Part shown: piece after piece, positions 1-64,000 of the stretch
How the letters are laid out: every line of letters begins with the position of its first letter
Numbering within the stretch: position 1 is the stretch's first letter
Source of the DNA: Calothrix sp. NIES-2100
Lineage (GTDB): Bacteria; Cyanobacteriota; Cyanobacteriia; Cyanobacteriales; Nostocaceae
DNA: 64,000 bases
Reading direction: 5' to 3'
Assembly (NCBI GenBank): GCA_002368195.1
Contig: AP018178.1
Location: 5,273,286-5,337,285, forward strand
The notes under the pieces: generated by a model
Told to the model about the DNA's origin: nothing
Databases searched by the model: none
The model's input: only the letters and a program-made list of their open reading frames with translations
Program-made: the position numbers and the translations under genes

Positions 1-25
1 AGTTAACCCGTACAGTTGAACCTTT

Positions 26-577
26 ATGTTTGATCTGTTTGAAAATTGGACACTTCCCCAGGTTTTGCCCGTAGGTGCAGTTTTATTTGATTTGTTATTT
101 ATACTTATGGCTATCTCTATTGAAGCATATTGTTTCAATAGTAGATTAAATTTTGACAAAAAGACTAGCATTTTTTATGCCATTTCTATTAACCTCTTTT
201 CCAGCATAATTGGTTGGGTAGTATTTTTCCTAATCGAGCCAGTATTGCCAATACAGTTGAAGTCAGAATTAATTAATTTTGTCTTTTTCAATAGTTTGAA
301 ATTTTCTAATACGCAAACAGTAGTCATTTTGATGGCTTTTATTATTTTCTTTGGCACATTCATCGTGAAACTATTTCTTCTGAGAATATTTTCCCTCGTA
401 TTAAATGAAAATATAGGTAAAAAATCAGAAGATGACCCACCAACTACTGACCGTTATAAATGGCGAAATCTGAACCGAAATAAATTAATCAGTAATCGGT
501 TGGTGTCTACTATGTTAATTGCTAATTCTTTGAGCTATAGTGCCATAACTCTTGTGTTATTGTTCCGAAGGAAATAA
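26..577 (+). CDS. hypothetical multi-pass membrane protein
   Basis: 183-aa ATG ORF with several hydrophobic stretches; no recognisable family motif. Confidence 0.4.
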   Translation: MFDLFENWTLPQVLPVGAVLFDLLFILMAISIEAYCFNSRLNFDKKTSIFYAISINLFSSIIGWVVFFLIEPVLPIQLKSELINFVFFNSLKFSNTQTVVILMAFIIFFGTFIVKLFLLRIFSLVLNENIGKKSEDDPPTTDRYKWRNLNRNKLISNRLVSTMLIANSLSYSAITLVLLFRRK

Positions 578-646
578 CAGTATTTTCAATAATTTGCCTA
601 AAAAATGGCATAGCGATCGCTAAATGATATAGAGGTGCAAGCAAGA

Positions 647-1687
647 ATGAATACATTATTTAAAGACTTATTGGGCTTAACAGGCTTTGTTTCCGATATT
701 TATGCAGGAATTAAAAAGTTCTTTGTCCCAGATAGAGCTTATTCCTGGCAGACGTTAATCTATTTAAGCCTTTTTTCTTGGGCAATATCATCCTTTGCCA
801 CTGGTCCGATTAAAGATACAATTGCCTTTTTTGGGTGGTTATTTTTAATCGCGGGTACAGCTTGGTATACTACTGATGATCCAGCAAGAATTCCTGGGAC
901 TTATATGCCAGTAGGGGCAGTAATAACTGGATTTTTAGTTAGTGTTTTTGCCTTTGGACAACAGGCGAATGGAATTACATCGGGTACAATCGTTTTTTGG
1001 CCGACATTTTCGGCATTAATTACCGCCATACCAGAGTTCTTTGAAGGAAGTGGTACTGATTACAAAACTCAACTTCCTAAACCTGAAGATCGCCAAAAAA
1101 TTGTAGTATTAGTTGCCAGCTCTATGCTTCTGAGTTGCTGGATTCAGTTTTACTTTGTGGTAAATAATTGGATAGCAGAATATCCTAGTTTGCTGTCAGA
1201 TAATTTCCAACGTAGTACCTTTGTTATTAGAACAGAGCCACCAGTTAAGGTTTCGCCAAACGGTGCTGTAATATTGAAAGAACTGCAACCAAAATTAGAA
1301 CAAGCAATAGATAAACAGTCTTGGGCGCAAGTAGAAAGATGGCTACAAAATGCCAATGCTAATCTCGCAAACCTGAGCCAGAAAATATTGCAAGACAAAC
1401 GTCTTCGGGAAAAAGACGAGAAGAATTTATGGCGGATTGAACCGCGAATTACCAATCCTAATCCTAGGAAGAAAGACGAGTATAACCTAGATATACTAAG
1501 TATCTGGACTGGCCCGAGTTCCGACCCACGAGGGTATTATTTGAAAAAGTCTTGTCAGATTCGCCCAATTGCACAATCTCCAAACAAATCAACTGCTCAA
1601 AAGCCAGATCAAACTTCCCTGACTGCGGAAATTGAGTGTAGTCCTGTTAGTAAACCCATTATTGGTTTACCTCCCGCGCAACGCTGA
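647..1687 (+). CDS. hypothetical membrane protein (N-terminal TM region, C-terminal soluble domain)
   Basis: ORF track 635..1687 begins at GTG; internal ATG at 647 is preceded by GAGG ~10 nt upstream; hydrophobic N-half. Confidence 0.5.
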   Translation: MNTLFKDLLGLTGFVSDIYAGIKKFFVPDRAYSWQTLIYLSLFSWAISSFATGPIKDTIAFFGWLFLIAGTAWYTTDDPARIPGTYMPVGAVITGFLVSVFAFGQQANGITSGTIVFWPTFSALITAIPEFFEGSGTDYKTQLPKPEDRQKIVVLVASSMLLSCWIQFYFVVNNWIAEYPSLLSDNFQRSTFVIRTEPPVKVSPNGAVILKELQPKLEQAIDKQSWAQVERWLQNANANLANLSQKILQDKRLREKDEKNLWRIEPRITNPNPRKKDEYNLDILSIWTGPSSDPRGYYLKKSCQIRPIAQSPNKSTAQKPDQTSLTAEIECSPVSKPIIGLPPAQR

Positions 1688-1789
1688 AGATGCTTTGCTT
1701 CCCATGAATCTAACCTGCTGCTTGTCTCTCACCGAGAATTTCGGTAGAGACAAAATTTAATTCTTTATTTAAAATTTGGGCGTAGATGT

Positions 1790-1936
1790 TTTTTGCGCAA
1801 TGGTCATTTGTCATTGGTCATTTGTCCTTGTCTCCCTTGTCTCCCTTGTTTCCCTCATCCCCCTCATCTCCCTCATCTCCCTCATCCCCCTCATCCCTAG
1901 CCTCTAGCCCCTAGCCCCTAGCCCCTAGCCCCTATT
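1790..1936. repeat. STRR-type heptanucleotide tandem repeat arrays (TGGTCAT; CCCTCATC; CTAGCCC units)
   Basis: direct reading: tggtcatttgtcattggtcatt..., ccctcatctccctcatcc..., cctagcccctagcccctagcccc. Confidence 0.8.
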
Positions 1937-1937
1937 T

Positions 1938-2720
1938 ATGATGAATTTCAGCAGAATTTTGGTGATGGCAAGTAATGTATTTCAGGAAGTGATCCGCGAT
2001 CGCATTTTATATATTATCGGTTTTTATACGCTGATACTTGCCGCTGCTATACGCATACTTCCGGAAATAGCAGCCAGTAGCGAAAACAAAATATTCTTAG
2101 ACTTTGGTATAGTCTTAATGAGTGTCATCGCCTTAATAGTGGCGGTGTTTATTGGCACTGGACTAGTTAACAAAGAAATTGAAAAACGCACTATTTTGGT
2201 ATTGATTGCCAAACCCATCAGTCGCAGTGAGTTTATCACGGGTAAATACTTCGGTTTATCGGCTGTGCTAGCTGTACTCATCACCATTATGACGGTGATT
2301 TATTTAGGATTTTTACAAGTAGCACACGTTCCTCATGGGACAGCTAGTATTTTGATTGCCATCGTTTTTTTATTCCTACAGATATCCTTAATCAATGCTT
2401 TGGCTATTAGTTTTGGTTCATTTACCAGTTCCTTGTTGGCGGTAATTTTAACCTTTGCTGTCTATTTAATGGGCAATATCTCTCAAGATTTATTAAAATT
2501 TGGTCGTCTTAGCCGTAACCCAGGTATTGAACACCTGACTCAAGCTTTGTATTTAATATTGCCCGATTTATCGAGATTAGATTTGAAAAATCATGCTGTT
2601 TATGGTCTGCAAGCCCTACCTAGCCCAACAGCAATGATGGCTAACGCTGGCTATGGCTTGCTTTACAGTTCCATGCTGCTAGCGATCGCTATCTTGATAT
2701 TCTCACGCCGGGAGTTTTAA
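1938..2720 (+). CDS. ABC-2 family transporter permease
   Basis: 260 aa, ~6 predicted TM helices, overall resemblance to ABC-2/NosY-like permeases; no ATPase partner adjacent. Confidence 0.5.
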   Translation: MMNFSRILVMASNVFQEVIRDRILYIIGFYTLILAAAIRILPEIAASSENKIFLDFGIVLMSVIALIVAVFIGTGLVNKEIEKRTILVLIAKPISRSEFITGKYFGLSAVLAVLITIMTVIYLGFLQVAHVPHGTASILIAIVFLFLQISLINALAISFGSFTSSLLAVILTFAVYLMGNISQDLLKFGRLSRNPGIEHLTQALYLILPDLSRLDLKNHAVYGLQALPSPTAMMANAGYGLLYSSMLLAIAILIFSRREF

Positions 2721-2730
2721 TCACAGGTTT

Positions 2731-2758
2731 CGTAGTCAGGATTGAAGTCCTGACTACG
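2731..2758. terminator. bidirectional hairpin between convergent genes
   Basis: cgtagtcagga-ttgaag-tcctgactacg perfect 11-bp stem, lying between the 3' ends of convergent genes. Confidence 0.5.
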
Positions 2759-2774
2759 AACTGATTTACCCATA

Positions 2775-3380
2775 TTAAATAAATGCTATTTGCGGTTCCT
2801 GAATTGTACCGTCGGGCATGATTGTGTCCCGAAGCCTGGTATAAATTATTTTGCTTCCCCAAAGCTTGGCTTCAGTTAAATTAGCCGATGTTAAGTTTGC
2901 CCATGTCAGGTCTGCACCAATTAAATTAGCATCAGTTAAATTTGCTTCCAATAAAATTGCTCCACATAGCTTTGCGCCAGCAAGATTGGCTCGGACTAAT
3001 TTCGCTTCAATTAAAGACGCTTCAATTAAAGACGCTTCACTTAGGTCAGCTTCGCCCAAATCGACTCCACACAAAGAAGCATACGTAAGATTACTACCAC
3101 AAAATTGCGATCGCCATAAAACTGCTCCACATAAATTCGCTTGTGTTAAATCAGCATCGCTTAAATTCGCTTCGCATATAGCGGCTTGCGTCAGATTTGC
3201 CTCACGTAGGTTAGCACCAGTGAGGATAGAGCCAGATAAATTTGCACCCCGCAAATCTGCTCCTAAAAAGTTAACACCACTCAAATCCACTGCTCTCAGG
3301 TCGATTCCGCTCAAGTCACATCCGCTGAAATCCCCACTTTGACTTAATATCAAGTCCTGTTTGTCAGCATAATTTCTCAT
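2775..3380 (-). CDS. pentapeptide repeat protein
   Basis: 201 aa, continuous A(D/N)LxG-type pentapeptide repeats (ANLSGSILTGANLREANLTQA...). Confidence 0.85.
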   Translation of the reverse strand: MRNYADKQDLILSQSGDFSGCDLSGIDLRAVDLSGVNFLGADLRGANLSGSILTGANLREANLTQAAICEANLSDADLTQANLCGAVLWRSQFCGSNLTYASLCGVDLGEADLSEASLIEASLIEAKLVRANLAGAKLCGAILLEANLTDANLIGADLTWANLTSANLTEAKLWGSKIIYTRLRDTIMPDGTIQEPQIAFI

Positions 3381-3574
3381 GGTATTACCTCAAGGTGTAA
3401 ATTATGGCAACAGTCTATTGTGAAAGTTACTGTATATCGAGAGTACACCCCAAAAGTGATAATCCGAGTCGTAAATCAATAATAATTTCCGAAAAAATTC
3501 GTCAAAAGCGTAAAAACAGGCTTTGAAGCCCTTTTTTAAACAAAAAATGCTGACATAAGTCAGGGAAATTTGAT

Positions 3575-3595
3575 ATATAACAATTTGTTATATAA
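3575..3595. promoter_or_regulatory. near-perfect 21-bp palindrome in divergent promoter region upstream of rpsB
   Basis: atatataacaa-t-ttgttatata between divergently oriented genes. Confidence 0.3.
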
Positions 3596-3815
3596 TTTAC
3601 ATACTAAAGTGTATCATTTGTCAAGAAGGCAATAGTTATTTCTCCTGGAGCTTCCTCTGCTTCCCATGCTGCCTGAGATATTAATTACCGTTCATAGCGG
3701 CCCAAATATGCTACCCTAGTATGGCTAATTAATCTCGCACATCCAAGAATTCGGGTGTTTCCTCATGGGGAAATACGCTTGGGTGGAGGTTTAACCCGAA
3801 TCGGAGTAACTATAT

Positions 3816-4607
3816 ATGCCAGTTGTTTCATTGGCTCAGATGATGGAGTCAGGAGTTCACTTTGGTCATCAGACCAGGCGTTGGAACCCAAAAATGTCTC
3901 CATACATTTATACTTCCCGCAATGGTGTACACATTATCGACTTGGTGCAAACTGCCCAGTTGATGGAAGATGCGTATGCTTATATGCGTACACAAGCAGA
4001 ACAAGGGAAAAAATTCCTGTTTGTCGGTACTAAGCGGCAAGCAGCAGGAATTATTGCTCAAGAAGCCAGTCGTTGCGGTTCCCACTACATTAACCAGCGT
4101 TGGTTGGGTGGAATGCTGACTAACTGGACAACTATCAAAACCAGGGTAGACCGCCTCAAAGATTTGGAACGCCGGGAAGAAACCGGAGCATTGGACTTGT
4201 TGCCGAAAAAAGAAGCCTCAATGTTACGCCGGGAGATGGCGAAGCTACAAAAATATTTGGGCGGGATTAAAACCATGCGGAAAGTTCCCGATGTGGTGGT
4301 GATTGTAGACCAACGGCGGGAGTATAACGCAGTTCAAGAATGTCAAAAACTGGCAATTCCCATTGTATCGATGCTAGATACAAACTGTGACCCCGATGTA
4401 GTAGATATTCCCATCCCGGCAAATGACGACGCTATCAGGTCAATTAAACTGATCGTCGGCAAATTGGCGGATGCGATTTATGAAGGTCGTCATGGTCAGT
4501 TAGAAGCAGAAGAAGATTATGACTATGAAGATGGGGAAGAAGACTATGACTATGAAGAGACTGAGTTGTCTGGTACATATGTAAGCGACGACGAAGACGA
4601 AGAATAG
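3816..4607 (+). CDS. rpsB: 30S ribosomal protein S2
   Basis: N-terminus [27 protein letters not shown] is the S2 signature; acidic C-terminal tail; followed by tsf as in most bacteria. Confidence 0.95.
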
Positions 4608-4758
4608 GATGAAGGATGAAGTATGAAGGATGAAAACTAAAATTTCAGACTTCATACTTGACAATTCACCGTTTTTTGATCCCCAGCCCTGAGTAAGATA
4701 GAAATACTCAACACCCGTGAGCGATTACAACTCGAGGTCAAGTAGGAATTGAGGCAAC

Positions 4759-5703
4759 ATGGCGGAAATATCTGCAAAACTCGTCCAAGAGCTACGCCAA
4801 AAAACTGGTGCTGGCATGATGGACTGCAAAAAAGCACTAAAAGAAACTGATGGCGACATAGAACAAGCCGTAGACTGGTTAAGAAAAAAGAACTTAGTTT
4901 CGGCTGGTAAAAAAAGCGATCGCATTGCCGCAGAAGGTCTAGTAGACACCTATATACAGCCTGGATATCAGGTGGGTGTACTGATAGAAGTCAACTGCCA
5001 AACTGATTTTGTTGCCCGTAACGATGCTTTTAAGGCTCTAGTTAAGAACCTGGCAAAGCAAGCAGCAACTGCTGATAGTGTGGAGTCTTTGTTGGCTCAA
5101 CCTTATAGTGAAGATCAAAGCTTGACCGTAGAAGATTTCATCAAACAAGTCATTGTTACTTTGGGTGAAAATATCCAGGTGCGCCGCTTTGTCAATTTTT
5201 CACTAGCAGAAGGCAAATCAGGCATAGTAGACAGCTACATTCACACTGGCGGTCGAGTTGGTGTGTTAGTTGAGGTAGACTCTGAAACTGATGCAGTAGT
5301 TGGCAATGAAGAGTTCCAAAGCTTAGCACGGAACAGCGCCATGCAAGTAGCTGCTTGCCCTAATGTTGAGTATGTCAGTGTAGGCGAAATCCCCGCTGAA
5401 GTTGCTGCCAAAGAAACAGAAATTGAAATGGGGCGGGATGATTTAGCTAACAAGCCACAGAACATCAAAGAAAAGATTGTTCAAGGACGGATTGAAAAAC
5501 GTCTCAAGGAATTGGCTTTGCTAGATCAGCCTTTCATTCGCGATCAAAGCATTTCTGTAGAAGACTTGGTGAAACAAGTTAAGTCTAAAGTAGGGCAAGA
5601 CATCAAAATTAAACGCTTTGTGCGCTATGTCCTAGGTGAAGGCATTGAAAAGCAAGAAAGCAACTTTGCTGAGGAAGTCGCTGCACAAATGGGCGCAAAA
5701 TAA
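4759..5703 (+). CDS. tsf: translation elongation factor Ts
   Basis: [44 protein letters not shown] = EF-Ts UBA-like N-terminus; duplicated dimerisation/core domains; rpsB-tsf synteny. Confidence 0.95.
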
Positions 5704-5770
5704 TTTAGTCATTTGTCATTTGTCATTTGTCATGAGACTAAGGATAAATGACTGATGATTTGTTAAAACA

Positions 5771-5808
5771 CAGGTCAAGCAATTATGCTGACCTGTATTT
5801 TATTTTTT
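5771..5808 (+). terminator. rho-independent terminator after tsf
   Basis: caggtcaagc-aattat-gctgacctg stem followed by tattttattttttag. Confidence 0.55.
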
Positions 5809-6170
5809 AGTCCTGAGAACTTGGGCGTTAGGGACTTACAAAAAATAAATTACCCATATTCCGTAGTGCGAGCATCTTGCTCGATGAGTGAACACCACCT
5901 CGCGAGACGCTCGCACTACAAATTTATTGGGTATTTAAAAAAATACCCACGGGGGTAGGGGCACGGCATCGATAAAATATTGGTAATACCGAAAGTTGGA
6001 TAATTTATTTTTTGGAGTTCCCTTAAGCTATAAAAACTTGGGTGCTAGGCTGCTATTGCAGGGAATTTGCTATACTTTCGGAAAAATCTTAAATCCTCGG
6101 AATGTTTAATTTATCATAGATTCGTACATTTGTACTATTATTGGGTTTAGGAGGGCAATTAATAGAAGAT

Positions 6171-7043
6171 ATGGCTAGAGCAATCGAGCGAATTGATCGG
6201 GATATTGTATTGCTGAAAGAAGCGATAAAAGCGATCGCGGCAGAACTACAAAACGCTTATGCTATTTATTTCACTCTGTTAGGGCAAGCCGTTCGCCAGC
6301 AGTTGATTCTGGCAACCTATCACCTGTGTACCCAAGGTTATCCCGAAAAATTCCTGAGTTTGTCATTGAATCAACGGCAACATTTGCAACAAGCCATCCG
6401 CAAGTTGGGTAAACAGACAGCTGAACATTTGCTGACTATTATTAGTAGTGAGGAATCTCAGCATGAGGAAGATGAGGGGGATGAGGGGGATGAGGGGGAT
6501 GAGAGGGATGAGGGGGATAAGGGGGATGAGGGAGATGAGGAAGGTGAAAACAATTCTAAATCTCAAATTTCCAATTTAAAACTTACTGACTCTTCTAACC
6601 CAATGGAACTAGTAGCATGGCAACAGAGTGTAGAAAAGTTGACACAACATACACTCAAAAAACTGTCTCATGATGCTAATGCTGTGTTACAAAAAGTCAG
6701 TCTTTTACCCAAAAAGATCCCAGAACCGATTTTAGAAATAGCTGCGGCTGCATCAGAAGCATCTGCCGAAGTTATACCTGGGCCGCCTAACTTATTAAAC
6801 GTGGTCATTGAAATCGAAAATGAACAGGATGCGGAGGAACCTAGCCTGACAAAAGTTATGGCCATTAACCTCCGGCTAGGGGAAATTGAATTTGCTGATG
6901 CTAGACTCTCCTCGGCACGCAAACAGATTCGCAACACCCTACTTCAGTTAAATAAACTAGGACAAGATTATCAAAAAAAGCACCGAGAACGCTCAATTGC
7001 CGAAGCTGAAGCTGCTTGGCGTGCGATTTGGGATGATGATTAA
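6171..7043 (+). CDS. hypothetical protein with internal acidic (DEG)n repeat
   Basis: ORF track starts at TTG 6141; first ATG at 6171 (MARAIERID...); DEGDEGDEGDERDEGDKGDEGDEEGE encoded by a gatgaggggg tandem repeat. Confidence 0.5.
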   Translation: MARAIERIDRDIVLLKEAIKAIAAELQNAYAIYFTLLGQAVRQQLILATYHLCTQGYPEKFLSLSLNQRQHLQQAIRKLGKQTAEHLLTIISSEESQHEEDEGDEGDEGDERDEGDKGDEGDEEGENNSKSQISNLKLTDSSNPMELVAWQQSVEKLTQHTLKKLSHDANAVLQKVSLLPKKIPEPILEIAAAASEASAEVIPGPPNLLNVVIEIENEQDAEEPSLTKVMAINLRLGEIEFADARLSSARKQIRNTLLQLNKLGQDYQKKHRERSIAEAEAAWRAIWDDD

Positions 7044-7045
7044 CT

Positions 7046-7135
7046 AGTCATTTGTCATTTGTCATTTGTCATTTGTCATTTGTGAATAACTAGTGTCCAA
7101 TGCCCAATGCCCACTTGCCCCATGCCCAATGCCCC
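7046..7135. repeat. STRR heptamer arrays (GTCATTT then CCCAATG)
   Basis: gtcatttgtcatttgtcatttgtcatttgtg...ccaatgcccaatgcccacttgccccatgcccaatgcccc. Confidence 0.8.
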
Positions 7136-9622
7136 ATGAGTGACAAACCAGATTGGATCAGATTGCAAAAAGCCTTGGCTGTAGAGGCGGAACACGGTTT
7201 TACAGATTTGATGGGTAGACAATATCGCTTTAGTGAATTTCTCAGCCTGACTCTGGGCAAATTCCCCATTGGTTTACCCGCAACTGAACGCCGTCGCTGG
7301 CAAGAATTAGCGATGCAATTTGCTAAATATTCAGATCTAGGTTTGGAAGAGAGACAACATTTAGTCGCAGACACTCGCAGGTATCTGTATCAATTACAGC
7401 AGGATGATGGGAAACCGCCAGAAAAAAATGGCGTAGTAGCGGAACCAGAGAGAAATTATCAATCTAAAAATCAAACTCCCACAACTCCGATTGTGCCTGA
7501 AGTGAGTCGGAGACTTGCACCAAAAATTGACCAAAAACTCAGCGATTTACCAGAAATCGGCATGAGAAAAGCTGATAATTTGGCGCGTCTGGGTTTGTAT
7601 ACTGTGCGTGACTTACTTTACTACTATCCCCGCGATCATATTGACTATGCGCGTCAGGTAAATATCCGCGAGTTGCAGGCGGGTGAGACGGTGACGATAG
7701 TCGCAACGGTGAAGCGCTGTAACTGTTTTAATAGTCCGAAAAATCAGAAACTTTCAATTTTAGAACTGATACTGAAGGATAACACCGGACAAATCAAAGT
7801 TAGTCGCTTTTCGGCGGGTACAAGGTTCACTAGTCGTGCTTGGCAAGAAAGTTTAAAACGCCGCTATCCTGTGGGTGCTGTGCTTGCGGCTTGTGGGTTG
7901 GTGAAGGAAAGTAAATTTGGCTTGACGCTGGATAACCCCGAATTAGAAGTATTGGCAAATCCGGGAGATGCGATTGATTCCTTGACAATCGGTCGGATAG
8001 TGCCAATTTATGCTTTAACTGAGGGTATCGCGGCGAATATGGTGCGACAGGCGGTAATAGCTGCTTTACCTGCGGCGGCGAATCTCAAAGACCCCTTACC
8101 CAGTGGTTTGCGGGAGAAATATGGTTTGATGGAATTGAAAGATGCGATCGCTAATATTCACTTTCCCCCAGATAGCGCCTCTCTGCAAGTTGCCCGTCGT
8201 CGCCTGGTTTTTGATGAATTTTTCTATTTGCAATTAAGTTTACTGCAACGACAGTATCAAGCAAGGCAAATCCAAACTAGCGCTATTCTGGCTCCCAAAG
8301 GACAGTTATTAGAAAATTTCTACGAAATACTGCCTTTTAAACTCACTGGCGCACAGCAGCGAGTAATTAACGATATTCTCAACGACTTACAACAACCTAC
8401 ACCGATGAATCGGTTGGTGCAAGGTGATGTAGGTTCCGGTAAAACTGTTGTGGCTGTGGTGGCTATTTTAGCGGCGATTCAATCAGGCTACCAAGCAGCG
8501 TTGATGGCTCCGACGGAAGTTTTAGCAGAACAGCATTACCGCAAGTTAGTCAGTTGGTTTAACTTGCTGCATTTACCAGTAGAATTACTGACAGGTTCGA
8601 CAAAAACTGTTAAACGGCGACAAATTCACGCTCAACTGGAAACGGGAGAGTTACCCCTGTTAGTGGGCACTCACGCCTTGATTCAAGACCCCGTAAACTT
8701 TCGCCAATTGGGGTTAGCGGTAATTGACGAACAACATCGGTTTGGGGTGCAACAAAGGGCGCGGTTGCAACAAAAAGGTGAACAACCCCATGTATTAACA
8801 ATGACCGCCACTCCCATTCCCCGGACATTGGCGCTGACGATACATGGGGATATGAATGTCAGTCAAATTGATGAGTTACCGCCAGGGAGACAAAAGATAC
8901 AGACTACAATGCTTACAGGTCAGCAACGTAGCCATGCTTACGACCTGATGCGGCGAGAAATTGCCCAAGGACGACAAGTTTATGTAATTTTGCCTTTGGT
9001 GGAAGAATCAGAAAAGTTAGATTTGCGTTCTGCTGTCGAAGAACACCAAAAATTACAGGAAAGCGTTTTTCCTGACTTTCAAGTTGGGTTGCTTCATGGT
9101 CGCATGAGTTCCGCCGAGAAAGACGAAGCAATTACGCAATTCCGGGATAACAAAACGCAAATTTTAGTTTCTACTACCGTTGTTGAAGTCGGTGTAGATG
9201 TCCCTAATGCTACAGTGATGCTCATTGAACATGCAGAACGGTTTGGTTTATCACAACTGCACCAACTGCGGGGACGGGTTGGGCGTGGTGCAGCGCAGTC
9301 CTATTGTTTGTTAATGAGTAGTTCTCGAAGTCCTGACGCGCAACAACGACTAAAAGTGATGGAACAGTCTCAGGATGGCTTTTTTATATCAGAAATGGAT
9401 ATGCGTTTTCGCGGCCCTGGGGAAGTGCTGGGAACTCGTCAATCTGGTGTGCCGGATTTTACACTTGCAAGTTTGCTGGAAGATGAGGAAGTTTTGCTGT
9501 TAGCGCGACAAGCAGCAGAGAAAGTCATCGAGATAGATGCAACTTTAGAGCGTTGGTATTTGATGAAAGAAGAGTTGAAGTATCGGTATGAGCGATTGAT
9601 GGGTGGGGCGATTATGACTTGA
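7136..9622 (+). CDS. recG: ATP-dependent DNA helicase RecG
   Basis: Walker A GDVGSGKT, DEQH box (VIDEQHRFG), helicase motifs TATPIPRT / QLRGRVGRG; ORF track begins at 7100 inside the CCCAATG repeat, so in-frame ATG at 7136 (MSDKPDW) preferred. Confidence 0.9.
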   Translation: MSDKPDWIRLQKALAVEAEHGFTDLMGRQYRFSEFLSLTLGKFPIGLPATERRRWQELAMQFAKYSDLGLEERQHLVADTRRYLYQLQQDDGKPPEKNGVVAEPERNYQSKNQTPTTPIVPEVSRRLAPKIDQKLSDLPEIGMRKADNLARLGLYTVRDLLYYYPRDHIDYARQVNIRELQAGETVTIVATVKRCNCFNSPKNQKLSILELILKDNTGQIKVSRFSAGTRFTSRAWQESLKRRYPVGAVLAACGLVKESKFGLTLDNPELEVLANPGDAIDSLTIGRIVPIYALTEGIAANMVRQAVIAALPAAANLKDPLPSGLREKYGLMELKDAIANIHFPPDSASLQVARRRLVFDEFFYLQLSLLQRQYQARQIQTSAILAPKGQLLENFYEILPFKLTGAQQRVINDILNDLQQPTPMNRLVQGDVGSGKTVVAVVAILAAIQSGYQAALMAPTEVLAEQHYRKLVSWFNLLHLPVELLTGSTKTVKRRQIHAQLETGELPLLVGTHALIQDPVNFRQLGLAVIDEQHRFGVQQRARLQQKGEQPHVLTMTATPIPRTLALTIHGDMNVSQIDELPPGRQKIQTTMLTGQQRSHAYDLMRREIAQGRQVYVILPLVEESEKLDLRSAVEEHQKLQESVFPDFQVGLLHGRMSSAEKDEAITQFRDNKTQILVSTTVVEVGVDVPNATVMLIEHAERFGLSQLHQLRGRVGRGAAQSYCLLMSSSRSPDAQQRLKVMEQSQDGFFISEMDMRFRGPGEVLGTRQSGVPDFTLASLLEDEEVLLLARQAAEKVIEIDATLERWYLMKEELKYRYERLMGGAIMT

Positions 9623-9720
9623 TTGCTCAGTGCTAGAGTACCGATTCAGTATTGACAACTTTGACGAATAATTACGAATTGTTAATAGAGTCATAAGTAG
9701 TCGGACAGAATTAATTACAC

Positions 9721-9830
9721 AATTTCATTGCGAGCGTTTGCGTAGCGTCTCGTTGGCGCAGCTTCTCCTAGAGAAGAGAAGCAATCGCAAGGGCTGGGAT
9801 TGCTTCTCTCCGCTCGCAATGACTGTAATT
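9721..9830. repeat. dispersed ~100-nt structured repeat, copy 1 (nested inverted repeats)
   Basis: cattgcgagcgtttgcgtagcgtctcg...gagaagagaagcaatc...gattgcttctctccgctcgcaatg; related copies at ~36340-36440 and ~58680-58760. Confidence 0.5.
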
Positions 9831-10033
9831 ATTTTTGTCCATCTACTTACTTACTACGATCTCCTTTGATTTGTCTATATAAACCTATCGACAACTGGGA
9901 ATAATAAACTTGCTTTCCTAAAACTAGGGTTGGTGGATTTGCTGCGTTTTATACTGAGAGTCTTTACTCTAAGCGTCAGTTAAATGCATCACCTCTGAGC
10001 TTCAGTTTATTTCCAAAAGATGAGGTTTGCTCT

Positions 10034-10681
10034 ATGAGTCAGATGAGTAGAGACGATGTTCGTGAACGGCTGGGTAATATCGATCAGATCCGCGATATTA
10101 TTTTTGGAACGCAACTAAGAGAGTACGACAATCGATTCAGCAAGCTGGAGTCGGATATTTCGCTGTTGCAACAACAAATGCGATCGCATGTAGAGCAACT
10201 GAAGTTAAACTTTTCGGCTGAACTCAAGGCGGGGATTGAGGCGCTAGAAAAAAAACTGAAGTCACTCAACCAGACAACTCAAGAAGAAACTTTTGACTTA
10301 CGCCAACAGGTTGATCGTCTGAATAAAAAATTCTCTACCAGTGTTCAGTCGCTTGATGAGGCGTTAGATAGTCAAACTACTTCGATTCGCGATGAAGTTT
10401 TTCAGACTAAAGTCCAATTACAAGACGATGTGACGGCGTTACGAGATCTGATTTTGGAAGAATTAGATCGACGTTTCTCCCAGTTGACAGACACTAAAGT
10501 TTCTAAAGACGATATGGCGGAAACTTTGTTTGCTTTGGGAATGCGACTTAAGGAAACTGAATTTATTCCCAAACTGCGGGAAGCAGCCGATGAACGCGGC
10601 GATAACTATACTGCTGTCACGTTTCTAGAAACTACAAAAGTGTTAACTCACTCCAATGGTGCGACTGAATTACATTCTTAA
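10034..10681 (+). CDS. coiled-coil protein, first gene of GTPase/kinase operon
   Basis: 215 aa, heptad-like Leu/Gln/Glu-rich sequence throughout; ATG start. Confidence 0.55.
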   Translation: MSQMSRDDVRERLGNIDQIRDIIFGTQLREYDNRFSKLESDISLLQQQMRSHVEQLKLNFSAELKAGIEALEKKLKSLNQTTQEETFDLRQQVDRLNKKFSTSVQSLDEALDSQTTSIRDEVFQTKVQLQDDVTALRDLILEELDRRFSQLTDTKVSKDDMAETLFALGMRLKETEFIPKLREAADERGDNYTAVTFLETTKVLTHSNGATELHS

Positions 10682-10737
10682 TCAACAAGACAAACTTTGA
10701 CATTATACTTTGACAATCGATAGCGATACTTACTGAT

Positions 10738-12936
10738 ATGACTCAGGTGAAAAATTCGATTTCCCAATCTTTTGAGTTAAAGCCAGAAGAAACTGCACAG
10801 ATTGAAAATCTAGTAAATCTACTCGTCGATCTCAAAATTATCGAACCACCTGAGCAATCTTTTCCTGAATTAGCATCAGAAAATAATCATCAGGAGTATA
10901 TTTTAGAAGAAACTGGATTACTGCGACTCCCTCCAGTTCCATTGGAAGTATGTGAAGCTTATTTAGAATCTGCTGTTGATTCTCCTTTTTGTTTACCTAA
11001 TTCATCGCCAGTTACCGATGATAAATTAGAAGAACCTCTGGAAATTATTGCCACCTTTGAGGAAAAATTAGTTGAATCTAATTTAGATAATTCACAGGAT
11101 GCATTTCAAAAATTACAAGCGATATTAGTCGGAGGCGAATTAGCAGATTTAAACGATTTGACGGCTAAACTCGCACAAAAACTCACAAATTTAGAGCATC
11201 AAATTTACGATCCTCAAGAGCTAATCAACTTACTACTCCCGTCGATTTCTGAGCTTTTAAGGCTGAAAATTACGGAATCGAAAGAGGAAATTGCACAGGT
11301 ATTTACTCCGATTATCGATCAGGCTATCCGCAGTCGTACTGAACAAGATAAAATTAGCATGAGTGAAGCATTAGCTCCTGCTGTTCCTCTAGCTATTTCC
11401 CACCAGATCATTGTTGCGCCTGAAGAAGTTTCCGATGCGATCGCACCTTCAATGGGACGAGCAATAAAAAAGCAGATTGAAATTGAACAAAATATCGTTG
11501 TGGATGCACTCTACCCAATTATTGGTAGTACCATAGCCAAATATATGGCAGAGACAATTAGTGCTATTAACCGACAAGTTGAAGAAACCCTCAGTGTCGA
11601 AGGGATTAAACGGAAAATTCGTGCCAAATTACAAGGAGTTTCCGAAGCAGAATTAATTTTCAAAGAATCTCTGACATTTAAAATCAAAGCTATTTTTTTG
11701 ATTCATAAAGAATCTGGTTTAGTCATCTCAGATATTCAGCAATCTGATGCACAGCAACTAGAGTCAGAAATGGTAGCAGGAATGCTGACGGCGATTCGCA
11801 GTTTTGCTAATGATTGCATCAACCAATCTGGTAGCATATCAGAACTAGACGCGATTGACTATGGTACGTCGAAAATAATTTTAGAAGTTGCAGGATATTG
11901 TTATTTAGCGATTGTTGTTCAGGGAGAGCCAAGCAAAAAATTCATCCTTGCTATGCGGCAAAATCTCGGCAATATAGTGCAACAATATGGTGATTTAATT
12001 GAAAAATTTGACGGCGTTCCCGATACAATTCCGAATGAAATCCATAGTCTTTTAGAAGTACTGAAAGATTCAGATTCGCAGGAGAAAAAGAAAAAAAGTC
12101 AACCTTCACCACTATTGGTATTAAGCTTAACATTGCTCGGCATTATTTTCATTCCTTGGGGGTTTTGGCAATACCATATCGGAATAATTCGTTCGATTGA
12201 AAATAAAACTTCCCTGGCTTTAGCTTCTACTCCAGAGTTAGCTGTCTATCGTCTAACAGTGCAAGTAGAACATAACAAATTAAAATTAACTGGACAAGTA
12301 CCTAATCAACTTTTGCGTCAGAAAGCTGAACAAATAGTCAAAATAACCTCACCTAAATGGTTGATTGACAATCAAATTTTATCAGTAGAAGTCCCTGCCG
12401 ATCCTATATTAGCTGCGGCTGAAGTTAAACGAGTCACCGCAGTTTTAAATCAGATGGACGGTACAGCAATTTCTGCTCAATATATCGCTAGTAAAGTAGC
12501 TATCGAGGGTACTGTCAACCGGATTACAGATGCTCACACTATTACTCATGCATTTGAGCAAATTCCCGGTGTAAAGTTTGTATCTAGCGCCGTGCGGGTG
12601 CAACCTTTGCAGATTGAAGTTAGATTTTACTTTCAAATCGACTCAGCAAATTTGAGGATAACAGATTTAGGGTACAAGGTTCAACAAGTTAAGTTGTTCC
12701 TCAATCAGCATCCAAACAAACAGGTTAAAATCGTTGGTTATAGCTATGAGCATACTAATGTGAATCCAAGTCAACAGTTAGCCTTAAAGCGAGCAAAAGC
12801 TGTACAACAAGCACTAATTAATCAAGGCGTTAACCCATCTCGTCTACACATTATCGGAAAAACAAATTTACCGCCAGGAATTGATGCTACTCAACCCTCA
12901 TGGTTAAGCAGATGTGTCATTATAGAAGCTATTTAA
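10738..12936 (+). CDS. multidomain membrane protein: Roadblock/LC7-like domain, one TM helix, BON-like and OmpA-like C-terminal domains
   Basis: aa ~315-425 (AIFLIHKESGLVISD...MVAGMLTAIRSF...ILEVAGYCYLAIVVQGE...) fits Roadblock/MglB alpha-beta pattern; TM PLLVLSLTLLGIIFIPWGFW; C-term VKIVGYSYEHTNVNPSQQLALKRAKAVQQALINQG resembles OmpA/MotB C-domain. Confidence 0.55.
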   Translation: MTQVKNSISQSFELKPEETAQIENLVNLLVDLKIIEPPEQSFPELASENNHQEYILEETGLLRLPPVPLEVCEAYLESAVDSPFCLPNSSPVTDDKLEEPLEIIATFEEKLVESNLDNSQDAFQKLQAILVGGELADLNDLTAKLAQKLTNLEHQIYDPQELINLLLPSISELLRLKITESKEEIAQVFTPIIDQAIRSRTEQDKISMSEALAPAVPLAISHQIIVAPEEVSDAIAPSMGRAIKKQIEIEQNIVVDALYPIIGSTIAKYMAETISAINRQVEETLSVEGIKRKIRAKLQGVSEAELIFKESLTFKIKAIFLIHKESGLVISDIQQSDAQQLESEMVAGMLTAIRSFANDCINQSGSISELDAIDYGTSKIILEVAGYCYLAIVVQGEPSKKFILAMRQNLGNIVQQYGDLIEKFDGVPDTIPNEIHSLLEVLKDSDSQEKKKKSQPSPLLVLSLTLLGIIFIPWGFWQYHIGIIRSIENKTSLALASTPELAVYRLTVQVEHNKLKLTGQVPNQLLRQKAEQIVKITSPKWLIDNQILSVEVPADPILAAAEVKRVTAVLNQMDGTAISAQYIASKVAIEGTVNRITDAHTITHAFEQIPGVKFVSSAVRVQPLQIEVRFYFQIDSANLRITDLGYKVQQVKLFLNQHPNKQVKIVGYSYEHTNVNPSQQLALKRAKAVQQALINQGVNPSRLHIIGKTNLPPGIDATQPSWLSRCVIIEAI

Positions 12937-12947
12937 AGTAAAATTTC

Positions 12948-13472
12948 ATGTCTATCATCTCTAGAAAAATCTGTTTATTTGGTGATTTTGGTGTTGGCAA
13001 AACTAGCCTAATTCGCCAATTTGTAGAACGGCAATTTAATGATAAATATCTTTCAACTGTTGGAGTAAAAATTTCTAAAAAATTGGTTGAATTGTCACCA
13101 ACAGACTTACAGCAGGCACAAAAAATACAGTTTTTAATTTGGGATATTGAAGGTAGTAATAAATTTAAAGCAATTGCTCCTAATTATTTTCAAGGCGCTA
13201 AAGCTGCTGTAATAGTTGGTGATGTAACACAACCAGAAACCCTGAATCATCTCCAGGAACATATCCACAGTTTTTTAGCTGTTAATCCTCAAAGTTATAT
13301 TGCGATCGCTTTGAATAAATCGGACTTGATTGCAGCAGAATATTTAGAAAATCTCCAACGCATTTATCAATTTAGCGACCAGACTAATGTCATAGCTACC
13401 TATACAACTTCCGCGAAAACTGGTAATAATGTTGATGAAATATTTCACATATTAGCTACTCATTTAATTTAA
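12948..13472 (+). CDS. Ras-like small GTPase (MglA/Rup-like) with non-canonical switch II
   Basis: G1 GDFGVGKTS, G3 WDIEGS (canonical DxxGQ with Gln replaced by Ser), G4 LNKSD, G5 SAK; 11-nt gap after upstream gene. Confidence 0.8.
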   Translation: MSIISRKICLFGDFGVGKTSLIRQFVERQFNDKYLSTVGVKISKKLVELSPTDLQQAQKIQFLIWDIEGSNKFKAIAPNYFQGAKAAVIVGDVTQPETLNHLQEHIHSFLAVNPQSYIAIALNKSDLIAAEYLENLQRIYQFSDQTNVIATYTTSAKTGNNVDEIFHILATHLI

Positions 13473-13476
13473 TAAA

Positions 13477-15804
13477 ATGGAATCATTATTGACAAATCTG
13501 TTGTCTATATATCGGATTGAATATCTGACGATTGATGAAAACTTCCAGATTCTGGAGACTTCTCCGGGAATTAATCGTCTGAGCGATATTTATGAAGAAG
13601 TGCAGCTAGGTGAGGATATTCGGATTGTATTTCCGGAAATAGAGGGACTTGAAGATATTTTTGATGCGATTCGACAGGGTGAACAAAATAACTTTGAATT
13701 AAAAGGAATTAGGCGATCGCCAGATACAGCTTCTCCTTTATATATTAATATAAATATTACTAAAGTAGAAAATTATAGCAATAAGATCATAATTTTTGTG
13801 GAAGATGTGACAGAACGAATGGTTCTGGAGCAATCTTTATTTCAGGGTGCAAATGAAGCAAATCTTTTGCTACGTAATAACAAAGCTGCTAAACAATATA
13901 TTGACCAGATTTTGACATCAATGGCGGATGGTTTGTTGGTCACAACGCTTTCAGGAAATATTAAAAAAATCAACCCAGCCGCCAAAATTTTATTAGAATA
14001 TGACGAATCAGAACTTATCGGTCAACCTATCAGCAAAATTTTTCGAGAAGTGGATAGATGTAAGTTAGCAATCGGCGAAATCGAAAGTATCGTTACAACC
14101 CAAAATCCAGAAATTCCTCTACTGAAAGAAGTAGAAACTATTTGTCAAACCAAAAGCGGTAAAACAATTCCGATAGCTGTTTCATACTCAATAGTTCAGA
14201 CAGAAGTTGAACATTTCCAAGGTTATGTTTATATTTTGCGAGACATGACCGAACGAAAGCAAGCAGAACTGGCTAAACAAGAATTTTTAGCGATGATTAG
14301 CCATGAAGTTCGGACTCCGATCGCATCGGTAATTGGGATGGCGAGTTTGTTGCTGAATACTGGATTAACTACTGAGCAACGTGACTTTGTGGAAACCATC
14401 TACACTAGTGGAAATGCTTTACTAGAAATTATTAACGATTTCCTTGACCTCTCGAAAATAGAATCAGGTAAGCTGGAATTAGAAGAACAACCTTTTGCTT
14501 TGCGAACTTGCATTAATGAAGCGCTTTCTCTACTTGCGCCCAAAGCGAGAGAAAAAAAATTAAAACTCACATTTTTAGATACTCCAGAACTTCCAACGAC
14601 AATTGTGGGTGATATCACCAGACTGCGCCAAGTCTTGATTAATTTACTCAGTAATGCTTTAAAATTTACCGAAACTGGAAGTATAGAAGTTTCCGTCATA
14701 AATCGCCAGCTTCACGATACTACAGAGGAAATTCAGTTTACTGTTAAAGATACAGGCATTGGCATTCCCCGCGATCGCCTGGAGCGTTTATTTAAAGCTT
14801 TTATTCAAGTCAACTCCTCCATTACTCGACAGTACGGCGGTACGGGGTTAGGTCTTGCTATCTGCAAGCAACTGTGTGAGTTAATGGGTGGTAGAATTTG
14901 GGTAGAAAGTGAACCAGGTATAGGCAGTAAATTTCACTTCACAATTACTGTAACTGTGATTCCAGAAGAAGTTAGGAGTCGGGAGTCAGGAGTTAATGAT
15001 GCGCAGATTGATACTCATCTAGCCGAACAATATCCATTGAGGATACTTTTAGCTGAAGATAATGCCATTAATCAAAAGATGATTGGGTTGATGTTGCAAG
15101 GAATGGGTTATCAGCCAGATATTGCTAACAATGGTTTAGAAGTAATCTCAGCGCTACGCCGCCAACGCTACGATGTAGTATTGATGGATGTACAAATGCC
15201 AGAAATGGACGGTTTAACAGCAAGCCAGCATATCTGTCAAGAATGGACACCACAAAACCGCCCGCGACTGATCGCATTAACAGCAAGTGCAATGTGGGGC
15301 GATCGCGAAAATTGTCTAGCAGCTGGGATGGATGACTATCTTGCTAAACCAATCCGGATTGCAGAATTGATGCGAGTACTCAAAAGATGTCAGCCTCTCT
15401 CTGCGGTGGAGAAACCGATAGAGAACCAAGCAAAAGTTTCCCATCCAATTGATTCTACTGCCTTAGAAAACATCAGGGGCATGGCAGAGTTTAATACAGA
15501 GGTTGAGTTTAAAGAATTTGTGCGGGAAATTATTAATGACTACCTTGAAGATGCTCCTAAAATACTACAAAATATGCGAGTAGCATTAAGTCAAGGTAAT
15601 TTCAAAAATCTCAGGCTAGCAACGCATACCCTTTACTCTACCAGTGCTACCCTAGGCGCAATGACTCTAGCAAGCCACTGTGCAGAATTAGAAATTGTAG
15701 CCGCAGTTGAAGAACTGGAAAAAGCAACAGCAGGAATTTTAATGATCGAAACTGAATACCAAAATGTTGAAATTGCTTTACAACAAGAAAGGCAAAAACT
15801 CTGA
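13477..15804 (+). CDS. hybrid sensor histidine kinase/response regulator with C-terminal Hpt domain
   Basis: PAS region, HisKA H-box (ISHEVRTPIAS), HATPase_c N/G1/G2 boxes (NLLSNALKFT, DTGIGI, GGTGLGLAICK), REC with phospho-acceptor Asp (VLMDVQMPEMDG), Hpt-like C-terminus (ATHTLYSTSATLGA); starts 4 nt after GTPase stop. Confidence 0.9.
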   Translation: MESLLTNLLSIYRIEYLTIDENFQILETSPGINRLSDIYEEVQLGEDIRIVFPEIEGLEDIFDAIRQGEQNNFELKGIRRSPDTASPLYININITKVENYSNKIIIFVEDVTERMVLEQSLFQGANEANLLLRNNKAAKQYIDQILTSMADGLLVTTLSGNIKKINPAAKILLEYDESELIGQPISKIFREVDRCKLAIGEIESIVTTQNPEIPLLKEVETICQTKSGKTIPIAVSYSIVQTEVEHFQGYVYILRDMTERKQAELAKQEFLAMISHEVRTPIASVIGMASLLLNTGLTTEQRDFVETIYTSGNALLEIINDFLDLSKIESGKLELEEQPFALRTCINEALSLLAPKAREKKLKLTFLDTPELPTTIVGDITRLRQVLINLLSNALKFTETGSIEVSVINRQLHDTTEEIQFTVKDTGIGIPRDRLERLFKAFIQVNSSITRQYGGTGLGLAICKQLCELMGGRIWVESEPGIGSKFHFTITVTVIPEEVRSRESGVNDAQIDTHLAEQYPLRILLAEDNAINQKMIGLMLQGMGYQPDIANNGLEVISALRRQRYDVVLMDVQMPEMDGLTASQHICQEWTPQNRPRLIALTASAMWGDRENCLAAGMDDYLAKPIRIAELMRVLKRCQPLSAVEKPIENQAKVSHPIDSTALENIRGMAEFNTEVEFKEFVREIINDYLEDAPKILQNMRVALSQGNFKNLRLATHTLYSTSATLGAMTLASHCAELEIVAAVEELEKATAGILMIETEYQNVEIALQQERQKL

Positions 15805-15805
15805 T

Positions 15806-16930
15806 TTAACTTAATTGACGGCGGAATTGGTTGATGCTGATGGATAAGAGTAATGTAGCAAAGATAAAAAGTGCGATCGCATTCCACCAAAGTACTTCTA
15901 ATCCTACACCTTTGAGCAAAATTCCCCGCACAATCTCTATATAATGGCGTAGCGGGTCTAGTAGAGACAAATATTTAAAGAATTCCGGCATACTTTCAAT
16001 GGGAGAGATAGCCCCAGAAAGTTGAATCAAGGGTAAATTGATAAAAAATGATGTCAGCACAACTTGCTGTTGAGTGCGACAAACCGTAGCCAGCATAATG
16101 CCAATGCCAATACCAACAAATAAATAAAGTCCTGATAGGGTTAAAAAAAGTAAAGCATTGCCGCGAAAAGGGACACCAAATACTAATCTACCGATACTTA
16201 AAGCTAAAATCACATCACCCATTAACAGCACAAATAAAGGCACAATTTTAGCGAGTAAAATTTCCCAAGCTTCCGCTGGAGTCATTAACAATTGTTCGAG
16301 AGTTCCTGTATCTTTTTCTCTGACAACTGTTACTGAAGAAACCAAAGAACTAATCAGCGTTAAAACTAAGCCTAAAACGCCGGGGATGAAAAACCAACTA
16401 CTGCGTAATCCCGGATTATAAAGGAAAGTCGTTTGCGGATTAATTAACGGCGGGGCTTGATTAGAGGATAAGCGGCGACTAAATTGATTAATCATCTGAT
16501 TGAGGTAACCTTGAGCAATACCCGCAGTATTGGCATCGACTGCATCAATTAAAATTTGTACTTCACCAGATTTATCTTCTGATAATTTACGTTTAAAATC
16601 TGGCGGAATGATTAAACCTGCTGTGATTTTTCCTTGTCGAACTTGCTCACCTAAATCTTGATCGTTAAACAGATATTTTTCTAAGGTAAAGACTTTATTG
16701 ACCGTTAATACAGAAACTAATTCTCTACTTTCATAACTATTGGCATAATCGACAACTCCTAACTTGAGATAATGGACATCAGGATTGAGAGCAAAGCCAT
16801 AAAGCAGCATTTGCACTGTGGGAGGGATGATTAACAAGACTAAAGTCTCTCGACTGCGCAGTATTTGGCGAAATTCCTTAATTGCTAAAGTCCAGAATCG
16901 GCTATTCAACAGACTTTGAATAAATTTCAT
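15806..16930 (-). CDS. ABC-2 type transporter permease
   Basis: 374 aa; large N-terminal extracytoplasmic region followed by ~6 TM helices, typical of YhhJ/YadH-like ABC-2 permeases; convergent with kinase gene. Confidence 0.7.
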   Translation of the reverse strand: MKFIQSLLNSRFWTLAIKEFRQILRSRETLVLLIIPPTVQMLLYGFALNPDVHYLKLGVVDYANSYESRELVSVLTVNKVFTLEKYLFNDQDLGEQVRQGKITAGLIIPPDFKRKLSEDKSGEVQILIDAVDANTAGIAQGYLNQMINQFSRRLSSNQAPPLINPQTTFLYNPGLRSSWFFIPGVLGLVLTLISSLVSSVTVVREKDTGTLEQLLMTPAEAWEILLAKIVPLFVLLMGDVILALSIGRLVFGVPFRGNALLFLTLSGLYLFVGIGIGIMLATVCRTQQQVVLTSFFINLPLIQLSGAISPIESMPEFFKYLSLLDPLRHYIEIVRGILLKGVGLEVLWWNAIALFIFATLLLSISINQFRRQLS

Positions 16931-17039
16931 GGCTATTAGTTTGATAGTAAATATATCCGCACTATGCAGGGTTTAGCATTGCCCTACAGGAATTCTCTGG
17001 CTTACCCGAAATAACGCCCGCAGGCTAGAAGCCTGGGGC

Positions 17040-17105
17040 TATCGATGCAAAGCCCACCTTCGTGGGCTGAATCCTTTAGCCCACGAAGGTGGGCTTTGTT
17101 AATAT
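17040..17105. repeat. REP-like hairpin
   Basis: caaagcccaccttcgtgggctgaatcctttagcccacgaaggtgggctttg long perfect inverted repeat. Confidence 0.5.
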
Positions 17106-17204
17106 AGCCGCACCCTTCTAGGGTGACGGCGGTCTGTTGGGTAAGCGAAGGATCTTACCCCTGATTCACCAGCGGTATCCTTGATAAATGACAACTTCAA
17201 TTTG

Positions 17205-19256
17205 TCATCCCAAACCGAATAACTTAGAAATTAGCGGCAATAATTTATTTCCAGCTTCCACCAGTGAAGCCACAGCAGGTAAACCTGTAAATATTCCCTT
17301 TAACATGGTGATTGCAGTCTTTGCAGTCTTCTTACTTCCATTCTCTTGGGGATTTTTCGCGGCTTCTGCTAAAGTTTGCACCTGTTCTAAAGCCTCAGCT
17401 TTGTCCTCATCTGATAACTCTGATGATTGGGAAATTTCTTCTTGCAATTGCGTCAACAATTCTTTGATTCCGGGTTTCTCTGCTGACGGTGCATCGGGTA
17501 ACTGATTGAGCGCAACACTCACATTACCGCTAATCGTTCCCAGGTTGGCGACAGCGGCAGAACCACCGCCAGCAATACCGCTAACATTTGTACTACCTTG
17601 AATATTGATGCCGCTGATATCAGACACTTTGTTATCTCCTTGTATATAGTATTTCGACTGCTGAAGTGCAGTTGTCAGCATATTTTCTAAACTAAGAATA
17701 CGACTATCTTTTTCTATAAGTAGGGCTTGCTGACTTTGGGATAAAGCCTTGAGTTGATTATAGTCATCGAAATATTCGGCACTCAGTTGGGATTTATCAC
17801 TCCCTGGTGCGGTTTTAGCTCTAAGTAAGAATTTATCATCGCCGCGTTTCTCCATTGCCACAATTTCTAACTCGGCTTCTGGGTGATTTTCTGCCAGCTT
17901 TTTGAATGCAATTGCAATGGCGCGGGGGTCAACGTTTTGATTGTGGTAAAGGTCAAGGGTGTCAAAAATTGGCTTGATAAAGTCGGCAAAGTCGCCTTCT
18001 TGGAAGACTTCTTGTTGATTATCTGGTTTGCGGAGGGGGTCGGGGTTTTCTTTGGTGGGTAAGCGCATGAAGATATATTCACACCTCACTCCATGCAATT
18101 TAGTTTCACTGGTAATGCCCCAATCTTCAATGAATGCACCTGTGAGGGTTGCACCTGTTAAATCGGTTGCGTCTAGTTGGGTTTGCTTGAGTTTGGCTCT
18201 GGATAAATCCGCATCTTGCAAATTAGCTTCACTGAGGTCAGCGCTGATGAAGCTAGCATCGGCTAGGTTTGCTGATTGTAAGTTTATACCTCGCAGGATT
18301 TGACGGTCAAAGTTTTTGTCCTGTCCTTGTCCTGTAATTAGTAATTCGCGGATTTGTGGGTGTTGCAGGTAAGTTGAGCCAGGGCGAACGCGGTCAAGCA
18401 TTTTGGCTTGATGCCAACGGGTATTAGTCAGGATAGTTTTGTGGAAATCTGTACTTTTGAGTGTGGCTTTGGTGAAATCAGCCTGAGTTAAAGTAGTGCC
18501 ATGAAAACTTGTTCCGCCTGTGGCTGCAAAGTTGACAGCAATATTACGAACCAAGGAATATTTTTCGTCTCCTTTCATTGCTCGCCAAGCGATGTAGATA
18601 CTAAATAATGTTCCAGAAAAGGCGATGGCGAAGGCGTAGGCTCCAGCAAAGGCTCCGTTAACGGAGGCTGCGGAGGCTGCGTAGGCTCCGACGAAAGCTC
18701 CGGCAATAACTTCGGCTCCAGAGACTGCGAAAGCAACGGCGATGGCGTAGGCTCCAGCAAAGGCTCCGGCTCCGGAAACTGCGAAGGCGAAGGCAAAGAC
18801 GAAACCAAATATTCCAGTGAAGGCTCCGGAGGCTGTAAAGGCAAAGGCGAAGGCGACAGCGACAGCAACAGATCCTAAACTAGCTGCTATTCCTTGGCGA
18901 ATTGTAGTTAAGAAAAAGACAATCAATACGATTAAAGCAGTCCAGCCGACGATCCAATTCTCCGTACTATCTCCAAATATAAATGAGACTAAGTAACCGT
19001 TGATAGCCCATAAAAATACAGACACCCCTGACAATAACGAGGAAATAAGCAATAGAAAAATTGCCCAACGACGTTGCAGTCCCGCTTTAGCATGGCTAAA
19101 GTTTGCACCTGTTAAATTAGCATTGGTGAAATTTGCCCCTCGGATGTCGGCATAGCTAAAGTTTGCGCCTGCAAGGTCTTGTCCTTTGAAGTTGCGTCCT
19201 CGGAGATTTTGCCCAGAAAAGTCTAACGCCATGTTCCACTGCGCGAAGATGAGCAA
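17205..19256 (-). CDS. large pentapeptide-repeat membrane protein
   Basis: 683 aa; N-terminal and central pentapeptide repeats (NLRGRNFKGQDLAGANFSYADIRGANF...), Ala/Phe/Gly-rich low-complexity TM block (AFAFAFTASGAFTGIFGFVFAFAFAVSGAGAFAGAYA), coiled-coil C-terminal domain. Confidence 0.8.
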   Translation of the reverse strand: MLIFAQWNMALDFSGQNLRGRNFKGQDLAGANFSYADIRGANFTNANLTGANFSHAKAGLQRRWAIFLLLISSLLSGVSVFLWAINGYLVSFIFGDSTENWIVGWTALIVLIVFFLTTIRQGIAASLGSVAVAVAFAFAFTASGAFTGIFGFVFAFAFAVSGAGAFAGAYAIAVAFAVSGAEVIAGAFVGAYAASAASVNGAFAGAYAFAIAFSGTLFSIYIAWRAMKGDEKYSLVRNIAVNFAATGGTSFHGTTLTQADFTKATLKSTDFHKTILTNTRWHQAKMLDRVRPGSTYLQHPQIRELLITGQGQDKNFDRQILRGINLQSANLADASFISADLSEANLQDADLSRAKLKQTQLDATDLTGATLTGAFIEDWGITSETKLHGVRCEYIFMRLPTKENPDPLRKPDNQQEVFQEGDFADFIKPIFDTLDLYHNQNVDPRAIAIAFKKLAENHPEAELEIVAMEKRGDDKFLLRAKTAPGSDKSQLSAEYFDDYNQLKALSQSQQALLIEKDSRILSLENMLTTALQQSKYYIQGDNKVSDISGINIQGSTNVSGIAGGGSAAVANLGTISGNVSVALNQLPDAPSAEKPGIKELLTQLQEEISQSSELSDEDKAEALEQVQTLAEAAKNPQENGSKKTAKTAITMLKGIFTGLPAVASLVEAGNKLLPLISKLFGLG

Positions 19257-19326
19257 ATTTTACTACACGCTTCAGTCTGTATATTCAGCAATGGTGAGAT
19301 ATTCTTCATGATTCAGGCTCAAAGGT

Positions 19327-19592
19327 GCAGCGTTGAGGGTAAAAGCCGCAATTTCGAGGATAAAAGCCGCAACGTTGAGGATAAAAGCCGCAATTTCGAG
19401 GATAAAAGCCGCAACGTTGAGGATAAAAGCTGCAACGTTGAGGATAAAAGCCGCAATTTCGAGGATAAAAGCTGCAACGTTGAGGATAAAAGCTGCAACG
19501 TTGAGGGTAAAAGCTGCAACGTTGAGGGTAAAAGCTGCAACGTCGAGGATAAAAGCTGCAACGTTGAGGGTAAAAGCTGCAACGTTGAGATT
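19327..19592. repeat. 21-bp tandem repeat array (~12.5 copies; unit ataaaagccgcaacgttgagg with aatttcgagg variant)
   Basis: direct reading; lies immediately 5' of the minus-strand pentapeptide gene; encodes heptad repeats in both strands' ORFs. Confidence 0.9.
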
Positions 19593-19619
19593 TGAGGGAT
19601 TGCCAATTTCAAAATTACC

Positions 19620-19690
19620 CAAATTGTAGGGGCACGGCATCCAAAGACTTTCGGTAAAACAGACAATTGATCGGTGCCGTGCCCCTACCC
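19620..19690. repeat. GTAGGGGCACGGCA-family hairpin repeat
   Basis: gtaggggcacggcatcc...ggtgccgtgcccctaccc inverted repeat; related copies ~5947-6000, ~19795-19835, ~29705-29735. Confidence 0.5.
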
Positions 19691-20112
19691 GATGGATAAT
19701 TGATTTTTTGGTATTCCTTAAAGATGCAACATTGAGGTTTTAGGGACTACCAATTTCCAAAATACCCCCAAATGACAAGCGAAAATAAAGTGTGCAGGTA
19801 GGGGCATCGGCATTGCCGTGCCCTGACAATAATCGGGTACGGAAAAATATTTATATAATTGCGATCGCAAAAAGCCTAAACCCTGGCGATTGTTTCAGTT
19901 AGCCCTTGTGGGTAGTGCCCACCCTACTGAATTTGCCTAGCATATTATATCAGTAAATGTTTTGTCTGTGGCAATGTGGATATATAGCGGTTCTCGTGTG
20001 GATGCAATACACAATCGGGCACAGCAGTGCTGTGCCCCTACGAATGGTATGTATTCTATGCAATTGAGAACGCTATCGGCACAGCATAAACATTCATTTA
20101 CAGGAAAGACTA

Positions 20113-20277
20113 ATGGAACGCTCGAAAATAATTGCCATTCTTACAGGTGCAATTTCTGTACTTTTAGCGATCGCCTACCTGATCGTCGTCCAAATTCTCG
20201 ACTACCGCGATATGAAACCCGCCCCTATTAGCCAACTGAACCAACCGCCGGCAATTGTGGCTTCCGCTTGGAACTAA
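20113..20277 (+). CDS. possible small single-TM protein (54 aa) upstream of ndhF-like gene
   Basis: ATG ORF MERSKIIAILTGAISVLLAIAYLIVVQILDYRDMKPAPISQLNQPPAIVASAWN; below the ORF-track size cutoff; hydrophobic helix. Confidence 0.3.
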   Translation: MERSKIIAILTGAISVLLAIAYLIVVQILDYRDMKPAPISQLNQPPAIVASAWN

Positions 20278-20644
20278 AAATTCCCTTTTCGCATATACCT
20301 AAGGATATAAATATTTGAAGAGACGCAATCAATTGCGTCTTTTGTCGTTTATATCCATTGATAAAACAAATGATAACTATTGATTAATTGCAATGATTGT
20401 CTATAGATAGAAATTAATAGTTACGATTTGTTAATCAAATAAAGCCCTTATATAAGAATTAATTAGAGGAAGTATCGATGATTTATTTAATTAAAGTATT
20501 TCCTTTTTGTCATAGATAAAGGTAAGCTATTTTTAACAAAATTAAGCAAAAATAAAATCGAACTATTTGAGATGGCTGGGTTAGCTGCTATCAAAGCTTT
20601 TTGATGCATAACCCCAGAGTTTTGCTGCAAATTATAGAGGTAAG

Positions 20645-22507
20645 TTGATGGCTCAGTTTCTCTTAGAGACTGTTTGGCTAGTTCCGTGCTATGCCTTAAT
20701 AGGTGGGCTTTTAGCCGTTCCTTGGTCGCCAGGAGTAATTCGCCGCACTGGCCCAAGACCGGCGGGTTATGTCAATTTAGTAATGACATTTCTAGCGTTG
20801 ATGCACAGTGCGATCGCATTGTTCGCCACTTGGAATCAACCACCAGTAGAAGTATTTATACCTTGGCTTTCTACAGCTGGTTTAAATCTTACCATTGCTA
20901 TAGAAATTTCTTCCATAAGTGTGGGAGCGATAACTGTAATCACTGGCTTAAATTTCTTAGCCCAAATTTATGCCATTGGTTACATGGAAATGGATTGGGG
21001 TTGGGGACGCTTCTATTCTTTATTAGGACTGTTTGAAGCGGGATTGTGTGCCCTGGCTCTATGTAATAACCTGTTCTTTAGTTATGTAATTCTGGAAGTT
21101 CTGACTTTAGGAACCTATTTGCTAGTTGGCTTATGGTTCAGTCAGCCCTTGGTAGTTAGCGGTGCGAGAGACGCTTTCCTTACCAAACGGGTGGGTGACT
21201 TATTCCTGCTGATGGGTGTGTTGGGATTGTGGCCTTTAGCTGGTACTTGGAATTATACAGAATTAGCTGAATGGGCGACAACTGCCAATGTTGACCCCAC
21301 AGTTATCGCCCTGGTGGGTTTAGCTTTAATTGCGGGGCCAATGGGTAAATGTGCCCAATTCCCCCTGCATTTGTGGTTGGATGAAGCAATGGAAGGCCCA
21401 GTTCCCAGTACAATTTTGCGGAACTCGGTGGTAGTAGCCAGTGGTGCGTGGGTACTAATTAAACTGCAACCTGTATTAACTTTGTCTCCTTTTGTTTCCT
21501 CAGCAATTGTAGCAATTGGTGCAGTTACAGCCGTTGGTGCTTCCTTAATTGCGATCGCCCAAGTTGATATTAAACGCTGTCAATCCTATTCTGTCAGCGC
21601 TTACATGGGTTTGGTGTTTATCGCTGTGGGGACGAAACAAGACGACGCAGCACTGTTGTTAGTACTGACCCATGCTGTATCAGCGGCACTGTTGGTCATG
21701 AGTACTGGGGGAATTATCTGGAACAGCATTACCCAAAATGTTACCCAATTAGGTGGACTATGGTCACGTCGTCCAATATCTGCGATCGCCTTTATTATTG
21801 GAACTTTGGGATTAATTGGGTTTCCACCTCTAGGCGGCTTTTGGGCGCTGATGGAGTTAACGGATAGTCTTTGGGAAAATCAACCTTGGTTGGTTGGTGT
21901 GGTTGTAGCTGTCAACGTTTTAACCGCAGTCAGTTTAACCAGAGAATTTGGTCTAGTTTTTGCTGGTAAACCCAAACAGATGAGTGAGCGATCGCCTGAA
22001 GTACATTGGCCAATGGTATTGCCAATGGTGATTTTATTCGGTTTCGTCCTACATCTGCCCTTAGTGTTACAAAGTTTAGCATTATTACCAGATTGGGTAA
22101 CTTTGAATAAAGACGTTGCACTGTTGTTAATTTGGTCAACAATTTTTGGTTGTGGTATTAGTGGCGTAATTTATTTAGGTAATATTCCTAAACCAATTCG
22201 CTTACCTTGGCAACCTTTACAAGACTTGTTTGCCTACGATTTTTACACCCCAAAAATCTATCGGATGACGATTATTTTCAGCGTCGCCCAACTTTCCAAA
22301 TTGGCTGATATGGTTGACCGTTTCGTAGTAGATGGTATTGTGAATTTGGTGGGTTTATTCTCCCTATTAACTGGCGAAGGTCTGAAATATAGCACATCTG
22401 GACAAACCCAATTTTATGCTTTCACTGTGCTTTTAGGCGTTGGTGTATTGGGAATGTGGGTAACTTGGCCATTCTGGGGAGTACAGTTTTTAAATTTGAT
22501 GTTTTAG
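20645..22507 (+). CDS. ndhF4: NAD(P)H-quinone oxidoreductase subunit F homologue of CO2-uptake NDH-1 complex (NdhF3/F4 class)
   Basis: 620 aa polytopic antiporter-like subunit; length and neighbours (ndhD-like, cup gene, no cupS) fit the constitutive ndhF4-ndhD4-cupB arrangement; the 3-versus-4 assignment is an inference. Confidence 0.8.
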   Translation: MMAQFLLETVWLVPCYALIGGLLAVPWSPGVIRRTGPRPAGYVNLVMTFLALMHSAIALFATWNQPPVEVFIPWLSTAGLNLTIAIEISSISVGAITVITGLNFLAQIYAIGYMEMDWGWGRFYSLLGLFEAGLCALALCNNLFFSYVILEVLTLGTYLLVGLWFSQPLVVSGARDAFLTKRVGDLFLLMGVLGLWPLAGTWNYTELAEWATTANVDPTVIALVGLALIAGPMGKCAQFPLHLWLDEAMEGPVPSTILRNSVVVASGAWVLIKLQPVLTLSPFVSSAIVAIGAVTAVGASLIAIAQVDIKRCQSYSVSAYMGLVFIAVGTKQDDAALLLVLTHAVSAALLVMSTGGIIWNSITQNVTQLGGLWSRRPISAIAFIIGTLGLIGFPPLGGFWALMELTDSLWENQPWLVGVVVAVNVLTAVSLTREFGLVFAGKPKQMSERSPEVHWPMVLPMVILFGFVLHLPLVLQSLALLPDWVTLNKDVALLLIWSTIFGCGISGVIYLGNIPKPIRLPWQPLQDLFAYDFYTPKIYRMTIIFSVAQLSKLADMVDRFVVDGIVNLVGLFSLLTGEGLKYSTSGQTQFYAFTVLLGVGVLGMWVTWPFWGVQFLNLMF

Positions 22508-22673
22508 GGACTAGGGACTAGGGATTAGGGACTAGGGACTAGAAAACAGAGATTTTTTCGGGATTGACTGATTAAAAAATGCTGAATGTCGAATAAAAAT
22601 ACTAGCCCCTACCCCCTCCATAGACAATTTTTCAATTCCATGCATAACAATTTCCTGGTGTGAGCAAAAAACC

Positions 22674-23393
22674 ATGACAAAACAACATCGCCAAACAAAT
22701 GTTTCTCGCAGAAATTTACTCAAGCTAAGTGCAGGTGCAATTAGCGCAGGAGTATTAACAGCCGGATTAGGTTCAAATTTGGTTGCACCTGAAAAAGCCT
22801 CAGCACAAGACAAAAAAGATATCACTCCCGATGACGCACTAAAAGCATTATTGGATGGAAATGATCGGTTTGTGAAAGCCAAAAAACGCAACCCTAACCA
22901 AAGCCAATCACGTTTACGCGAAGTTGCAAAAGGTCAAAACCCCTTTGCTTCTATTCTAGGTTGTGCAGATTCACGAGTGCCTTCGGAGATAGTTTTTGAT
23001 CAGGGTTTAGGAGATTTATTTGTCTGCCGTGTAGCAGGTAATATTGCCACAAAAGAAGAAACCGGTAGCCTAGAATTTGGCAGCTTAGTATTAGGTTCTA
23101 AGCTAATTCTGGTACTAGGTCATGAAAGATGTGGGGCTGTAGATGCAACTATTAAGGGTGCATCAGTACCAGGAGAAATTGGTAGTTTATTAGAAGCAAT
23201 TAAACCTGGTGTAGAAAGATCTCAAGGACAAGCAGGCGATAAATTAGAAAATGCTTGTAAAGCTAACATTTTAGTACAAATTGAGAAATTGAAATCATCC
23301 CCAGTGCTATCTGAGTTAATCAAAGCTGATAAACTGAAAATAGTTGGTGGTTATTACGATTTGGATACTGGCAAAGTCAGCTTAGTTAGTTAG
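22674..23393 (+). CDS. beta-class carbonic anhydrase with twin-arginine signal (EcaB-like)
   Basis: RRNLLKLSAGAISAG Tat motif; beta-CA zinc ligands CADSRVP and GHERCGAV. Confidence 0.8.
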   Translation: MTKQHRQTNVSRRNLLKLSAGAISAGVLTAGLGSNLVAPEKASAQDKKDITPDDALKALLDGNDRFVKAKKRNPNQSQSRLREVAKGQNPFASILGCADSRVPSEIVFDQGLGDLFVCRVAGNIATKEETGSLEFGSLVLGSKLILVLGHERCGAVDATIKGASVPGEIGSLLEAIKPGVERSQGQAGDKLENACKANILVQIEKLKSSPVLSELIKADKLKIVGGYYDLDTGKVSLVS

Positions 23394-23553
23394 GTCATTG
23401 GTCATTGGTCATTGGTCATTGGTCATTGGTCAGAGGGAATAGCACAGAATTTTGAATTGTTTGTCTACCTTGAATTTTGACTCTTGACCTTTGACTCTTG
23501 ACCCTTGACTCCTTTGAAAATCTCTACTTTTCACTAAACTTACCCAAATTGCC

Positions 23554-25053
23554 ATGTTAAGTGTTTTGATTTGGCTCCCGATTTTAGCAGCAGCTATTAT
23601 AGCAGTAATACCTAAAAATCTGCCGACAAATACTGTACGGTTAAGTGCTTTATACTTTGCTGCGATAACTTTGCTTTGGAATATTTTTATTCTCTTCAAA
23701 TTTGATATCAGCAATCCGGGGATGCAGTTTCAAGAAAATATTCCTTGGAATGAAACTCTCGGTTTAAGTTATCAATTAGGAGTTGATGGACTTTCTATAC
23801 TCATGCTGGTGTTAAATAGCTTACTAACTTGGATTGCTATTTACAGCAGCAGTAAAGAGACTGAAAGACCTCGGCTTTTTTACTCGCTAATTTTATTAGT
23901 TAGTGGTGGGGTAGCAGGTGCGTTTCTAGCTGAGAATTTACTGCTATTCTTCTTGTTCTATGAATTAGAATTAATTCCCTTCTATCTTCTAATCTCTATT
24001 TGGGGAGGGGAAAAACGTGGTTATGCAGGTATCAAATTCCTGATTTACACAGCTGTTTCCGGGGCGCTAATTTTAGCAACTTTCTTGGGTACAGTTTGGC
24101 TGACTGGTTCTACCAGTTTCGCCTTTGATGCGATTTCTACCCAAACTCTATCCGCCGGAATGCAAATCATTCTTTTGGCAGGGATAGTATTAGGTTTTGG
24201 GATTAAAATTCCCTTGGTTCCCTTCCATACCTGGTTACCTGATGCTTATGTGGAAGCTTCTGCACCAATTGCGATTCTTTTGGGTGGTGTATTAGCAAAG
24301 CTGGGAACCTACGGACTGTTAAGATTTGGGATGGGGATGTTTCCCGAAGCGTGGAGTACCATTGCACCAACATTGGCGACTTGGGGCGCAATTAGTGCAA
24401 TTTATGGGGCAGTAGTTGCGATCGCCCAAAAAGATATCAAGCGCATGGTAGCATACAGTTCCATCGGTCACATGGGTTATATTTTGCTCGCTGGTGCTGC
24501 TAGTACTCCCCTGGCGTTGGTTGGTGCTGTCGCCCAAATGTTTAGCCACGGTTTGATTCTCGCTATCTTGTTCCATTTGGTGGGAGTCGTGGAAACCAAG
24601 GTTGGAACCCGGGAGTTAGATAAACTCAATGGTTTAATGAGTCCAATTCGGGGTTTACCTTTAATTAGCGCTTTGCTGGTATTAAGTGGAATGGCGAGTG
24701 CTGGTATTCCCGGTTTAACAGGATTCGTTGCGGAATTTATCTCTTTTCAGGGTAGTTTCTCAGCGTTTCCTATCCCGACGCTGTTGTGTGTTGTCGCTAG
24801 TGGTTTAACCGCAGTTTATTTTGTCATTCTTCTCAACCGCACCTGTTTTGGTAGACTTGATAATTTAGCCTACTATCCTAAAATTCAATGGTTTGAGAGA
24901 ACACCTGCGTTAATTTTGGCAGCTTTAATCATCTTTTTGGGAGTTCAACCGACTTGGTTAGTGCGTTGGAGTGAACCAACAACTACTAAGATGGTGGCTG
25001 CTATTCCGGCGTTGGAAAAAACCGTTAACTCTGAAGTTGCTTTGAAACCATAA
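23554..25053 (+). CDS. ndhD4: NAD(P)H-quinone oxidoreductase subunit D homologue of CO2-uptake NDH-1 complex (NdhD3/D4 class)
   Basis: 499 aa polytopic NuoM/NdhD family; the 3-versus-4 assignment inferred from context. Confidence 0.8.
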   Translation: MLSVLIWLPILAAAIIAVIPKNLPTNTVRLSALYFAAITLLWNIFILFKFDISNPGMQFQENIPWNETLGLSYQLGVDGLSILMLVLNSLLTWIAIYSSSKETERPRLFYSLILLVSGGVAGAFLAENLLLFFLFYELELIPFYLLISIWGGEKRGYAGIKFLIYTAVSGALILATFLGTVWLTGSTSFAFDAISTQTLSAGMQIILLAGIVLGFGIKIPLVPFHTWLPDAYVEASAPIAILLGGVLAKLGTYGLLRFGMGMFPEAWSTIAPTLATWGAISAIYGAVVAIAQKDIKRMVAYSSIGHMGYILLAGAASTPLALVGAVAQMFSHGLILAILFHLVGVVETKVGTRELDKLNGLMSPIRGLPLISALLVLSGMASAGIPGLTGFVAEFISFQGSFSAFPIPTLLCVVASGLTAVYFVILLNRTCFGRLDNLAYYPKIQWFERTPALILAALIIFLGVQPTWLVRWSEPTTTKMVAAIPALEKTVNSEVALKP

Positions 25054-25236
25054 ATTCTCTTACTCTCTGCGCCTCTGCGTCTCTGCGTGAGATTAATAAT
25101 TTAAACGAACAGCAAAGGCGCGTTCGGCGAAGCCGTTCCCGAAGGGTAGTACACAAAAGAAGAAAAAAATGAAGAGACTTTCTCAGATGATTTAGGATTG
25201 CTATCAGGAGTTACACAACAATAATCAGGAGGAAGG

Positions 25237-25863
25237 ATGAATTTAAAATTAATTCCCAGTGCTTTAGTACTATTTCGGTTTTTAATTTCGCCCTTCCTCC
25301 TTTGGGATGCTCTTGATGGTAAAACTAGTATTTGGTTCATTGTTGGTTTCGTCGCCGCTTTCCTCTCAGATATTTTTGATGGCATTATTGCTAGAAGACT
25401 TGGTGTGAGTACTGCCGAATTAAGACAAGCTGATAGTTGGGCTGATGTTTGCCTGTTTAGTTGCATATTTGTGAGTGCTTGGCTGGTATATCAAGATGTT
25501 TTAATTGCTTATCGAGTGCCTTTACTCACAGTAGTTTTTGCTCAGTTGATATGGTGGATAGTGAATTTAGTAAAATATGGTAAACCTGCTAGCTATCACA
25601 CCTATTCAGCTAAGTTTTGGGGCATCACTCTTTGTATTGCGATTATTTCTCTATTCGGCTTTAACTATGCTGGAATAACTTTATGGCTAACTTGTATTGC
25701 TGGTGTAGTCTACAGTATTGAAGAAATAGCCATGACAATCATTCTGCCAGTTTGGACACATGATGTTTTAAGCATTTTTCATGCCCTGAAAATTAGGGAA
25801 AATTTATTAATTCAAAATAACGTGATTGAATCACAACAATCACTAATGACAAATGACCAATGA
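25237..25863 (+). CDS. CDP-alcohol phosphatidyltransferase-like membrane protein (divergent motif)
   Basis: DALDG...DGIIARRLGVSTAELRQADSWAD approximates DG(x)2AR(x)8G(x)3D(x)3D with Gly replaced by Leu; 208 aa, multiple TM helices. Confidence 0.45.
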   Translation: MNLKLIPSALVLFRFLISPFLLWDALDGKTSIWFIVGFVAAFLSDIFDGIIARRLGVSTAELRQADSWADVCLFSCIFVSAWLVYQDVLIAYRVPLLTVVFAQLIWWIVNLVKYGKPASYHTYSAKFWGITLCIAIISLFGFNYAGITLWLTCIAGVVYSIEEIAMTIILPVWTHDVLSIFHALKIRENLLIQNNVIESQQSLMTNDQ

Positions 25864-25891
25864 CAATTGACAAATATAAAAGGATTTAAAA

Positions 25892-27211
25892 ATGACAACA
25901 ACTGTTAATACATCAACTAAATTACCCCCTTCCCGCCATGAATTTGCTGAAGTAATTCATCGCTTAGAAGCTGGCGGTTCAATGTTACCAGATACGCCAG
26001 AAAATTTAATGCAAATTATCGGCTTGTATAAAGCTTATGCAGTGCCGATGGATTTTTACTGGCGAGATTTACTTTATATTGCGGAACAGGAATTTTTAAA
26101 TCCCTTTCCCTTCTTTAAATACTTCTTACCTAAAGAATATTTAGACAGACATAATCATTATGCTGGTGATGATGCCGATTTACGCATTTGGCGGGGACAC
26201 GCAACAGCCCATCCTGAGTTATTAGCATTTATTGAAAAAGGTGAAACTGGGAAAATGCCCAGATTATTTCACCATTTATTCCACGATCGCATTAACATGG
26301 AGTTTGCTGAAGCTTGTATGCGCGCTATGCTTTGGCATCGGCAGATGTATGCGCCAGTAAACCAGTTTGACGCTTACCTCGATTCAGAAGAATATAAAGC
26401 TAACGCCGATAGGGCAATTAAAGCTTACTTCAAAGGTAACCCAGTGATGTTGACACTGCACAAGCTGTTCCCCGATATGTTTATCGAACAGTGTCGCCAG
26501 ATGTCTTACTACTCTAATTTAGGGTTATTCTGGGAAGTCATGGCACCCGTGTTCTTTGAAATGTCGGATATCTACGACGAAGGCGGGTTTAAAGGTGTCC
26601 CCGACGCGATGAATTTTATAGTGAACGGCATTTTTGCGATCGCAGGTCGTCCGATTTATCATCATGTATATATAGATGGGGAATGCTATGAAATCATCCC
26701 CAAATCTAAGGGTTTCACCTGGCTATACGAAGCCGCCTTACCTTATGTAGAAGCCGTTTTCTACCGCACCGCACCTTTTAGGGGGACAAAATCTTATAAT
26801 GCTCAAGCAGGTCAAGTACCTGATGACCAAAAAGATTTTCACTATGGTATTCTCTACGCTGATGTCTTCCCAGTTGGTACAGCCGGTATCCCCCCCACAC
26901 TGTTGATGCAAGATATGTTACACTTCTTACCCCAATATCTTGTTGATTATTACAAAAAACATTGTCGTGGCGAAGAAGATATGTTGATTCAGTTAGGAGT
27001 GAGTTTCCAACGTTCAATGTATAATGTAACTTCCGCAGTAATTCAAGCATTACGCACTGCACTTTTATATCCTTTAGATGACCAAAATCCCAAGCATTTA
27101 CAAGCAAACCGGGATTTCTTTGAAATGCAGCTAAATCGCTTTACTCGCGCTGATTACAATATGCGCGATTCAGCCCGTTTACGGAGTATTCAAAGCCAGG
27201 ATTACAGGTAG
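25892..27211 (+). CDS. cupB: CO2 hydration protein (ChpX/CupB-like)
   Basis: 439 aa; overall similarity to ChpX/ChpY family; no cupS neighbour. Confidence 0.8.
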   Translation: MTTTVNTSTKLPPSRHEFAEVIHRLEAGGSMLPDTPENLMQIIGLYKAYAVPMDFYWRDLLYIAEQEFLNPFPFFKYFLPKEYLDRHNHYAGDDADLRIWRGHATAHPELLAFIEKGETGKMPRLFHHLFHDRINMEFAEACMRAMLWHRQMYAPVNQFDAYLDSEEYKANADRAIKAYFKGNPVMLTLHKLFPDMFIEQCRQMSYYSNLGLFWEVMAPVFFEMSDIYDEGGFKGVPDAMNFIVNGIFAIAGRPIYHHVYIDGECYEIIPKSKGFTWLYEAALPYVEAVFYRTAPFRGTKSYNAQAGQVPDDQKDFHYGILYADVFPVGTAGIPPTLLMQDMLHFLPQYLVDYYKKHCRGEEDMLIQLGVSFQRSMYNVTSAVIQALRTALLYPLDDQNPKHLQANRDFFEMQLNRFTRADYNMRDSARLRSIQSQDYR

Positions 27212-27389
27212 TCAAAGAAAGCGGTACTGCTGTCATATAGGGCTAGTATTTGATTTTTGAAATATAGGTAGGTGGGCATTGCCCACCCTACACTTTACAC
27301 TCACGCTTCAGGTGTACGGGATTTGTTCAAAAATCACAACAAATATTTTTTACCGAAAATATAAAAACTTAAAATTTATAAAAATGAAA

Positions 27390-27671
27390 TTATAAATGGT
27401 TTGGACAGGAACCAAATTTCTCTAAAAGCTCAGAGATGCGCTCATTATCTGAACAACGCCAAGTAATGTTAATAGATTTTTCCTCATTAAAACCTGGTTC
27501 ACCATAACCTGAGAATGCATTAGCATCAGGGCTTATATACTCTTCATACACGCAAGTTAGTAGCCTATTTTCAGTTGGTGAAACTTGTTGAAGACCAAAA
27601 TCGTGTTTGAATGTCCCTGCAACCCATCCATTAGGTGTTAAATGCCATTCTCTCCATTCTTTGCTTGCCAT
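27390..27671 (-). CDS. hypothetical small protein
   Basis: 93-aa ORF, Trp-rich, no recognisable motif. Confidence 0.35.
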   Translation of the reverse strand: MASKEWREWHLTPNGWVAGTFKHDFGLQQVSPTENRLLTCVYEEYISPDANAFSGYGEPGFNEEKSINITWRCSDNERISELLEKFGSCPNHL

Positions 27672-27804
27672 TTTGTAGTTCCTTTGTGTAATTCAATCGA
27701 TATACTTTGCTCAAGCTGTAACAAGTATAGCATTAGTACATTTACTTATTTAACCCCAGCTTTAGTGGCATGGCAAGGCTAACGCACCTTAAATTTTCGT
27801 TAAT

Positions 27805-28285
27805 GCGGAATCAACTTCAGGGTTCTCGGAATCAACTTCAGGGTTGACGTTTCCGTGTTTCGCGTACCCGGAATCAACTTCAGGGTTCCCGGAATTAACT
27901 TCAGGGTTGACGTTTCCGTGTTTCGCGTACCCGGAATCAACTTCAGGGTTCCCAGAATCAACTTCAGGGTTGACGTTTCCGTGTTTCGCGTACCCGGAAT
28001 TAACTTCAGGGTTGACGTTTCCGTGTTTCGCGTACCCAGAATCAACTTCAGGGTTCCCGGAATCAACTTCAGGGTTGACGTTTCCGTGTTTCGCGTACCC
28101 AGAATCAACTTCAGGGTTCCCAGAATCAACTTCAGGGTTGACGTTTGCGTGTTTCGCGTACCCAGAATCAACTTCAGGGTTCCCAGAATCAACTTCAGGG
28201 TTGACGTTTGCGTGTTTCGCGTACCCAGAATCAACTTCAGGGTTCCCGGAATCAACTTCAGGGTTGACGTTTCCGTATTTCGCGC
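27805..28285. repeat. complex tandem repeat (~63-bp composite unit: 2x cggaatcaacttcagggttcc + gacgtttccgtgtttcgcgtacc), ~8 copies
   Basis: direct reading; open in three + frames and one - frame; lies between two minus-strand genes. Confidence 0.9.
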
Positions 28286-28312
28286 AAGCTGTAGCTATTT
28301 CCGCATCCCGTT

Positions 28313-29500
28313 TTAAGCAACTTCTGATAATTTCCCATCAAGACGGCGAAATAGAAATAACCAAATAGGTAGTGAACTATTAATGGCAATCAGTCTGACT
28401 AAATGACCAGTTGTGACAACTTCAACATTATGATTCAATACCAGAGACACGAGAATCATCTCTGCTGAACCTCCGGGCGCTGTCACCAATAGACAAGTTA
28501 ACCAATCCCAAGAAGTTAATTGCATAGCTAGCATAGCAGCGATCGCACCTGCAATTAAAGTCATGACTACAGATATTACCGCATAGACTACAGTACGTTT
28601 TTTAAAGCTGGGTTTTTCTCCCCAATACTCACCGATGGTAATTCCTAACAGCATTTGCCCAACTATATTGATCAGTGAGGGTGGGGTAAAGTGAAGATTA
28701 TGGACAAAAGGTAGCAAATTTAGCACAGGATTAAATCCGATACCAATTAATAAAGCCCCAAAAAAATCCCCAGCGGGGATTTTAAATAATATCGACAGGT
28801 AAACTACAAATCCTGTTATCCCCAAGGCTAACAATAGTAATCCTAATTGAGAACTATCGAAATTCAACAAACTACTTTGTATGGTGATTGTTTGTGGATT
28901 CCAAGCATTACCAACTGTGGTTCTAGCAATAAAAGGAATCAGAAAAACTACAGATGTAACGCGCAAAGCCTGAACTAATGCTACTAGGGTGACATTTCTG
29001 CCATAATCAGCCGCAATAGATGCCATAATTCCCACACCACCGGGGACTGTAGCTAGCATTGCTGTTAACAAGTTAGTTTGACTGAGGCGGGAATAAATGT
29101 AGCCAATACCACTACCACAAAGTAACAGAAAAAATGTTAATAAAACAAAAATCGGAATCCCAGAAGCGACACTAGCTAAATCACTATGGGTAGTTGAGGC
29201 TCCAACTGTTAATCCTACCAATCCCATGCCCACCTTTCTGGCAGTTCGGTTAGGTTTGGGAGAATATTGATAGAAAATTCGACATCCCTGTAAAACTATA
29301 GTACCAGCCGCAATCCCCCCAAATATCCAAGCAATTCCGCCAATGTGGAATGTTGCTAAACTTAAACCTAAAGGTAATGCCAGTAGCATTTCTAAAACTA
29401 GGACAGCTAGTTGCTTGATAAATGGGTTTTCTGGAGCAACGGTAGGATTTCCAGCAGTGGATTCCTCTACAATGGGAATAAGATTAAAACTATGATTCAT
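28313..29500 (-). CDS. polytopic membrane protein (possibly AbrB-duplication/putative transporter family)
   Basis: 395 aa, ~10 TM helices with internal duplication; family assignment weak. Confidence 0.45.
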   Translation of the reverse strand: MNHSFNLIPIVEESTAGNPTVAPENPFIKQLAVLVLEMLLALPLGLSLATFHIGGIAWIFGGIAAGTIVLQGCRIFYQYSPKPNRTARKVGMGLVGLTVGASTTHSDLASVASGIPIFVLLTFFLLLCGSGIGYIYSRLSQTNLLTAMLATVPGGVGIMASIAADYGRNVTLVALVQALRVTSVVFLIPFIARTTVGNAWNPQTITIQSSLLNFDSSQLGLLLLALGITGFVVYLSILFKIPAGDFFGALLIGIGFNPVLNLLPFVHNLHFTPPSLINIVGQMLLGITIGEYWGEKPSFKKRTVVYAVISVVMTLIAGAIAAMLAMQLTSWDWLTCLLVTAPGGSAEMILVSLVLNHNVEVVTTGHLVRLIAINSSLPIWLFLFRRLDGKLSEVA

Positions 29501-29799
29501 TGATAAAGCGCTTTTTCCATTAGTTTAACTATGCCCATAAGCTAATGCGATGTCTACGACGGGCTACGCCTACGCGCAATACCCCAAGCAGGAGATAAAT
29601 TTAATTATTCTCACTAATGATGAAGGATGTATATATACTGAATGTAGCTCTAGCACGATCACCAGCAATTTCTAAAGAATTTTTGTAGACGACAATATTA
29701 TAGTAGGGGCATAACATAAGTTGTGCCCCTACCCACAAACTGTATTTTTTTCAGAGTCTAGTTGTTGATTGTTTCAGCTATCTTGGCATCTTGAATCAA

Positions 29800-30138
29800 T
29801 TAGTCTTCATCAAGCGCCGGGAAAGCTTCTTCTAACTGCCACAACTCATCTTTGTGTTCCATGAACCAAATCCGAGTTTCTGGTGTTAATTGGCTCCAAA
29901 TGATTTCCACAGGAATATGAGGAGATGCGTATCGATACTGCTCTCCCAGTAATTTGAGATTTTCCGCCACATCAAGGGGAATACCGAACTCGCGCCAATC
30001 AACTTTTACATTTCTGCCAGAAAGTCCGGCTGCGGGGTCGAAAATTAATTGTGCAGCTCTAACTAAATCAGCAAAGTGATTTGCTTTAAGTCCGATTATT
30101 TGCTGAATTTGGGGTGATTCATTATGCTGTTGAGACAT
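29800..30138 (-). CDS. hypothetical protein
   Basis: 112-aa ORF, no motif recognised. Confidence 0.4.
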   Translation of the reverse strand: MSQQHNESPQIQQIIGLKANHFADLVRAAQLIFDPAAGLSGRNVKVDWREFGIPLDVAENLKLLGEQYRYASPHIPVEIIWSQLTPETRIWFMEHKDELWQLEEAFPALDED

Positions 30139-30253
30139 TGTCGCTGGAGTGGTGAAGATTGATGATGGGTTGAACTTACTGCCAGAGATTTTTATCCCAA
30201 TTATATTATTTTAGCCCATAGCCACTAAGATGGATACGGCAAAAGTAATAATT

Positions 30254-30694
30254 TTAAGAGCGCAATTGTGCCACCATTGCGGCTGGATTCCAGTAAGCAC
30301 GGGTAGTTTGAATCTTACCTGCTGCGTTAATCTCAAAAATTGTAATGCCTTCAAAAGTTACTGATTTACCAGTTTTACTCACTCCTCGCATTGTCCATTT
30401 CACTGCTGCTTCATTAGCAGCTACAAAAATATGCTCGGTGGTTGGTTCTAGTTTTTCAAACACTGCTTGCAATTGCCCAATAAACTCACGAAATCCCTCA
30501 TGGACTTTTGTCGGTGGTTCCCCAACGGGATCATAACTTAATGCATCATCAGCAAAATTTTCTACCCAGCCTTCAGGATTCATAGTGGCAATATTGCTAA
30601 AGTAAGCAGCAACAATTTGTTCAATGTTTAAAGTTGACATAAGATCAATTTCCTTTGATATCAATGGTGACAAATTATCTATTACAAAAAACAA
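30254..30694 (-). CDS. NTF2/SnoaL-like fold protein
   Basis: 146 aa; pattern resembles ketosteroid-isomerase-like/SnoaL family. Confidence 0.5.
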   Translation of the reverse strand: MFFVIDNLSPLISKEIDLMSTLNIEQIVAAYFSNIATMNPEGWVENFADDALSYDPVGEPPTKVHEGFREFIGQLQAVFEKLEPTTEHIFVAANEAAVKWTMRGVSKTGKSVTFEGITIFEINAAGKIQTTRAYWNPAAMVAQLRS

Positions 30695-30699
30695 GTTTA

Positions 30700-30835
30700 A
30701 ACTCGTTTATTTTGAAACCCGGAGTGCGGGACTCAAAGCCCGCTACTACAAGCAGGGAGATATTTTGAAACATGGAGTGCGGGACGAAAAGCCCGCTACT
30801 ACAAGCAGGGAGCAAGATACTCCCACTACTTTTAA
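30700..30835. repeat. two direct copies of a ~50-nt hairpin element
   Basis: ggagtgcgggac(t/g)(c/a)aaagcccgctactacaagcaggga x2; each contains the gcggga...cccgc stem. Confidence 0.6.
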
Positions 30836-30868
30836 AACTATGGTTCTCAAAATAGATGTGGTTTATAT

Positions 30869-31657
30869 CTAAATTTGGCGATGAAATATTTCGGAAATCA
30901 ACAGTTGAAAATTACCGAAATTGTCATATTTTGCTGTTAGTCGCTTAAATTGGTTTTCCGATACAAACCTACCAGCTATAATGTCAAATTCTTGACCAAT
31001 GCTTAAACTTGTAGGAGCATTGATAACTATACCATCAGGTAAGAAAAAAGTTTGATTTTGCTCTTCTAAAGGAGCTAACACCAGATTTTGAATAGTTTCA
31101 GCATTTGAAACTGTTAAATCAGGGGTTATGTACTGTTTTTTTCCTATCCATTTACCTTCAATAGTTTTTACTTTTGCACCTGGAGTTTCGGCAGGGAAAC
31201 TACCTAAATGCTCGCGAATATGAGTGATTTTTTCAACGGCGCTATTTTCTCCATAAATAACCGATACACTATTTCGCCAATCTTCATGTCTGAAGAATAA
31301 CTCCATTCCAAAGTGTTTACCTGGTTCAAATGTTTTACTCAACCAAGCTTGTACACCAGGAGCAATTGATAATGCCCTCATAGAAGGTATGGCTGTATGA
31401 ATTATGCCATCAGGTTGGTTAGAAGTTTGCTTATCAAGTTGCCAGTTTTTTTCTTCCGTACTGCCATCGGCATAAGTGTAATTATTAGTTTGGTAAATAA
31501 CTGTTTTATCTTCGTTAGCGCGAAAACTTCTGATACCTTGAAAAGACTGAATCACCTCTAAATCTGGAGAATATCTAGTCCATATTCCGTGCCAACTCAT
31601 ACCTTCAGGAGTATGATGAGCAAATAAATTTGACCAGTTTTGCTCTTGTGCATTCAT
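30869..31657 (-). CDS. hypothetical protein
   Basis: 262 aa, no motif recognised; 43 nt downstream of Rieske oxygenase gene. Confidence 0.5.
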   Translation of the reverse strand: MNAQEQNWSNLFAHHTPEGMSWHGIWTRYSPDLEVIQSFQGIRSFRANEDKTVIYQTNNYTYADGSTEEKNWQLDKQTSNQPDGIIHTAIPSMRALSIAPGVQAWLSKTFEPGKHFGMELFFRHEDWRNSVSVIYGENSAVEKITHIREHLGSFPAETPGAKVKTIEGKWIGKKQYITPDLTVSNAETIQNLVLAPLEEQNQTFFLPDGIVINAPTSLSIGQEFDIIAGRFVSENQFKRLTAKYDNFGNFQLLISEIFHRQI

Positions 31658-31700
31658 GATATTTAATGTTTAAATTTGAATTTTTTACAAACGAGTGTGA

Positions 31701-33119
31701 TTAGTGACGGGTATAAGCACGCTCAAATTTAGTTTTGAGTTGCTGTGCTACCGCAGCTAAAGCGACTACTAATAAAGAGGTGGAAACAGTAGCAATTTTT
31801 ATTCTAGAATCATCTGCAAGTATAGCCACAAATGCTAGAGCGATCGCTAACCCGATCAAAGTTTTTCTGAAACTATTCGTGACTTGATATGTGCGATTGC
31901 AAGAATTACACAGTTGTGTATGTCGCAGATATCGGTCGATTTCTACTGGATGGCGATCGCACTGCTCTATGTCTACATTTTTAGATGTAGAATAACCTTG
32001 ATAAAAAGGTAAAGCAGCACCAAATCTATCTAACCATTTGCGATATTCAATCACAAAAGCGTCGGATGTTTTCAGTGGTAAATACACATCTTGGAGATTT
32101 TTTCCCAACCGCTGAATTTCCGCTTGTTGTCCGACAACTAATGACAAATCTTCTTCTAATATTTTGCTCTGATTGAAATGTATAAGCCAACGAGGTTTAA
32201 GCTTGATTTCCCAAGTTACAAAGTTGCGGTAACTGCGGGTGAGAACTCGACACCGATTTTTACCTAGAGGAAAAGAATAAAGTGCTAGTCCAAAATTCCA
32301 ACCTTTTTGTTCAATTGTAAATTGAAAAAGCACCAAATTAGGTGCAATAAAATCCATCCTGCGCCAAGCATCATCAGGTTCTCTCGTGTTCCGAAACCTA
32401 CCGCGAAATCCTTGCACTGAACTTTCAATTACCTCCATTTCTAGAGGTTGAGCATTGTTGCGATTACCCTGGCTACCGTCATGGCTAATATTAACATGTG
32501 CTGGGTCTAAAACATTCTCAATAAAATAGCTTTGTTCGTAAGGCAAATCGGTGATTTTATCTGTATGGACAAATCCGGGCTTGTCTACATCAGCTAATGT
32601 GGGGATTAATTCTTCAATTGCTGCTTCACTTTCTCCTGCCCACATCCAAATAATACCTTGACGTTCCACCACTTTAAAAGAGGCTACGCAAGCATTACTA
32701 GGAATTTTGGCATTACTTGGTAACTGGGGAATATGCAAACACTCACCATTAATCCCAAACTGCCAACCGTGGTATAAGCACTCAATTTTACCATCGATAA
32801 TTTGCCCATCAGATAGTTTAGCGGCACGATGGGGGCAACGATCTGTTAAACAAATTAGCTGTCCCTCTTGATTTGTGAACAAAACAAAAGGTTCGTCGTA
32901 CAAAGAAAAGCTATAAGAACGGTTTTTCGGTAAATCTTGTTGAAAGCAGACAGGATACCAACATTGCTTCCAGTTAAATTCTTGTTGTGCTTCTGGTAAA
33001 TGAAAAGTATCTGTTGGTGGTGTCGCCTCTGGTGTTTTAATTTCTAATGTCATAACTGGTTTCAGGCTGATATTTAGCCTATCTATATTTCTCTGATCAT
33101 AGATGAAATTATGAGGCAA
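31701..33119 (-). CDS. Rieske [2Fe-2S] non-heme iron oxygenase, PAO/Tic55-like, C-terminal membrane anchor
   Basis: Rieske ligands CPHR...CLYHGW; mononuclear iron region ...NVLDPAHVNISHDGSQG...; C-terminal TM LIGLAIALAFVAILA. Confidence 0.8.
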   Translation of the reverse strand: MPHNFIYDQRNIDRLNISLKPVMTLEIKTPEATPPTDTFHLPEAQQEFNWKQCWYPVCFQQDLPKNRSYSFSLYDEPFVLFTNQEGQLICLTDRCPHRAAKLSDGQIIDGKIECLYHGWQFGINGECLHIPQLPSNAKIPSNACVASFKVVERQGIIWMWAGESEAAIEELIPTLADVDKPGFVHTDKITDLPYEQSYFIENVLDPAHVNISHDGSQGNRNNAQPLEMEVIESSVQGFRGRFRNTREPDDAWRRMDFIAPNLVLFQFTIEQKGWNFGLALYSFPLGKNRCRVLTRSYRNFVTWEIKLKPRWLIHFNQSKILEEDLSLVVGQQAEIQRLGKNLQDVYLPLKTSDAFVIEYRKWLDRFGAALPFYQGYSTSKNVDIEQCDRHPVEIDRYLRHTQLCNSCNRTYQVTNSFRKTLIGLAIALAFVAILADDSRIKIATVSTSLLVVALAAVAQQLKTKFERAYTRH

Positions 33120-33350
33120 AAATGCTGAGGAGATATTCAGTCTTAGGGTTGAAATCTTGTTAATACCAATTCTATGTGAGGCTGCACATTAACGCCCTCA
33201 CCCTCCAAGGGTGGGGCTACACAAACAAAGCCTGCCTACCTTTTGGGAACTGCTCCGCAGAACGCAGGCTAATTATATGCATCTTCATAAAGAATTGGTA
33301 TAAGGTAAATTTATTATTTGATTGACTAAACATTCAAATTACTGCCACAG

Positions 33351-33740
33351 TTATTCTGTTTCAATCAAAACAGTAACAGCCGCAACCGCTATCAACATTT
33401 CGTCATTTTTATCGTTGAGAGAAGGAATTGCCCGTCCTTGAACTACCATCCCCCCAGCTTCTACAGTGAGAGTTTTACGACCAAAGGGTAATACTGCTAA
33501 TACATCATCATGCTTGACTTGTTCCGGGTATGGTACTGCTACCTGGACTTCCACAATCATGTCATTGGGGTCAGTTAAACCTGCTACTTCCCAAACACCA
33601 GGTAAAGCATTATTTGCGATCGCATTTCGTACCGCCCTCGCCGCTGCTACAGTCGGTTCCTGTCCGTGCTGATCGATTCCCATCCCCATTTCGATAATCA
33701 AGCGTTTTCGCACCACTGCAACCTCCCAAAAATTTTGCAC
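33351..33740 (-). CDS. conserved hypothetical protein
   Basis: 129-aa ORF. Confidence 0.45.
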   Translation of the reverse strand: MQNFWEVAVVRKRLIIEMGMGIDQHGQEPTVAAARAVRNAIANNALPGVWEVAGLTDPNDMIVEVQVAVPYPEQVKHDDVLAVLPFGRKTLTVEAGGMVVQGRAIPSLNDKNDEMLIAVAAVTVLIETE

Positions 33741-33872
33741 ATTTAGTCAATAAAACTATGATAAATTGGTTCACGCCAAGGGCTTTTAGGCGTTGGATTC
33801 TTGGTTAGTGCGAATCAATGTATCGCTTGTGAGTTTCCCTAACTAGACATAGCAATGTCTCTCTTTGCCGTG

Positions 33873-34772
33873 CTATGAGTTCGATACTTGTCGGTTTTCG
33901 GCTATTTTGGTAAAAAACTCTAAAAGCTGTTTAGCAAAGGCTGCGGGTTGTTCTTCAGGAATGAAATGACCGCAATTCTCAATTACACCTCCATGCACAT
34001 CCGTAGCTACACTTTTCAGCATTTGCTTAACGTGTTCGCCCAAACTGCGATCGCCACCAAGTCCCAGAATCGGCGTTTTGATTTTTTTCTGAGCATAAGG
34101 TGCGGTTTGCTTCATCGTATCAAATATCGCCCGATACACACCGATTGCGCCCCTAATACCATCTGCTGTGGCAAAGGTACGCAGATATTCATTAACGGTT
34201 TCGTCATTGATTGACTGGCGATCGTAGAGATATCGATCATAAAACCAGGTGAGAAACTCCCGTTCATGACCAGCAATCAAAATTTCGGGTATTTTGGGCG
34301 CAAGGCTAAATAACCACCACCACATACTCCCTTCCTGCATCGTCTCTGGCGCAAACGTGAGGAATGGTTGAATGTGCTCTTCTAAAATGACTGGGTCTTC
34401 CAAATACGCTAAGGCTCGAACTTCATCGGGGTATTGACCGGCATAAACCAGCGCGGGGGGTGCGCCCATGTCATGCGCAACAATGAATATTTTGGCAAAA
34501 CCAAGCTGATGAATTAGCGAGCGAAAATCCTCCATCAAAGTACGAGCATCATACCCGCTTGCTGGCTTGTCTGAGTCGCCATAGCCACGCATATCGGGAG
34601 CAATTACCGTATAGTGTTTCGCCAAAATCGGCATGAGCTTATGCCAAGAGTAGCTAGTTCCCAGAAAGCCATGCCACAGCAGAATTGGATCGCCTTGACC
34701 ACCAATGACATAATGCAAGCGAATGCTGTTTACAGCAGTGGTGTGGTGAGTGAAGGTGCCATCGTTCATCAT
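33873..34772 (-). CDS. alpha/beta-fold hydrolase (epoxide hydrolase/haloalkane dehalogenase-like)
   Basis: HGFLGTSYSW oxyanion region, nucleophile elbow VAHDMGAP, 299 aa. Confidence 0.75.
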   Translation of the reverse strand: MMNDGTFTHHTTAVNSIRLHYVIGGQGDPILLWHGFLGTSYSWHKLMPILAKHYTVIAPDMRGYGDSDKPASGYDARTLMEDFRSLIHQLGFAKIFIVAHDMGAPPALVYAGQYPDEVRALAYLEDPVILEEHIQPFLTFAPETMQEGSMWWWLFSLAPKIPEILIAGHEREFLTWFYDRYLYDRQSINDETVNEYLRTFATADGIRGAIGVYRAIFDTMKQTAPYAQKKIKTPILGLGGDRSLGEHVKQMLKSVATDVHGGVIENCGHFIPEEQPAAFAKQLLEFFTKIAENRQVSNS

Positions 34773-35296
34773 TAAGCTTTACCTCAGATGTCAGAAGAAA
34801 TTGTGCGTAGACAAGGTGTCGCTTGCCTCCGGCATCCCATTCCCATTTTTTCAGATCAACTTCTTTGTTGGGAAAGTAGGTCAAAAAGTCCGCCCCTAGA
34901 GGTTAAGCAACTAAACCCACTTTTATTACTTGAGTTAAAGAAAAATTGACAATCCTGATTTTTCCAGATTTACTCTTCAAAGCGTAACATGAGAAGGGTG
35001 AACTACCACGCCGTAAGACTGACGGGGCTTCCCAATTCATCAGGAATAGCCTCCAGAACTTCGTAGTTCTATTGGTCTTACATTCCCTCCCTGGGCAGGA
35101 GTCCTGGTTCCCAAGACCCAAATCTTCTTCTTGCAACATATACCTGTTAGCTTGGTTTTCGCTTATGGCATTGATGGTCAAGATAATACTTAGTTTACAA
35201 GAATTGATGATTCGTATGACGAATCAAGAGATCACAATCCCCATCTTAGGAATACCTTGAAGATGGCGACTTCCGCAACCCGTTAAATTTGACTTC

Positions 35297-36316
35297 ATGA
35301 CCATCCAGCGCCGACAATTTCTCACTAGCTTGGGATTAACTACCTTAGCCACTCAGTTACAACCATTGACTGCCCAAGGTCAACTATCTCTGGGGACTAT
35401 CCTCAAGCCGCCTCGTTTGCAAATTGGCGATACTGTGGGATTAATTGCCCCGGCGGGTATCGTTGACAAACAAGATGTGGAAACAGCACAGCAAAACATT
35501 GCAGATTTAGGTCTCAAAGTCAAGTTAGGGAAACATATCTTAGATCGTTATGGCTATTTAGCAGGAAAAGATCGCGATCGCGCTTTTGACTTAAACGCCA
35601 TGTTTGCAGATCAATCTGTGAAAGCAATTATTGCTATGCGCGGTGGCTGGGGCTGTAATCGCATTTTACCGTTACTCAACTACCCTATCATCCGCTCCCA
35701 TGCCAAAATCTTACTGGGTTACAGCGATATTACTTCTCTATTGTTAGCGATCAACGCCAAAAGCCGCGTCATTACTTTTCACGGACCGGTTGCCACTTCC
35801 ACCTGGAATCAGTTTACGCTGGATTACGTTCAGCGGATTCTGTTTGCTGGAGAAGCTGTGACAATGCAAAATCCCACCAATAACGAAGTGCAATTCTCGC
35901 CAATTGCACCAGGGAAAGCGAAAGGTAAACTCGTAGGTGGTAATTTATCAGTACTAGCAGCAATGCTAGGTTCGCCTTACCTTCCTGCATGGAACCAAAG
36001 CATTTTATTTTTGGAAGAAATCGGCGAGGATGTCTATCGTGTAGACCGGATGCTGACCCAGTTAAAAAATGCTGGCATCCTGAATCGCATTGCGGGTTTG
36101 ATTTTTGGGCAATGCACCAATTGTAGTTTAGGCGATGAACCGAATTTTACTTTAATGCAAGTATTGCAAGACCACATACTTCCCTTAAACATTCCCGCTT
36201 GGTACGGTGCTGCGATCGGTCATATTAAAGATAAATTTACCATGCCAGTGGGTGTAAATGTTGAAATCAATGCAATTGCTGGCACAATCCAGATGTTAGA
36301 GTCAGCTGTTGATTAA
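35297..36316 (+). CDS. LD-carboxypeptidase (peptidase S66, LdcA/MccF-like) with Tat-type signal
   Basis: RRQFLTSLGLTTLA twin-arginine signal; nucleophile motif GYSDITSLL. Confidence 0.75.
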   Translation: MTIQRRQFLTSLGLTTLATQLQPLTAQGQLSLGTILKPPRLQIGDTVGLIAPAGIVDKQDVETAQQNIADLGLKVKLGKHILDRYGYLAGKDRDRAFDLNAMFADQSVKAIIAMRGGWGCNRILPLLNYPIIRSHAKILLGYSDITSLLLAINAKSRVITFHGPVATSTWNQFTLDYVQRILFAGEAVTMQNPTNNEVQFSPIAPGKAKGKLVGGNLSVLAAMLGSPYLPAWNQSILFLEEIGEDVYRVDRMLTQLKNAGILNRIAGLIFGQCTNCSLGDEPNFTLMQVLQDHILPLNIPAWYGAAIGHIKDKFTMPVGVNVEINAIAGTIQMLESAVD

Positions 36317-36339
36317 GATTAATTAAAACTTACGCACTC

Positions 36340-36440
36340 GTGACGAAAAACTCAGCTTTAGCGATTACTTCCCTTCTCTTCTCACTCGGGGAGACGCGCA
36401 AGGGACGAGACGCTAACGGGAACGCTCGTAATTATGTAAA
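36340..36440. repeat. dispersed ~100-nt structured repeat, copy 2 (inverted orientation)
   Basis: reverse complement reads acgagcgttcccgttagcgtctcgtccc...gagaagagaagg, closely matching 9727-9790. Confidence 0.45.
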
Positions 36441-36589
36441 ATCCCAGTCCTTGCGTCAGTCCTGTCAATAACTAATCATCAGGAAATTTAAAATTTAATT
36501 ATACAAATGAAAGATAAATTCATCAAAAATTTATATTAACGATGAGAATTAGTGCTTTTCAATGTTTTTATCTAATTATGAAAAAAACT

Positions 36590-36602
36590 AGCCAAAATGG
36601 CT
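36590..36602. promoter_or_regulatory. single AGCCAAAATGGCT palindromic motif ~320 nt upstream of RTX-like gene
   Basis: actagccaaaatggctaaattg. Confidence 0.35.
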
Positions 36603-36924
36603 AAATTGTCGTTTAATATGAATTATCCTGTTTATAGGCAAGCATTAACTATAGCTAGCTAATTAATAATTGTAAAGAACAATTATCTATCAAAATTAAA
36701 TCAGACGTACTTCTATCGCCAGTTATTTACTGGGAAAAATCTTATTTTTATGTGATGGGTAAAGCCCAGAGTCAGATTATAAAAAAGGGTGCAGGATAAA
36801 AGTTTATGCACTTATTTATTAATAAATAGGTGAAAAATTAACTGCACATAAATACTTAAGATAGATGGTTCAATAACCATAACTTAAGAATGATGCAGTG
36901 AATAAAGATGAAAAGGACGGTTTC

Positions 36925-38259
36925 ATGACAGCCTTAAACTTAAGCGAAGTCAGATTTAGCAATTACTCTGATGTAGTCAATCCAGGTAGGGCAATATACA
37001 ATAGCCAATACTCATCTGTAGATACATTAGGAGGAGACGATCAAATTATCGGTACTTCCAATGTAAGTGGTGATTTCGCTTTGGTAGCCTATTCCGGAGC
37101 TGCTACCCAATACGGCAAAGCGATCGCCTCTAGCCACTTGAAAGATAAGGCTACTGTTGCTACCTATGGGATTAAAAACGAAGGAACTATCAATACAAAC
37201 TATGGCAACGATATAGTCAGAGGAAAGGCGACAGCTAACATCAGCGCCACTGCTGTGACAGTATCTGAGGCTATAGCTAATGCTCAGAAATCAGATGCTA
37301 TTGCGATCGCCAATGCTTTTGCATCCATTAACGTCAAAGCTACCGCGGACGGCATTGATAACTCCTGGGGTAAGCTTTATACTGGTGATGGAAGTGACTC
37401 TGTAACTGGTAATACTGACGGTTCTGTGAGTGCGGTAGCTGTAGCGATTTTAGATGCCTCAGCCATCGTTGAGGCTATCTGCAAAGCCCCAATGTCTCAA
37501 GGTTTGACAGCTTTCGCCCAAGCAATGGCTACAAGTTTAGCCAAAGGAAGCATCACTGCTACTGGCTTGAAGAATAACAACGGAGTTATTACCACTGGGA
37601 AGGGTGACGATACACTCAGTGCTAGTGCCACTTCGAGTGCTGGTACCTTTGCAAGTAGTGTGAGTTCTACTTTAGCGAGTGCGACTCCCGGTAATCAAGC
37701 TTTAGCGCAAAGTGTCGCATTAGCTAGTGCTCAAGCTTCTGATACCGCGATCGCCATCGACAACTCGCGAGGCTTGATTGATACCGGAATTGGATACGAT
37801 ACTATAGATGCTAATGCTAAGGCGAGTGACAAAGCGATCGCCATTAACAACAGTGGCGGCAAGATTAGTACCGGGGATGGAAACGATACAATTACTGCCA
37901 AAGCTAGTGGCGCTGAAAGTTACGGTATTTTTGGCGGCAATATTGACACAGGTTATGGAAACGATCGCGTCATCGCCTCTAGTTTCGGCGGTGGGGTCAA
38001 CATAGACCTGGGATTAGGTAACGACTTTGTTCAAGGTTTTGGTGACGCTAAATTGGATGGTAGTCTAGGTTGGGATACACTCGACCTGAGCTCTTACAAT
38101 AAAGACAATTTTAAAATCAGTTTTGGTGGTTTGTTTGGCTTTAGCTTGAACAATAGTGTGAGTTTTCAACTAGATGGCGTTACCATGACCACCACTGGTT
38201 TTGACCAATTCAACTTTGCTAATGGCAGTTACAACTTTGCTCAATTAAGGTGGGCTTAG
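36925..38259 (+). CDS. secreted repeat protein with degenerate RTX-like GxGNDxI beta-roll repeats, paralogue 1
   Basis: start moved to ATG after conserved ggacggtttc (MTALNLSEVRF...); Ala/Thr/Ser/Gly-rich; C-terminal GNDTITAKASG...GYGNDRVIAS...GLGNDFVQGFGDAKLDG. Confidence 0.6.
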   Translation: MTALNLSEVRFSNYSDVVNPGRAIYNSQYSSVDTLGGDDQIIGTSNVSGDFALVAYSGAATQYGKAIASSHLKDKATVATYGIKNEGTINTNYGNDIVRGKATANISATAVTVSEAIANAQKSDAIAIANAFASINVKATADGIDNSWGKLYTGDGSDSVTGNTDGSVSAVAVAILDASAIVEAICKAPMSQGLTAFAQAMATSLAKGSITATGLKNNNGVITTGKGDDTLSASATSSAGTFASSVSSTLASATPGNQALAQSVALASAQASDTAIAIDNSRGLIDTGIGYDTIDANAKASDKAIAINNSGGKISTGDGNDTITAKASGAESYGIFGGNIDTGYGNDRVIASSFGGGVNIDLGLGNDFVQGFGDAKLDGSLGWDTLDLSSYNKDNFKISFGGLFGFSLNNSVSFQLDGVTMTTTGFDQFNFANGSYNFAQLRWA

Positions 38260-38407
38260 TGAGTCACACCTAACACTATAATCAGGGACTTCCAACTAAA
38301 AAAATATTCTCTCGCTGTGTGGTCTGATGGCGACAGAGTCAGCAGAGTTTCTCTCAATAATTCGATAATCTAATTTCTCGAATTCCCTAAATTATCCCAC
38401 TTAAATT

Positions 38408-38470
38408 TGTAATTGTTGGCGGTTAATTATGAACAGTCAACTGCCAACAATTACAATGAGATGTTTTTGA
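38408..38470 (+). terminator. rho-independent terminator after paralogue 1
   Basis: tgtaattgttggcgg...ctgccaacaattaca 15-bp stem then atgagatgtttttgatt. Confidence 0.5.
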
Positions 38471-38691
38471 TTGTGAAATCCCTCAAGAAAGCATATGACT
38501 AATTATTTGGTGCATCTGTGCAAAAAGCTTTTCCGCCTCCTAATTCTGTAATGGGTATTAACGCGGTGGGATAGGCGACGGTGTCAAGTTAATCGTGTCA
38601 TTGGGTTGCATGTAGTTAATGATTGTTGATGATGATTATTTCACCATCATTTAAGACTGATGCAGTGAATATATATAGGATGGATGGTTTT

Positions 38692-40011
38692 ATGGCAGCC
38701 TTAAACTTAAGCAAAGTCAGATTTACCCACAAATCTGATGTGGTAAATCCAGGTAAGGAAATATACAATTCCCGATTTTCCTATGTAGATACATCAAAAG
38801 GTGATGATCAAATCATCGGTACTTCCAATGTAACTGGTGATTTCGCTTTAGGAGCTTATGTCAAAGCCGCAGGCAAAAACAGAAATGCGATCGCTTCTGC
38901 TGACTTGAATGGAGAAGCTAGTATTGCTACCTATGGGATTAAAAACGAAGGAGTTATCAATACAAACGATGGCAGCGATATAGTCAGAGGAAGGGCAACA
39001 GCTAACATCACCGCCACCGCAGAAACAGTATCTGTTGCCATAGCCACTGCTCAGAGAACAGATGCGACTGCTTTTGCCAGTGCTTTTGCTGACCTTAACG
39101 TCAAAGCTACTGCTGACGGCATTGATAACTCCTGGGGTGTGCTTTACACTGGTAAAGGCAGTGACAGCGTAAGTGGTGATACTGAAGGTTCTATCAGTGC
39201 GGTAGCCGTAGCGACTTTAGATGCCTCAGCCATCGTCGAGGCTATCTGCAAAGCTCCGGAGTCTGAAGGTCTGACAGCTTTTGCACAAGCAATGGCTATA
39301 AGTTTAGCAGAGGGAACCATTACTGCCACCGGCATTAAGAATTTTGGCGGTATAATTGCTACAGGTAAGGGTGACGATACTCTCACAGCTAGTGCCACTT
39401 CTAGTGCTGGTACATTTTCAGGTATTAATTTTTCGGCTTTCGCCAGTGCGACTCCCAATAATCAAGCGTTAGCTGAGGCTGTCGCCAATGCTAGTGCTAA
39501 GGCTACTGACAAAGCGATCGCCATCGACAACTCTAGAGGCTGGATTGATACCGGGACTGGAGATGATACCATAGAAGCGACTGCTAAGGCTATTGACAAA
39601 GCGATCGCTATTGAAAACTCTAGAGGCTGGATTAGTACTGGGTTTGGAAACGATAGCATTATTGCCAAGGCTACAGGCGCGGACACTTACGGTATTTATG
39701 GCGGTAATATTGATACAGGTAAGGGAAGCGATCGGATCGTTGCCTCGAGTTTCGGAGGTGGGATCAACATAAATTTGGGAGAAGATAACGACTTTATTCA
39801 AGGTTTCGGTAACGCTAGAGTTGATGGTGGTCAAGGTTGGGATACAATCAGCTTTGGCTCCTACAATCAAGACGACTTTCAGATCAGTTTAGGTGCTAAT
39901 AACAATCGTGTGAGTTTTCAGCTAGATGGAATTAGCATGACCACCACTGGATTTGAGCAATTCAACTTTGCTAATGGCAGTTACAGCTTCGATCAATTAA
40001 AGCCGGCTTAA
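38692..40011 (+). CDS. secreted RTX-like repeat protein, paralogue 2
   Basis: MAALNLSKVRFTHKSDVVNPGKEIYNS... collinear with paralogue 1 over the full length; 5' leader (tgatgcagtgaata...gg(a/t)ggttt(c/t)atg) also duplicated. Confidence 0.6.
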   Translation: MAALNLSKVRFTHKSDVVNPGKEIYNSRFSYVDTSKGDDQIIGTSNVTGDFALGAYVKAAGKNRNAIASADLNGEASIATYGIKNEGVINTNDGSDIVRGRATANITATAETVSVAIATAQRTDATAFASAFADLNVKATADGIDNSWGVLYTGKGSDSVSGDTEGSISAVAVATLDASAIVEAICKAPESEGLTAFAQAMAISLAEGTITATGIKNFGGIIATGKGDDTLTASATSSAGTFSGINFSAFASATPNNQALAEAVANASAKATDKAIAIDNSRGWIDTGTGDDTIEATAKAIDKAIAIENSRGWISTGFGNDSIIAKATGADTYGIYGGNIDTGKGSDRIVASSFGGGININLGEDNDFIQGFGNARVDGGQGWDTISFGSYNQDDFQISLGANNNRVSFQLDGISMTTTGFEQFNFANGSYSFDQLKPA

Positions 40012-40051
40012 TGTGTTACACCTATTTTGTACATAAAAAAGTTGGCGATTT

Positions 40052-41383
40052 TTAGTTACATAGCTCATGACGAATTACAAATTCTGTCATGAGTTTTAAC
40101 AAATCATGTGCTAATAATCTATCAGCAGCATTTTTAATCACATCAAATGTAATACCTGACTTTTGGGCAATATCCAACAAAGTATGTTGACCATCGGAGA
40201 AATTCAAAACCCACAACATTGCCATTTCATGTAATCTTTTATCTTTGACTTCGTTATTGCCTTCATAAAGACCTCTTTTTCCCAACTGTGGCTCACATTT
40301 GGGATTTTGATTTAAGAAAACTTGATTATTATCAAGGATATGCAATATGGAAAGACATTGAGCAAATGATTCTGCTAGATATTGGGGGTGAATAAAATTT
40401 AAATCATCTGCTGATGTGTGATATTCGGGAAAACTACCATGAGGCGATCGCATTAAGCAACCTACAGCTAAATTAAATCCAGGTGAGCAATACTGGCGTT
40501 CATCATAGCCATAGGGAAAGAAATCGATAATTTCATATTCCTGAGGAGAATTTTTCAAAACATAAGCCGCAACTCGATCAATTTCCGTATTACCTCTACG
40601 GCTTTTTTTATAGGTAAATTTTCCCCCATCTCCTAAACAGGTGAGGACTAGCCCATGCTTAATATTGCTCACTTGAGCTTCATTTACAGCCAACCATGTA
40701 ATTGAGCCGATAGTTCCCGGAATCCAGATAAATCGATAGGAGTATCTTGGGTTACTTTGACTTAAGTATTTAGCTATAAAAGTAGCGATCGCAATTCCCG
40801 AAAGATTATCATTGCACAGTGAAGGATGACAAGCATGGCAAGAAATTAAGACTTCATCTGTGCTTTCTCCAGGGATAAAATATTCACCATAGGTCAGATG
40901 ACCCGGTTCTAATGAAGAATTAATATATACTTCATATTCTTCATCTTTTAGTTGTAAATACTGGTTATGGCTGAGGCAAAAGCCCCAAGCTTCTTTATAA
41001 TATGAAGTGCGATAGGGAATCCAATCAGGATAATCTGGAAGCGTAAACAGATGTGATTTTAATTCTGCAAGAGACAGCTTTTGATGTACAGGTATACTGT
41101 AGTTCAGAACGTGCAGATTTGAATTAGCAAAATCTACAATTTTTTCACCTTGGGAGTTTTTAATATAAGCATCTTTAATATTCCATTCATTAGGAACTGT
41201 CCAATCAAAGACTTCAGTTCCCGTGGGTACTTCATGAATTGATAAAGGAATATATTGCTGAATAATTTTCAGGGTTTCTCGAAAGCCATTACCAGTAATA
41301 CTACGACAGATCGGATATAGCTCAGCGATTAGCTGATAAATTTCCTGAGCAATGTCAGATGATGCGATATTATCAAGGATCAT
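40052..41383 (-). CDS. DUF4910/aminopeptidase-like domain protein (last gene of sugar operon)
   Basis: 443 aa; resemblance to DUF4910 proteins found in polysaccharide/glycan clusters; assignment from memory of family. Confidence 0.5.
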   Translation of the reverse strand: MILDNIASSDIAQEIYQLIAELYPICRSITGNGFRETLKIIQQYIPLSIHEVPTGTEVFDWTVPNEWNIKDAYIKNSQGEKIVDFANSNLHVLNYSIPVHQKLSLAELKSHLFTLPDYPDWIPYRTSYYKEAWGFCLSHNQYLQLKDEEYEVYINSSLEPGHLTYGEYFIPGESTDEVLISCHACHPSLCNDNLSGIAIATFIAKYLSQSNPRYSYRFIWIPGTIGSITWLAVNEAQVSNIKHGLVLTCLGDGGKFTYKKSRRGNTEIDRVAAYVLKNSPQEYEIIDFFPYGYDERQYCSPGFNLAVGCLMRSPHGSFPEYHTSADDLNFIHPQYLAESFAQCLSILHILDNNQVFLNQNPKCEPQLGKRGLYEGNNEVKDKRLHEMAMLWVLNFSDGQHTLLDIAQKSGITFDVIKNAADRLLAHDLLKLMTEFVIRHELCN

Positions 41384-41407
41384 ATCTTTGTTGCCAGATC
41401 AATGGAA

Positions 41408-42154
41408 TTATAAGGGTTTTGCGAACGGTCTAATGTTAATATCAGTCACTTCAGCAGTACGAGGTAAGCTAAGAGCGTTAATCACTACATCAGCCACATC
41501 ATCTGGTTGCATGAGACGTTCTGGGTGATAAGGTTTACCCTCTATTTCGTGAATTCTGGCTTGTAGAGGAGTAGCAGTCCGGCCAGGAAACACGTTAATA
41601 ACCCGTATTTGCTCAACATTCACTTCTTCGCGGAGACTATCAGCGATCGCCTTGAGGGCGTGTTGGGTAGCAGCATATTGTCCCAAATTCGCCCTAGGAC
41701 TGTTAATTACACTGGAGTTGATAAACAAAATTTGTCCGCTACTAGATAAAAGCATCGGGAGTAAAGTTTGTGTCAACAGATAAGGTGCACGAACATTAAC
41801 CCGATAAAGCAAGTCTAACTCTTGAACAGAACTCGTTTGCAATGTCCCCATTGAGAACATACCTGCACTTTGGATAAGCAAGTCAATCTGCTCAAAATCT
41901 CGCTCCAGATTTGTTTTTAGTTTGCGGATATCTTCATCGATCGTCAAGTCGATTGCATAGCAAACAACTTTAGGGGAAGTTTCAAGAGCGATCGCGGCTA
42001 CTGTTTGCAGGGTTTCCAAGTTGCGTCCTAGCAAACAAAGTTTTACACCTTGCGCAGCCAAACCTAAAGCGATCGCTCTCCCGATTCCACTACTAGCCCC
42101 TGTGAGAACTGCAACCTGACCGATTAAAGTTTCCATTTTGAGAGTACTATTCAA
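41408..42154 (-). CDS. short-chain dehydrogenase/reductase (candidate sugar ketoreductase)
   Basis: TGASSGIGRA Rossmann motif; SDR catalytic region with YAATQHALK-type YxxxK; 248 aa. Confidence 0.8.
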   Translation of the reverse strand: MNSTLKMETLIGQVAVLTGASSGIGRAIALGLAAQGVKLCLLGRNLETLQTVAAIALETSPKVVCYAIDLTIDEDIRKLKTNLERDFEQIDLLIQSAGMFSMGTLQTSSVQELDLLYRVNVRAPYLLTQTLLPMLLSSSGQILFINSSVINSPRANLGQYAATQHALKAIADSLREEVNVEQIRVINVFPGRTATPLQARIHEIEGKPYHPERLMQPDDVADVVINALSLPRTAEVTDINIRPFAKPL

Positions 42155-42229
42155 TTCAGTATTGAAGTTGTATTGCTAATGAAATCCTTTGACACTAACC
42201 CATCAAGCTATGCTGTGCTTTTCCCAGCT

Positions 42230-42787
42230 TTACGTTACCCTAGGTGTGACAATTTTTGTCCGCTCAAATAAACTCCAAGTTTTATCTTTTTCCGATATTT
42301 CACTCACTCTTAGAGGCCATTCAATATCAAAAGCTGGGTCATCATAACGATATCCATCGGCATATTCTGGAGCATAGAAATCACCCATTTGATACATCAC
42401 CTCTGTGTCATCGCTAAGAGTTTGAAAACCATGAGCAAATCTATCCGGGATATAAAGCGCCCGCCGATTGTCAGCAGTTAACTCTACACCAATGTGAGAT
42501 AAATAAGTCGGAGATTCTGGGCGTAAATCAATAATCACATCATAAATTGCACCCTGGATGCAACGCACTAACTTTGTTTCCTGGGAAGGAGGCTTTTGAT
42601 AATGCATCCCCCGCAATGTTCCTTTTTTATTATTAAAAGATAAATTGCATTGAGCGATTGTAGATTTTAATCCATAAGCTGCAAATTCATTGATGCAAAA
42701 AGTCCGAGCGAAAAAACCCCGTTCATCCTGGCGCAACTCTAAATCAATAATAAATGCCCCTTTTAGCTTAGTTTCAGTGAATAACAT
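42230..42787 (-). CDS. NDP-4-keto-6-deoxyhexose 3,5-epimerase (RmlC-like cupin)
   Basis: 185 aa; conserved GxLRGMHYQ region (KGTLRGMHYQ) and overall RmlC pattern. Confidence 0.8.
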   Translation of the reverse strand: MLFTETKLKGAFIIDLELRQDERGFFARTFCINEFAAYGLKSTIAQCNLSFNNKKGTLRGMHYQKPPSQETKLVRCIQGAIYDVIIDLRPESPTYLSHIGVELTADNRRALYIPDRFAHGFQTLSDDTEVMYQMGDFYAPEYADGYRYDDPAFDIEWPLRVSEISEKDKTWSLFERTKIVTPRVT

Positions 42788-42803
42788 AAATTTCTAAATT
42801 CGA

Positions 42804-43457
42804 TTAAAAAAACATTTTTCGGCAGTAAAAGGCTTCAGCGTAATTATTAGGTGAATTAGATTCTATTCCCCGAATTCTCAGGATTGAACGAAAAGTATCT
42901 TCTGTAAACCATTGCTTATGATTCTGGGTGAGAAATGAATCTAGAATATAGTTGATTTTTTGCCGACAAATTGTGTCATCTAAATGCACAAAGAAATTAG
43001 GAATCCCCAAGTCACCATCGTACTTGGGGATTTCATATTCCAGAATTAAATGATTTCTAAATGTGTTCCAAGTCAAATTGGAAATTAAACGATGATCTTG
43101 ATGGCGATCGTCTCGGTGATGAGTCAAAATAATATCTGGGTCAAATTCCTGCTTCAACTCCTCAAAGCATTCTTTTACCTCTATTCCGTGGAAAGGTAAA
43201 AAGCCATCTCGAAAATTTTTAATGATGACTTTCTTTGTGTTTACCTCTTTTAAAAAAAGATTGGCGCTTGCAATTGCTTCCTGCTTTCTCTCCTCGTTGG
43301 AACTAAATACTACCCAATATACAATGACATTTTTGTAATTTTCAATCAGTTTTAAGACTGTCCCTCCACAGCCGATTTCAATATCATCGCAATGAGCGCC
43401 TAGACAGAGAATCTTATATTGCGATTCATCTGTCTTATTCAAGCTAAGCTTGATCAT
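42804..43457 (-). CDS. PIG-L/LmbE family deacetylase
   Basis: N-terminal AHCDDIEIGCGG metal-binding motif; 217 aa; 4-nt overlap with upstream gene. Confidence 0.75.
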   Translation of the reverse strand: MIKLSLNKTDESQYKILCLGAHCDDIEIGCGGTVLKLIENYKNVIVYWVVFSSNEERKQEAIASANLFLKEVNTKKVIIKNFRDGFLPFHGIEVKECFEELKQEFDPDIILTHHRDDRHQDHRLISNLTWNTFRNHLILEYEIPKYDGDLGIPNFFVHLDDTICRQKINYILDSFLTQNHKQWFTEDTFRSILRIRGIESNSPNNYAEAFYCRKMFF

Positions 43458-44251
43458 ACATGAGATGCCTCTAGATTTTTATCTCTCCATACTTCCCAAG
43501 GTCTTACACCCTGAGCATACATATCATCCAACTGTTGCTTTTCTTTAAAGGTATCCATAACCCCAAAAAAGCCAGTATATTTATAAGCAATCAGTTCCTG
43601 TTGATTAATCAGTCTTTGAAAAGGTTCTAGAACAAGTTCTTCCCCATAATTAATATACTTGAAAATATCTTTTTTGAAGATAAAATATCCCCCATTAATC
43701 CAGATATCACGCTGCTTCACATCCTGGAGGTCTTGCACCAAACCATTATCATCTATATCTACTAAATGAAAACTTTGGCTTGGTCTCACACACAGAAAAC
43801 TACCTATTTTATCACGCCGATAAAAATTATCAATGTATGTAGGTAAATGCAAATTTGTCAAGCCGTCACTGTAATTAGCGAGAAATACTTCTTCGCCATC
43901 AAGATATTCTTCAATTGCCTTAAACCTTTGTCCAATATTAGCAGTTAAACCAGTATCCACAAAAGTGATATTCCAATCTTGGATATCATGGTTAAACAGT
44001 TGAATTTTGCTGCCACTAGAAAGAGTAAAGTTATTAGAAAGCCATTCATTATAATTTAAGAAATAGCTTTTTATTAGATCAGCTTTATAACCCAAACACA
44101 AGATAAAATCCTTATGTCCATAATGGGCATAGTATTTCATCACATGCCATAAAATCGGTCTATATCCGATATTAACCATCGGCTTAGGAATGGATTCGGA
44201 ATAATCTCTCATCCGCGTACCTAAACCACCACAAAATAGTACTACTTTCAT
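43454..44251 (-). CDS. rfbF: glucose-1-phosphate cytidylyltransferase
   Basis: MKVVLFCGGLGTRMRDYSESIPKPMVNIGYRPILWHVMKYYAHYGHKDFILCLGYK matches the RfbF N-terminus closely. Confidence 0.85.
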   Translation of the reverse strand: MKVVLFCGGLGTRMRDYSESIPKPMVNIGYRPILWHVMKYYAHYGHKDFILCLGYKADLIKSYFLNYNEWLSNNFTLSSGSKIQLFNHDIQDWNITFVDTGLTANIGQRFKAIEEYLDGEEVFLANYSDGLTNLHLPTYIDNFYRRDKIGSFLCVRPSQSFHLVDIDDNGLVQDLQDVKQRDIWINGGYFIFKKDIFKYINYGEELVLEPFQRLINQQELIAYKYTGFFGVMDTFKEKQQLDDMYAQGVRPWEVWRDKNLEASHV

Positions 44252-44261
44252 TTTGCACCTC

Positions 44262-44346
44262 AGTTAATAGTCAATAGTCAATAGTCATTTGTTATTATCT
44301 CCCTCATCTCCCTTATCCCCCACATCCCTAGCCCCTATCCCCTATC
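44262..44346. repeat. STRR heptamer arrays inside sugar operon intergenic gap
   Basis: tcaatagtcaatagtcaatagtca...ccctcatctccc...cctagcccctatcccctatcccc. Confidence 0.8.
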
Positions 44347-44348
44347 CC

Positions 44349-45593
44349 CTAGTAAACATTAACTTCCGGAATAGGGACAACAAACTTACCGCCCCAATCG
44401 CGAATGTAAGAAATTTGTGTCATAATTTCATCCTTAAGATTCCAGGGTAAAATCAGCACATAATCAGGTTTAGTTTCTTGAATTTTGTCAGGATGAAAAA
44501 TGGGAATGTGAGTCCCTGGTAAAAATTGACATTGTTTGTAGGGACTACGATCTACTGTATAGTCAATAAAATCTGTACGAATACCGCAGTAGTTTAACAA
44601 AGTATTTCCCTTACCAGGAGCGCCATAACCAACAATTGTTTTACCTTCACGCTTAACTTTGATCAAAAAATCTAATAACTTGCGTTTGGTTTCTTTAACT
44701 TTCTCACCAAAATCAAAATAATATTCTAATTTCGTAAAACCAGCGGCTTCTTCTCTAGCTTTCAGTTCTAAAACCTGCTGACTAATAGGTTTAGAATCGT
44801 CTTCTGTGTGACGGGCATAAATTCTTAAAGAACCGCCATGAGTAGATAATTCTTCGACATCAAATATAGTCAAACCGTGAGCAGCAAAAATTTTCTCTAC
44901 CGTAGTGAAGGAAAAATAAGAGAAATGCTCGTGGTAAATAGTATCAAATTGATTTTCTTCTATTAACCTCATGAGATGAGGGAATTCCATCGTAATCACA
45001 CCGTGCTGTTTCAGGATAATTTTCATCCCTTTAACGAAATCATTGAGGTACGGTGTATGAGCAAGGACATTATTTCCCAGTAATAAATCCGCCTGTTTTC
45101 CCTTAGCAACTTGTTCTTGGGCTGTCTCCTGTCCAAAAAATTTGACAACGGTGGGAATCCCTTTTTTAATCGCTACTTCAGCAACATTTGCAGCTGGTTC
45201 GATTCCCAAAGCCGGAATATCTTTGGCAACAAAGTATTGCAGTAAGTAACCATCATTACTCGCAATTTCTATGACTTGGCTTTCCTGATTTAGTTGGAAA
45301 CGCTCAACTGCCATATCAACATATTTTTTGGCGTGTTGCAACCAGCTATCGGAGTAGGAAGAAAAATAAGCGTAGTCGCTAAAGATATTTTCCGGACTTA
45401 TGTATTCTTGGAGTTGAACTAAAAAACAATTGTCGCAAACATAAACATGCAATGGATAAAAAGGCTCCATTTCATTTAGCTGTTTAATGTTGCGATAGCT
45501 TTCGCAAGGAGGAGACATACCTAAATCTACGAAGGTATGCTGTAATCCGTTCCCACAAAATAGACAATTACCAGTTGTGTGTTGAATATTCAT
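44349..45593 (-). CDS. NDP-hexose C-methyltransferase (TylC3/EryBIII-like)
   Basis: N-terminal Cys4 zinc ribbon (CLFCGNG...CESY...CDNCFLVQ), class I SAM MTase core, C-methyltransferase C-terminal domain; 414 aa. Confidence 0.75.
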   Translation of the reverse strand: MNIQHTTGNCLFCGNGLQHTFVDLGMSPPCESYRNIKQLNEMEPFYPLHVYVCDNCFLVQLQEYISPENIFSDYAYFSSYSDSWLQHAKKYVDMAVERFQLNQESQVIEIASNDGYLLQYFVAKDIPALGIEPAANVAEVAIKKGIPTVVKFFGQETAQEQVAKGKQADLLLGNNVLAHTPYLNDFVKGMKIILKQHGVITMEFPHLMRLIEENQFDTIYHEHFSYFSFTTVEKIFAAHGLTIFDVEELSTHGGSLRIYARHTEDDSKPISQQVLELKAREEAAGFTKLEYYFDFGEKVKETKRKLLDFLIKVKREGKTIVGYGAPGKGNTLLNYCGIRTDFIDYTVDRSPYKQCQFLPGTHIPIFHPDKIQETKPDYVLILPWNLKDEIMTQISYIRDWGGKFVVPIPEVNVY

Positions 45594-45629
45594 GATTTAA
45601 ATTTATTTTTTAAATACCGAATTTTAAAC

Positions 45630-46658
45630 TTAAAGAGTACGCCAGAAGAAGCTTTGATCAATTTGCTGAGTGCGAATGAGATACTCAAGTTGTTTCAAGC
45701 GAGTAAAGGCTCTAAACTCAAATGTTTCTTTACTCATATCAATTTGCTTAAAGACATTATAAAGTTGTTGCGCACCCCGTTGAGCATTCCATTCACATTT
45801 GAATCCTGGCAAAGTTTGGTTAATTTTATCGAAAGAAACCCGATAGCTACGGTTATCAGGATCATGTTTGCCAAAGCTTAATTGACAACCTGTAAAAACA
45901 TCTGCAACTATTTGGGCAATTTCTTTAACTTGATAGTTGCTATTTGTATCACCGACATTAAAAATTTGGTTGTGAATTACATCACGCGGAGCTTCTAAGG
46001 TACAGATAATTGCTTTACAAATATCCAGCAGATGTACTAAAGGCCGCCAAGGTGTACCATCACTGTTCATCTTAATTTCTTTAATTGTCCATGCCCAACC
46101 TGCGAGATTGTTTAAGACAATATCAAAGCGCATCCTGGGGGAGGCTCCATAAGCTGTCGCATTGCGCAAAAAGGTAGGAGAAAAGCTATCATCAGCTAAG
46201 AGTTTTACATCCTGTTCTACCAATGCTTTGCATTTAGCATAAGCTGTTTGGGGATTGATGTTAGACTCTTCGTTGACATAATCTTCAGTAGCAAAGCCAT
46301 AAACACTGCATGAGGATGTGTAGACAAAGCGTCGTACTCCTGCTTCCTTAGCCAGTTTTGCTAAATGTACTGAGCCTTTATGATTAATATCGTAGGTAAT
46401 ATTGGGCGCTAATTGTCCTAGTGGATCGTTGGAGAGTTCTGCCATGTGAACTACTGCTTCTATTCCTTCGAGATCAGCAGCTTGTAGATTGCGAATGTCT
46501 TTGTTTAAAGTTTTGGCAGTTAGCTCTGTGCCGTTGTACAACCAGCCTACTTTATAAAAGCCCGTATCCACAGCAAGAACTTCATAACCTTGTTGCAGTA
46601 ACAGGGGGGCTAATAATGAGCCGATATAACCTTCAGTTCCAGTGACAAGTACTTTCAT
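45630..46658 (-). CDS. NAD-dependent sugar epimerase/dehydratase (candidate CDP-hexose 4,6-dehydratase)
   Basis: VLVTGTEGYIGSLL Rossmann motif, catalytic YAKCK; 342 aa. Confidence 0.8.
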   Translation of the reverse strand: MKVLVTGTEGYIGSLLAPLLLQQGYEVLAVDTGFYKVGWLYNGTELTAKTLNKDIRNLQAADLEGIEAVVHMAELSNDPLGQLAPNITYDINHKGSVHLAKLAKEAGVRRFVYTSSCSVYGFATEDYVNEESNINPQTAYAKCKALVEQDVKLLADDSFSPTFLRNATAYGASPRMRFDIVLNNLAGWAWTIKEIKMNSDGTPWRPLVHLLDICKAIICTLEAPRDVIHNQIFNVGDTNSNYQVKEIAQIVADVFTGCQLSFGKHDPDNRSYRVSFDKINQTLPGFKCEWNAQRGAQQLYNVFKQIDMSKETFEFRAFTRLKQLEYLIRTQQIDQSFFWRTL

Positions 46659-46669
46659 ATACGCAAATC

Positions 46670-48541
46670 CTAGGCTGTAATTGCAGGTTGTAGATGCTTT
46701 GGTTCAGTAGCAATAGTTAATGGCTGAATTTCTTGATGATTTACCAGCAATACTTTGGAGACAATTTCATCTCGCAAAGGGGCTGCTTCGTCTTGGGTTA
46801 ACCAAAAGAAGAGCTTTGCTAATGATTGTGGAGAACGATCAATTTTGAGGATTTCTTGGAGCATCAGCAAAGCTCCAGCTAAATTACCCGCCTTGAGAGG
46901 AATTGCTGCATTTGCCAGACAATAATTAAAGTTATAGCTACGAGCTTGACGTGTAATCTCTGAACACAGGTCAGTAGGAAGATAACTCTCAGTAATTTCT
47001 ATATTTTGGCGAATGTAAGCGGCAAGTTTCCCAGATACTAATTGACCATCTGTCATGTTGTTAGTATGCAAGCGGTAACATGCCAAACTTCCTGGCTCGT
47101 ACAACCAATCATAAACAACAGCAATGCGCTTGTATAGTTCCCATTCAGGGGCGCAAACTAATTCAGGATGATAACCTCCTCTGTGTTCATAAGTTACCCG
47201 ACGAATTACAACCGCAGGTACCTGCAACGGAAGTGTGATACCAATTATTTGCAGAAAATTCTGAAGTATGCCTTTGTGTTCTCCAAACAAGGAAACTGGT
47301 TCTCCTGGGTTAACTACTGTTCCTGTCTCATTGATGTATTCAAAACCTGTGAAAGCTGCTCCCACAGAATCTGGACAATCTTCGAGACTATGCTGGAGAC
47401 GGGCGTAAAAATTTGGAAAAACACAATCGTCATCATGTAAAATATGAATCCATTCACCCCGACTAACGCTAACACCCACATTATGATTTGGTAGTGCGCC
47501 AACATTTTGCTGATTGCGGTAGTAGCGAATTACTCCTCCCCCCAAACTATTCACTAGATCAAATAAAGGTTTGGTACTGGCATTGTCCATCACCAGTATT
47601 TCCATTTGCTCTGCCCCAGGCCATTGCACCAGAACGCTAGCTAGACATTCGAGTAGATAATCAGTACGGTTATATACCGGAATCACGACAGACCAAAACG
47701 GTCGAGGTTGCTCAGGGTTGGTGACAGGTGGTATCCCTGGAAACTGATAAGCGCCTACAGTAACTTCGCAGTGGGGTATGGGTGGAGTAACAAGGATATC
47801 CTGAGGGCTGCCAGCTTCTTGATAAGCGGCTACTGCTTGGGCATAGTGAGGATTGAGTAACTTTAATCCTTGGCGATAAGCCGCGATCGCACCCGGAAAA
47901 TCCTTCTGTTGTTGATAAACCCTGCCTAATTTGAGGTACAGTTCGCCATTATCAGGATTGAGTTCCACAGCTTTTTGATAATAAGCGGCAGCAATTTGCC
48001 AATCTCCGGCTGTTTCCCGTTCCATTGCCAATTGCTGATTCAATTGCTCGTAGTAGCTTTTTTGTTCTGCTAAAAGCTTCCCTTGGCTATGCAGTATGTT
48101 GCCTAAATTTACCTCGGCTTCTGTACAGTTAGGCTGAATTTCTAAGGCTTTTTGGTAGCAGCTAACTGCCTCATCTAGCTGCCCTTGTTGTTGGAAGGTG
48201 TAACCCAGGTTGTTGTAAATTGGAGCAGCATCTGGCTTGAGGGCGATCGCTTGTTGGTAAGCTACCACTGCTGCTGCTAATTTACCTTGAGCTTGCTGCA
48301 AATTCCCTAAACTAAACCAGGCGGGAAATAATTGCGGTTGCGCCGCCAATGCTGCATTGAGTAACTCCTCTGCTTGGAGTAGATTACCACGCTGTTGTGC
48401 TATTGTACCTAATCTATATAATGCCTCTGGATGATCGGGCTGTGTTTCCAAAACCTGATGGTATATCATCTCAGCCTGCTCTAAACGATTAGCTCGATGA
48501 TTTTCAATAGCAAGTTGAAGGAGTTCAGAAGCGTTTACCAT
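46670..48541 (-). CDS. TPR-repeat protein fused to family-2 glycosyltransferase domain
   Basis: N-terminal ~250 aa TPR repeats; C-terminal GT-A domain (FWSVVIPVYNRTDYLLECLASVLVQ...VMDNAS...HDDD). Confidence 0.8.
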   Translation of the reverse strand: MVNASELLQLAIENHRANRLEQAEMIYHQVLETQPDHPEALYRLGTIAQQRGNLLQAEELLNAALAAQPQLFPAWFSLGNLQQAQGKLAAAVVAYQQAIALKPDAAPIYNNLGYTFQQQGQLDEAVSCYQKALEIQPNCTEAEVNLGNILHSQGKLLAEQKSYYEQLNQQLAMERETAGDWQIAAAYYQKAVELNPDNGELYLKLGRVYQQQKDFPGAIAAYRQGLKLLNPHYAQAVAAYQEAGSPQDILVTPPIPHCEVTVGAYQFPGIPPVTNPEQPRPFWSVVIPVYNRTDYLLECLASVLVQWPGAEQMEILVMDNASTKPLFDLVNSLGGGVIRYYRNQQNVGALPNHNVGVSVSRGEWIHILHDDDCVFPNFYARLQHSLEDCPDSVGAAFTGFEYINETGTVVNPGEPVSLFGEHKGILQNFLQIIGITLPLQVPAVVIRRVTYEHRGGYHPELVCAPEWELYKRIAVVYDWLYEPGSLACYRLHTNNMTDGQLVSGKLAAYIRQNIEITESYLPTDLCSEITRQARSYNFNYCLANAAIPLKAGNLAGALLMLQEILKIDRSPQSLAKLFFWLTQDEAAPLRDEIVSKVLLVNHQEIQPLTIATEPKHLQPAITA

Positions 48542-48582
48542 ATTTAATTATCTGATTAATTAAGCAATTTTTTAACTAACTT

Positions 48583-50502
48583 TCAGTTGTTATCAAAATC
48601 AATTGGCAGTGAGATTAATTTATGAGCGATCGCATCCCTGAGGGGAGCCGCTTCATCACAGGTTAACCAAATAAATGACTGTGCCACTGCTTCAGGCGAG
48701 GAATCTACAATCAAGGCTTCTTGGAGTTTTACAGCAGCAGCATTAACATTGCCAATTTTTAGTAAATGTGTGGCTTGTGCTAGGAAATTTTGCCAGTAAA
48801 AACTTCGTGATTTAGCAGTAATATTTGCAGCATCTTCTACAGGCAGATAGCTTTCGGAGATTTCAATTGCCCGACTGATATCTTTTCCTTGATTTCCTGC
48901 TAATGAAAGTTCGGTAGTGGCATTTTGAGAATGCTCGCGGTAGCGTGCTAAAACTTCCGGCTCACACCACCAATCATCAGTAGCCGCAATGCGTTTGTAG
49001 AGTTCCCAGTCAGGAGTATATTTCAACTCAGGATGATAAACACCAAGCCTTTCATGGGTGGCGCGCCGAATAACCACCGCAGGCATATTTAATGGGTTAC
49101 CTATCCCAATCCCCTCTATCCAATTTGGCGCTATGCCTCTATACTCTCCATATAGTTTTTGAGTGAAAATTACTTGACCGCGATCGTTAATATTTTCGTA
49201 ACCTGTAAAAGCTGCACCCACCGAGTCTGGACAATTTTCTAAACTCTGCTGTAATCGTTCATAAAATCCAGGCAGAATCAAATCATCATCGTGAAGCAAG
49301 TGAATCCACTGTCCCCGACTCAAAGCAACTCCAGCATTCCAATTACCTGGTAAGCCAAGATTTTGCTGGTTGTGGTAGTAGCGTACTATTCCACCCCCAA
49401 TTGAATTGACTAACTCAGCCAGAGATGAGGAACTAGAATCATCCATGACGATGATTTCCATGTTCTCTGCCCCCTGCCATTGTCGCAGTACACTGGCAAG
49501 ACATTCAAGCAGATAGCTTTTACGGTTATATACAGTAACTACAACAGTCCAAAACGGTCGATTTTCTGCACTGGCTAACACTGGTGAAATTGCGGGAAAT
49601 CGATTTTTGCCAACAATCACTTCTTCAAAGGTAATCGGCGGGGTAGCTTGTTCTAACTGGGTGTAAGTACTATCATCAACCGCCACTGCTTTTGCATAGT
49701 GGGGATTAACTAAGCTTAACCCTTGCCGATATGCACCCACCGCCTTTGGGAATTGGTTTTGCTTTTGATAAATGCTACCTAGGTTAAAGTAAACTTCTCC
49801 ATAGTTGGGGTTGATTTGTTGGACTCTTTCGTAACAAGCGATCGCCTCTTCTAATGTCCCTTGTTCTTGCAGCACTACTCCCAAGTTATAATGAGCTTCT
49901 AGTAAATCGGGTTGTAGTGCGATCGCTTGTCTGTAGTAGGTAACAGCATTCTGCAAATCTCCGGCTTTTTTATGAGCAACACCCAACTTGTTATTTAATT
50001 TTGCATAGTGAAGTTTTTGCTCGCTAGAAAGCTTACCTTGGGCGTGCAGTGTATTCCCCAAATTCGCTTCGGCTTCGCTAAAATCTGGTTTTAATTCGAG
50101 AGCTTTTTGATAGTAGTTAATTGCTTCGTCAAATAGTCCTTGTTGTTGCAGCGCATAGCCCAAGTTGTTGCAAATTGGTATTGAATCCCGTCGGAGAGCT
50201 AAAGCTTGATGGTATGCTGTTACTGCTTGTGAAAACTGCTGTTGAGCTAAACGCAAATTACCTAAACTGAACCAAGCCTTAACAAAGTCAGGCTGCACCT
50301 GCACAACAGTATTCCAGAACTTTTCTGCCGACTCTAACTCACCTTTTTGCTGTGCTAGTACACCTAATCTGTATAATGCTTCTGGATGGTTTGGTTCTTC
50401 TACTAACACCTGATGGTAACTTTGTTCAGCTTCGATTAATTGATTAGCTTGATGATACTTAATAGCAACTTGAAGAGTTGAGGAAGAAGAAATCGTCACC
50501 AT
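48583..50502 (-). CDS. TPR-repeat protein fused to family-2 glycosyltransferase domain (paralogue, first gene of operon)
   Basis: collinear with 46670..48541 (FWTVVVTVYNRKSYLLECLASVLRQ...VMDDSS...HDDD). Confidence 0.8.
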   Translation of the reverse strand: MVTISSSSTLQVAIKYHQANQLIEAEQSYHQVLVEEPNHPEALYRLGVLAQQKGELESAEKFWNTVVQVQPDFVKAWFSLGNLRLAQQQFSQAVTAYHQALALRRDSIPICNNLGYALQQQGLFDEAINYYQKALELKPDFSEAEANLGNTLHAQGKLSSEQKLHYAKLNNKLGVAHKKAGDLQNAVTYYRQAIALQPDLLEAHYNLGVVLQEQGTLEEAIACYERVQQINPNYGEVYFNLGSIYQKQNQFPKAVGAYRQGLSLVNPHYAKAVAVDDSTYTQLEQATPPITFEEVIVGKNRFPAISPVLASAENRPFWTVVVTVYNRKSYLLECLASVLRQWQGAENMEIIVMDDSSSSSLAELVNSIGGGIVRYYHNQQNLGLPGNWNAGVALSRGQWIHLLHDDDLILPGFYERLQQSLENCPDSVGAAFTGYENINDRGQVIFTQKLYGEYRGIAPNWIEGIGIGNPLNMPAVVIRRATHERLGVYHPELKYTPDWELYKRIAATDDWWCEPEVLARYREHSQNATTELSLAGNQGKDISRAIEISESYLPVEDAANITAKSRSFYWQNFLAQATHLLKIGNVNAAAVKLQEALIVDSSPEAVAQSFIWLTCDEAAPLRDAIAHKLISLPIDFDNN

Positions 50503-50700
50503 ATAAATTTCTCTAATAATTTGTAATAGCTAAACCCATAAAAAGCCAGGGCTGTCTTCAAATCAGCTGCTTATTTTGGAGTCACACCCAACTTTTTATT
50601 TATTGATGCATAACTAATATAGTTACTTTGTAAATTTTTTTACCTTCGGTTTTTTATAAATATCTACTACTACTATTAGCTAAATAAATTCCATTTGTAT

Positions 50701-50743
50701 AGTCAAATTGGCTAGAAATCAAAATTTTCTAGCCAATTTGGCT
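50701..50743. promoter_or_regulatory. paired AG(T/C)CAAATTGGCT palindromic motifs, 30-nt centre-to-centre, ~200 nt upstream of sugar/GT operon
   Basis: agtcaaattggctagaaatcaaaattttctagccaatttggct; also forms a 15-nt-arm inverted repeat. Confidence 0.45.
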
Positions 50744-50879
50744 GAGATTTTAATTGCTGCACTCAGTCTGAATTATAAATTATAAAATCTTAGTAAATCT
50801 TAAAAATTGCCGCCAAGTCGATGTAGAGTATGAGAATTACCTGATGTGGACAGAGTGGTATCCAAATTTACTTGATATT

Positions 50880-50950
50880 TAAAGCAGTTGGGATAAATTT
50901 CCCAAGGTTTTTGACAACAAGCGATCGCCTCTTCTAACTAGCTTTGTTCT
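50880..50950 (-). pseudogene. decayed fragment of a TPR-GT paralogue
   Basis: ...acaagcgatcgcctcttctaa...ttgttctgggagtacaacacc closely matches 49845-49900 inside the intact gene, but has no ORF. Confidence 0.4.
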
Positions 50951-50967
50951 GGGAGTACAACACCCTG

Positions 50968-51160
50968 TTAAAATAATTCGTAATTCGTAATTCGTAATTT
51001 TTAATGTAGGGGCACCTTCACCGATATCCTTGTTGAGTACCGACGATCCAAATAAACCCGCCCCTATAGACAGGCGTATCGCCTGACTCAAACAAATTCA
51101 CGTATAGAGTCAGGGGAATTAAACCCAAAAATTACGAATTAGTAATTCGTTAAAATTGAC
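50968..51160. mobile_element. MITE-like element with ~20-bp terminal inverted repeats built on AATTCGT units
   Basis: left aattcgtaattcgtaattcgtaattttt; right aaaaattacgaattagtaattcgtt (reverse complement); ~130-bp core; no ORF. Confidence 0.35.
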
Positions 51161-52177
51161 TACTCTTCAACTAGCCCATTCACCGATCAACAGTAGCTGT
51201 TGATATCGATGGAGCGGTGTTTTTTCGTCGTCTAAATCAGCATTTAGGGCGATCGCTTCGCTGCGATCGGCAACAAAAGTCTGTCAATCACCTATTGCCA
51301 ACAAAACAGTGATGATTGCCTGTCGCTCAAATTTCTTCTATTGAAATCGAACTAAAACCGGATTGTGAACAACTACTAGAAGTAGAGCTTGAGTAACTAA
51401 TCGAACTTGAATTTACGTAAATACTTGCATTTCCCTCAGAGGAAATACTGACAGAAATGCTCTGACTGACCTCACTTTGATCGTCGCCAGATGCCTTGAC
51501 AAAACTTTTAACCTCGGCTATAGTCTTTCCATCAGGTGAGACTATCCGTTTATTTACAACTCGATAGCGATTCACGATCGTCCTACCTACTTGTTGTTTA
51601 TTTGGATAAGATAAGCAAATCAGAGGAAGGATAAGTCAGGGGATAATGCGCGTTACAATTATCACCTGAATTGATCTGGCTCTGATGGCTCGCAACAACA
51701 AAATAAAAGTTTTTTCTGAGATTTGTTAACTTTGGGCAATTAATTTTTTAATTGCCCATGTTCATTATATAGCATAATTGGTGATTAACGATCATATTTT
51801 TGACTGTGTAATTCATAAAAATATCTCATCTATTGATAGATAGTAATTTGATTTTTTATGGTTTTAAATAGATAAATGCCAAAGTTATGGCTAATAACTA
51901 GCAAATTTTCTTGTCCAGATTTAAGCGATGGTTTTTTAGTTTTTGAAGCGATACAAAATCTGTCTTTGCCTTGGAAACTTTCCCATTAGTAAAGTAACCT
52001 GAATTCAAAGATTTATGTATTAACCTGACCCCCAATCCCCAGTATTAAAAATTCTTCCGGATCTTCCCCTCAACCCCGCCACTGCAAATGAGGGGTAGTG
52101 AAAATCGTAATTTTTCTGATTCTTCCCTCTCCTTGTAGGAGAGGGGGATTAGGTGGGTGAGGTTTTTGTAATACAAG

Positions 52178-54652
52178 TTAAAGTATTGCGCCTGCTTTTG
52201 TTTCCTCTAACTTCTGCTGACTTTCATCAATATCTTCTAAAATCCTGTGAACTTCCCTATGGTTGGGATTCAGTTCTAGCGCTTGTTGAAAATAAACTTT
52301 GGCAGTTTGTAAATCACCTGCCTTTTTTCGACTAAGACCTAATTTATAATTTAATTCTGCATAATGAGCTTGTTGGTCTTGTGAGAGTTTACCTTGGGTA
52401 TAAAGCGCATTACCTAAATTTACATCCGCTTCAACGCAGTTGGGCTGTATTTGTAAAGCTTTTTCATAGCAATTTATCGCTTCTTCCCATTTGCCTTGTT
52501 GTTGCAAAGCATAACCCAGGTTGTTGTAAATTGAAACCGCATCTGGTCGCAGAGCAATGGCTTTTCTGTAAGCGTGTTCAGCTTTTGGTAACTGTCCCTG
52601 TAGTTGACACAGATTTCCTAAAGTAAACCAAATTTTGACAGAATCAGGTTGAACTTGTGAAGCTGTACTGAGGAATTTCTCAGCTGCTTGCAATTCTCCC
52701 CTTTGCTGTGCAATTACACCTAGACCATATAAAGCATCAGGATGGTCTGGCTGGATTGACAAAACCTGACGGTAAGCTTGTTCGGCTGGTTCTAAGTGAT
52801 TTTCTCGATGTTCTTGGATTGCTAGTCGCAGGGTTTCCGCAACGCTATTTATAGCAGATATCCTGGGTTTGCCGACAGCATTCAGCAAAAATTCCTCTAA
52901 GGCTCGAATTGGCTCCAAGTCGCCATATAATTTATGCTTGTTCTGGGAAATTAACTCGGATATGTAGTGACGATATTCAGAATCTCTCCCTAGACGGATG
53001 GCAAATTGTACATATTCCTCCTTGCTAGAAGCAATTGTTTCCTCGATACCCATCATCTTCAAGATTGCCAGAGTATGTCGTCCCCTCATCAATTCCCCTG
53101 GTAGAGTGATAACGGGAACGTTATAGGCAATACATTCCAAGGTAGAATTACATCCAGACCAACCGATGCTATCCAGAAAGACATCTGCTATGGCAGCTGT
53201 GCCAGCAAACCTTCTGCTACTCATGCCCGGTAAAAATATACAGTAGTCTTGATAATTCAGCCCAAATTCCTGAAAAATTTGCTGTAAACGCTGACGAAAT
53301 ACTTCAGTAATATATTCACTCTCATCATGTTGGATAAATACAAACTTACAATTGCTTAACTCTTTAGCAATTTTGGGAAAAACGTCATCATGTTGAGGTA
53401 AATATTTAAATAAGGATTGGCAACACCATAACATAATTTCATTATCGGCAATGCCAATATCTTTTTTGCTCACAGCCTCATATTCAGTTGCTAGAGGCGT
53501 GTAATGAATAGATAGATTTGGTAATCTGACTAATTTTTCTGTATAGTGTTCTTGAGCATTTTCTGGTTCCATTAATTCACTGCTCAAGTAATAATCAATG
53601 GTTGGTAAACCACTGGTTTGAGGATGTCCCCAAGAAGTGATTTGAATAGGAGCTAGCTTTAAACAACCTAGTCTTACTGTCATATGATCCATCCCAAATT
53701 CCGGGAAAATCAGGATGTGTAAATTGTCTTTGTAAATTAGCTCAGCCCATTCTTCAAATGACAGTGACCCTTGAGTAAATTTGTCAAATTCTTTTGCGGC
53801 TCTTGTAGTGTTATGATCTCGCTTGGAGTTAGTGTGATATGCAAATAATTCAAATTCACTCCTATCCAAGTTTTCGATCCAACCCTTGATGGGAATTTTC
53901 CAATTAGAATGACTGTAAAAAAATTTGGAAACTAAACCAATACGAACTTTTTGATTTGGCTTTAAATCTGGCAGAGGAATAGCTTGACTCCATTGGGGAT
54001 AACAATTCGACGTAATATGAACAAGCATTTCCCCATAAGTTTTCTGCAAAGTCCGGTCATTTAAGCATTGATAAGCCAGATAAAAAGGCTGTAGTGAACC
54101 TACTGTATCTACAGATTTTTCTAACTCTTGTTTGTCAGCTATTTGATAATTTTGAGCTAATTCTTCTAGGTAATTTTGATAGTTATTTCGCTGAGTATTT
54201 ATTTCTGTATAACTGGAGTAAATAATTGGCAATTGAGCAATGAGAAGTCCAAATTTTGCTCTAGATAAATCAGGTTGAAACTTTAAGGCTTGCTGATATG
54301 CTTCTATAGCAGCCTCTAGGTCACCTAAGTCATAATATGTATTTCCTAAGTTCCAATAAGCATATACAAAATCAGGCATAATTTTTAATGCCTGTTGGAA
54401 GCATTTTTTAGCTGACTCTAAGTCGCGTTGACCCGTCAATGCACAGCCCAAGTTATGATGAGCCTCAGCATAGTCAGGTCTGATTTTTAATGACTGTTGG
54501 AAAGATGCTGCTGCTGCTTCTAGCTTACCTTCTTTTAGAAATATATTCCCTAAATTGAAATGTTCTTCAGCATTCAAATTGGTGTCTGTTACAGGAGAAT
54601 TCGATTGCAAAGATAGAGCCTCTGATGACATAACAACCTCATAAATCTGCAC
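52178..54652 (-). CDS. TPR-repeat protein with central O-GlcNAc-transferase-like (GT41/SPY-like) glycosyltransferase domain
   Basis: N- and C-terminal TPR blocks; central region (RIGLVSKFFYSHSNWKIP...APIQITSWGHPQTSGLPTIDYYLSS...) resembles GT41; C-terminal TPR block near-identical to N-termini of the two TPR-GT2 proteins. Confidence 0.8.
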   Translation of the reverse strand: MQIYEVVMSSEALSLQSNSPVTDTNLNAEEHFNLGNIFLKEGKLEAAAASFQQSLKIRPDYAEAHHNLGCALTGQRDLESAKKCFQQALKIMPDFVYAYWNLGNTYYDLGDLEAAIEAYQQALKFQPDLSRAKFGLLIAQLPIIYSSYTEINTQRNNYQNYLEELAQNYQIADKQELEKSVDTVGSLQPFYLAYQCLNDRTLQKTYGEMLVHITSNCYPQWSQAIPLPDLKPNQKVRIGLVSKFFYSHSNWKIPIKGWIENLDRSEFELFAYHTNSKRDHNTTRAAKEFDKFTQGSLSFEEWAELIYKDNLHILIFPEFGMDHMTVRLGCLKLAPIQITSWGHPQTSGLPTIDYYLSSELMEPENAQEHYTEKLVRLPNLSIHYTPLATEYEAVSKKDIGIADNEIMLWCCQSLFKYLPQHDDVFPKIAKELSNCKFVFIQHDESEYITEVFRQRLQQIFQEFGLNYQDYCIFLPGMSSRRFAGTAAIADVFLDSIGWSGCNSTLECIAYNVPVITLPGELMRGRHTLAILKMMGIEETIASSKEEYVQFAIRLGRDSEYRHYISELISQNKHKLYGDLEPIRALEEFLLNAVGKPRISAINSVAETLRLAIQEHRENHLEPAEQAYRQVLSIQPDHPDALYGLGVIAQQRGELQAAEKFLSTASQVQPDSVKIWFTLGNLCQLQGQLPKAEHAYRKAIALRPDAVSIYNNLGYALQQQGKWEEAINCYEKALQIQPNCVEADVNLGNALYTQGKLSQDQQAHYAELNYKLGLSRKKAGDLQTAKVYFQQALELNPNHREVHRILEDIDESQQKLEETKAGAIL

Positions 54653-54928
54653 TAGATTTAATCCACTCGAACACTATTAAGTGGATTAGTAAGGACACAG
54701 TTTAGAGATGTTAATAAACAAACACAAACTTTGAATAATTTCGTGTCCTTACAAGGACTTCATTTAATTCACATTATTAAATCTTCTTTAGGCGATCGCG
54801 GTCAATACGGTTCAGTTATGACTAAAACTCTTTGTCGAAGTTAATTTTTTAACTTTGACGCTACCCGAAGCTGCTGCTCAAAGGGTAGCGCAGAGGCGCA
54901 GAGTCCATAAGAGAAAAGGAAGAAATCC

Positions 54929-55747
54929 TTAAGTGATGATTTGTATCGAGAGTTGATTAGGAGCGACTCCCTGCACAAACCCAATTAAGTCTAAACCACC
55001 AGCCGCAGTAGGCGATGCAGCAGAAATAAACGTATCAGCACCATTATAACCAAATGAATACGTCGCCGCGCCACTTAACTGGATAATATCCTTACCAACC
55101 TCGTAGTCAAAAATAAACGCATAGTCTGCGTCCTCCCCACCTAGATAAAACGTCCCACCAGCATTACCCAGAACGAATGTATCGGCAGCGTTATCGGGGG
55201 ACAAGCCTACTATATTACCATCGTTGAGAACACCACTACCAACCAAGATATCAAACCCACCCGTCGGAGCAGCAGCGGAAGCTCCCACTATGGTGTCACT
55301 CCCCGCTCCTCCAAATAACTGGTCATCACCATCACCGCCAGTAAGGCTGTCATTGCCGCTATCCCCATAGAGGACGTCATTACCTACAGTGGCATCGAGT
55401 AGATCATTGCCTGCACCCCCATCCAAGTAATCATCGCCTAGACCGCCAAAAAGTTTGTCATCGCCGTTATCCCCAAAGAGTCTATCATCCCCAAAACCCC
55501 CTACCATGAAGTCATTACCATCGCCCCCACGGAGGGTATCATTACCGAAATCTCCGGTGAGGTTGTCATTGCCTTTACCCCCAGAGATGCTGTCATTGCC
55601 GTCACCCCCTAAAATGTTATCATTACCACCTCCACCTATGATGGTGTCATTTCCACTAAGACCTAAGATACTATAGTTAACAGTAATACTGTCTCCCCCT
55701 GGTACAGTGATTTTATCGTTGCCATTGGTTCCTAATTTAGAAGGCAT
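54929..55747 (-). CDS. hemolysin-type calcium-binding (RTX) repeat protein
   Basis: tandem GGxGNDxLxG nonapeptides ([42 protein letters not shown]...). Confidence 0.85.
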
Positions 55748-56085
55748 ATTTTTTGTCTCCTATAGTCTTAAAATTACAATTTTTTTGACACTGGTTATAT
55801 TTGTGTGAAAACCGCTATATTTCGTTTACACAAGCATTTCCACCCAGCCTAATTACATTGGCTTTCAAGTAATGCCTGTTGAAGATTTTTTCACATTGCA
55901 AAAATGTCACTCATCTATAGTTTTATGTGTTCAGAACTATAGAAAAGTGACTTATGTTTTTACCAACTTTTTGTTTACCTAAATTATCTATTGCTGAAAG
56001 ATTCTTAAAAAGCTCCCAGCAATTTTTATCAAATTTTGAAAAGTTGGCGATTAAGTTTCTATTTCGACCATGTCGAACTAGAAAC

Positions 56086-56385
56086 TTACTTTCCGCTGTA
56101 AGCAGTAGAGTTAACTAAAGCGTTAGCAGCACCAGCTGTGGTTTGAGTAACAAATACGATTTGAGCAATGTTCTTTTGTCCACCAGAAGCATCAGCAGAA
56201 CCAGATACTTCAGCCAAGTTACCAGCTAAACCACCGGTGTTCACAGCAAAGCTCTTGTAGGTGGTTTCGACAATGGTTTGCTTAACGTTTTTGTTGAGGT
56301 TAAAGGCTACGTTGGTAGCGAATCCGTCGCCACCAATTACTTCTTCAGATGCATCTTCAAAGTAGTTTAGGTCGTTGATAATCAT
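56086..56385 (-). CDS. small secreted peptide precursor with double-glycine-type leader (bacteriocin-like), copy A
   Basis: start set at MIINDLNYFEDASEEVIGG (strong AGGAGA RBS 9 nt upstream; ORF track begins further upstream); 99 aa; Gly/Ala/Thr/Asn-rich core. Confidence 0.6.
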   Translation of the reverse strand: MIINDLNYFEDASEEVIGGDGFATNVAFNLNKNVKQTIVETTYKSFAVNTGGLAGNLAEVSGSADASGGQKNIAQIVFVTQTTAGAANALVNSTAYSGK

Positions 56386-56465
56386 TGCTTTTCTCCTGAG
56401 ATTTGTTTGTATCAACTCTGTTTGAGTTGTTGATATCAATATAGCTAAGTCAATTCTGCTTGTAT

Positions 56466-56508
56466 AGCCAAATTGGCTGGATTTTAGAATTTCCTAGCCA
56501 ATTTGGCT
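56466..56508. promoter_or_regulatory. paired AGCCAA(A/T)TTGGCT motifs, 30-nt spacing, ~80-120 nt upstream of copy A
   Basis: tagccaaattggctggattttagaatttcctagccaatttggctga. Confidence 0.45.
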
Positions 56509-56700
56509 GATTAATTCAGTTAGAGTCAAAAACCGAAAATTGTTCAGGGGTGATTGAGCAACAAAACCCAACATTTTCGGGACTTTGTTGGGGTTCACTA
56601 CGTCCAAATACCACCTTGGTCAAGTCGAGAAACTTGCTCATGGAAGTGGCTCTCTAACCTACAATGATCCTTAACACCAAGCGTATTGGGTAATAATCGG

Positions 56701-56740
56701 AAATAAAAACACACCCAGTTTTATGTTTTCAACTGGGTGT
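56701..56740 (-). terminator. minus-strand rho-independent terminator between duplicated units
   Basis: minus strand reads acacccagttgaaaacataaaactgggtgt followed by gtttttattt. Confidence 0.55.
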
Positions 56741-56983
56741 TATTTCTTAAAAGCGTTATATCAATTGTATGTATATTGACAGAATAAAAGCAGAGGGCAG
56801 GAGGCAGGTATACTGCTATCTATGAATTAGGCTATAAAAAAGTTACTTACATGTTATTACCAACCTTTCTTTAACTAAATAATTAATTGGTGAAAGCTTT
56901 TAAAAGCTTTCACCAATTTTTATCAAATTTTGAAAAGTTGGCGATTTAAGTTCCAATTTCGACCATGTCGAACTACCGGAAAC

Positions 56984-57283
56984 TTACTTTCCGCTGTAAG
57001 AAGTAGAGTTAACTAAAGCGTTAGCTGAATTGGCTGTGGTTTGAGTAACAAATACGATTTGAGCGATGTTCTTTTGTCCGCCAGAAGCATCAGCAGAACC
57101 AGATACTTCAGCCAAGTTACCAGCTAAACCGCCTGTGTTCACAGCAAAGCTCTTGTAGGTGGTTTCGACAATGGTTTGCTTAACGTTTTTGTTGAGGTTA
57201 AAGGCTACGTTGGTAGCGAATCCGTCGCCACCAATTACTTCTTCAGATGCATCTTCAAAGTAGTTTAGGTCGTTAATAATCAT
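56984..57283 (-). CDS. small secreted peptide precursor with double-glycine-type leader, copy B
   Basis: 99 aa; differs from copy A at a few core positions (TTANSANALVNSTSYSGK versus TTAGAANALVNSTAYSGK). Confidence 0.6.
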   Translation of the reverse strand: MIINDLNYFEDASEEVIGGDGFATNVAFNLNKNVKQTIVETTYKSFAVNTGGLAGNLAEVSGSADASGGQKNIAQIVFVTQTTANSANALVNSTSYSGK

Positions 57284-57362
57284 TGCTTTTCTCCTGGTTT
57301 TGTTTGTATCAACTCTGTTTGAGTTGTTCATATAAATATAGCTAAGTAAATTCTGCTTGTAT

Positions 57363-57405
57363 AGCCAATTTGGCTGGATTTTAGAATTTTCTAGCCAATT
57401 TGGCT
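57363..57405. promoter_or_regulatory. paired AGCCAATTTGGCT motifs, 30-nt spacing, upstream of copy B
   Basis: atagccaatttggctggattttagaattttctagccaatttggctg. Confidence 0.45.
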
Positions 57406-57544
57406 GCTTAATTCATTTAGAGTCAAAAACTGGAAATTGTGCAAGAGGGATTAATGATTGAAACCCTACATTTTCGGGACTTTGTTGAGTTTTTACACGC
57501 TGAAACCAACATACAGTTATCCTAATCATATTGGGTAATAATTT

Positions 57545-57588
57545 GAAATGAAAACACACCCAGTTTTATGTTTTCAACTAGGTGTTGT
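57545..57588 (-). terminator. minus-strand terminator upstream of copy B promoter
   Basis: minus strand reads aacacctagttgaaaacataaaactgggtgtgttttcattt. Confidence 0.45.
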
Positions 57589-57893
57589 TTTTCCCTGGCG
57601 TTATATCAATAATATGTATATAGCAATCCTCAATAATTTGCGAACAACACAAACCCCGACTTCTTAAAGAAATCGGATATCTGAGGTTCTCAGTACTGCT
57701 ATATGTATGTATATTGACGCTTAATAAGGCGTGGATAATTAAAACAAATATCTGAGTTTTAATTCGTAATTACAAATTCCCCGCAACAGTATCAGTTTTC
57801 TAGGCTTAAATATTAAGCGTGTAGCTATCAACAAACTCTAAAAATTACTAAATGTAATCGGGAGAATTTGCTTTAATTCGTGGCTGGATAATT

Positions 57894-58160
57894 TTATTTA
57901 GATGCATAAGCAAGCGCTTGCGAAGAAGCAACAGCTATATAAGGAACTTTTTTTAAAGGTGATGTTATCACTTGCGATCCAGCTCGTGCATAAGTGGTTT
58001 TACCTTCGGCTGAGGCAAAACCACTACCATTTGAAAAGGCACTGAATCGCGATGCTTCACTTAAACTCGAAGATGATGAGACTGCTGAAACACCACCGCT
58101 TAAGATGATGCTGTTTTCCGCAGTTATAGAGGCTAAATATTCTAAATCAGCAATTTTCAT
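57894..58160 (-). CDS. small secreted peptide precursor with GG-type leader (divergent, Ser/Ala-rich core)
   Basis: start set at MKIADLEYLASITAENSIILSGG (ttggagaatttaaaagcATG RBS); 88 aa. Confidence 0.5.
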   Translation of the reverse strand: MKIADLEYLASITAENSIILSGGVSAVSSSSSLSEASRFSAFSNGSGFASAEGKTTYARAGSQVITSPLKKVPYIAVASSQALAYASK

Positions 58161-58413
58161 GCTTTTAAATTCTCCAATTAATGGTTGTAACAATATTAGA
58201 CAATTGTAAATTTTAATAATTTTATTTAGAATATAAATTTATCTATCCTAAATAAAAAGCATCTATCTTTTGATAGATTTTTACCCGGGAAAGGAAAAAT
58301 GATTATGCAGAATGTAAATTATCAAGATTTAATTAAAAAAATCTTTAGAAACCTGTGTTTTTTCTTTTGAATTAAACCCGAGAAAATTTTAACTAATTTC
58401 ATTAGAGATGAGG

Positions 58414-58426
58414 AGCCAATTTGGCT
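58414..58426. promoter_or_regulatory. single AGCCAATTTGGCT motif upstream of 57894..58160
   Basis: gaggagccaatttggcttc. Confidence 0.35.
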
Positions 58427-58679
58427 TCATTTTTATAGATAAATATCTCAGTCCTCAGCAAAATGCCCACAGTAAAGGCGAATGGTGAATTGTAAAGAGT
58501 TGGTAAAGTTAATTACAACCACAAATAGGGGTAGCATCAGCCGTAAACATCCCTTTCTGGAAAAGTTTTCATCCAAGTACAGTGGGCGCGTCAATAAACC
58601 ACCCATTAACAATTTCTGAAACAACAAGCGAAAATTTAACAGGACTTACGCACAACACAACGAAAGTAGCGTTTATAAG

Positions 58680-58760
58680 TAGGTAGACACAATTATTTAG
58701 AAGACGCATTTCGACTTCTCCCAAGGGGAGACGCTACGCGAACGCTCAATGCTCGATAGC
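58680..58760. repeat. partial copy 3 of dispersed structured repeat
   Basis: gggagacgctacgcgaacgctc matches cores of copies at 9727 and 36395. Confidence 0.35.
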
Positions 58761-59055
58761 TTGACAAGAAGAGGGTTGAGAGGAGTCGAAACCCGGTAAT
58801 GCGTTCGTTAGGTTTAATTTAGTCCCCTTAGGGAAGGCGAAGCCCAAGGGGAATAGGAACCTCTTCAAGGGAAAGAGTTTTGCTACCCAGATATAAGGGC
58901 TTCGCCCAACGCAGTACGCATATACATGAATGAAAGCTACGCAAAAATCAGGTTTTTGGTCACATTTTGCGTAAGTTCTACCTAATTAGGAATTACGTAG
59001 ATGCAGGTATAGCCTGAGCAGCTTCTTTTAGGCTAGTGCGGAGGCTGACAGGGTA

Positions 59056-59391
59056 TTAAGAATTACCTACTCCTCGCAAAGGTATTAGTACCTTGGGTTT
59101 TAATATTGATGATGCAACTGCGAGAAGTTTACTAATACCTTTAACCGCAGATGGAGTAACTAACGGTATCGCCTTAGCCCAATTTAAACGCCAATTCCCG
59201 ATCGCTGTACCAATTCCTGGGCTGGAGCTAGCAGTCTTGCCTGTATTATAGTTACTCAAACTCATAGCACTTACAGAAATACTACGGTTCTGGTTCAGAC
59301 TAGCAGTGACATTGAGATCGCCACCCCCGATAACAGTGTCATCGTCAGAAATAGGCTCTAAATGGTCTAAATCGTAAATCTTCATGCTCAT
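59056..59391 (-). CDS. small secreted peptide precursor with GG-type leader (divergent)
   Basis: MSMKIYDLDHLEPISDDDTVIGGG leader; aattggagaattta 5' leader shared with 57894 gene; exact start (59391 versus 59385) uncertain. Confidence 0.5.
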   Translation of the reverse strand: MSMKIYDLDHLEPISDDDTVIGGGDLNVTASLNQNRSISVSAMSLSNYNTGKTASSSPGIGTAIGNWRLNWAKAIPLVTPSAVKGISKLLAVASSILKPKVLIPLRGVGNS

Positions 59392-59778
59392 TAAATTCTC
59401 CAATTTATGCATTGTTGAGCATCTATATGAATTCTGACTTTAATATTTATAAATTCAGGAACTACCTAGTTGGTTCAAAAAATGATGGTAGAGGCACCAA
59501 ACTATCGCTGCAAGGTAATTAAAAAATTAGACAATATTCAGCTAACTGGATGTTTATTTTTTTCCGGCTCTTATGCAGCAAGCTTGATGACAAACTTGCT
59601 AGTTAAAAAAGCAGATTCAAGCCTACTTATTTTTCTTTTTAAGTAAAAAATTTACGCCATATTTAAGGAAAATTTCCAGTTTTAAATTTTGATATGGTTT
59701 GTCAACATTTCGCGATTTTACTTTTATCTAAGTTCATCAAACCTTTAAGAGTCTACCTAATTTAATCGAAAAATTAAA

Positions 59779-59791
59779 GCCATTTTGGCTA
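59779..59791. promoter_or_regulatory. single AGCCATTTTGGCT motif upstream of 59056 gene
   Basis: aaagccattttggctaa. Confidence 0.3.
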
Positions 59792-60635
59792 ATTTTTGGA
59801 AAAAATAGCAGGTGCATCAATCAAGCGCTAATTAACCGCTTATTTACAATATCTGATAATATATGTGACAATATAAGAATTAAGAATTAAGAATTATACG
59901 TTAGCGTTAATATTACATAGCAGTGGAAATCAAGCTACTAGCTAAAATTGGTAAAAAACTCCGATTTGTGGGTGGAGTTTTTGTCAGCGATCGCGGTAAA
60001 GCACTATGCTAAACCCCGAAAACACAGACGCGCAGCGCAGTGCAGTAAAACGTGTGTACCATAAGTATTCTTTCTCTTGACTTTTGCCTTATTGCACTAA
60101 TAGTCCATCACATTAATTATTATGGATACGTAGTTCGCAGGGGAGGGTGCTGAAAATAAGCACTCAAGTCCTGACTACAAAATTATTTACTTAAGTGTTC
60201 TGATTTGCGATCGCCTACTAGCGATCGCCCCACTAAGCTACTTTTTTATACTGTATACCAACTTGGATTACGGTCTACTTTGTCTTAATAAACACTACTT
60301 ATGATGAGTAGATTGTAACTAGTGTCAGTTGATAAAGTGTCACTCACCACATTCCTGAAATTGTTCTAGAAGATATATCCTTAGTTAGTGCAAGGAGTGA
60401 TACCACTTCACGACATGTTTGTTACAAGTAATTCTCGTAATGCTCCTCCTACAAGGATTGTTGCGGATTTCAGATGTTGCATCAAACAAGTGGATTGGTA
60501 TAAAGTTATACGGAGGAGCGCTTGGGTGAGCAAAACTCTCAAGCGCTTTTTCGTGTATAAATAAAAAAATTTTCCTCTTAGTGGTAATGAGTAAGTTTTT
60601 AAAAGCACATAGCTGGGAAGGGTCTAATTGTAGAC

Positions 60636-60760
60636 TGGGTACTAGGGACTAGGGGGATGAGGGGGACAAGGGAGACAAGGAGGACAAGGGAGACAAGGGA
60701 GACAAATATTCAATACCCGATGCCCAATGCCCAATGCCCAATGCCCAATGCCCATTTTAT
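60636..60760. repeat. STRR heptamer arrays (CTAGGGA, GACAAGG, CCCAATG)
   Basis: gggactagggggatgagggggacaagggagacaagg...cccaatgcccaatgcccaatgcccaatgccc. Confidence 0.8.
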
Positions 60761-62913
60761 GATTTCATTTCGCCGAACTTAGGACTCCACCAGCCTTTTT
60801 GGGTATGAAAGTAAGCTACATCTTTGTGTTTCTTATCTTGACGAGACTGGGGATTGGAACACCGCAGCATGGTTTTACGCTGTCCATCTTTGGTGTAGCT
60901 GTATTCTTCCAAAAACTTTTTACACACCGGACAGGGGTATGAGGTGATTTTCGCTGTCGATTTTTCATCCTTGGTGTCTTTGGTGCGAGGTGCTTCCCAA
61001 GCTTTGTGAAATTCGTTCCAAAATAGGACAATGTTTTCACAGCCACTATGACATTTAAGGAAGTACTTCTTTTTAACTTTAGTGCTAGGAATTTTGGCGA
61101 GAAAATTATTGCACTGCGGACAACGAGTTCTGGAAGTTTCAAATTTGCGATCAGCGACAGCAGCAGTTTTCACCCCATTGCTTGAATTCACAGCTACAGT
61201 TTTGGCTTTAGCTAAGGCTGGTGCAAAGTAATTTTGATTCCAACTTGTGAGGTATTGCTGCCAAGGTTGTTTTCCGGAGGCGATCGCATCTAAAGCATCT
61301 TCCATTTTGGCGGTAAATTCTGCCTCTAGTAAATCTGGTAAGGCTTTTTGTAAAAAAACGTCAACTTCTAACCCTAGAGTTGTCGGCTGGATACTTTCTT
61401 TTGTTAACTGGATGTAACCCCGTTTTTTCAAAGTAGCAATGGTGGGAGAATAGGTACTAGGACGACCAATGCCTTTACGCTCCATCAGTTGCACTAATTT
61501 TGGTTCGCTGTAACGCGGTGGTGGCTGGGTTTGTTTTTTCTCGTGACCTGCATCTGCTAAAGTTAGCATTTGTCCTTGTTGCAAGGCAGGTAACATAGTA
61601 TCTTTGCCAAGATTAGGCCAGTAGCGCGCATAACCTAAAAATTCGACTACTTGTCCTCTAGCTTGCCAGATGATTTCACCAGATTGAGTGATAACCTTCG
61701 TTTTCCGGAGTTGGGCTGGGCGACATTGAGAAGCGATCGCTCTTTTCCAAATTAAAACATACAAGTTAAATTCATCGTTCGGCAATTCCACTCGTAACTG
61801 CGCCGAAGGACGAAACACATCTGTAGGACGAATCGCTTCATGGGCTTCTTGCGCAGTTTTATGGCTGCGATGTCTAGTTGTACGTTGGGGTACGTTCTGC
61901 GGATCGTTTGCTTCTAACCACTTACGCGCACTTTCACAAAACTCAGGACTTAGCATCACTGAGTCTGTCCGCATATATGTAATTAACCCCGCTTCATAAA
62001 GCTTTTGGGCTACCTGCATGGTTTTCTCAGGGGGAAATCGTAACCGAGAACCAGCCGCTTGTTGGAGAGTGGAGGTGATAAAAGGTGGCGGTGGTTGGCG
62101 GTTGCTGACTTTTCCTTCATATTGCACAACTTGGTGGGGATGGCGTTTCGCTTCTTCCACTAGGCGTGTGGCTTCGGCTTCGGAAAGCACCCGCGTCGAT
62201 TCTGGTGCTGTTTGATTATTAATTGTCGTATCATCATGTACCTCGGTTTCCTGCTTCGCCGCTTCCTGAGTTGCATTCGCCATCCCGTGATAAAAAGCCC
62301 GGAATCCCTCAGCATAGTCTACCCAGACACTCCAGTAATCTTGGGGGACAAAGGTTTGAATTTCGCGTTCTCTCTGACAAATTAGGTGTAATGTGGCACT
62401 CTGGACTCTGCCGACACTCTTAGCACCATTATTTAAAGCCCATACTAAAGGACTGCCCTTATAGCCTACCAGCTTGTCTAAGCAATCTCGACACAAACCT
62501 GCACCGACTAAATTCAGGTCAAGTTTTCGCGGATGAGCGATCGCACTGCGCACAGCTGATGCGGTAATTTCTGTATAGACTACTCGCTTGACTTCCCTTA
62601 AACCTAGCACTTCTTGGAGATGCCAAGCGATCGTTTCCCCCTCTCTATCTGGATCGGTGGCTAAGACAACTTCAGTTACCTGTTTAGCTACAGTCTTCAA
62701 TTGCTGGATAGTTTCTTTTGACCGTTCGTCACGGGGGACATAATTGCAGCGCACTTTACCATCATCCATACTAAATCCCAGCGCATCTTCTCCTTGATCG
62801 CTGAGTTCGCGAATGTGACCGCAACTCGCACGCACAATCCACTCTGTACCCAGAATTTCACTGAGTTTTTTGACTTTTCCCGGCGATTCAACTACTAGAA
62901 GGCGTTTAGGCAT
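60757..62913 (-). CDS. topA: DNA topoisomerase I
   Basis: N-terminal Toprim MPKRLLVVESPGKVKKL...; 718 aa; C-terminal Cys-rich zinc-ribbon repeats (CPQCNN..., CPVCKK...). Confidence 0.9.
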   Translation of the reverse strand: MPKRLLVVESPGKVKKLSEILGTEWIVRASCGHIRELSDQGEDALGFSMDDGKVRCNYVPRDERSKETIQQLKTVAKQVTEVVLATDPDREGETIAWHLQEVLGLREVKRVVYTEITASAVRSAIAHPRKLDLNLVGAGLCRDCLDKLVGYKGSPLVWALNNGAKSVGRVQSATLHLICQREREIQTFVPQDYWSVWVDYAEGFRAFYHGMANATQEAAKQETEVHDDTTINNQTAPESTRVLSEAEATRLVEEAKRHPHQVVQYEGKVSNRQPPPPFITSTLQQAAGSRLRFPPEKTMQVAQKLYEAGLITYMRTDSVMLSPEFCESARKWLEANDPQNVPQRTTRHRSHKTAQEAHEAIRPTDVFRPSAQLRVELPNDEFNLYVLIWKRAIASQCRPAQLRKTKVITQSGEIIWQARGQVVEFLGYARYWPNLGKDTMLPALQQGQMLTLADAGHEKKQTQPPPRYSEPKLVQLMERKGIGRPSTYSPTIATLKKRGYIQLTKESIQPTTLGLEVDVFLQKALPDLLEAEFTAKMEDALDAIASGKQPWQQYLTSWNQNYFAPALAKAKTVAVNSSNGVKTAAVADRKFETSRTRCPQCNNFLAKIPSTKVKKKYFLKCHSGCENIVLFWNEFHKAWEAPRTKDTKDEKSTAKITSYPCPVCKKFLEEYSYTKDGQRKTMLRCSNPQSRQDKKHKDVAYFHTQKGWWSPKFGEMKS

Positions 62914-63360
62914 AGCACCTGCTGTTTAGATGCTGTAACAGATACAACTTTTTATCATATCTTGAGTATAAATGTACTATATAAAGAATGCGACAGTACG
63001 AATAATTTCTTGGTATTTCCCATCAATGGCTGAGAAGTCGGAGAGCTAAATTCAGCTGATTTCTCAAAAATTCGCCCCTAAATATGCAATATTTTTTAAT
63101 TTTTCCTTCCCTCAGACTGTCGATATTTAATGCGCGGTATAGAGCGATCGCCCAACTGCAAAACCATCCTTTCATAGTCTTGCCAGTCTCCCAACAGTTT
63201 CAACACAGCCCCAGGTGGCAACTCAATTTTTTCTGATGTAATTACAGTGTCCATAGTTAAGTCAACAATAGCTATCTAAATTATGGGCACAAGGCAGACA
63301 AGAGAGACAAGGAGACACGAGAAAGAGGAGAAATAACTAATGACTAATGACTAATGACTA

Positions 63361-64000
63361 TCAACACAATGAAGCGTAGTTGTTATTTAAAAATGTCTTG
63401 AGTAACAATGCTTCAATTTGGTGAACAGCTAGAGGTGGAGAAAACAAGTAGCCTTGACCAAATTCACATCCAAGTTCCTGTAACCATTGCAGCTGTTGTT
63501 GTGTTTCAATACCTTCTGCCAGAACTGCTAAACCAAGTTGATTGCTGAGTGTGATGATAGTTTTTACCAGTTGATAATTTCGACTCCCTTCTTGCATTTG
63601 ATTAATAAAAGAACGGTCTATTTTCAAAGTGTCAGCGGGTAAGCGATGCAGATAATTGAGTGACGAATAGCCAGTACCAAAATCATCAATACTAATTTGA
63701 ATTCCTAATTTTTTTAACTGCTCTAATACAATGAGCATCTCAGTAATATTATCAATTAGCATACTCTCGGTAATTTCTAAAGTTAGATATTGACCATCTA
63801 AACCTGTATCAGTGAGAATGCGTTCTACGTCTTTCACTAAAGTAGGTTTATGAAGGTCTTGAACTGATAGATTAACACTAACCTTGAGTGGGAATTGAGC
63901 GCCAAAATGAGTTTGCCAGGTTGCCATCTGCTGACAGGCAGTGTGGAGTATCCAGTTATCTAGAGGAATAATTAGTCCTGTTTCTTCCGCTATGGGAATA
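63361..64000 (-). CDS. EAL-domain (c-di-GMP phosphodiesterase) protein, partial; N-terminus beyond window end
   Basis: LEITES, DDFGTGYSSL, QGYLFS motifs; reading frame stays open upstream of the track's first Met (…FIPIAEETGLIIPLDNWILHTACQQMATW…) to the window edge. Confidence 0.8.
   Translation of the reverse strand, partial: IPIAEETGLIIPLDNWILHTACQQMATWQTHFGAQFPLKVSVNLSVQDLHKPTLVKDVERILTDTGLDGQYLTLEITESMLIDNITEMLIVLEQLKKLGIQISIDDFGTGYSSLNYLHRLPADTLKIDRSFINQMQEGSRNYQLVKTIITLSNQLGLAVLAEGIETQQQLQWLQELGCEFGQGYLFSPPLAVHQIEALLLKTFLNNNYASLC

Follow-up and report, generated by a model that had tools for sequence, protein, structure and literature searches.

A Calothrix locus of leader peptides, RTX proteins and TPR-glycosyltransferases as the possible cargo-and-modification half of a secretion module conserved in cyanobacteria

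The locus described here lies on the chromosome of Calothrix sp. NIES-2100, within a 64-kb window (i.e., the whole stretch of DNA that was analysed), and brings together four small genes whose products carry MxIxDLxYLE…GG leaders, three soluble TPR-domain glycosyltransferases (two GT2 and one OGT/SPINDLY-like GT41), a set of sugar genes, and one true RTX protein alongside two RTX-like paralogues for which Pfam gave no match (Table 1). A Pfam/HMM scan of the locus recovered the GT2, GT41 and sugar-gene families, and the scores (74.8 and 95.4 bits for GT2, cut-off 23.3; 89.3 bits for Glyco_transf_41, cut-off 25) bear out the three TPR-glycosyltransferases, two GT2 and one GT41/OGT-like, proposed in a first-pass annotation of the sequence. 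That annotation had also listed four small genes with double-glycine-type leaders and three secreted RTX/beta-roll proteins. The four leader genes stand, as minus-strand ORFs with trimmed starts, but HemolysinCabind was found in only one of the RTX candidates (272 aa); the 453- and 462-aa paralogues contain 0-1 canonical GGxGxD motifs, and the former, which probably starts at the Met of MTALNLSEVRF near position 36925, matched neither Pfam nor NCBIfam.

Table 1. Genes and palindromic elements of the locus, with positions in the 64-kb window
Feature	Position	Strand	Details
Single palindrome	36590..36602	.	AGCCAAAATGGCT; upstream of 453-aa gene; 1 mismatch to consensus
453-aa RTX-like protein	36898..38259	+	irregularly spaced GxGxD; six loose GxGxD, zero canonical GGxGxD
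462-aa paralogue of 453-aa protein	38623..40011	+	weak match to NF046115 Ca-repeat protein, 6e-4
DUF4910/DUF2172/HTH_47 protein (M28 aminopeptidase-like)	40052..41383	-	last operon gene; DUF4910 4e-121; 3k9t 'putative peptidase' 5e-166
Short-chain dehydrogenase/reductase (SDR)	41408..42154	-	adh_short 3e-40
RmlC-type NDP-4-keto-sugar 3,5-epimerase	42230..42787	-	dTDP_sugar_isom 3e-64; TIGR01221 173.6 bits (cut-off 155.75)
PIG-L/LmbE-family de-N-acetylase	42804..43457	-	PIG-L 6e-16
Glucose-1-phosphate cytidylyltransferase-like, RfbF-like	43454..44251	-	1tzf 1.6e-52 full length; GGLGTR motif
NDP-sugar 3-C-methyltransferase (TylC3/TcaB9 type)	44349..45593	-	Methyltransf_14 3e-69; Methyltransf_13 1e-23
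NAD-dependent epimerase/dehydratase-family enzyme	45630..46658	-	best structure 6vo6, 3e-28
TPR-GT2 glycosyltransferase a	46670..48541	-	N-terminal shared TPR module and GT-A domain with HDDD
TPR-GT2 glycosyltransferase b	48583..50502	-	first gene of nine-gene operon
Double palindrome, 30-bp spacing	50701..50743	.	GT2/sugar operon promoter; layout as pepA promoters (…TATACAA…TTAGCTA)
Ser-rich 82-aa ORF, conserved	51327..51575	-	GTG start, no GG leader
TPR-GT41-TPR glycosyltransferase (OGT/SPINDLY-like)	52178..54652	-	shared module is its C-terminal TPR
272-aa RTX (Ca-binding beta-roll) protein	54929..55747	-	HemolysinCabind 1.8e-30; nine GGxGxD motifs
Class-A leader peptide gene, copy 1	56086..56385	-	99 aa: 19-aa leader MIINDLNYFEDASEEVIGG and 80-aa core; identical to NIES2100_43090
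Double palindrome	56466..56508	.	proximal copy abuts weak -35 (TATACA-17-TATATT), centred near -42
Class-A leader peptide gene, copy 2	56984..57283	-	followed by 15-bp-stem terminator at 56885-56918
Double palindrome	57363..57405	.	class-A copy-2 promoter
'…SGG / FSAFSxGxS'-class leader peptide gene	57894..58160	-	MKIADLEYLASITAENSIILSGG and 65-aa Ser-rich core
Single palindrome	58414..58426	.	254 nt upstream of '…SGG / FSAFSxGxS'-class gene
Fourth leader peptide gene	59056..59385	-	MKIYDLDHLEPISDDDTVIGGG
Single palindrome	59778..59790	.	AGCCAAAATGGCT; upstream of fourth peptide gene

The GT2 and sugar genes form a nine-gene operon that runs from 50502 through to 40052; its consecutive genes lie -4 to 97 nt apart, the PIG-L gene sharing its first 4 nt with the end of the gene before it. 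All the sugar genes named at first reading (RmlC, 3-C-methyltransferase, RfbF-like cytidylyltransferase, PIG-L, SDR and an epimerase/dehydratase-family member) are present, although their assembly into a CDP-methyl-deoxysugar pathway holds only in part. The C-methyl part is well matched, the methyltransferase aligning over its full length with the D-mycarose 3-C-methyltransferase 4rv9 (6e-80) and with TcaB9 (8e-64). The deoxy part is unsupported, because the epimerase gene is not recognisable as a CDP-glucose 4,6-dehydratase (TIGR02622, 25.7 bits vs. a cut-off of 278) and no clear 4,6-dehydratase was found; the enzyme is a candidate C4 oxidase or dehydratase giving a 4-keto intermediate, for which the SDR would be a candidate 4-ketoreductase. 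The cytidylyltransferase scores 214 bits with TIGR02623, below the NCBIfam cut-off of 300, and it is from this gene complement that we infer both the donor sugar and the nucleotide that activates it.

The peptide genes, the GT2/sugar operon and one RTX-like gene have a palindrome, AGCCAAWWTGGCT, at their promoters. At up to two mismatches it was observed 24 times vs. 3.2 expected, a number reached by 0 of 100 shuffles, and every exact or one-mismatch site falls inside the locus; that is, the shared operator-like motif previously thought to join the components is real. The copy upstream of the 453-aa gene differs from the peptide promoters in its geometry relative to the -10 box. In Dapis, Pleurocapsa, Symploca and Xenococcaceae, too, the palindrome is followed after 23 nt by TATATT and after ~100 nt by the ATG. 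The parts of the module present at the NIES-2100 locus are probably under the joint control of an activator that binds the palindrome.

The module is conserved in about 60 cyanobacterial species, and its parts are syntenic across cyanobacterial orders, including non-heterocystous ones (Dapis, Symploca, Microseira, Pleurocapsa, Xenococcaceae and Aphanothece). The genome scan yielded 69 cyanobacterial GT41 loci, 32 of which are flanked by 8 kb or more at both ends; these well-flanked loci carry a leader peptide (31/32), HlyD (31/32), an RTX gene (30/32), a cNMP-C39 ABC exporter (29/32), a SurA-like rotamase (29/32), TPR-GT2 (21/32) and the C-methyltransferase (12/32, a count limited by flank length), and sugar genes follow in orthologous loci wherever the flank extends to them. 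Across all 69 loci, an RTX gene of the 272-aa or ~460-aa type adjoins GT41 in 56, and homologues of the 453-aa protein do so in nine. In three metagenomic lineages the peptide (51-78% identical) likewise precedes RTX and GT41; TPR-GT2 comes next in two of the three, in one of these together with the epimerase, and a C39-ABC/HlyD/rotamase set lies upstream of the peptide in two. Non-cyanobacterial GT41 matches are without peptide, RTX or exporter neighbours. The C39-peptidase ABC exporter and HlyD partner that had been predicted were thus found at the orthologous loci, where the C39 domain keeps its catalytic Cys (ADCGSAC) and His (HFIV), but not in the 64-kb window or roughly 8 kb beyond it, and the exporter was not located in the NIES-2100 genome.

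This missing exporter, together with the two RTX-like paralogues on the opposite strand, could be taken to mean that unrelated genes have been juxtaposed by chance in one genome. We find that barely conceivable, since synteny in dozens of species across orders already contradicts it and the parts have a promoter element and a TPR module in common. Given the cross-genome synteny, the co-location is far beyond chance. Coupled with the common promoter type and the flanking C39-ABC and HlyD genes in orthologues, this strongly supports the earlier proposal that these genes make up a single system for glycosylating secreted peptides or proteins, and the module is probably one of protein glycosylation and export.

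The TPR module, of ~178 residues, is common to all three transferases, in register and at 55-60% identity (55-58% within the window, E 1e-70 to 1e-75; a median of 60% for 17 same-locus pairs in other genomes), and across loci the GT41 C-terminal copy is as close to the GT2 N-terminal copies (57.6%) as these are to each other. One module in all three enzymes suggests a common docking target, although any choice of target is a guess: it might equally well be the exporter, the rotamase or one of the other transferases. The catalytic part of GT41 can be aligned along its whole length with TtOGT and SPINDLY and has His and Lys at the positions taken as catalytic, and every characterised relative retrieved for GT41 is a protein glycosyltransferase. 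There is also a cyanobacterial precedent: a TPR-GT41 (Ogt) encoded beside pilA is required for PilA glycosylation (PMC9306852). The two GT2 proteins keep their DDD motif, but their catalytic domains have no close solved structure and match only weak, generic GT-A folds of polysaccharide/oligosaccharide enzymes (e.g., chondroitin synthase, GalT1, PglI, WcaA, EpsD), so that an acceptor other than protein is possible.

Alternatively, the transferases and sugar genes might build a free glycan (sheath or exopolysaccharide, LPS side chain, or glycolipid) that is co-regulated and co-located with the secreted proteins yet unattached to them, e.g., as the second component of one extracellular matrix. 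Besides the GT2 matches, the cytidylyltransferase-RmlC-C-methyltransferase cassette is of a kind typically seen where O-antigen or antibiotic sugars are made, and TPR-GT2 genes are absent from 11 of the 32 well-flanked loci. However, the three transferases have no transmembrane helices; no flippase, polymerase, priming transferase or polysaccharide exporter (Wzx/Wzy and ABC-2 included) was recognised between 36.5 and 60 kb; the GT41 relatives act on proteins; the TPR module that the GT2s have in common with GT41 argues for a common protein partner; and the GT2/sugar operon has a peptide-type promoter. Hence, we consider a free glycan rather unlikely.

The precursors across the module are small proteins of about 95-105 aa. 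Their N-terminal leader hardly varies (MIISDLNYLE-x3-5-EEVxGG), and their cores, 65-87 aa long and typically about 80, are of low complexity and made largely of Ala/Gly/Ser/Thr/Asn. The family comprises 651 representative clusters, every one named 'hypothetical', has no Pfam family, and gave a poor AF2 model (pLDDT 51.5) with no confident monomer fold. The class-A core sequence is kept across orders and lacks Cys in 58 of 61 cases, and up to four identical tandem copies occur; in NIES-2100 the two class-A genes (96% identical) are tandem duplicates that repeat every 898 bp. Peptides similar to the '…SGG / FSAFSxGxS' class occur in loci L029, L035, L046, L049 and L044/L053, whereas the core of the fourth peptide has no homologue among 85 loci searched and is an orphan, perhaps a degenerate one. 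With cores free of Cys, tandem copies, strong or activator-dependent promoters and no confident monomer fold, the cargo looks structural more than antibiotic, a probable abundant extracellular structural or matrix glycoprotein partnered by Ca-binding RTX proteins, the structural-polymer idea drawing on composition and gene dosage.

The first-pass annotation had left two readings side by side, a surface glycoprotein and a glycocin-like bacteriocin, in which antimicrobial peptides would be glycosylated by GT2 and exported by a C39 ABC transporter. The latter has in its favor the GT2 enzymes, the double-glycine leaders and the active-type C39 exporter of orthologous loci, and the exporter/peptide half was in fact catalogued in 2011 as group I/II putative 'bacteriocin' clusters (PMC3140520). 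We nevertheless regard it as very unlikely: the cores are long and mostly without Cys, which makes nested disulfides and S-glycosylation impossible, the tandem copies and strong promoters are out of keeping, no solved structure is closely related to the GT2 domain, genes for immunity or a thiol-disulfide oxidoreductase were not recognised, and the core is conserved across orders, unlike fast-evolving toxins. A surface or matrix glycoprotein appears to fit better. Developmental or cell-to-cell signalling related to HetC/HetP, with the exported proteins as morphogens or differentiation regulators instead of structural material, is likewise highly improbable to us. True HetP proteins encoded beside C39-ABC genes contain the same KIxDLxYLE…GG motif as the leader (Wang et al.), true HetP-like genes lie inside the module at L022, L033, L036, L061 and L067, and the exporter has a cNMP-binding domain; yet the module extends to the non-heterocystous orders, the tandem copies, consensus promoters and low-complexity ~80-aa cores suggest bulk material, and RTX partners with a dedicated sugar pathway would be unusual for a signal.

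We therefore hold, with modest confidence, that the locus contributes the cargo-and-modification half to a secretion module for glycosylated proteins that is conserved among cyanobacteria, glycosylation of any of them being predicted from sequence. Each transferase would dock through its TPR module on a common cargo feature, the conserved leader being the obvious candidate, and glycosylate the Ser/Thr/Asn-rich cores in the cytoplasm. GT41 would probably start an O-linked glycan, which the PIG-L enzyme may de-N-acetylate and the GT2 enzymes would probably extend with a CDP-activated 3-C-methyl hexose, a branched sugar of an unusual kind, made by the co-transcribed cassette (cytidylyltransferase, C4 oxidase/dehydratase, 3-C-methyltransferase, 3,5-epimerase and reductase). 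The C39 ABC/HlyD exporter, whose genes in NIES-2100 would be separated from the locus, would then cleave after GG and secrete the product. The RTX proteins and the Ser-rich 82-aa protein are further possible substrates. RTX proteins usually leave the cell through a C-terminal signal and an ABC transporter without an active C39 domain, which leaves their link to the C39 exporter uncertain. The literature searched showed no link between the transferases and the peptide/exporter module, in agreement with the initial statement that no characterised locus combines these parts.

Finally, two genes had escaped the first reading. The DUF4910/M28-like gene that closes the operon has a counterpart after the sugar genes in L045. 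The Ser-rich ORF, a candidate glycosylation substrate, has homologues in 11 or more other loci, which come from several orders; they lie directly downstream of GT41 in five of these (L008, L020, L029, L046 and L049) and within a few kb in the rest.

The genes of interest lie between housekeeping functions, with EF-Ts, RecG and an NDH-1/ChpY CO2-uptake cluster upstream and TopA downstream, and we consider it very probable that they make up one functional module. Most of the gene list of the first-pass annotation stood, although a Ser-rich 82-aa ORF had been overlooked. The four small genes with double-glycine (GG) leaders that it had claimed are present (product N-termini MIINDLNYFEDASEEVIGG in two copies, MKIADLEYLASITAENSIILSGG and MKIYDLDHLEPISDDDTVIGGG), as are the three TPR-glycosyltransferases, two of the GT2 type and one of the GT41 type. 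The 99-aa product of the first small gene has the same sequence as NIES2100_43090, a "hypothetical protein" of Calothrix sp. NIES-2100. The two TPR-GT2 genes head a nine-gene run, in the order TPR-GT2b, TPR-GT2a, NAD epimerase/dehydratase-family enzyme, sugar 3-C-methyltransferase, RfbF-like cytidylyltransferase, PIG-L, RmlC, SDR and a DUF4910/M28-like protein, the last of which is very close to a structural-genomics "putative peptidase" (3k9t, 5e-166). Literature searches on DUF4910, C-methyltransferase or PIG-L cassettes found nothing relevant, and Rfam and tRNA scans of the window gave no matches.

Positions of the features discussed (window coordinates unless a numbered contig from another genome, or L086, the sequence past the window end, is named)
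Feature	Position	Strand	Remarks
OmpA/BON protein, small GTPase and hybrid histidine kinase genes	10738-15804	+	consecutive
NDH-1 CO2-uptake cluster	20645-27211	+	NdhF3-like, NdhD3-like, ChpXY/CupA
Beta-carbonic anhydrase gene	22674-23393		interleaved in NDH-1 cluster
CDP-alcohol phosphatidyltransferase gene	25237-25863		interleaved in NDH-1 cluster
Nine-gene run (GT2/sugar operon)	50502 down to 40052	-	intergenic gaps -4 to 97 nt
TPR-GT2a	46670-48541	-	
TPR-GT2b	48583-50502	-	
Ser-rich 82-aa ORF	51327-51575	-	GTG start
TPR-GT41-TPR protein	52178-54652	-	ORF and family scans
RTX protein, 272 aa	54929-55747		HemolysinCabind 1.8e-30
Class-A peptide gene, first copy	56086-56385	-	
Class-A peptide gene, second copy	56984-57283	-	
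Third leader-peptide gene	57894-58160	-	
Non-coding segment	58450-59050		~600 bp
Fourth leader-peptide gene	59056-59385	-	
Short tandem repeats	60640-60760		between TopA and the locus
Paralogues, 453 and 462 aa		+	
IS605-family OrfB/TnpB gene	L086 2630-3799		just past the window end
Nostocales inverted repeat	L002 ~5985-6015		example
Nif11-type leader protein	L009 5709-6167		
Nif11-type leader proteins	L013 17821-20217		four copies
Microviridin-like set	L010 16423-19175		downstream of the module
HetP-family protein	L033 9384-9833		
HetP-family protein	L036 9352-9801		
HetP-family protein	L061 9297-9734		

The same genes stand together in other genomes. On the contigs of the three closest peptide relatives (51-78% identity), the order peptide, RTX, TPR-GT41 is the same; TPR-GT2 follows in two of the three lineages, in one of which the epimerase is present too, and in two lineages the genes immediately upstream encode a rotamase, an HlyD-type protein and a 1023-aa protein with cNMP-binding, C39 and ABC parts. 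A scan based on a GT41 alignment, with one genome per species, returned 78 distinct loci, 69 of them cyanobacterial, which were labelled by tblastn with reference proteins from the window and from L001 (a locus of another genome) together with a regular expression for the leader. Among the 32 of these 69 loci in which the sequence extends at least 8 kb to either side of GT41, the GT41 gene is adjoined by a leader peptide and by HlyD in 31 loci each, by an RTX gene in 30, by the C39-ABC exporter and by the rotamase in 29 each, by TPR-GT2 in 21 and by the 3-C-methyltransferase in 12, the last count being limited by the 10-kb flank. The module occurs in about 60 of the species scanned, including members of Nostoc, Anabaena, Calothrix, Rivularia, Scytonema, Brasilonema, Stigonema, Tolypothrix and Richelia as well as the non-heterocystous Symploca, Dapis, Okeania, Microseira, Pleurocapsa, Xenococcaceae and Aphanothece, while the eight non-cyanobacterial GT41 matches (24-47% identity) are without these neighbors. 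The first-pass annotation had proposed a synteny comparison in which transferase homologues confined to LPS or EPS clusters would count against a link with the peptides; the homologues adjoin peptide, RTX and exporter genes instead.

The C39-ABC exporter and HlyD partner, also suggested as something to look for, are found in nearly all of the well-flanked orthologous loci, but the window is without the exporter triad, and so are the next ~8 kb, which carry genes for a GGDEF/EAL protein, an IS605 TnpB and an MscS protein. The 120 best relatives of the L001 exporter included no copy that could be identified as that of NIES-2100. In L001, the C39 domain of the exporter keeps the catalytic Cys (ADCGSAC) and His (HFIV), as in PCAT1 and ComA. 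RTX proteins do not usually leave the cell through exporters with an active C39 domain. Between TopA and the locus, the window carries short tandem repeats (GGGCATT heptamers, then TCTCCCTTG-like units) at which an independent Logan assembly contig ends, and which may be the trace of a rearrangement that split off the exporter genes. Just past the window end, the IS605-family gene is accompanied by a gene for a 1086-aa PAS/GAF/GGDEF/EAL protein. In L010 and about nine other Rivularia/Calothrix loci, a microviridin-like set (precursor with PFFARYL…KYPSD, ATP-grasp ligases) lies downstream of the module, and a radical-SAM gene recurs in 12 loci; both look like neighbors rather than parts of the module.

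The small proteins have leaders of 19-23 aa that end in GG, and among 112 sequences of the class represented by the two window copies (class A), M1, I2, I3, D5, L6, Y8, L9, E10, G18 and G19 are either invariant or conserved to at least 90%. The class-A cores are ~30% identical over ~80 aa, with the motif K…GNxAxAE…AxAxGNNTxAE…T.T…S…SAT, have high contents of Ala, Gly, Ser, Thr and Asn and are Cys-free in 58 of 61 cases. Profile searches placed 244 clusters at 90% identity, or 651 representatives at 50% identity (215 with E <=1e-10), in the class-A family, compared to five clusters from a single-sequence search that was limited by its word index. Nearly all members are 85-115 aa long and match over their full length; the named ones are all "hypothetical protein", every named source is cyanobacterial and the family is without a Pfam entry, just as the four window proteins gave no NCBIfam or Pfam match. 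AlphaFold2, run on the 112-sequence alignment, gave no confident monomer fold (pLDDT 51.5, pTM 0.26). Class-A genes occur in tandem copies, two in the window and up to four in other loci.

Other proteins are encoded alongside. The Ser-rich 82-aa protein has a conserved N-terminal part (VVNKRIVSPDGKTIAEVKSFVKASGDDQSEVSQSISV), a poly-Ser tail and no GG leader; at least 11 further loci from various orders have a homologue, five of them directly downstream of GT41 and the rest within a few kb of it, and we consider the protein a candidate O-glycosylation substrate. Three RTX proteins had been proposed, of which the 272-aa protein, with nine canonical GGxGxD motifs, is genuine, whereas the 453- and 462-aa paralogues have at most one canonical motif and six loose, irregularly spaced GxGxD, have no Pfam match at E up to 0.01 and were assigned no family by NCBIfam and Pfam scans. 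Nif11-type leader proteins (~145 aa; …EEELVGAxGG followed by QPMYGIVI-type repeats) are encoded downstream of GT41 in at least 14 loci, including L009, L013, L016, L023 and L024, and the window has none. True HetP-family proteins with an internal KIxDLKYxEV…GG are encoded just upstream of GT41, inside the module, in Symploca, Aphanothece and others (also in L067 and L022), which links this leader type to HetC/HetP-like pairs.

The GT41 domain scores 89.3 bits against a cut-off of 25 and has TPRs on both sides. Its catalytic part aligns end to end, over ~330 residues, with the Thermobaculum OGT (TtOGT 5djs, 1e-27) and plant SPINDLY (SPY; 5e-25), and much more weakly with HMW1C-like "adhesin" structures (8e-11). 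In the alignment with SPINDLY, FYSHSNW corresponds to …F(F)THS… and SLFKYLP to …NLAKITP…, and the His and Lys of these segments are the putative catalytic residues by analogy with OGT and SPY. N-glycosylation of the HMW1C/NGT type, brought to mind by the GNNT found in many cores, was considered and set aside, as the window peptide is without that sequon and GT41 is nearer to OGT/SPY than to the HMW1C-like proteins. Both TPR-GT2 proteins carry the GT2 Pfam domain and keep the DDD motif; between the two catalytic domains the identity is 55%, and they match only generic GT-A enzymes among solved structures, at 2e-9 or weaker (PDB sequence search, in which inclusion of SunS/ThuS is unconfirmed). 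The acceptor of the GT2 enzymes could thus be something other than protein; the three transferases, however, are all without a membrane segment, and no flippase, polymerase, priming transferase or polysaccharide exporter was recognized among the ORFs and family matches of the locus.

The three transferases share more than a general TPR character. The N-terminal ~180 residues of both GT2 proteins align in register with residues ~600-780 of GT41 at 55-58% identity (E 1e-70 to 1e-75), whereas the remaining TPR-TPR matches are out of register and at 27-40%. The common module has a median identity of 60% elsewhere (17 same-locus pairs), and across loci GT41-C vs. GT2-N (57.6%) is equal to GT2-N vs. 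GT2-N. The TPR unit is thus constrained regardless of the catalytic domain to which it is fused, which argues for a binding partner common to all three enzymes.

For the sugar cassette, a CDP-methyl-deoxysugar pathway had been proposed, and its parts fared differently. The 3-C-methyltransferase is solid, with a Zn-binding N-domain, a SAM domain and a C-terminal Methyltransf_14 over its full length and full-length matches to 4rv9 (6e-80) and TcaB9 (8e-64). Glucose-1-phosphate cytidylyltransferase is a plausible identity for the RfbF-like enzyme (TIGR02623 214 bits, under the cut-off of 300; full-length match to RfbF 1tzf, 1.6e-52), and CDP is thereby implied as the activating nucleotide. The "deoxy" part, however, is unsupported, since the epimerase/dehydratase-family enzyme is not a recognizable CDP-glucose 4,6-dehydratase (TIGR02622 25.7 bits vs. 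a cut-off of 278; best structure 6vo6, a "putative sugar-nucleotide epimerase/dehydratase", 3e-28), and neither the TIGR02622 scan nor the structure match gave a clear one in the cassette. Both the nucleotide and the structure of the sugar are what we infer. The cassette resembles the NDP-sugar 3-C-methyl pathways of TylC3, MtmC and TcaB9 (mycarose, tetronitrose) in its homologous methyltransferase, its 3,5-epimerase and its reductase, and the characterized pathways to such branched sugars run on dTDP-sugars; it differs in the RfbF-like (CDP) enzyme, the lack of a clear 4,6-dehydratase and a protein-secretion rather than antibiotic or LPS context. Members of the PIG-L family such as MshB, BshB, PIG-L and the teicoplanin deacetylases act on GlcNAc-glycosides and are not known to act on nucleotide sugars.

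The components are also tied together by their promoters. The shared operator-like motif noticed previously, the palindrome AGCCAAWWTGGCT, has 24 matches at up to two mismatches vs. 3.2 expected, and every exact or one-mismatch site lies inside the locus. Pairs of palindromes 30 bp apart precede each class-A peptide gene and the GT2/sugar operon, the promoter of which is a copy of the peptide promoter, and a single palindrome stands before the 453-aa gene and before each of the two remaining peptide genes. In the peptide promoters, the proximal copy abuts a weak -35 (TATACA-17-TATATT), which puts the palindrome center near -42, a placement that would correspond to activator geometry. The palindrome also precedes class-A genes of Dapis, Pleurocapsa, Symploca and Xenococcaceae, where TATATT lies 23 nt and the ATG ~100 nt downstream of it, with variants in Aphanothece and Microseira. 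It is not known to match motifs of the NtcA, CRP or SigF type, and unbiased ORF clustering of the loci revealed no recurrent regulator gene. The peptide genes have individual terminators and consensus or activator-type promoters. Most Nostocales orthologues are without the palindrome and have a consensus TTGACTTTTT-N17-TATATT promoter followed by an inverted repeat at the transcript start, ~5 to 45 nt downstream of the class-A -10 box (L013-L077 and others), with a conserved loop AAAAACAA and covarying stems (GTGAGC/GCTCAC, GTAAGC/GCTTAC, GTAGCCAAC/GTTGGTTAC). Compensatory changes are seen in four of six pairs, and the repeat is likely to act as an operator or to form a hairpin in the 5'-UTR. 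Between the third and fourth peptide genes of the window, a non-coding segment with GC-richer inverted parts (such as gggcgaagccc…gggcttcgcc) and no Rfam match might correspond to a structured RNA or to a small mobile element.

Several known systems resemble parts of the module. Glycocins (sublancin SunA/SunS/SunT) likewise combine a leader-bearing ribosomal peptide, a GT2 enzyme and a C39 ABC exporter. They are ~35-45 aa long, with two nested disulfides and an S- or O-linked hexose or HexNAc. The module has instead ~80-aa Cys-free cores, three TPR transferases, a dedicated branched-sugar pathway and GT2 enzymes without a close solved relative, and the glycocin-like reading entertained earlier is poorly supported; the class is defined by a short disulfide-bridged core, and the window cores are 65-87 aa long with no Cys. 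Oscillin and SwmA are extracellular glycosylated RTX-type Ca-binding repeat proteins of motile cyanobacteria; oscillin is a single large protein of ~650 aa, whereas here RTX and RTX-like proteins of ~270 and ~460 aa are encoded together with small leader peptides. Cytoplasmic glycosylation of secreted or appendage proteins is further known from Caulobacter FlmG with flagellin and HMW1C with HMW1. Cyanobacterial precedents for a TPR-GT41 enzyme acting on a neighboring secreted protein are S. elongatus Ogt with PilA and N. punctiforme OgtA (PMC9306852). With such OGT-type systems, the module shares a homologous GT41 domain and the arrangement of a soluble TPR and GT enzyme that is encoded beside its substrate, here a presumed one, and would act before export. 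It differs in that its GT41 domain is TPR-flanked on both sides, with a C-terminal block common to two GT2 proteins, and in that its presumed substrates would take a C39-ABC type I route rather than that of pili, flagella or two-partner secretion.

The exporter half of the orthologous loci corresponds to the cyanobacterial group I/II "bacteriocin" gene clusters of Wang, Fewer & Sivonen 2011 (PMC3140520), which have the long-type ABC exporter (cNMP/CAP_ED, C39, ABC), HlyD, a SurA-like rotamase and small KIxDLxYLE…GG precursors. These authors saw the same motif inside true HetP proteins and described tandem acidic precursors of 103-106 aa beside a HetP-like gene in Microcoleus PCC 7420 (PMC3140520). 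The TPR-GT41, TPR-GT2, RTX and sugar-pathway genes fall outside their cluster definition, neither "glycosyl" nor "TPR" occurs in their text, and the window, conversely, is without the exporter half. A survey of subsection V tied glycosyltransferases to NRPS/PKS and hopanoid clusters, not to these peptide clusters (PMC4558948). In Synechococcus elongatus PCC 7942, the GG-motif proteins EbfG1-4, encoded by several tandem genes, are exported by the C39 ABC transporter PteB with HlyD and are components of the extracellular biofilm matrix, not antibiotics (PMC4997328; PMC9981879). Compared by architecture alone, EbfG/PteB is the closest functional parallel for a matrix role of GG-motif proteins, although no glycosyltransferase or sugar genes are reported with ebfG and leader type and rotamase may differ. 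RTX proteins have been reviewed (PMC3034196). In agreement with the first-pass statement that no characterized locus combines these parts, our (not exhaustive) searches of the literature on double-glycine, C39, glycosyltransferase, RTX, TPR, oscillin and glycocin in cyanobacteria found no description of the combination. An ISME J 2024 paper on phage resistance proved unrelated.

The composition of the module, its conservation, its common promoter element and its common TPR unit can be read directly from the genomes. Under the mechanism that we propose, the soluble transferases would act on protein in the cytoplasm, i.e., on the leader-bearing small proteins and perhaps on the Ser-rich 82-aa protein and the RTX proteins, docking through the common TPR module, most simply onto the invariant leader. 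GT41 would begin an O-linked glycan, the PIG-L enzyme may de-N-acetylate a transferred HexNAc, and the GT2 enzymes would attach a CDP-activated 3-C-methyl hexose, made by the cassette through C4 oxidation, C3 methylation, 3,5-epimerization and 4-reduction; the C39-ABC/HlyD exporter would then cut after the GG and secrete the product. That the transferases modify secreted proteins in this manner we consider somewhat better than an even proposition. Abundant structural or matrix material, rather than a toxin or signal, is the cargo suggested by the tandem gene copies, the consensus or activator promoters, the individual terminators, the low-complexity cores without Cys and the RTX partners. More tentatively, and with the odds rather against it in its entirety, one TPR module on three GT domains might read the MIISDLNYLE leader in the way of a RiPP recognition element and guide the stepwise assembly of an O-glycan with a CDP-derived 3-C-methyl hexose on a ~80-residue type I cargo, with the glycoproteins and their Ca-binding RTX partners polymerizing into a sheath, fibril or matrix layer, in a system widespread across cyanobacterial orders and undescribed in the literature searched. 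The module itself is real, conserved and largely uncharacterized, and draws on both PCAT-exported small proteins and OGT-type cytoplasmic protein glycosylation; that its cargo is glycosylated is what we infer from these parts.

Cyanobacterial genomes are full of double-glycine "bacteriocin" clusters, the products and roles of which are almost entirely uncharacterized, the one studied case, EbfG/PteB, being a biofilm-matrix system. Our results tie one large class of such clusters (the 651 representatives) physically and regulatorily to three protein-type glycosyltransferases and a branched-sugar pathway. If the cargo is glycosylated, this would represent a new bacterial protein-glycosylation route coupled to type I/PCAT export, a new use for a CDP-activated C-methyl sugar, and a possible molecular explanation for the glycoproteins that filamentous cyanobacteria have in their sheath, surface fibrils or matrix. 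The defined leader, the common TPR docking module, the conserved activator site and the predicted mass adducts offer testable handles.

Two further arrangements were seen in the window upstream of the locus. A gene for a 732-aa OmpA/BON protein is followed by genes for a 174-aa small GTPase of Ras/Roc-like type and for a hybrid histidine kinase with PAS, receiver and Hpt domains, and the three may form a signaling unit; the genes for a beta-carbonic anhydrase and a CDP-alcohol phosphatidyltransferase are, unusually, interleaved in the NDH-1 CO2-uptake cluster.

Follow-up and report, generated by a model that had tools for sequence, protein, structure and literature searches.

A nine-gene operon of Calothrix sp. 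NIES-2100 with a predicted pathway to a methyl-branched hexose nucleotide and two TPR-linked glycosyltransferases

Gene Content of the Operon

Nine minus-strand genes of Calothrix sp. NIES-2100 form an operon that is tentatively interpreted, in a reading that may well be correct, as a pathway that builds a methyl-branched hexose nucleotide in the cytoplasm, combined with two soluble TPR-GT2 glycosyltransferases that probably glycosylate secreted proteins. An earlier note on the 64-kb stretch of DNA analyzed here (the window) had described a nucleotide-sugar modification operon with TylC3-like C-methyltransferase, RmlC, PIG-L and DUF4910 genes, led by two TPR-GT2 genes; the ORF listing and Pfam and TIGRFAM profile searches confirmed all nine genes, their domains and the limits of the array (Table 1). 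The gaps between the genes measure 11–97 nt, and the single overlap (4 nt) places the PIG-L start over the stop of the upstream nucleotidyltransferase; the ORF listing shows no credible opposite-strand gene within the array. The operon is real and not a chance arrangement; tens of other genomes contain this set of genes as well. All genes from 40052 to ~59412 lie on the minus strand, and the transcription unit probably extends beyond the nine genes.

Table 1. Features of the operon and its surroundings (positions within the window).
Feature	Position	Strand	Evidence or remark
RLP1 and RLP2, paralogs of ~440 aa, Ser/Thr/Ala-rich, degenerate GxGxD repeats	36898..40011	+	Converge on operon
DUF4910/DUF2172/HTH_47 protein (CA_C2195 family, metallopeptidase-like)	40052..41383	-	Pfam 402.8 bits
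Classical SDR, NADP-type Gly motif	41408..42154	-	YAATQ, Gln replacing catalytic Lys
RmlC-type 3,5-epimerase, predicted NDP-4-keto sugar substrate	42230..42787	-	TIGR01221 173.6 bits (cut-off 155.75)
PIG-L/LmbE-family Zn deacetylase	42804..43457	-	Pfam 59.6 bits
NTP', paralog of glucose-1-phosphate cytidylyltransferase RfbF	43454..44251	-	TIGR02623 214 bits (equivalog cut-off 300.25)
NDP-hexose C-methyltransferase, TylC3/MtmC/TcaB9 type	44349..45593	-	PF08421+PF08484
Extended SDR, 342 aa, predicted NDP-hexose C4-dehydrogenase (Cj1427-like)	45630..46658	-	Best PDB match 6VO6
TPR-GT2b, soluble TPR + GT-A family 2 glycosyltransferase	46670..48541	-	Pfam domains
TPR-GT2a, first gene of operon, N-terminal TPR module as in upstream GT41 protein	48583..50502	-	Domains and TPR alignment
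68-nt element (family D4): two AGCCAAWTTGGCT palindromes 30 nt apart, then TATACA	50677..50744	.	Candidate operator/promoter
small82, 82 aa, Ser-rich tail	51327..51575	-	Similar ORFs in L029, L032
TPR + GT41 (OGT/SPINDLY-like) + C-terminal TPR module	52178..54652	-	Pfam GT41; PDB OGT/SPINDLY catalytic regions align
RTX272, RTX (HemolysinCabind) protein, 272 aa, candidate acceptor	54929..55747	-	Domain search
GG1, double-glycine-leader protein, ~99 aa (MIINDLNYFEDASEEVIGG...)	56086..56385	-	Dual palindrome at 56466/56496
GG2, nearly identical tandem duplicate of GG1	56984..57283	-	Dual palindrome at 57363/57393
GG3, double-glycine-leader protein, Ser/Ala-rich core	57894..58160	-	Palindrome at 58414
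GG4, double-glycine-leader protein	59056..59385	-	Palindrome (1 mismatch) at 59778

The Extended SDR and the 6-Hydroxyl Group

The sole extended SDR of the operon is predicted from its sequence to be an NDP-hexose C4-dehydrogenase. Its closest solved structure, 6VO6 (102 bits; the next PDB match reaches 65 bits), was identified as Cj1427 via a published primer encoding RAFKMMKV, and the two proteins share only ~30% identity. Cj1427 oxidizes C4 of GDP-heptose and converts alpha-ketoglutarate to L-2-hydroxyglutarate (PMC10680097). In five other cyanobacterial genera, orthologs of the Calothrix SDR (74–82% identical) have a true RfbF (473 bits) on one side and on the other an L-2-hydroxyglutarate oxidase (628 bits) that matches the Cj1427 by-product, and in a Thermodesulfovibrionales MAG a DAO-type FAD oxidase precedes the homolog; neither the operon nor the rest of the 64-kb window contains an L-2-hydroxyglutarate oxidase gene. 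The motifs SSCSVYG and YAxxK are invariant in 52 orthologs, and the Asp-Glu (or Asp-Lys) acid/base pair of dehydratases is absent from all of them. Given the missing pair, the kinship with Cj1427 and the RfbF and L-2-hydroxyglutarate oxidase neighbors, the pathway probably yields a C-methyl hexose with its 6-hydroxyl intact, and not a 6-deoxyhexose. Alternatively, the protein may be an epimerase or a 4-ketoreductase. A C-methyltransferase accompanies the extended SDR in 46/46 loci, and occurs without it in 17 loci.

The earlier note had proposed a 6-deoxyhexose, as would result if CDP-glucose were converted by a 4,6-dehydratase (either the 342-aa SDR or the product of a more distant gene) and yielded a CDP-3-C-methyl-6-deoxyhexose, by analogy to macrolide sugars or to the rfbF-rfbG pair of Kuenenia. 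An RfbF-like enzyme, the C-methyltransferase and RmlC are indeed all encoded in the operon, rfbG is present in the cassettes of Kuenenia, Chamaesiphon and JSC-12, and to our knowledge all biochemically studied members of the TylC3-type methyltransferase family act on 4-keto-6-deoxy substrates. However, the SDR scores only 25.7 bits with the model for CDP-glucose 4,6-dehydratase, and it falls far under the cut-off of every dehydratase model; combined with the missing Asp-Glu pair and Cj1427 as the closest solved relative, this score speaks against the SDR as a dehydratase. The window contains no dehydratase gene, and the linkage to L-2-hydroxyglutarate oxidase suggests an oxidation of the Cj1427 type. 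The gene for a 4,6-dehydratase could lie outside the window in the 9.9-Mb genome; all in all, a 6-deoxy product appears unlikely.

Activation and Modification of the Sugar

The nucleotidyltransferase NTP' aligns over its full length with 1TZF (182 bits), yet its EKP motif is altered and it shares only 33–35% identity with the true RfbF found in type II loci, so that its sugar specificity has probably changed relative to RfbF. Previously described as an rfbF-like cytidylyltransferase that yields a CDP-hexose, NTP' scores below the TIGR02623 equivalog cut-off; the CDP handle itself is plausible, because extended-SDR orthologs of ~80% identity stand downstream of bona fide RfbF in other cyanobacteria. 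NTP' is inseparable from the PIG-L protein (55/55 loci), which has the metal motifs AHCDD and HQDH. The C-methyltransferase matches MtmC (4RV9) with 272 bits and TcaB9/KijD1 with ~220 bits in the PDB search, and has the Cys4 zinc site and the catalytic motif YHEH; it is 100% identical to the protein recorded for Calothrix sp. NIES-2100. The RmlC-type protein matches RmlC structures in PDB at 145 bits, and its sequence contains the catalytic His/Lys/Tyr/Asp residues.

The classical SDR, previously called a reductase, is a poor fit for this label with Gln in place of the catalytic Lys; its orthologs carry YAATK, YAATQ or FAATQ at this motif. It occupies a “keto-processing” slot beside DUF4910 that elsewhere is filled by a 305-aa extended SDR or a class III aminotransferase, and DUF4910+SDR pairs are also found alone, without sugar genes nearby. 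The DUF4910 protein is ~60% identical to PDB 3K9T (556 bits); the family and its sugar-gene neighborhood, with cyanobacteria listed explicitly, were described by Das et al. (2014; BMC Bioinformatics 15:75).

Of the 80 DUF4910-anchored loci that were used for synteny counts, 63 have the C-methyltransferase and 55 the NTP'+PIG-L pair as neighbors of DUF4910. Methyltransferase homologs of 76–95% identity fill the Nostocales and Oscillatoriales, which contradicts the initial view that this sugar class is not typical of cyanobacterial envelopes; the literature searched yielded no report of C-methyl sugars of cyanobacteria.

The modules of the cassette can separate. Locus L029 has only NTP', PIG-L and DUF4910, plus three TPR-GTs; L035 is limited to the C-methyltransferase, NTP', PIG-L and DUF4910; RfbF serves in type II loci, which lack PIG-L; and L091 combines RfbF, extended SDR and C-methyltransferase without PIG-L or DUF4910. 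This modularity, and the presence of two GT2 paralogs in the window, would suit two donor pathways, one for each paralog: NTP', PIG-L and possibly DUF4910 would produce an amino sugar nucleotide, and the extended SDR, C-methyltransferase and RmlC would remodel another NDP-sugar from general metabolism. Such a division is improbable in view of the interleaved gene order (extended SDR, C-methyltransferase, NTP', PIG-L, RmlC), the single nucleotidyltransferase of the operon, and the many loci in which a full cassette is found with one TPR-GT2.

Glycosyltransferases and Candidate Acceptors

TPR-GT2a and TPR-GT2b are paralogs with 51% identity, and genes of this TPR-GT2 type are restricted to NTP'-PIG-L cassettes (29/55 vs. 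0/7 loci). The TPR module of TPR-GT2a is 56% identical to the C-terminal TPR of the upstream GT41 protein; GT41 is a protein-glycosylating family. The first 62 amino acids of small82, for which Pfam and NCBIfam gave no match, share 59% identity with an ORF of L029 that overlaps the DUF4910 stop, and 48% with one of L032.

The 68-nt dual-palindrome element lies 175–242 nt upstream of TPR-GT2a. Nine matches to its 13-bp palindrome were found against 0.13 expected, all of them upstream of the operon, GG1–GG4 or RLP1 only; the RLP1 copy (1 mismatch) is located at 36590, ~325 nt upstream of the gene. The same dual palindrome precedes the cassette in Calothrix NIES-2098 (L089). Alternatively, the palindrome could be the signature of a stress or developmental regulon whose members are not related as enzyme and substrate.

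RTX genes flank TPR-GT2 in Nostoc, Rivularia, Calothrix, Microseira, Scytonema and one divergent metagenome contig; by locus class they appear in 10/44 vs. 0/13 loci, a statistically weak difference, RTX genes being numerous in these genomes. Among the loci compared, the double-glycine-leader family is confined to TPR-GT2 loci. RLP homologs in four other genomes have no adjoining glycosylation genes, and their adjacency to the cassette is not general.

A different destination of the sugar, an envelope or extracellular polysaccharide (O-antigen, sheath or hormogonium-type slime) with the TPR merely organizing an assembly complex, is rather unlikely for the Calothrix operon, although several observations point toward it. 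Outside this lineage, orthologous cassettes are embedded in wzx/wzy/wzz or wzm/wzt polysaccharide loci in four phyla (Haliscomenobacter, Streptomyces ipomoeae, Chroococcidiopsis, Kuenenia), a setting named in the earlier note as evidence against its proposal; the cassette adjoins GT-C enzymes (GT87, PMT_2) in Coleofasciculus and the Thermodesulfovibrionales MAG; and the structures most similar to the GT2 domains, with weak scores that do not exceed 41 bits, are those of polysaccharide or lipid-linked-glycan enzymes. Surface polysaccharide was also preferred by Das et al. (2014). Yet no wzx, wzy/wzz, wzm/wzt or initiating transferase gene is found in the 64-kb window, where initiating phosphoglycosyltransferase, flippase, polymerase, chain-length regulator and ABC exporter are all missing within ~20 kb; all nine operon products are soluble, with transmembrane helices in 0/9; the GT2 enzymes share their TPR module with a GT41 protein glycosyltransferase; and the association with RTX and double-glycine-leader genes is specific and includes a common palindrome. 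The solubility of the products, the shared TPR module, the neighboring genes and the palindrome thus strengthen the previously suggested protein or peptide acceptor, with the individual proteins as candidates.

Discussion

Parts of this arrangement are familiar from other systems. The DUF4910 (CA_C2195) operons surveyed by Das et al. (2014) combine the same family with a nucleotidyltransferase, NDP-sugar epimerase/dehydratase, C-methyltransferase, RmlC, deacetylase, short-chain reductase and glycosyltransferases; that account was purely contextual, proposed no reactions, took the SDR for a dehydratase and favored polysaccharide export, whereas the Calothrix operon has soluble TPR-GT2 enzymes, RTX and leader-peptide neighbors, and no export or polymerase genes. 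The GDP-heptose pathway of C. jejuni follows the same logic of oxidizing C4 (Cj1427 C4-dehydrogenase), epimerizing with an RmlC fold (Cj1430 C3/C5-epimerase) and reducing C4 (Cj1428 C4-reductase); in contrast, the Calothrix pathway probably uses CDP instead of GDP and a hexose instead of a heptose, inserts a C-methyltransferase, and has as its reductase candidate a classical SDR whose catalytic Lys is mutated. The actinomycete antibiotic pathways of TylC3, MtmC, TcaB9 and KijD1 share methyltransferase architecture, catalytic motifs and an RmlC-type partner, but they proceed from dTDP-glucose via a 4,6-dehydratase to 6-deoxy (often 2,6-dideoxy) sugars on polyketides; the Calothrix operon has no dehydratase, dTDP synthase, or polyketide or NRPS context.

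For the preferred pathway to a methyl-branched hexose nucleotide, the step chemistry, nucleotide and acceptor are inferred from the observed genes, motifs, synteny and shared cis-element. NTP' would activate a hexose-1-phosphate, possibly an N-acetylhexosamine derivative, probably with CTP, and PIG-L, obligatorily coupled to NTP', would then remove the N-acetyl group from its product. The extended SDR would oxidize C4 without dehydration, with a tightly bound NAD(H) that cycles by a ping-pong mechanism as in Cj1427; the product would therefore keep its 6-hydroxyl. The TylC3-type enzyme would methylate the 4-keto sugar at C3 (or C5), RmlC would epimerize the methylated sugar, either the non-canonical SDR or the C4-dehydrogenase in its own NADH form would re-reduce the keto group, and DUF4910 would add a further step.

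The TPR-GT2 pair and the GT41 protein, with their common TPR module, would probably glycosylate secreted proteins before export. TPR modules are fused to soluble glycosyltransferases in OGT and SPINDLY as well, and Caulobacter FlmG is a TPR-guided protein glycosyltransferase; the catalytic domain of TPR-GT2 belongs to GT-A family 2 and not to GT41, and its proposed acceptors are candidates. Filamentous cyanobacteria carry the glycosylated RTX-type surface protein oscillin, according to PMC12475490, which cites Hoiczyk and Baumeister (1997). RTX272 and the RLP proteins are compared here, as a class, with oscillin and similar secreted Ca2+-binding repeat glycoproteins. We know of no oscillin glycosylation genes. 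The acceptors in Calothrix are probably secreted RTX or RTX-like, calcium-binding proteins and small double-glycine-leader proteins, encoded in the same-strand array or preceded by the palindrome of the operon. Filamentous cyanobacteria commonly carry the cassette, which is therefore no antibiotic-style oddity.

Operon structure and genomic surroundings

The listing of open reading frames agrees exactly with the earlier note in placing nine genes on the minus strand, and the domain assignment of each is borne out by Pfam and NCBIfam. The genes are separated by 11-97 nt, with a single overlap of 4 nt, and transmembrane helices are absent from all nine products. The remaining content of the window is housekeeping, including rpsB, tsf, recG, topA and the CO2-uptake genes ndhF3/ndhD3/chpY. 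As had been claimed, wzx, wzy and wzz are lacking at the locus; outside the operon the window is also free of initiating transferases, ABC O-antigen exporters and further sugar-nucleotide genes. Neither the operon nor its flanks encode an initiating transferase, a flippase or ABC exporter, a polymerase or a chain-length regulator, so the locus does not have the make-up of a Wzx/Wzy- or ABC-dependent O-antigen or exopolysaccharide locus. No RNA genes were detected in the window by Rfam or tRNA scans, and a promoter/terminator scan found no excess of consensus promoters over shuffled sequence across the operon region.

The G+C content of the sugar cassette is 36.6-37.0% (window 42001-46000) vs. 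43% for both TPR-GT2 genes (46001-50000), which is consistent with a separate origin of the two parts. Elsewhere in the window, a CDP-alcohol phosphatidyltransferase gene sits between ndhD3 and chpY of the inducible CO2-uptake cluster.

Features of the operon, its neighbors and the shared palindrome (window positions)
Feature	Position	Strand	Remarks
Inducible CO2-uptake NDH-1 cluster	20645-27211	+	ndhF3-like, beta-carbonic anhydrase, ndhD3-like, chpY
RLP1	36898-38259	+	~440 aa, paralog of RLP2; degenerate GxGxD repeats, ~19% Ser+Thr
RLP2	38623-40011	+	~440 aa, paralog of RLP1; degenerate GxGxD repeats, ~19% Ser+Thr
DUF4910 protein	40052-41383	-	operon
Classical SDR	41408-42154	-	operon
RmlC	42230-42787	-	operon
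PIG-L	42804-43457	-	operon
NTP'	43454-44251	-	operon; RfbF-paralog nucleotidyltransferase
C-methyltransferase	44349-45593	-	operon
Extended SDR	45630-46658	-	operon; 342 aa
TPR-GT2b	46670-48541	-	operon
TPR-GT2a	48583-50502	-	operon, first gene
small82	51327-51575		82 aa
GT41 protein	52178-54652	-	aligns with catalytic regions of OGT, SPINDLY and XcOGT
RTX272	54929-55747		RTX protein
GG1	56086-56385	-	leader MxIxDLxYLE...GG; GG1-GG4 88-109 aa
GG2	56984-57283	-	same leader
GG3	57894-58160	-	same leader
GG4	59056-59385	-	same leader
Palindrome sites	36590, 50701, 50731, 56466, 56496, 57363, 57393, 58414, 59778

A predicted C4-dehydrogenase in place of a 4,6-dehydratase

The extended SDR had been read in the earlier note as an epimerase/dehydratase on the way to a 6-deoxyhexose. 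In 4,6-dehydratases an acid/base pair follows the catalytic Thr or Ser, giving TDE, SDK or TSE (RmlB, Eod, Gmd). At this site the extended SDR reads SSCSVYG, a motif that, together with YAxxK, is invariant in 52 orthologs, none of which has the acid/base pair; the Ser-Tyr-Lys triad is kept. Its scores are far below the cut-offs of all dehydratase models: 25.7 bits against TIGR02622 (CDP-glucose 4,6-dehydratase; cut-off 278), 40.6 bits against TIGR01181 (dTDP-glucose; 365) and 18.9 bits against TIGR01472 (GDP-mannose; 415). On motif and HMM scores together, the extended SDR was rejected as a CDP-glucose 4,6-dehydratase; a dehydratase could be encoded elsewhere in the 9.9-Mb genome.

The top PDB match of the extended SDR was 6VO6 (102 bits; every other structure at most 65 bits), which is Cj1427 of Campylobacter jejuni: the primer Cj1427cF918, reverse-complemented, encodes RAFKMMKV, which occupies positions 299-306 in the 6VO6 chain. 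The extended SDR and Cj1427 are about 30% similar. Cj1427 acts as a C4-dehydrogenase by a ping-pong mechanism, in which the NAD+ form oxidizes C4 of a GDP-heptose without dehydration; alpha-ketoglutarate re-oxidizes the tightly bound NADH, forming L-2-hydroxyglutarate, and an RmlC-fold epimerase and then a C4-reductase act on the product (PMC10680097).

Orthologs of the extended SDR with 74-82% identity are found in Chroococcus, Dolichospermum, Coleofasciculus, Aliterella and Chroococcidiopsis; the gene order in these five genera is a true RfbF (TIGR02623, 473 bits) and an L-2-hydroxyglutarate oxidase (NF008726, 628 bits vs. a cut-off of 299), directly followed by the extended-SDR ortholog and then by the C-methyltransferase and RmlC. 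At five loci (L038, L039, L040, L042, L052) the oxidase gene lies between the true rfbF and the Cj1427-like SDR, about 1.2 kb upstream of the latter. Judged by this position, the oxidase may be a dedicated recycler of the dehydrogenase by-product, a role beside a Cj1427-like SDR of which we know no prior description. The window contains no L-2-hydroxyglutarate oxidase; next to a more distant extended-SDR homolog in a Thermodesulfovibrionales MAG (L056) stands a DAO-type FAD oxidase. Among the best 80 of 359 DUF4910 loci, the extended SDR is always accompanied by the C-methyltransferase (46/46).

Since the acid/base pair is missing, dehydratase scores are low, Cj1427 is the nearest structure, orthologs occur in an RfbF/L-2-hydroxyglutarate oxidase context, and the linkage to the methyltransferase is constant, the extended SDR is probably an NDP-hexose C4-dehydrogenase supplying the 4-keto substrate. 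The branched-sugar route would then probably be dehydration-free, and its product should keep the 6-hydroxyl, at variance with the 6-deoxyhexose proposed previously. CDP is the likely nucleotide handle, because the 74-82% identical orthologs act downstream of true RfbF. The AlphaFold model of the extended SDR (mean pLDDT 54), built on a shallow alignment of 23 sequences at least 78% identical, was too poor for a fold search.

Accompanying sugar enzymes and the modular cassette

The C-methyltransferase has the TylC3/TcaB9 architecture (PF08421, 83 bits; a class I SAM fold; C-terminal PF08484, 232 bits), with the CxxC...CxxC zinc motif of the N-terminal Cys4 domain PF08421 and a catalytic Tyr/Glu/His cluster (YHEH) in a stretch, DTIYHEHFSY, that aligns with DTIYHEHLSY of MtmC; by these features it belongs with the NDP-hexose C-methyltransferases, and its predicted substrate is an NDP-4-keto sugar. 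RmlC scores 173.6 bits against TIGR01221, above the cut-off of 155.75, and its catalytic His, Lys, Tyr and Asp are seen in GMHYQ, ETKLVR, VMYQ and SEKD. The PIG-L protein (Pfam, 59.6 bits vs. a gathering cut-off of 28.2) carries the zinc ligands AHxDD...HxxH as AHCDD and HQDH, and falls far under the cut-off of the BshB1 equivalog model (50.5 vs. 182.5 bits).

Two assignments held in part. The predicted rfbF-like cytidylyltransferase, NTP', has the full-length fold, aligning over residues 2-255 with residues 4-258 of 1TZF (182 bits), but scores 214.1 bits against TIGR02623, under the equivalog cut-off of 300.25; it is 33-35% identical to the true RfbF of loci without PIG-L, and compared to 1TZF the nucleotide-binding GGLGTR motif is conserved, while DVK stands in place of the EKP sugar/phosphate motif. 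The classical SDR, described as a reductase, has the TGxxxGxG cofactor motif in an NADP-type pattern (TGASSGIG, then LLGRN), yet its catalytic Ser-Tyr-Lys is incomplete, with YAATQ instead of YxxxK; its orthologs (L030, L036-L038, L064, L065) read YAATK, YAATQ or FAATQ, and several close ones also lack the Tyr. This SDR could be either a pseudo-enzyme or the partner of the DUF4910 protein; DUF4910+SDR pairs also stand alone with no sugar genes beside them. The DUF4910 protein itself is about 60% identical to the solved CA_C2195 of Clostridium acetobutylicum (3K9T).

The cassette follows a strict modular grammar. Among the best 80 of 359 DUF4910 loci, PIG-L accompanies NTP' in 55 of 55, mostly with overlapping stop and start codons, and occurs in none of the seven RfbF-type loci. 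The simplest reading of this co-occurrence is a coupled pathway in which NTP' would activate an N-acetylhexosamine that PIG-L would then deacetylate. The slot beside DUF4910 is filled by a classical SDR in several loci, among them the window and Microseira, by a 305-aa extended SDR in Nostoc, and by an aminotransferase resembling glutamate-1-semialdehyde aminomutase in Tolypothrix, Rivularia, Calothrix NIES-2098 and Haliscomenobacter; this alternation fits the conversion of a keto group to a hydroxyl in one case and to an amine in the other. A second redox enzyme is lacking altogether from Scytonema-type loci. Possibly the C4-dehydrogenase, in its NADH form, would itself re-reduce the remodelled keto sugar. 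The minimal cassette (L029) consists of NTP', PIG-L and DUF4910 alone, plus three TPR-GTs; L035 adds only the methyltransferase to these three sugar genes. A second SDR-methyltransferase-nucleotidyltransferase module, its extended SDR 81% identical, is located elsewhere in the genome of Calothrix NIES-2100 (L088, a Logan contig). In 26 loci, including L005 (8036-8944), L001 and L040, the interval between RmlC and the keto-processing slot encodes a conserved protein, about 300 aa long, that matches no Pfam or NCBIfam model; its gene is missing from the window operon.

Distribution and prior description

The operon is of a widespread kind that has been noticed before. In ten bacterial clades, cyanobacteria among them, the CA_C2195/DUF4910 family is embedded in sugar-modification operons, which encode glycosyltransferases along with a nucleotidyltransferase, an NDP-sugar epimerase/dehydratase, a C-methyltransferase, RmlC and a deacetylase (Das et al., 2014). 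A scan of one genome per species yielded 359 DUF4910 relatives, the best 80 of which are almost all cyanobacterial, and methyltransferase homologs with 76-95% identity occur throughout Nostocales and Oscillatoriales. Since homologs are this widespread and such operons had been reported (Das et al., 2014), the view that this sugar class is foreign to cyanobacterial envelopes fails at the gene level. The earlier note would also have given up its reading if such cassettes lay in O-antigen-type loci. They do so in other lineages, but not in the window: cassettes within wzx/wzy/wzz or wzm/wzt polysaccharide loci are present in Chroococcidiopsis, Streptomyces ipomoeae, Kuenenia and Haliscomenobacter (Das et al., 2014, supplementary tables), and in other phyla the cassette clearly appears, by gene context, to feed polysaccharides. 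The DUF4910 and methyltransferase genes of the Thermodesulfovibrionales MAG are 70-76% identical to those of the window, which suggests inter-phylum transfer. The literature searched yielded nothing on branched-chain or C-methyl sugars in cyanobacteria, or on vinelose.

TPR glycosyltransferases and candidate acceptor proteins

TPR-GT2a and TPR-GT2b are paralogs (51% identical) whose GT-A domains show weak likeness to solved GT2 enzymes. Among the best 80 of 359 DUF4910 loci, their homologs are tied to NTP'-PIG-L cassettes alone (29/55 vs. 0/7 RfbF-type loci); a metagenome scan with TPR-GT2a recovered one true ortholog (L091), the other 38 matches being TPR-only. The nearby GT41 protein resembles OGT, SPINDLY and XcOGT, which are protein glycosyltransferases, and over 218 residues the TPR module at its C-terminus shares 56% identity with the one at the N-terminus of TPR-GT2a, vs. 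about 33% for generic TPR matches in the same comparison.

RTX genes adjoin TPR-GT genes in the window (RTX272), in Nostoc (L013, L014, L025, L090), in Rivularia and Calothrix CCY0018 (L034, L031), at L021 and L022, and in Microseira and Scytonema; Calothrix NIES-2098 has three RTX genes in this position, and on a divergent metagenome contig three RTX ORFs are directly followed by TPR-GT2, an RfbF-like gene, an extended SDR and a methyltransferase. The statistics of this adjacency are modest. The double-glycine-leader proteins GG1-GG4 have cores rich in Ser, Thr, Ala and Gly, and GG1 and GG2 lie within a tandem duplication of about 898 bp. Among 129 fetched loci this leader family is confined to TPR-GT2 loci; in L021, L022 and L025 its genes immediately precede an RTX gene and TPR-GT2, and it is present in L030 too. 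In Scytonema tolypothrichoides the counterpart of the conserved, Ser-tailed small82 overlaps the stop codon of DUF4910; neither small82 nor GG1-GG4 has a Pfam or NCBIfam match. Glycocin-type systems are marked by a SunS-like GT2 enzyme that acts on a double-glycine-leader peptide encoded nearby, and by a C39-peptidase ABC exporter; in the window the GG-leader and GT2 genes are co-located and have a palindrome in common, there is no C39 ABC exporter, and the GT2 matches in the PDB show no SunS likeness. For the system as a whole, several mutually independent lines point to the glycosylation of RTX and leader-bearing proteins, both secreted, as the predicted function.

The Ser/Thr/Ala-rich pair RLP1/RLP2 was considered as a general conserved acceptor and rejected. 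Its family of at least 142 clusters is entirely cyanobacterial and has no Pfam domain; RLP homologs in four genera, Gloeotrichia, Mastigocoleus, Sphaerospermopsis and Dapis, have no TPR-GT or cassette beside them, and an RLP gene stands next to the cassette in the window, L003 and L032 alone, so that the idea draws on the shared palindrome in this one genome. The Sphaerospermopsis homolog adjoins a C39-peptidase ABC exporter and an HlyD-like protein, neighbors that suggest secretion.

In Nostoc punctiforme NIES-2108 (L090, 1970-3890) the genes just upstream of the RTX gene and the two TPR-GT2 genes encode a peptide with a Nif11 leader and a maturase of the radical SAM/SPASM type; on its downstream side the cassette is followed by ShlB/TpsA, a two-partner secretion pair. 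In S. tolypothrichoides (L029, 11668-14089) a multi-core microviridin precursor with a PFFARYL leader and four T-x-K-Y-P-S-D cores directly follows the cassette, together with MvdC/MvdD ATP-grasp ligases; these microviridin genes were rejected as part of the cassette system, being absent from other loci. The Microseira locus (L003) has an MvdD-like gene at its end.

A shared palindrome

The 13-bp palindrome AGCCAAWTTGGCT has nine matches in the window with at most one mismatch (0.13 expected), all in the 5' regions of RLP1, the TPR-GT2 operon or GG1-GG4. Two copies 30 nt apart lie within a conserved 68-nt element, followed by TATACA, upstream of TPR-GT2a and of two leader-peptide genes; in Calothrix NIES-2098 (L089, 9727/9757) a dual site also precedes the cassette, at a distance of about 250 nt. 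This shared upstream palindrome argues for a single regulon.

Implications

Compared to the earlier note, the dehydration-free route, the modular grammar and the converging lines toward RTX and leader-protein acceptors are new. A combined reading would be a dedicated cytoplasmic system of filamentous cyanobacteria in which TPR-guided GT2 and OGT-like GT41 enzymes would decorate RTX-type and double-glycine-leader proteins destined for secretion, ahead of their export; the proposed sugar is an undescribed C-methyl-branched, possibly 2-amino hexose made by Cj1427-like C4 oxidation that replaces the 4,6-dehydratase route, and in Calothrix the system would form one AGCCAAWTTGGCT regulon. We offer this combined reading tentatively, as possible rather than likely in all its parts.

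To our knowledge, all characterized routes to C-methyl branched sugars start with a 4,6-dehydratase and yield 6-deoxy sugars; C4 oxidation without dehydration would, if true, lead to a new sugar class and take the Cj1427 mechanism beyond the heptoses of Campylobacter. A large part of the Nostocales and Oscillatoriales carries the cassette, symbionts of lichens and plants among them; no matching sugar has been reported from these organisms, so that their gene content has no counterpart yet in the known chemistry of envelope or exoproteins. The reading, if true, would provide concrete candidates, four enzymes and seven proteins; if the TPR-GT2 enzymes modify RTX and leader-bearing proteins, they would represent the missing glycosylation machinery of cyanobacterial surface glycoproteins, for example those of the oscillin type.

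Follow-up and report, generated by a model that had tools for sequence, protein, structure and literature searches.

Three genes for glycosyltransferases, here called A, B, and C, lie in a window of 64,000 nucleotides from Calothrix sp. NIES-2100, the whole stretch of DNA that was analyzed (Table 1). All three open reading frames were recovered at the coordinates originally given, on the minus strand, and the proposed difference between their catalytic domains, GT2 in A and B and GT41 in C, was borne out by Pfam scores above the cutoffs. A combines TPRs with Glycos_transf_2 (PF00535; 74.8 bits, cutoff 23.3), B has the same architecture (95.4 bits, cutoff 23.3), and C combines TPRs with Glyco_transf_41 (PF13844; 89.3 bits, cutoff 25). 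No transmembrane segments were found in A, B, or C; the proteins are soluble and presumably cytoplasmic.

Table 1. Features of the glycosyltransferase locus and its surroundings in the Calothrix window.
Feature	Residues (aa)	Position (nt)	Strand	Basis
Pair of Ser/Thr/Ala-rich degenerate beta-roll paralogs (453 and 462 aa)		36898..40011	+	
Nucleotide-sugar operon, directly downstream of A		40052..46658	-	
Operon: DUF4910/DUF2172/HTH_47 protein		40052-41383	-	
Operon: SDR		41408-42154	-	
Operon: RmlC-like 3,5-epimerase		42230-42787	-	
Operon: PIG-L deacetylase		42804-43457	-	
Operon: glucose-1-P cytidylyltransferase-like		43454-44251	-	
Operon: sugar C-methyltransferase		44349-45593	-	
Operon: SDR epimerase/dehydratase		45630-46658	-	
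A, soluble TPR-GT2 glycosyltransferase	623	46670..48541	-	ORF, Pfam, BLASTP
A, GT2 domain with DDD motif; C-terminal helical domain after	284-~500	~47042-47692	-	
A, shared module	3-213	47903-48535	-	
B, soluble TPR-GT2 glycosyltransferase	639	48583..50502	-	ORF, Pfam, BLASTP, model
B, C-terminal helical bundle	528-631		-	
B, GT-A fold	318-522	48937-49551	-	
B, TPR superhelix	6-265		-	
B, shared module	5-222	49837-50490	-	
Relic piece 2, other frame, ISYASINKKLGVTPK*AADLKTALAFY		50538..50618	-	
45-nt near-perfect palindrome, 19 pairs, between relic pieces		50700..50744	.	
Relic piece 1, one decayed TPR unit with in-frame stops, GVVLPEQS*LEEAIACCQKPWEIYPNCFKYQVNLDTTLSTSG		50839..50964	-	tblastn
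Small Ser-rich protein	82	51327..51575	-	
C, TPR-GT41-TPR predicted protein glycosyltransferase, from GTG start	824	52178..54652	-	ORF, Pfam, BLASTP
C, shared module	603-813	52214-52846	-	
C, GT41 domain	~218-590	~52883-54001	-	
C, OGT-like N-terminal TPRs	27-135	54248-54574	-	
RTX calcium-binding beta-roll protein, directly upstream of C	272	54929..55747	-	
Double-glycine-leader peptide, MIINDLNYFEDASEEVIGG then core	99	56086..56385	-	
Double-glycine-leader peptide	99	56984..57283	-	
Double-glycine-leader peptide, MKIADLEYLASITAENSIILSGG then core	88	57894..58160	-	
Double-glycine-leader peptide, MKIYDLDHLEPISDDDTVIGG then core	109	59056..59385	-	

A and B are adjacent paralogs with 51% identity over their full length (BLASTP), B having one TPR unit more than A. 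The HDDD motif is retained in both, and D406 is invariant among 73 homologs. The predicted structure of B is of high confidence (pLDDT 91.4, pTM 0.83) and resolves the TPR part, the GT-A fold, and the helical bundle, and its GT-A part matches 6p61 (TM-score 0.88, normalized to the target), WrtF, and K4CP. Profile score, DxD motif, and GT-A fold, the last taken from the B model, all place A and B in GT2. For C, whose database entry begins at Met8 (817 aa), TtOGT, SPINDLY, and human OGT come out best among relatives with solved structures. Measured against the GT41 motifs (the His in VSxxFxxH, WxGxPxTxG, and the Lys in xNxxxK) and aligned to those of SPINDLY and TtOGT, C keeps the His (VSKFFYSHS), the WGHPQTSG motif, and the Lys (QSLFKYLP). 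The catalytic motifs of C, A, and B are intact, and as far as motifs can tell the enzymes look functional. As in OGT/SPINDLY-type GT41 enzymes, the N-terminal TPRs of C stand directly before the catalytic domain; they align with the OGT TPRs and carry xNLG in each repeat, a full asparagine ladder placed as in OGT by sequence reading. Unlike that described architecture, C has an extra C-terminal TPR module of ~210 aa, and in some species its orthologs are fused to GT2. C was rejected as an HMW1C-like N-glycosyltransferase (NCBIfam NF049992; 50.7 bits versus a cutoff of 1000).

The extra module of C is shared with A and B, collinearly and with zero gaps, at 55-56% identity: A(3-213) aligned with C(603-813) at 55% (E 1e-70) and B(5-222) with C at 56% (BLASTP). 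The original prediction of near-identical TPR blocks therefore holds for the shared collinear module but overstates its identity. The module consists of about 4.5 canonical TPRs and a family-specific extension (residues 156-210), the element HYAxLNxKLG..AGDL..YY, which forms its end and is common to family members only; by sequence reading it has two of the five OGT-type ladder asparagines. Generic TPR consensus, without a specific common origin, would be a rival account, as TPR repeats are highly stereotyped and 377,369 proteins among 1.8 billion representatives matched the module at E<=0.001. However, the generic TPR proteins in that search reached 27-40% identity and aligned to module residues 1-155 only, and off-register TPR matches inside A, B, and C themselves gave 27-38%. 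Against these values, the sequences indicate that the similarity of the modules is specific and far above chance, and the ungapped 55-56% identity together with the family-only element refutes the consensus explanation, to which we give practically no chance. The idea of one TPR module on different catalytic domains also stands, with GT2 and GT41 in the window and, in relatives, further fusions of the module to a hexapeptide acetyltransferase, an SDR, a methyltransferase, and a doubled GT2.

Among filamentous cyanobacteria, the C-terminal module, and with it the TPR-GT41-TPR architecture, is conserved in all 62 complete GT41 orthologs (62/62), and in 11 loci GT41, the module, and GT2 are joined in one protein (GT41-module-GT2), with just one module separating the two catalytic domains. 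Modules of one class are 63-68% identical and those of different classes (GT41-type and GT2-type) 58%, and the nearest neighbor of a module falls in the same class in 121 of 127 cases. By sequence comparison, the two types are therefore separate, old, vertically inherited lineages; 10 of the 11 fusions retain the GT41-type module. These findings contradict the local duplication and module shuffling originally proposed, in which a recent burst in the Calothrix genome would have given rise to the three genes and a decayed fourth copy. Such a burst would fit the adjacency of the paralogs A and B and the relic adjoining B, and three other loci with 76-81% module identity between classes, the only signs of cross-class exchange, suggest that exchange occurs occasionally. 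We nevertheless regard it as very unlikely, because the architecture is kept in every ortholog, the module classes are old, the A-C and B-C module identities equal the general between-class mean, and the gene order is the same in the closest relatives. A grouping of the A, B, and C modules together, apart from their orthologs, was not seen in the comparative data.

The relic between B and C comprises about 70 recognizable codons of one module, in two out-of-frame pieces with stop codons. Piece 1 includes the fragment noted earlier at 50880-50950 and gave a 42-codon tblastn match at 43-50% identity (E 2e-5 for the whole window), and piece 2, which ends 36 nt short of the B start codon, is 63% identical to the family-specific element. 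An extra module copy of GT2 type has decayed here, and it may once have been a tandem N-terminal module of B; the palindrome between the pieces may have arrived by insertion and disrupted this copy. The decayed copy is thus larger than was reported, but only a module is recognizable in it; no sign of a catalytic domain turned up in the relic, so that a whole fourth gene is not supported.

The operon downstream of A looks like a CDP-sugar pathway to a C-methylated deoxyhexose; its cytidylyltransferase-like protein aligns with TIGR02623 over the full length (1-255) at 214.1 bits, below the curated cutoff of 300.25. The two beta-roll paralogs share 71% identity, and homologs of theirs occur between GT41 and GT2 in loci L003, L008, and L010 and beside the GT2 genes in L058. 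The RTX protein carries nonapeptide repeats (PF00353; 104.9 bits, cutoff 23). The small Ser-rich protein, a candidate O-glycosylation acceptor, has a conserved N-terminal half (KRIVSPDGK.IAE.KS..KASGD..SE.SQS) and a variable poly-Ser tail, and its homologs are found directly after GT41 in other loci. Only four ORFs in the window match the double-glycine (GG) leader motif, and none of their cores contains a cysteine. Those at 56086-56385 and 56984-57283 are near-identical paralogs, the latter sharing 78% identity with the L083 peptide, L083 being the closest related locus, and the core at 57894-58160 is 31% Ser+Thr.

A, B, and C belong to a widely conserved, uncharacterized gene island, of which no published description was found in the accessible literature searched; all related loci are cyanobacterial. 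An RTX protein is present in 59 of 79 related loci, and of the 61 whose downstream sequence covers at least 8 kb, TPR-GT2 occurs in 49 and the C-methyltransferase in 30. In 49 of 67 loci, GT41 is preceded on the same strand by a GG-leader ORF no more than 3.5 kb upstream (median gap, 511 bp); the motif search found no adjacent GG peptide in 18/67. A C39-peptidase ABC transporter is present in 46 of 80 loci, HlyD in 47, and a SurA-like protein in 51, and independent gene calls with Pfam confirmed all three in L081, L083, and L084. The C39 catalytic motif of the exporter is intact. C39-peptidase ABC exporter genes are absent from the 64-kb window, and in Moorena loci the fused enzyme is present with neither GG peptides nor exporter genes nearby. 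The GT41-module-GT2 fusions and the surrounding secretion island, both decisive for function, had been missed in the original prediction.

Several known systems resemble parts of this island. (i) The cyanobacterial GT41 enzyme Ogt (Ogt/OgtA) glycosylates pilin (PMC9306852); C instead lies in a secretion and sugar-biosynthesis island without adjoining pilin genes. (ii) FlmG, a modular enzyme that O-glycosylates flagellin in Caulobacter, binds this protein substrate through its TPR domain (PMC7591256). Like A and B, it is soluble, with TPRs in its N-terminal part and the glycosyltransferase in its C-terminal part, and it modifies a secreted protein in the cytoplasm, as A and B may do. The likeness is one of architecture; FlmG has a GT-B catalytic domain acting on flagellin with pseudaminic acid, whereas A and B are GT-A (GT2); to our knowledge, cyanobacteria have no flagella. 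(iii) Glycocins (sublancin, glycocin F, and pallidocin) are glycosylated RiPP bacteriocins (PMC6405829, PMC12457901) that have in common with the island GG-leader precursors, a GT2-family glycosyltransferase, and a C39-peptidase ABC exporter, the last found in the island's relatives and not in the window. In contrast, the island has hypervariable cores of 65-90 aa without cysteines, three glycosyltransferases including a GT41, a dedicated CDP-sugar pathway, and co-encoded RTX proteins. The island was rejected as a glycocin system, since the GG leader is present but the Cys-containing nested-disulfide core (helix-loop-helix) is not. No SunS-type sequence was seen among the PDB sequence-search matches. 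(iv) The cyanobacterial "bacteriocin" export clusters of groups I/II/VI of Wang et al. 2011 (PMC3140520; PMC4558948) and the EbfG/PteB biofilm system (PMC4997328) share with L081, L083, and L084 a long ABC exporter (cNMP-binding and C39), HlyD, a SurA-like protein, and GG-leader peptides. L081 and the closest relatives, L083 and L084, thus have the full exporter set with GG precursors, whereas the Calothrix window holds the precursor peptides only. Neither TPR domains nor a link between glycosyltransferases and bacteriocin clusters is mentioned in PMC3140520, PMC4558948, or PMC4997328.

Our preferred reading, with a probability of about 0.6, is that the island glycosylates small secreted peptides or proteins in the cytoplasm, with the TPR module as a docking domain common to the enzymes; what the acceptor and the sugar are, in which order the steps run, and what the module binds, we infer. 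C, of the OGT/SPINDLY type, would probably place the first sugar on an island-encoded protein or peptide, the candidates being the GG-leader peptides, the RTX/beta-roll proteins, and the small Ser-rich protein. A and B would add further sugars, probably supplied by the adjacent CDP-sugar operon, and the product would then be exported, in relatives by the adjacent C39-peptidase ABC transporter with HlyD and the SurA-like protein and in Calothrix by an exporter that would have to be encoded elsewhere in the genome. Several observations weigh against glycosylation of secreted products: the exporter genes lie outside the window, 18 of the 67 loci have no adjacent GG peptide, the Moorena loci pair the fused enzyme with neither peptide nor exporter, GT2 enzymes and NDP-sugar operons are typical of polysaccharide loci too, the cytidylyltransferase match is below its cutoff, only two of the five ladder asparagines are in the module, and GT41 lies downstream in only 4 of 25 metagenomic contigs with the same GG leader.

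The island could instead build a polysaccharide (sheath, EPS, or an O-antigen-like glycan), with A and B acting on a glycan or lipid-linked acceptor, the TPRs only organizing an enzyme complex, and the neighboring secreted-protein genes unrelated. The GT2 domains do resemble polysaccharide GT2s (PglI, chondroitin polymerase, and WcaA), an NDP-sugar operon with RmlC-like, PIG-L, and DUF4910 proteins is typical of glycan loci, and some homologs are labeled "involved in cell wall biosynthesis" by JGI. However, every characterized GT41 enzyme known to us acts on proteins, GT41 and GT2 are fused in 11 loci, and the enzymes are soluble. Moreover, no polyprenyl-phosphate priming transferase, flippase, polymerase, or polysaccharide exporter was found in the window cluster (about 40-59.4 kb), and a strong, conserved synteny links the genes of these enzymes to those for GG peptides, RTX proteins, and a peptide exporter. 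We therefore consider polysaccharide synthesis unlikely.

In the preferred reading, the module would bring catalytically different enzymes to one partner, which may be the substrate or the other enzymes. Substrate recognition is plausible by analogy with FlmG and OGT, and the data agree just as well with a role in keeping the enzymes together. As an assembly domain, the module would keep GT41 and the GT2s in a multi-enzyme complex through module-module contacts, with substrate recognition elsewhere, for example in the N-terminal OGT-like TPRs of C, an option that we hold possible if on balance improbable. OGT TPRs form dimers, fused enzymes have a single module where split partners carry one each, and the N-terminal TPRs of C, not the module, have the full ladder. 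Yet the distribution of modules over fused and split enzymes would be just as expected if every free enzyme required a substrate-docking domain of its own, and the FlmG precedent is one of substrate binding (PMC7591256).

RiPP recognition elements (RREs), which different RiPP tailoring enzymes have in common, are small domains of winged-helix (PqqD-like) type. They resemble the module in placing one conserved recognition domain on many catalytic domains acting on one precursor, and differ from it in fold, a winged helix versus a TPR superhelix. By analogy, the module might bind the leader peptide. This hypothesis is weakened by a reciprocal test on metagenomic contigs with the same leader, in which GT41 was downstream in 4 of 25 and the exporter upstream in 16 of 21; the glycosylation genes are therefore optional additions, and the exporter by itself accounts for the conserved leader.

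The open reading frames of two TPR-GT2 paralogs, A and B, and of a TPR-GT41-TPR protein, C, are present on the minus strand where the original prediction had placed them. A (623 aa) and B (639 aa) each carry an N-terminal TPR array and a Glycos_transf_2 domain (Pfam, 74.8 and 95.4 bits, respectively; cutoff 23.3), and C (824 aa) carries TPRs and a Glyco_transf_41 domain (89.3 bits; cutoff 25). A and B are 51% identical over their full length, B having one additional 34-residue TPR. A block of ~210 aa, hereafter the module, is common to the three proteins: residues 3-213 of A align with residues 603-813 of C at 55% identity and with 0 gaps (E 1e-70), and residues 5-222 of B align with C at 56% identity. 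Both controls gave far lower values, namely 27-38% identity for off-register TPR matches among the three proteins (the N-terminal TPRs of C included) and 27-40% for generic multi-TPR proteins, which matched only module residues ~1-155. The latter came from an exhaustive run of HMMER against 1.8 billion representatives; giant generic TPR proteins dominated its output, which is informative only on where generic similarity ends (~residue 155). In the same search, module residues 156-210, an atypical element of the form QGKLSxxQxxHYAxLNxKLGxxxKxAGDLxxAxxYY, were aligned by family members. When only the module was submitted to a word-indexed protein search, 13 short fragments came back and nothing informative. 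Because the controls lie so far below, the sharing of the module can be taken, on sequence grounds, as real and specific, and generic TPR consensus as its source is ruled out by gapless matches of 55-56% against 27-40%. The predicted near-identity of the TPR blocks, however, overstates a value of 55%.

Coordinates of the features discussed, in the window and in related loci
Feature	Sequence	Coordinates	Strand	Remarks
A	window	46670-48541	-	TPR-GT2
B	window	48583-50502	-	TPR-GT2
C	window	52178-54652	-	TPR-GT41-TPR
Relic piece 1	window	50839-50964	-	upstream of B
Relic piece 2	window	50538-50618	-	upstream of B
Inverted repeats	window	52100-52150	-	just past the C stop codon
Poly-Ser-tail protein	window	51327-51575	-	small, conserved; no Pfam/NCBIfam family
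GG peptide gene copies	window	56086-56439; 56984-57331	-	~0.9 kb apart
Beta-roll-like paralogs	window	36898-38259; 38623-40011	+	~455 aa, 71% identical; no Pfam family
Nucleotide-sugar operon	window	40052-46658	- (as A)	downstream of A
Short tandem repeats	window	50974-50999; 50771-50786; 59874-59896; 60645-60754		intergenic
Nif11-type/radical-SAM genes	L081 (Nostoc)	13166-14924		between GT41 and GT2
Nif11-type/radical-SAM genes	L084 (Gloeotrichia)	13176-16133		between GT41 and GT2
Fused GT41-module-GT2 and neighbours	L082 (Moorena producens)	10001-20809

B and C match Calothrix sp. NIES-2100 proteins at 100% identity. When one genome per species was scanned, relatives of C were found encoded at 80 loci, every one of them from cyanobacteria. 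The module directly follows the GT41 domain in 62/62 complete GT41-only orthologs, and in 11 loci a single polypeptide has the order N-terminal TPRs, GT41, module, GT2; the module is of the GT41 type in 10 of the 11 fusions, and in the forms of ~1400 aa exactly one module separates the two catalytic domains. Among 138 modules, identity was 68% for pairs inside the GT41 class, 63% for pairs inside the GT2 class and 58% across the two, cross-class pairs from the same locus averaging 59%, and the nearest neighbour from another locus was of the same class for 121/127 modules. Ortholog conservation, class identities and nearest neighbours thus speak together against recent local shuffling, which we reject: the arrangement that had been attributed to duplication and shuffling was inherited and not made in this genome. 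Only in three loci, from Scytonema/Brasilonema, was cross-class identity raised to 76-81%, which hints at occasional exchange between the module classes. At the family level, the view that a single module is combined with different catalytic domains was right, as relatives of B also have it fused to a hexapeptide acetyltransferase, an SDR, a methyltransferase or a second GT2.

The non-coding fragment at 50880-50950 that had been assigned to the family was confirmed by tblastn, lying inside a 42-codon match, stop codons included, to one TPR unit (relic piece 1). With all open reading frames of the related loci as queries, a second piece came to light in another frame (ISYASINKKLGVTPK*AADLKTALAFY). 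Its 63% identity with the family-specific element identifies the relic, as far as sequence can tell, as a derivative of this module family and not of an arbitrary TPR. The pieces are ordered as in one module, with a 45-nt palindrome between them and the end of piece 2 lying 36 nt before the ATG of B, and the top matches of the relic are GT2-class modules. A search of the gap between C and B for leftovers of a GT2 catalytic domain or of an RTX gene turned up only the TPR relics and a Ser-rich reading frame. Since some B-type relatives have two tandem modules (for example L072 16859-19504, 881 aa, and P0169, 880 aa), the relic may represent an N-terminal module that B has lost rather than a gene that has disappeared.

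C is a member of GT41, its catalytic domain being closest to TtOGT, SPINDLY and human OGT and keeping the His, WGHPQTSG and Lys motifs; an HMW1C-type N-glycosyltransferase was rejected by NCBIfam profile search. The xNLG asparagine, as in OGT, can be read in every N-terminal TPR of C and in 2/5 repeats of the module. A and B, which keep the DDD motif, are members of GT2. Databases list the family under generic names throughout, and 0 transmembrane segments were found in A, B and C. A single-sequence model of B left the GT2 part unresolved, and AlphaFold2 was hence run with a 73-sequence alignment, giving a confident model (pLDDT 91.4, pTM 0.83) with a TPR superhelix at aa 6-265, a GT-A domain at 318-522 and a helical bundle at 528-631. 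The TPR part is similar to SPY/OGT TPRs and the GT-A part to generic GT2 enzymes; TPR matches predominated in a Foldseek search against the PDB, which returned no full-length analogue and no solved structure with the whole architecture. The true start of C is uncertain, the longest reading frame beginning at a GTG at 54652 (824 aa) and the database protein (817 aa) at the Met of MSSEALS, at 54631. The inverted repeats behind C include CCCTCTCC-TACAA-GGAGAGGG and may represent a terminator or a dispersed repeat of small size; the repeat spelled out here was not among the hits of a simple terminator scan.

These genes belong to an island with secreted products. Its nucleotide-sugar operon encodes an SDR epimerase/dehydratase, a sugar C-methyltransferase, a glucose-1-P cytidylyltransferase-like protein, a PIG-L deacetylase, an RmlC-like epimerase, an SDR and a DUF4910 protein, and upstream of C are an RTX protein and four small reading frames with a double-glycine (GG) leader (for example MIINDLNYFEDASEEVIGG), the only ones that a motif search found in the window. 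Two GG peptide genes are nearly identical copies that differ only near the C-terminus (TAGAANALVNSTAYSGK vs TANSANALVNSTSYSGK) and in an upstream extension of the reading frame, suggesting that they arose by tandem duplication not long ago. The exporter set is not in the window, and the cluster has no genes for polysaccharide priming, flipping, polymerisation or export. Among the related loci, 49/67 have a co-directional GG-leader reading frame no more than 3.5 kb upstream of GT41 (median gap, 511 bp); the leaders (consensus MIISDLNYLENTSEEIIGG) are 72% identical on average and the peptide cores 11%, with 27% Ser+Thr. Independent gene calls gave a common order in Nostoc (L081), the closest relative (L083) and Gloeotrichia (L084): a cNMP/C39-peptidase ABC exporter, HlyD, a SurA-like protein, GG peptide, (RTX), GT41, (RTX, or a Nif11-type peptide and radical SAM), two TPR-GT2 and sugar genes. 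The exporter set occurs in 46-51 of the 80 loci, and the C39 catalytic motif is intact. The Nif11-type leader peptides and radical-SAM enzyme, found in ~30/80 loci and not in the window, are a second RiPP-like element of the island.

Two further conserved candidate acceptors are the poly-Ser-tail protein, whose homologs directly follow the GT41 gene in Dapis (L001), Tolypothrix (L062) and Gloeotrichia (L084), and the ~455-aa paralogs, which are Ser/Thr/Ala-rich and have degenerate beta-roll-like repeats and 7-8 N-x-S/T sequons each. Because homologs of the latter lie between GT41 and GT2 in three loci (L003, L008 and L010) and adjoin the GT2 genes in L058, their position here, beyond the sugar operon and on the opposite strand, implies a local rearrangement. 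Searches of NCBIfam and Pfam with these proteins and the GG peptides gave no informative family.

Cytoplasmic glycosylation of the island-encoded secreted peptides or proteins is the best-supported reading, one that reaches beyond homology and synteny. C would initiate glycosylation, the GT2 enzymes would extend the glycan with sugar from the CDP pathway, and the module would be their common docking domain. By the evidence of the fused proteins, GT41 and GT2 would act together, and to our knowledge the GT41 enzymes characterised so far all modify proteins. The precedent of FlmG (PMC7591256) favours the substrate as binding partner, and by this analogy the module may bind the acceptor; a role in enzyme-enzyme assembly agrees equally well with the pattern of fused and split proteins. 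Docking on the GG leader is possible but unsupported. Co-conservation of leader and module as proof that the TPRs read the leader was downgraded after a reciprocal test, in which metagenomes were scanned with the leader DNA pattern: an exporter was present in 16/21 leader-bearing contigs with enough upstream sequence, and GT41 in only 4/25 with enough downstream sequence. The exporter thus accounts for the conservation of the leader, the glycosylation genes being an optional add-on. In the Moorena producens locus, the fused protein lies beside a second TPR-GT2, PIG-L, a 704-aa unknown protein and Methyltransf_21, with transposase-like genes upstream and neither GG peptide nor exporter nearby; therefore, the glycosylation set can occur detached from the export island. 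We give a chance of roughly one in four to the wider proposal that the module is an RRE-like docking domain for exported precursors (via the GG leader or a feature common to peptides and RTX), recruiting changeable tailoring enzymes and defining an unrecognised class of heavily glycosylated, ribosomally made secreted peptides and proteins in filamentous cyanobacteria. The enzymes so recruited would be GT41, GT2, acetyltransferase, SDR and methyltransferase.

The portion of the island made up of exporter and GG peptides matches the cyanobacterial "bacteriocin" clusters described by Wang et al. (PMC3140520) and Micallef et al. (PMC4558948), where TPR domains go unmentioned and glycosyltransferases are not linked to the clusters. 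Glycocins work similarly, but their definition does not extend to this case, in which the cores are without cysteines, no SunS-type sequence came up in a PDB sequence search and the window is without an exporter. No description of the island was found in the literature on cyanobacterial GT41/RTX links, oscillin/SwmA glycosyltransferases or TPRs in glycocin enzymes. Extracellular glycoproteins of cyanobacteria such as oscillin have long been known, RTX-type S-layer proteins such as SwmA are reportedly glycosylated, and we know of no enzyme identified to date for glycosylation of proteins of this type; GG peptides are abundant in cyanobacteria, mostly without known function. The island, which is widespread, uncharacterised and directly testable, links GT41, two TPR-GT2 and a dedicated deoxysugar pathway to secreted proteins in Nostoc, Calothrix, Rivularia, Scytonema, Stigonema, Moorena, Symploca and others, and thereby offers defined targets for gene knockouts and mass spectrometry. 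Should the module turn out to be a shared docking handle, RiPP-enzyme recognition domains would have a TPR-based counterpart, and a route to engineered peptide glycosylation would open. The intergenic tandem repeats of the island have heptamer/nonamer units (TAATTCG x3.7, AATTATA, TAAGAAT, GGGACAAGG x6.8 and CAATGCC x6.3) and resemble the short repeats of this kind that heterocystous cyanobacteria commonly carry.
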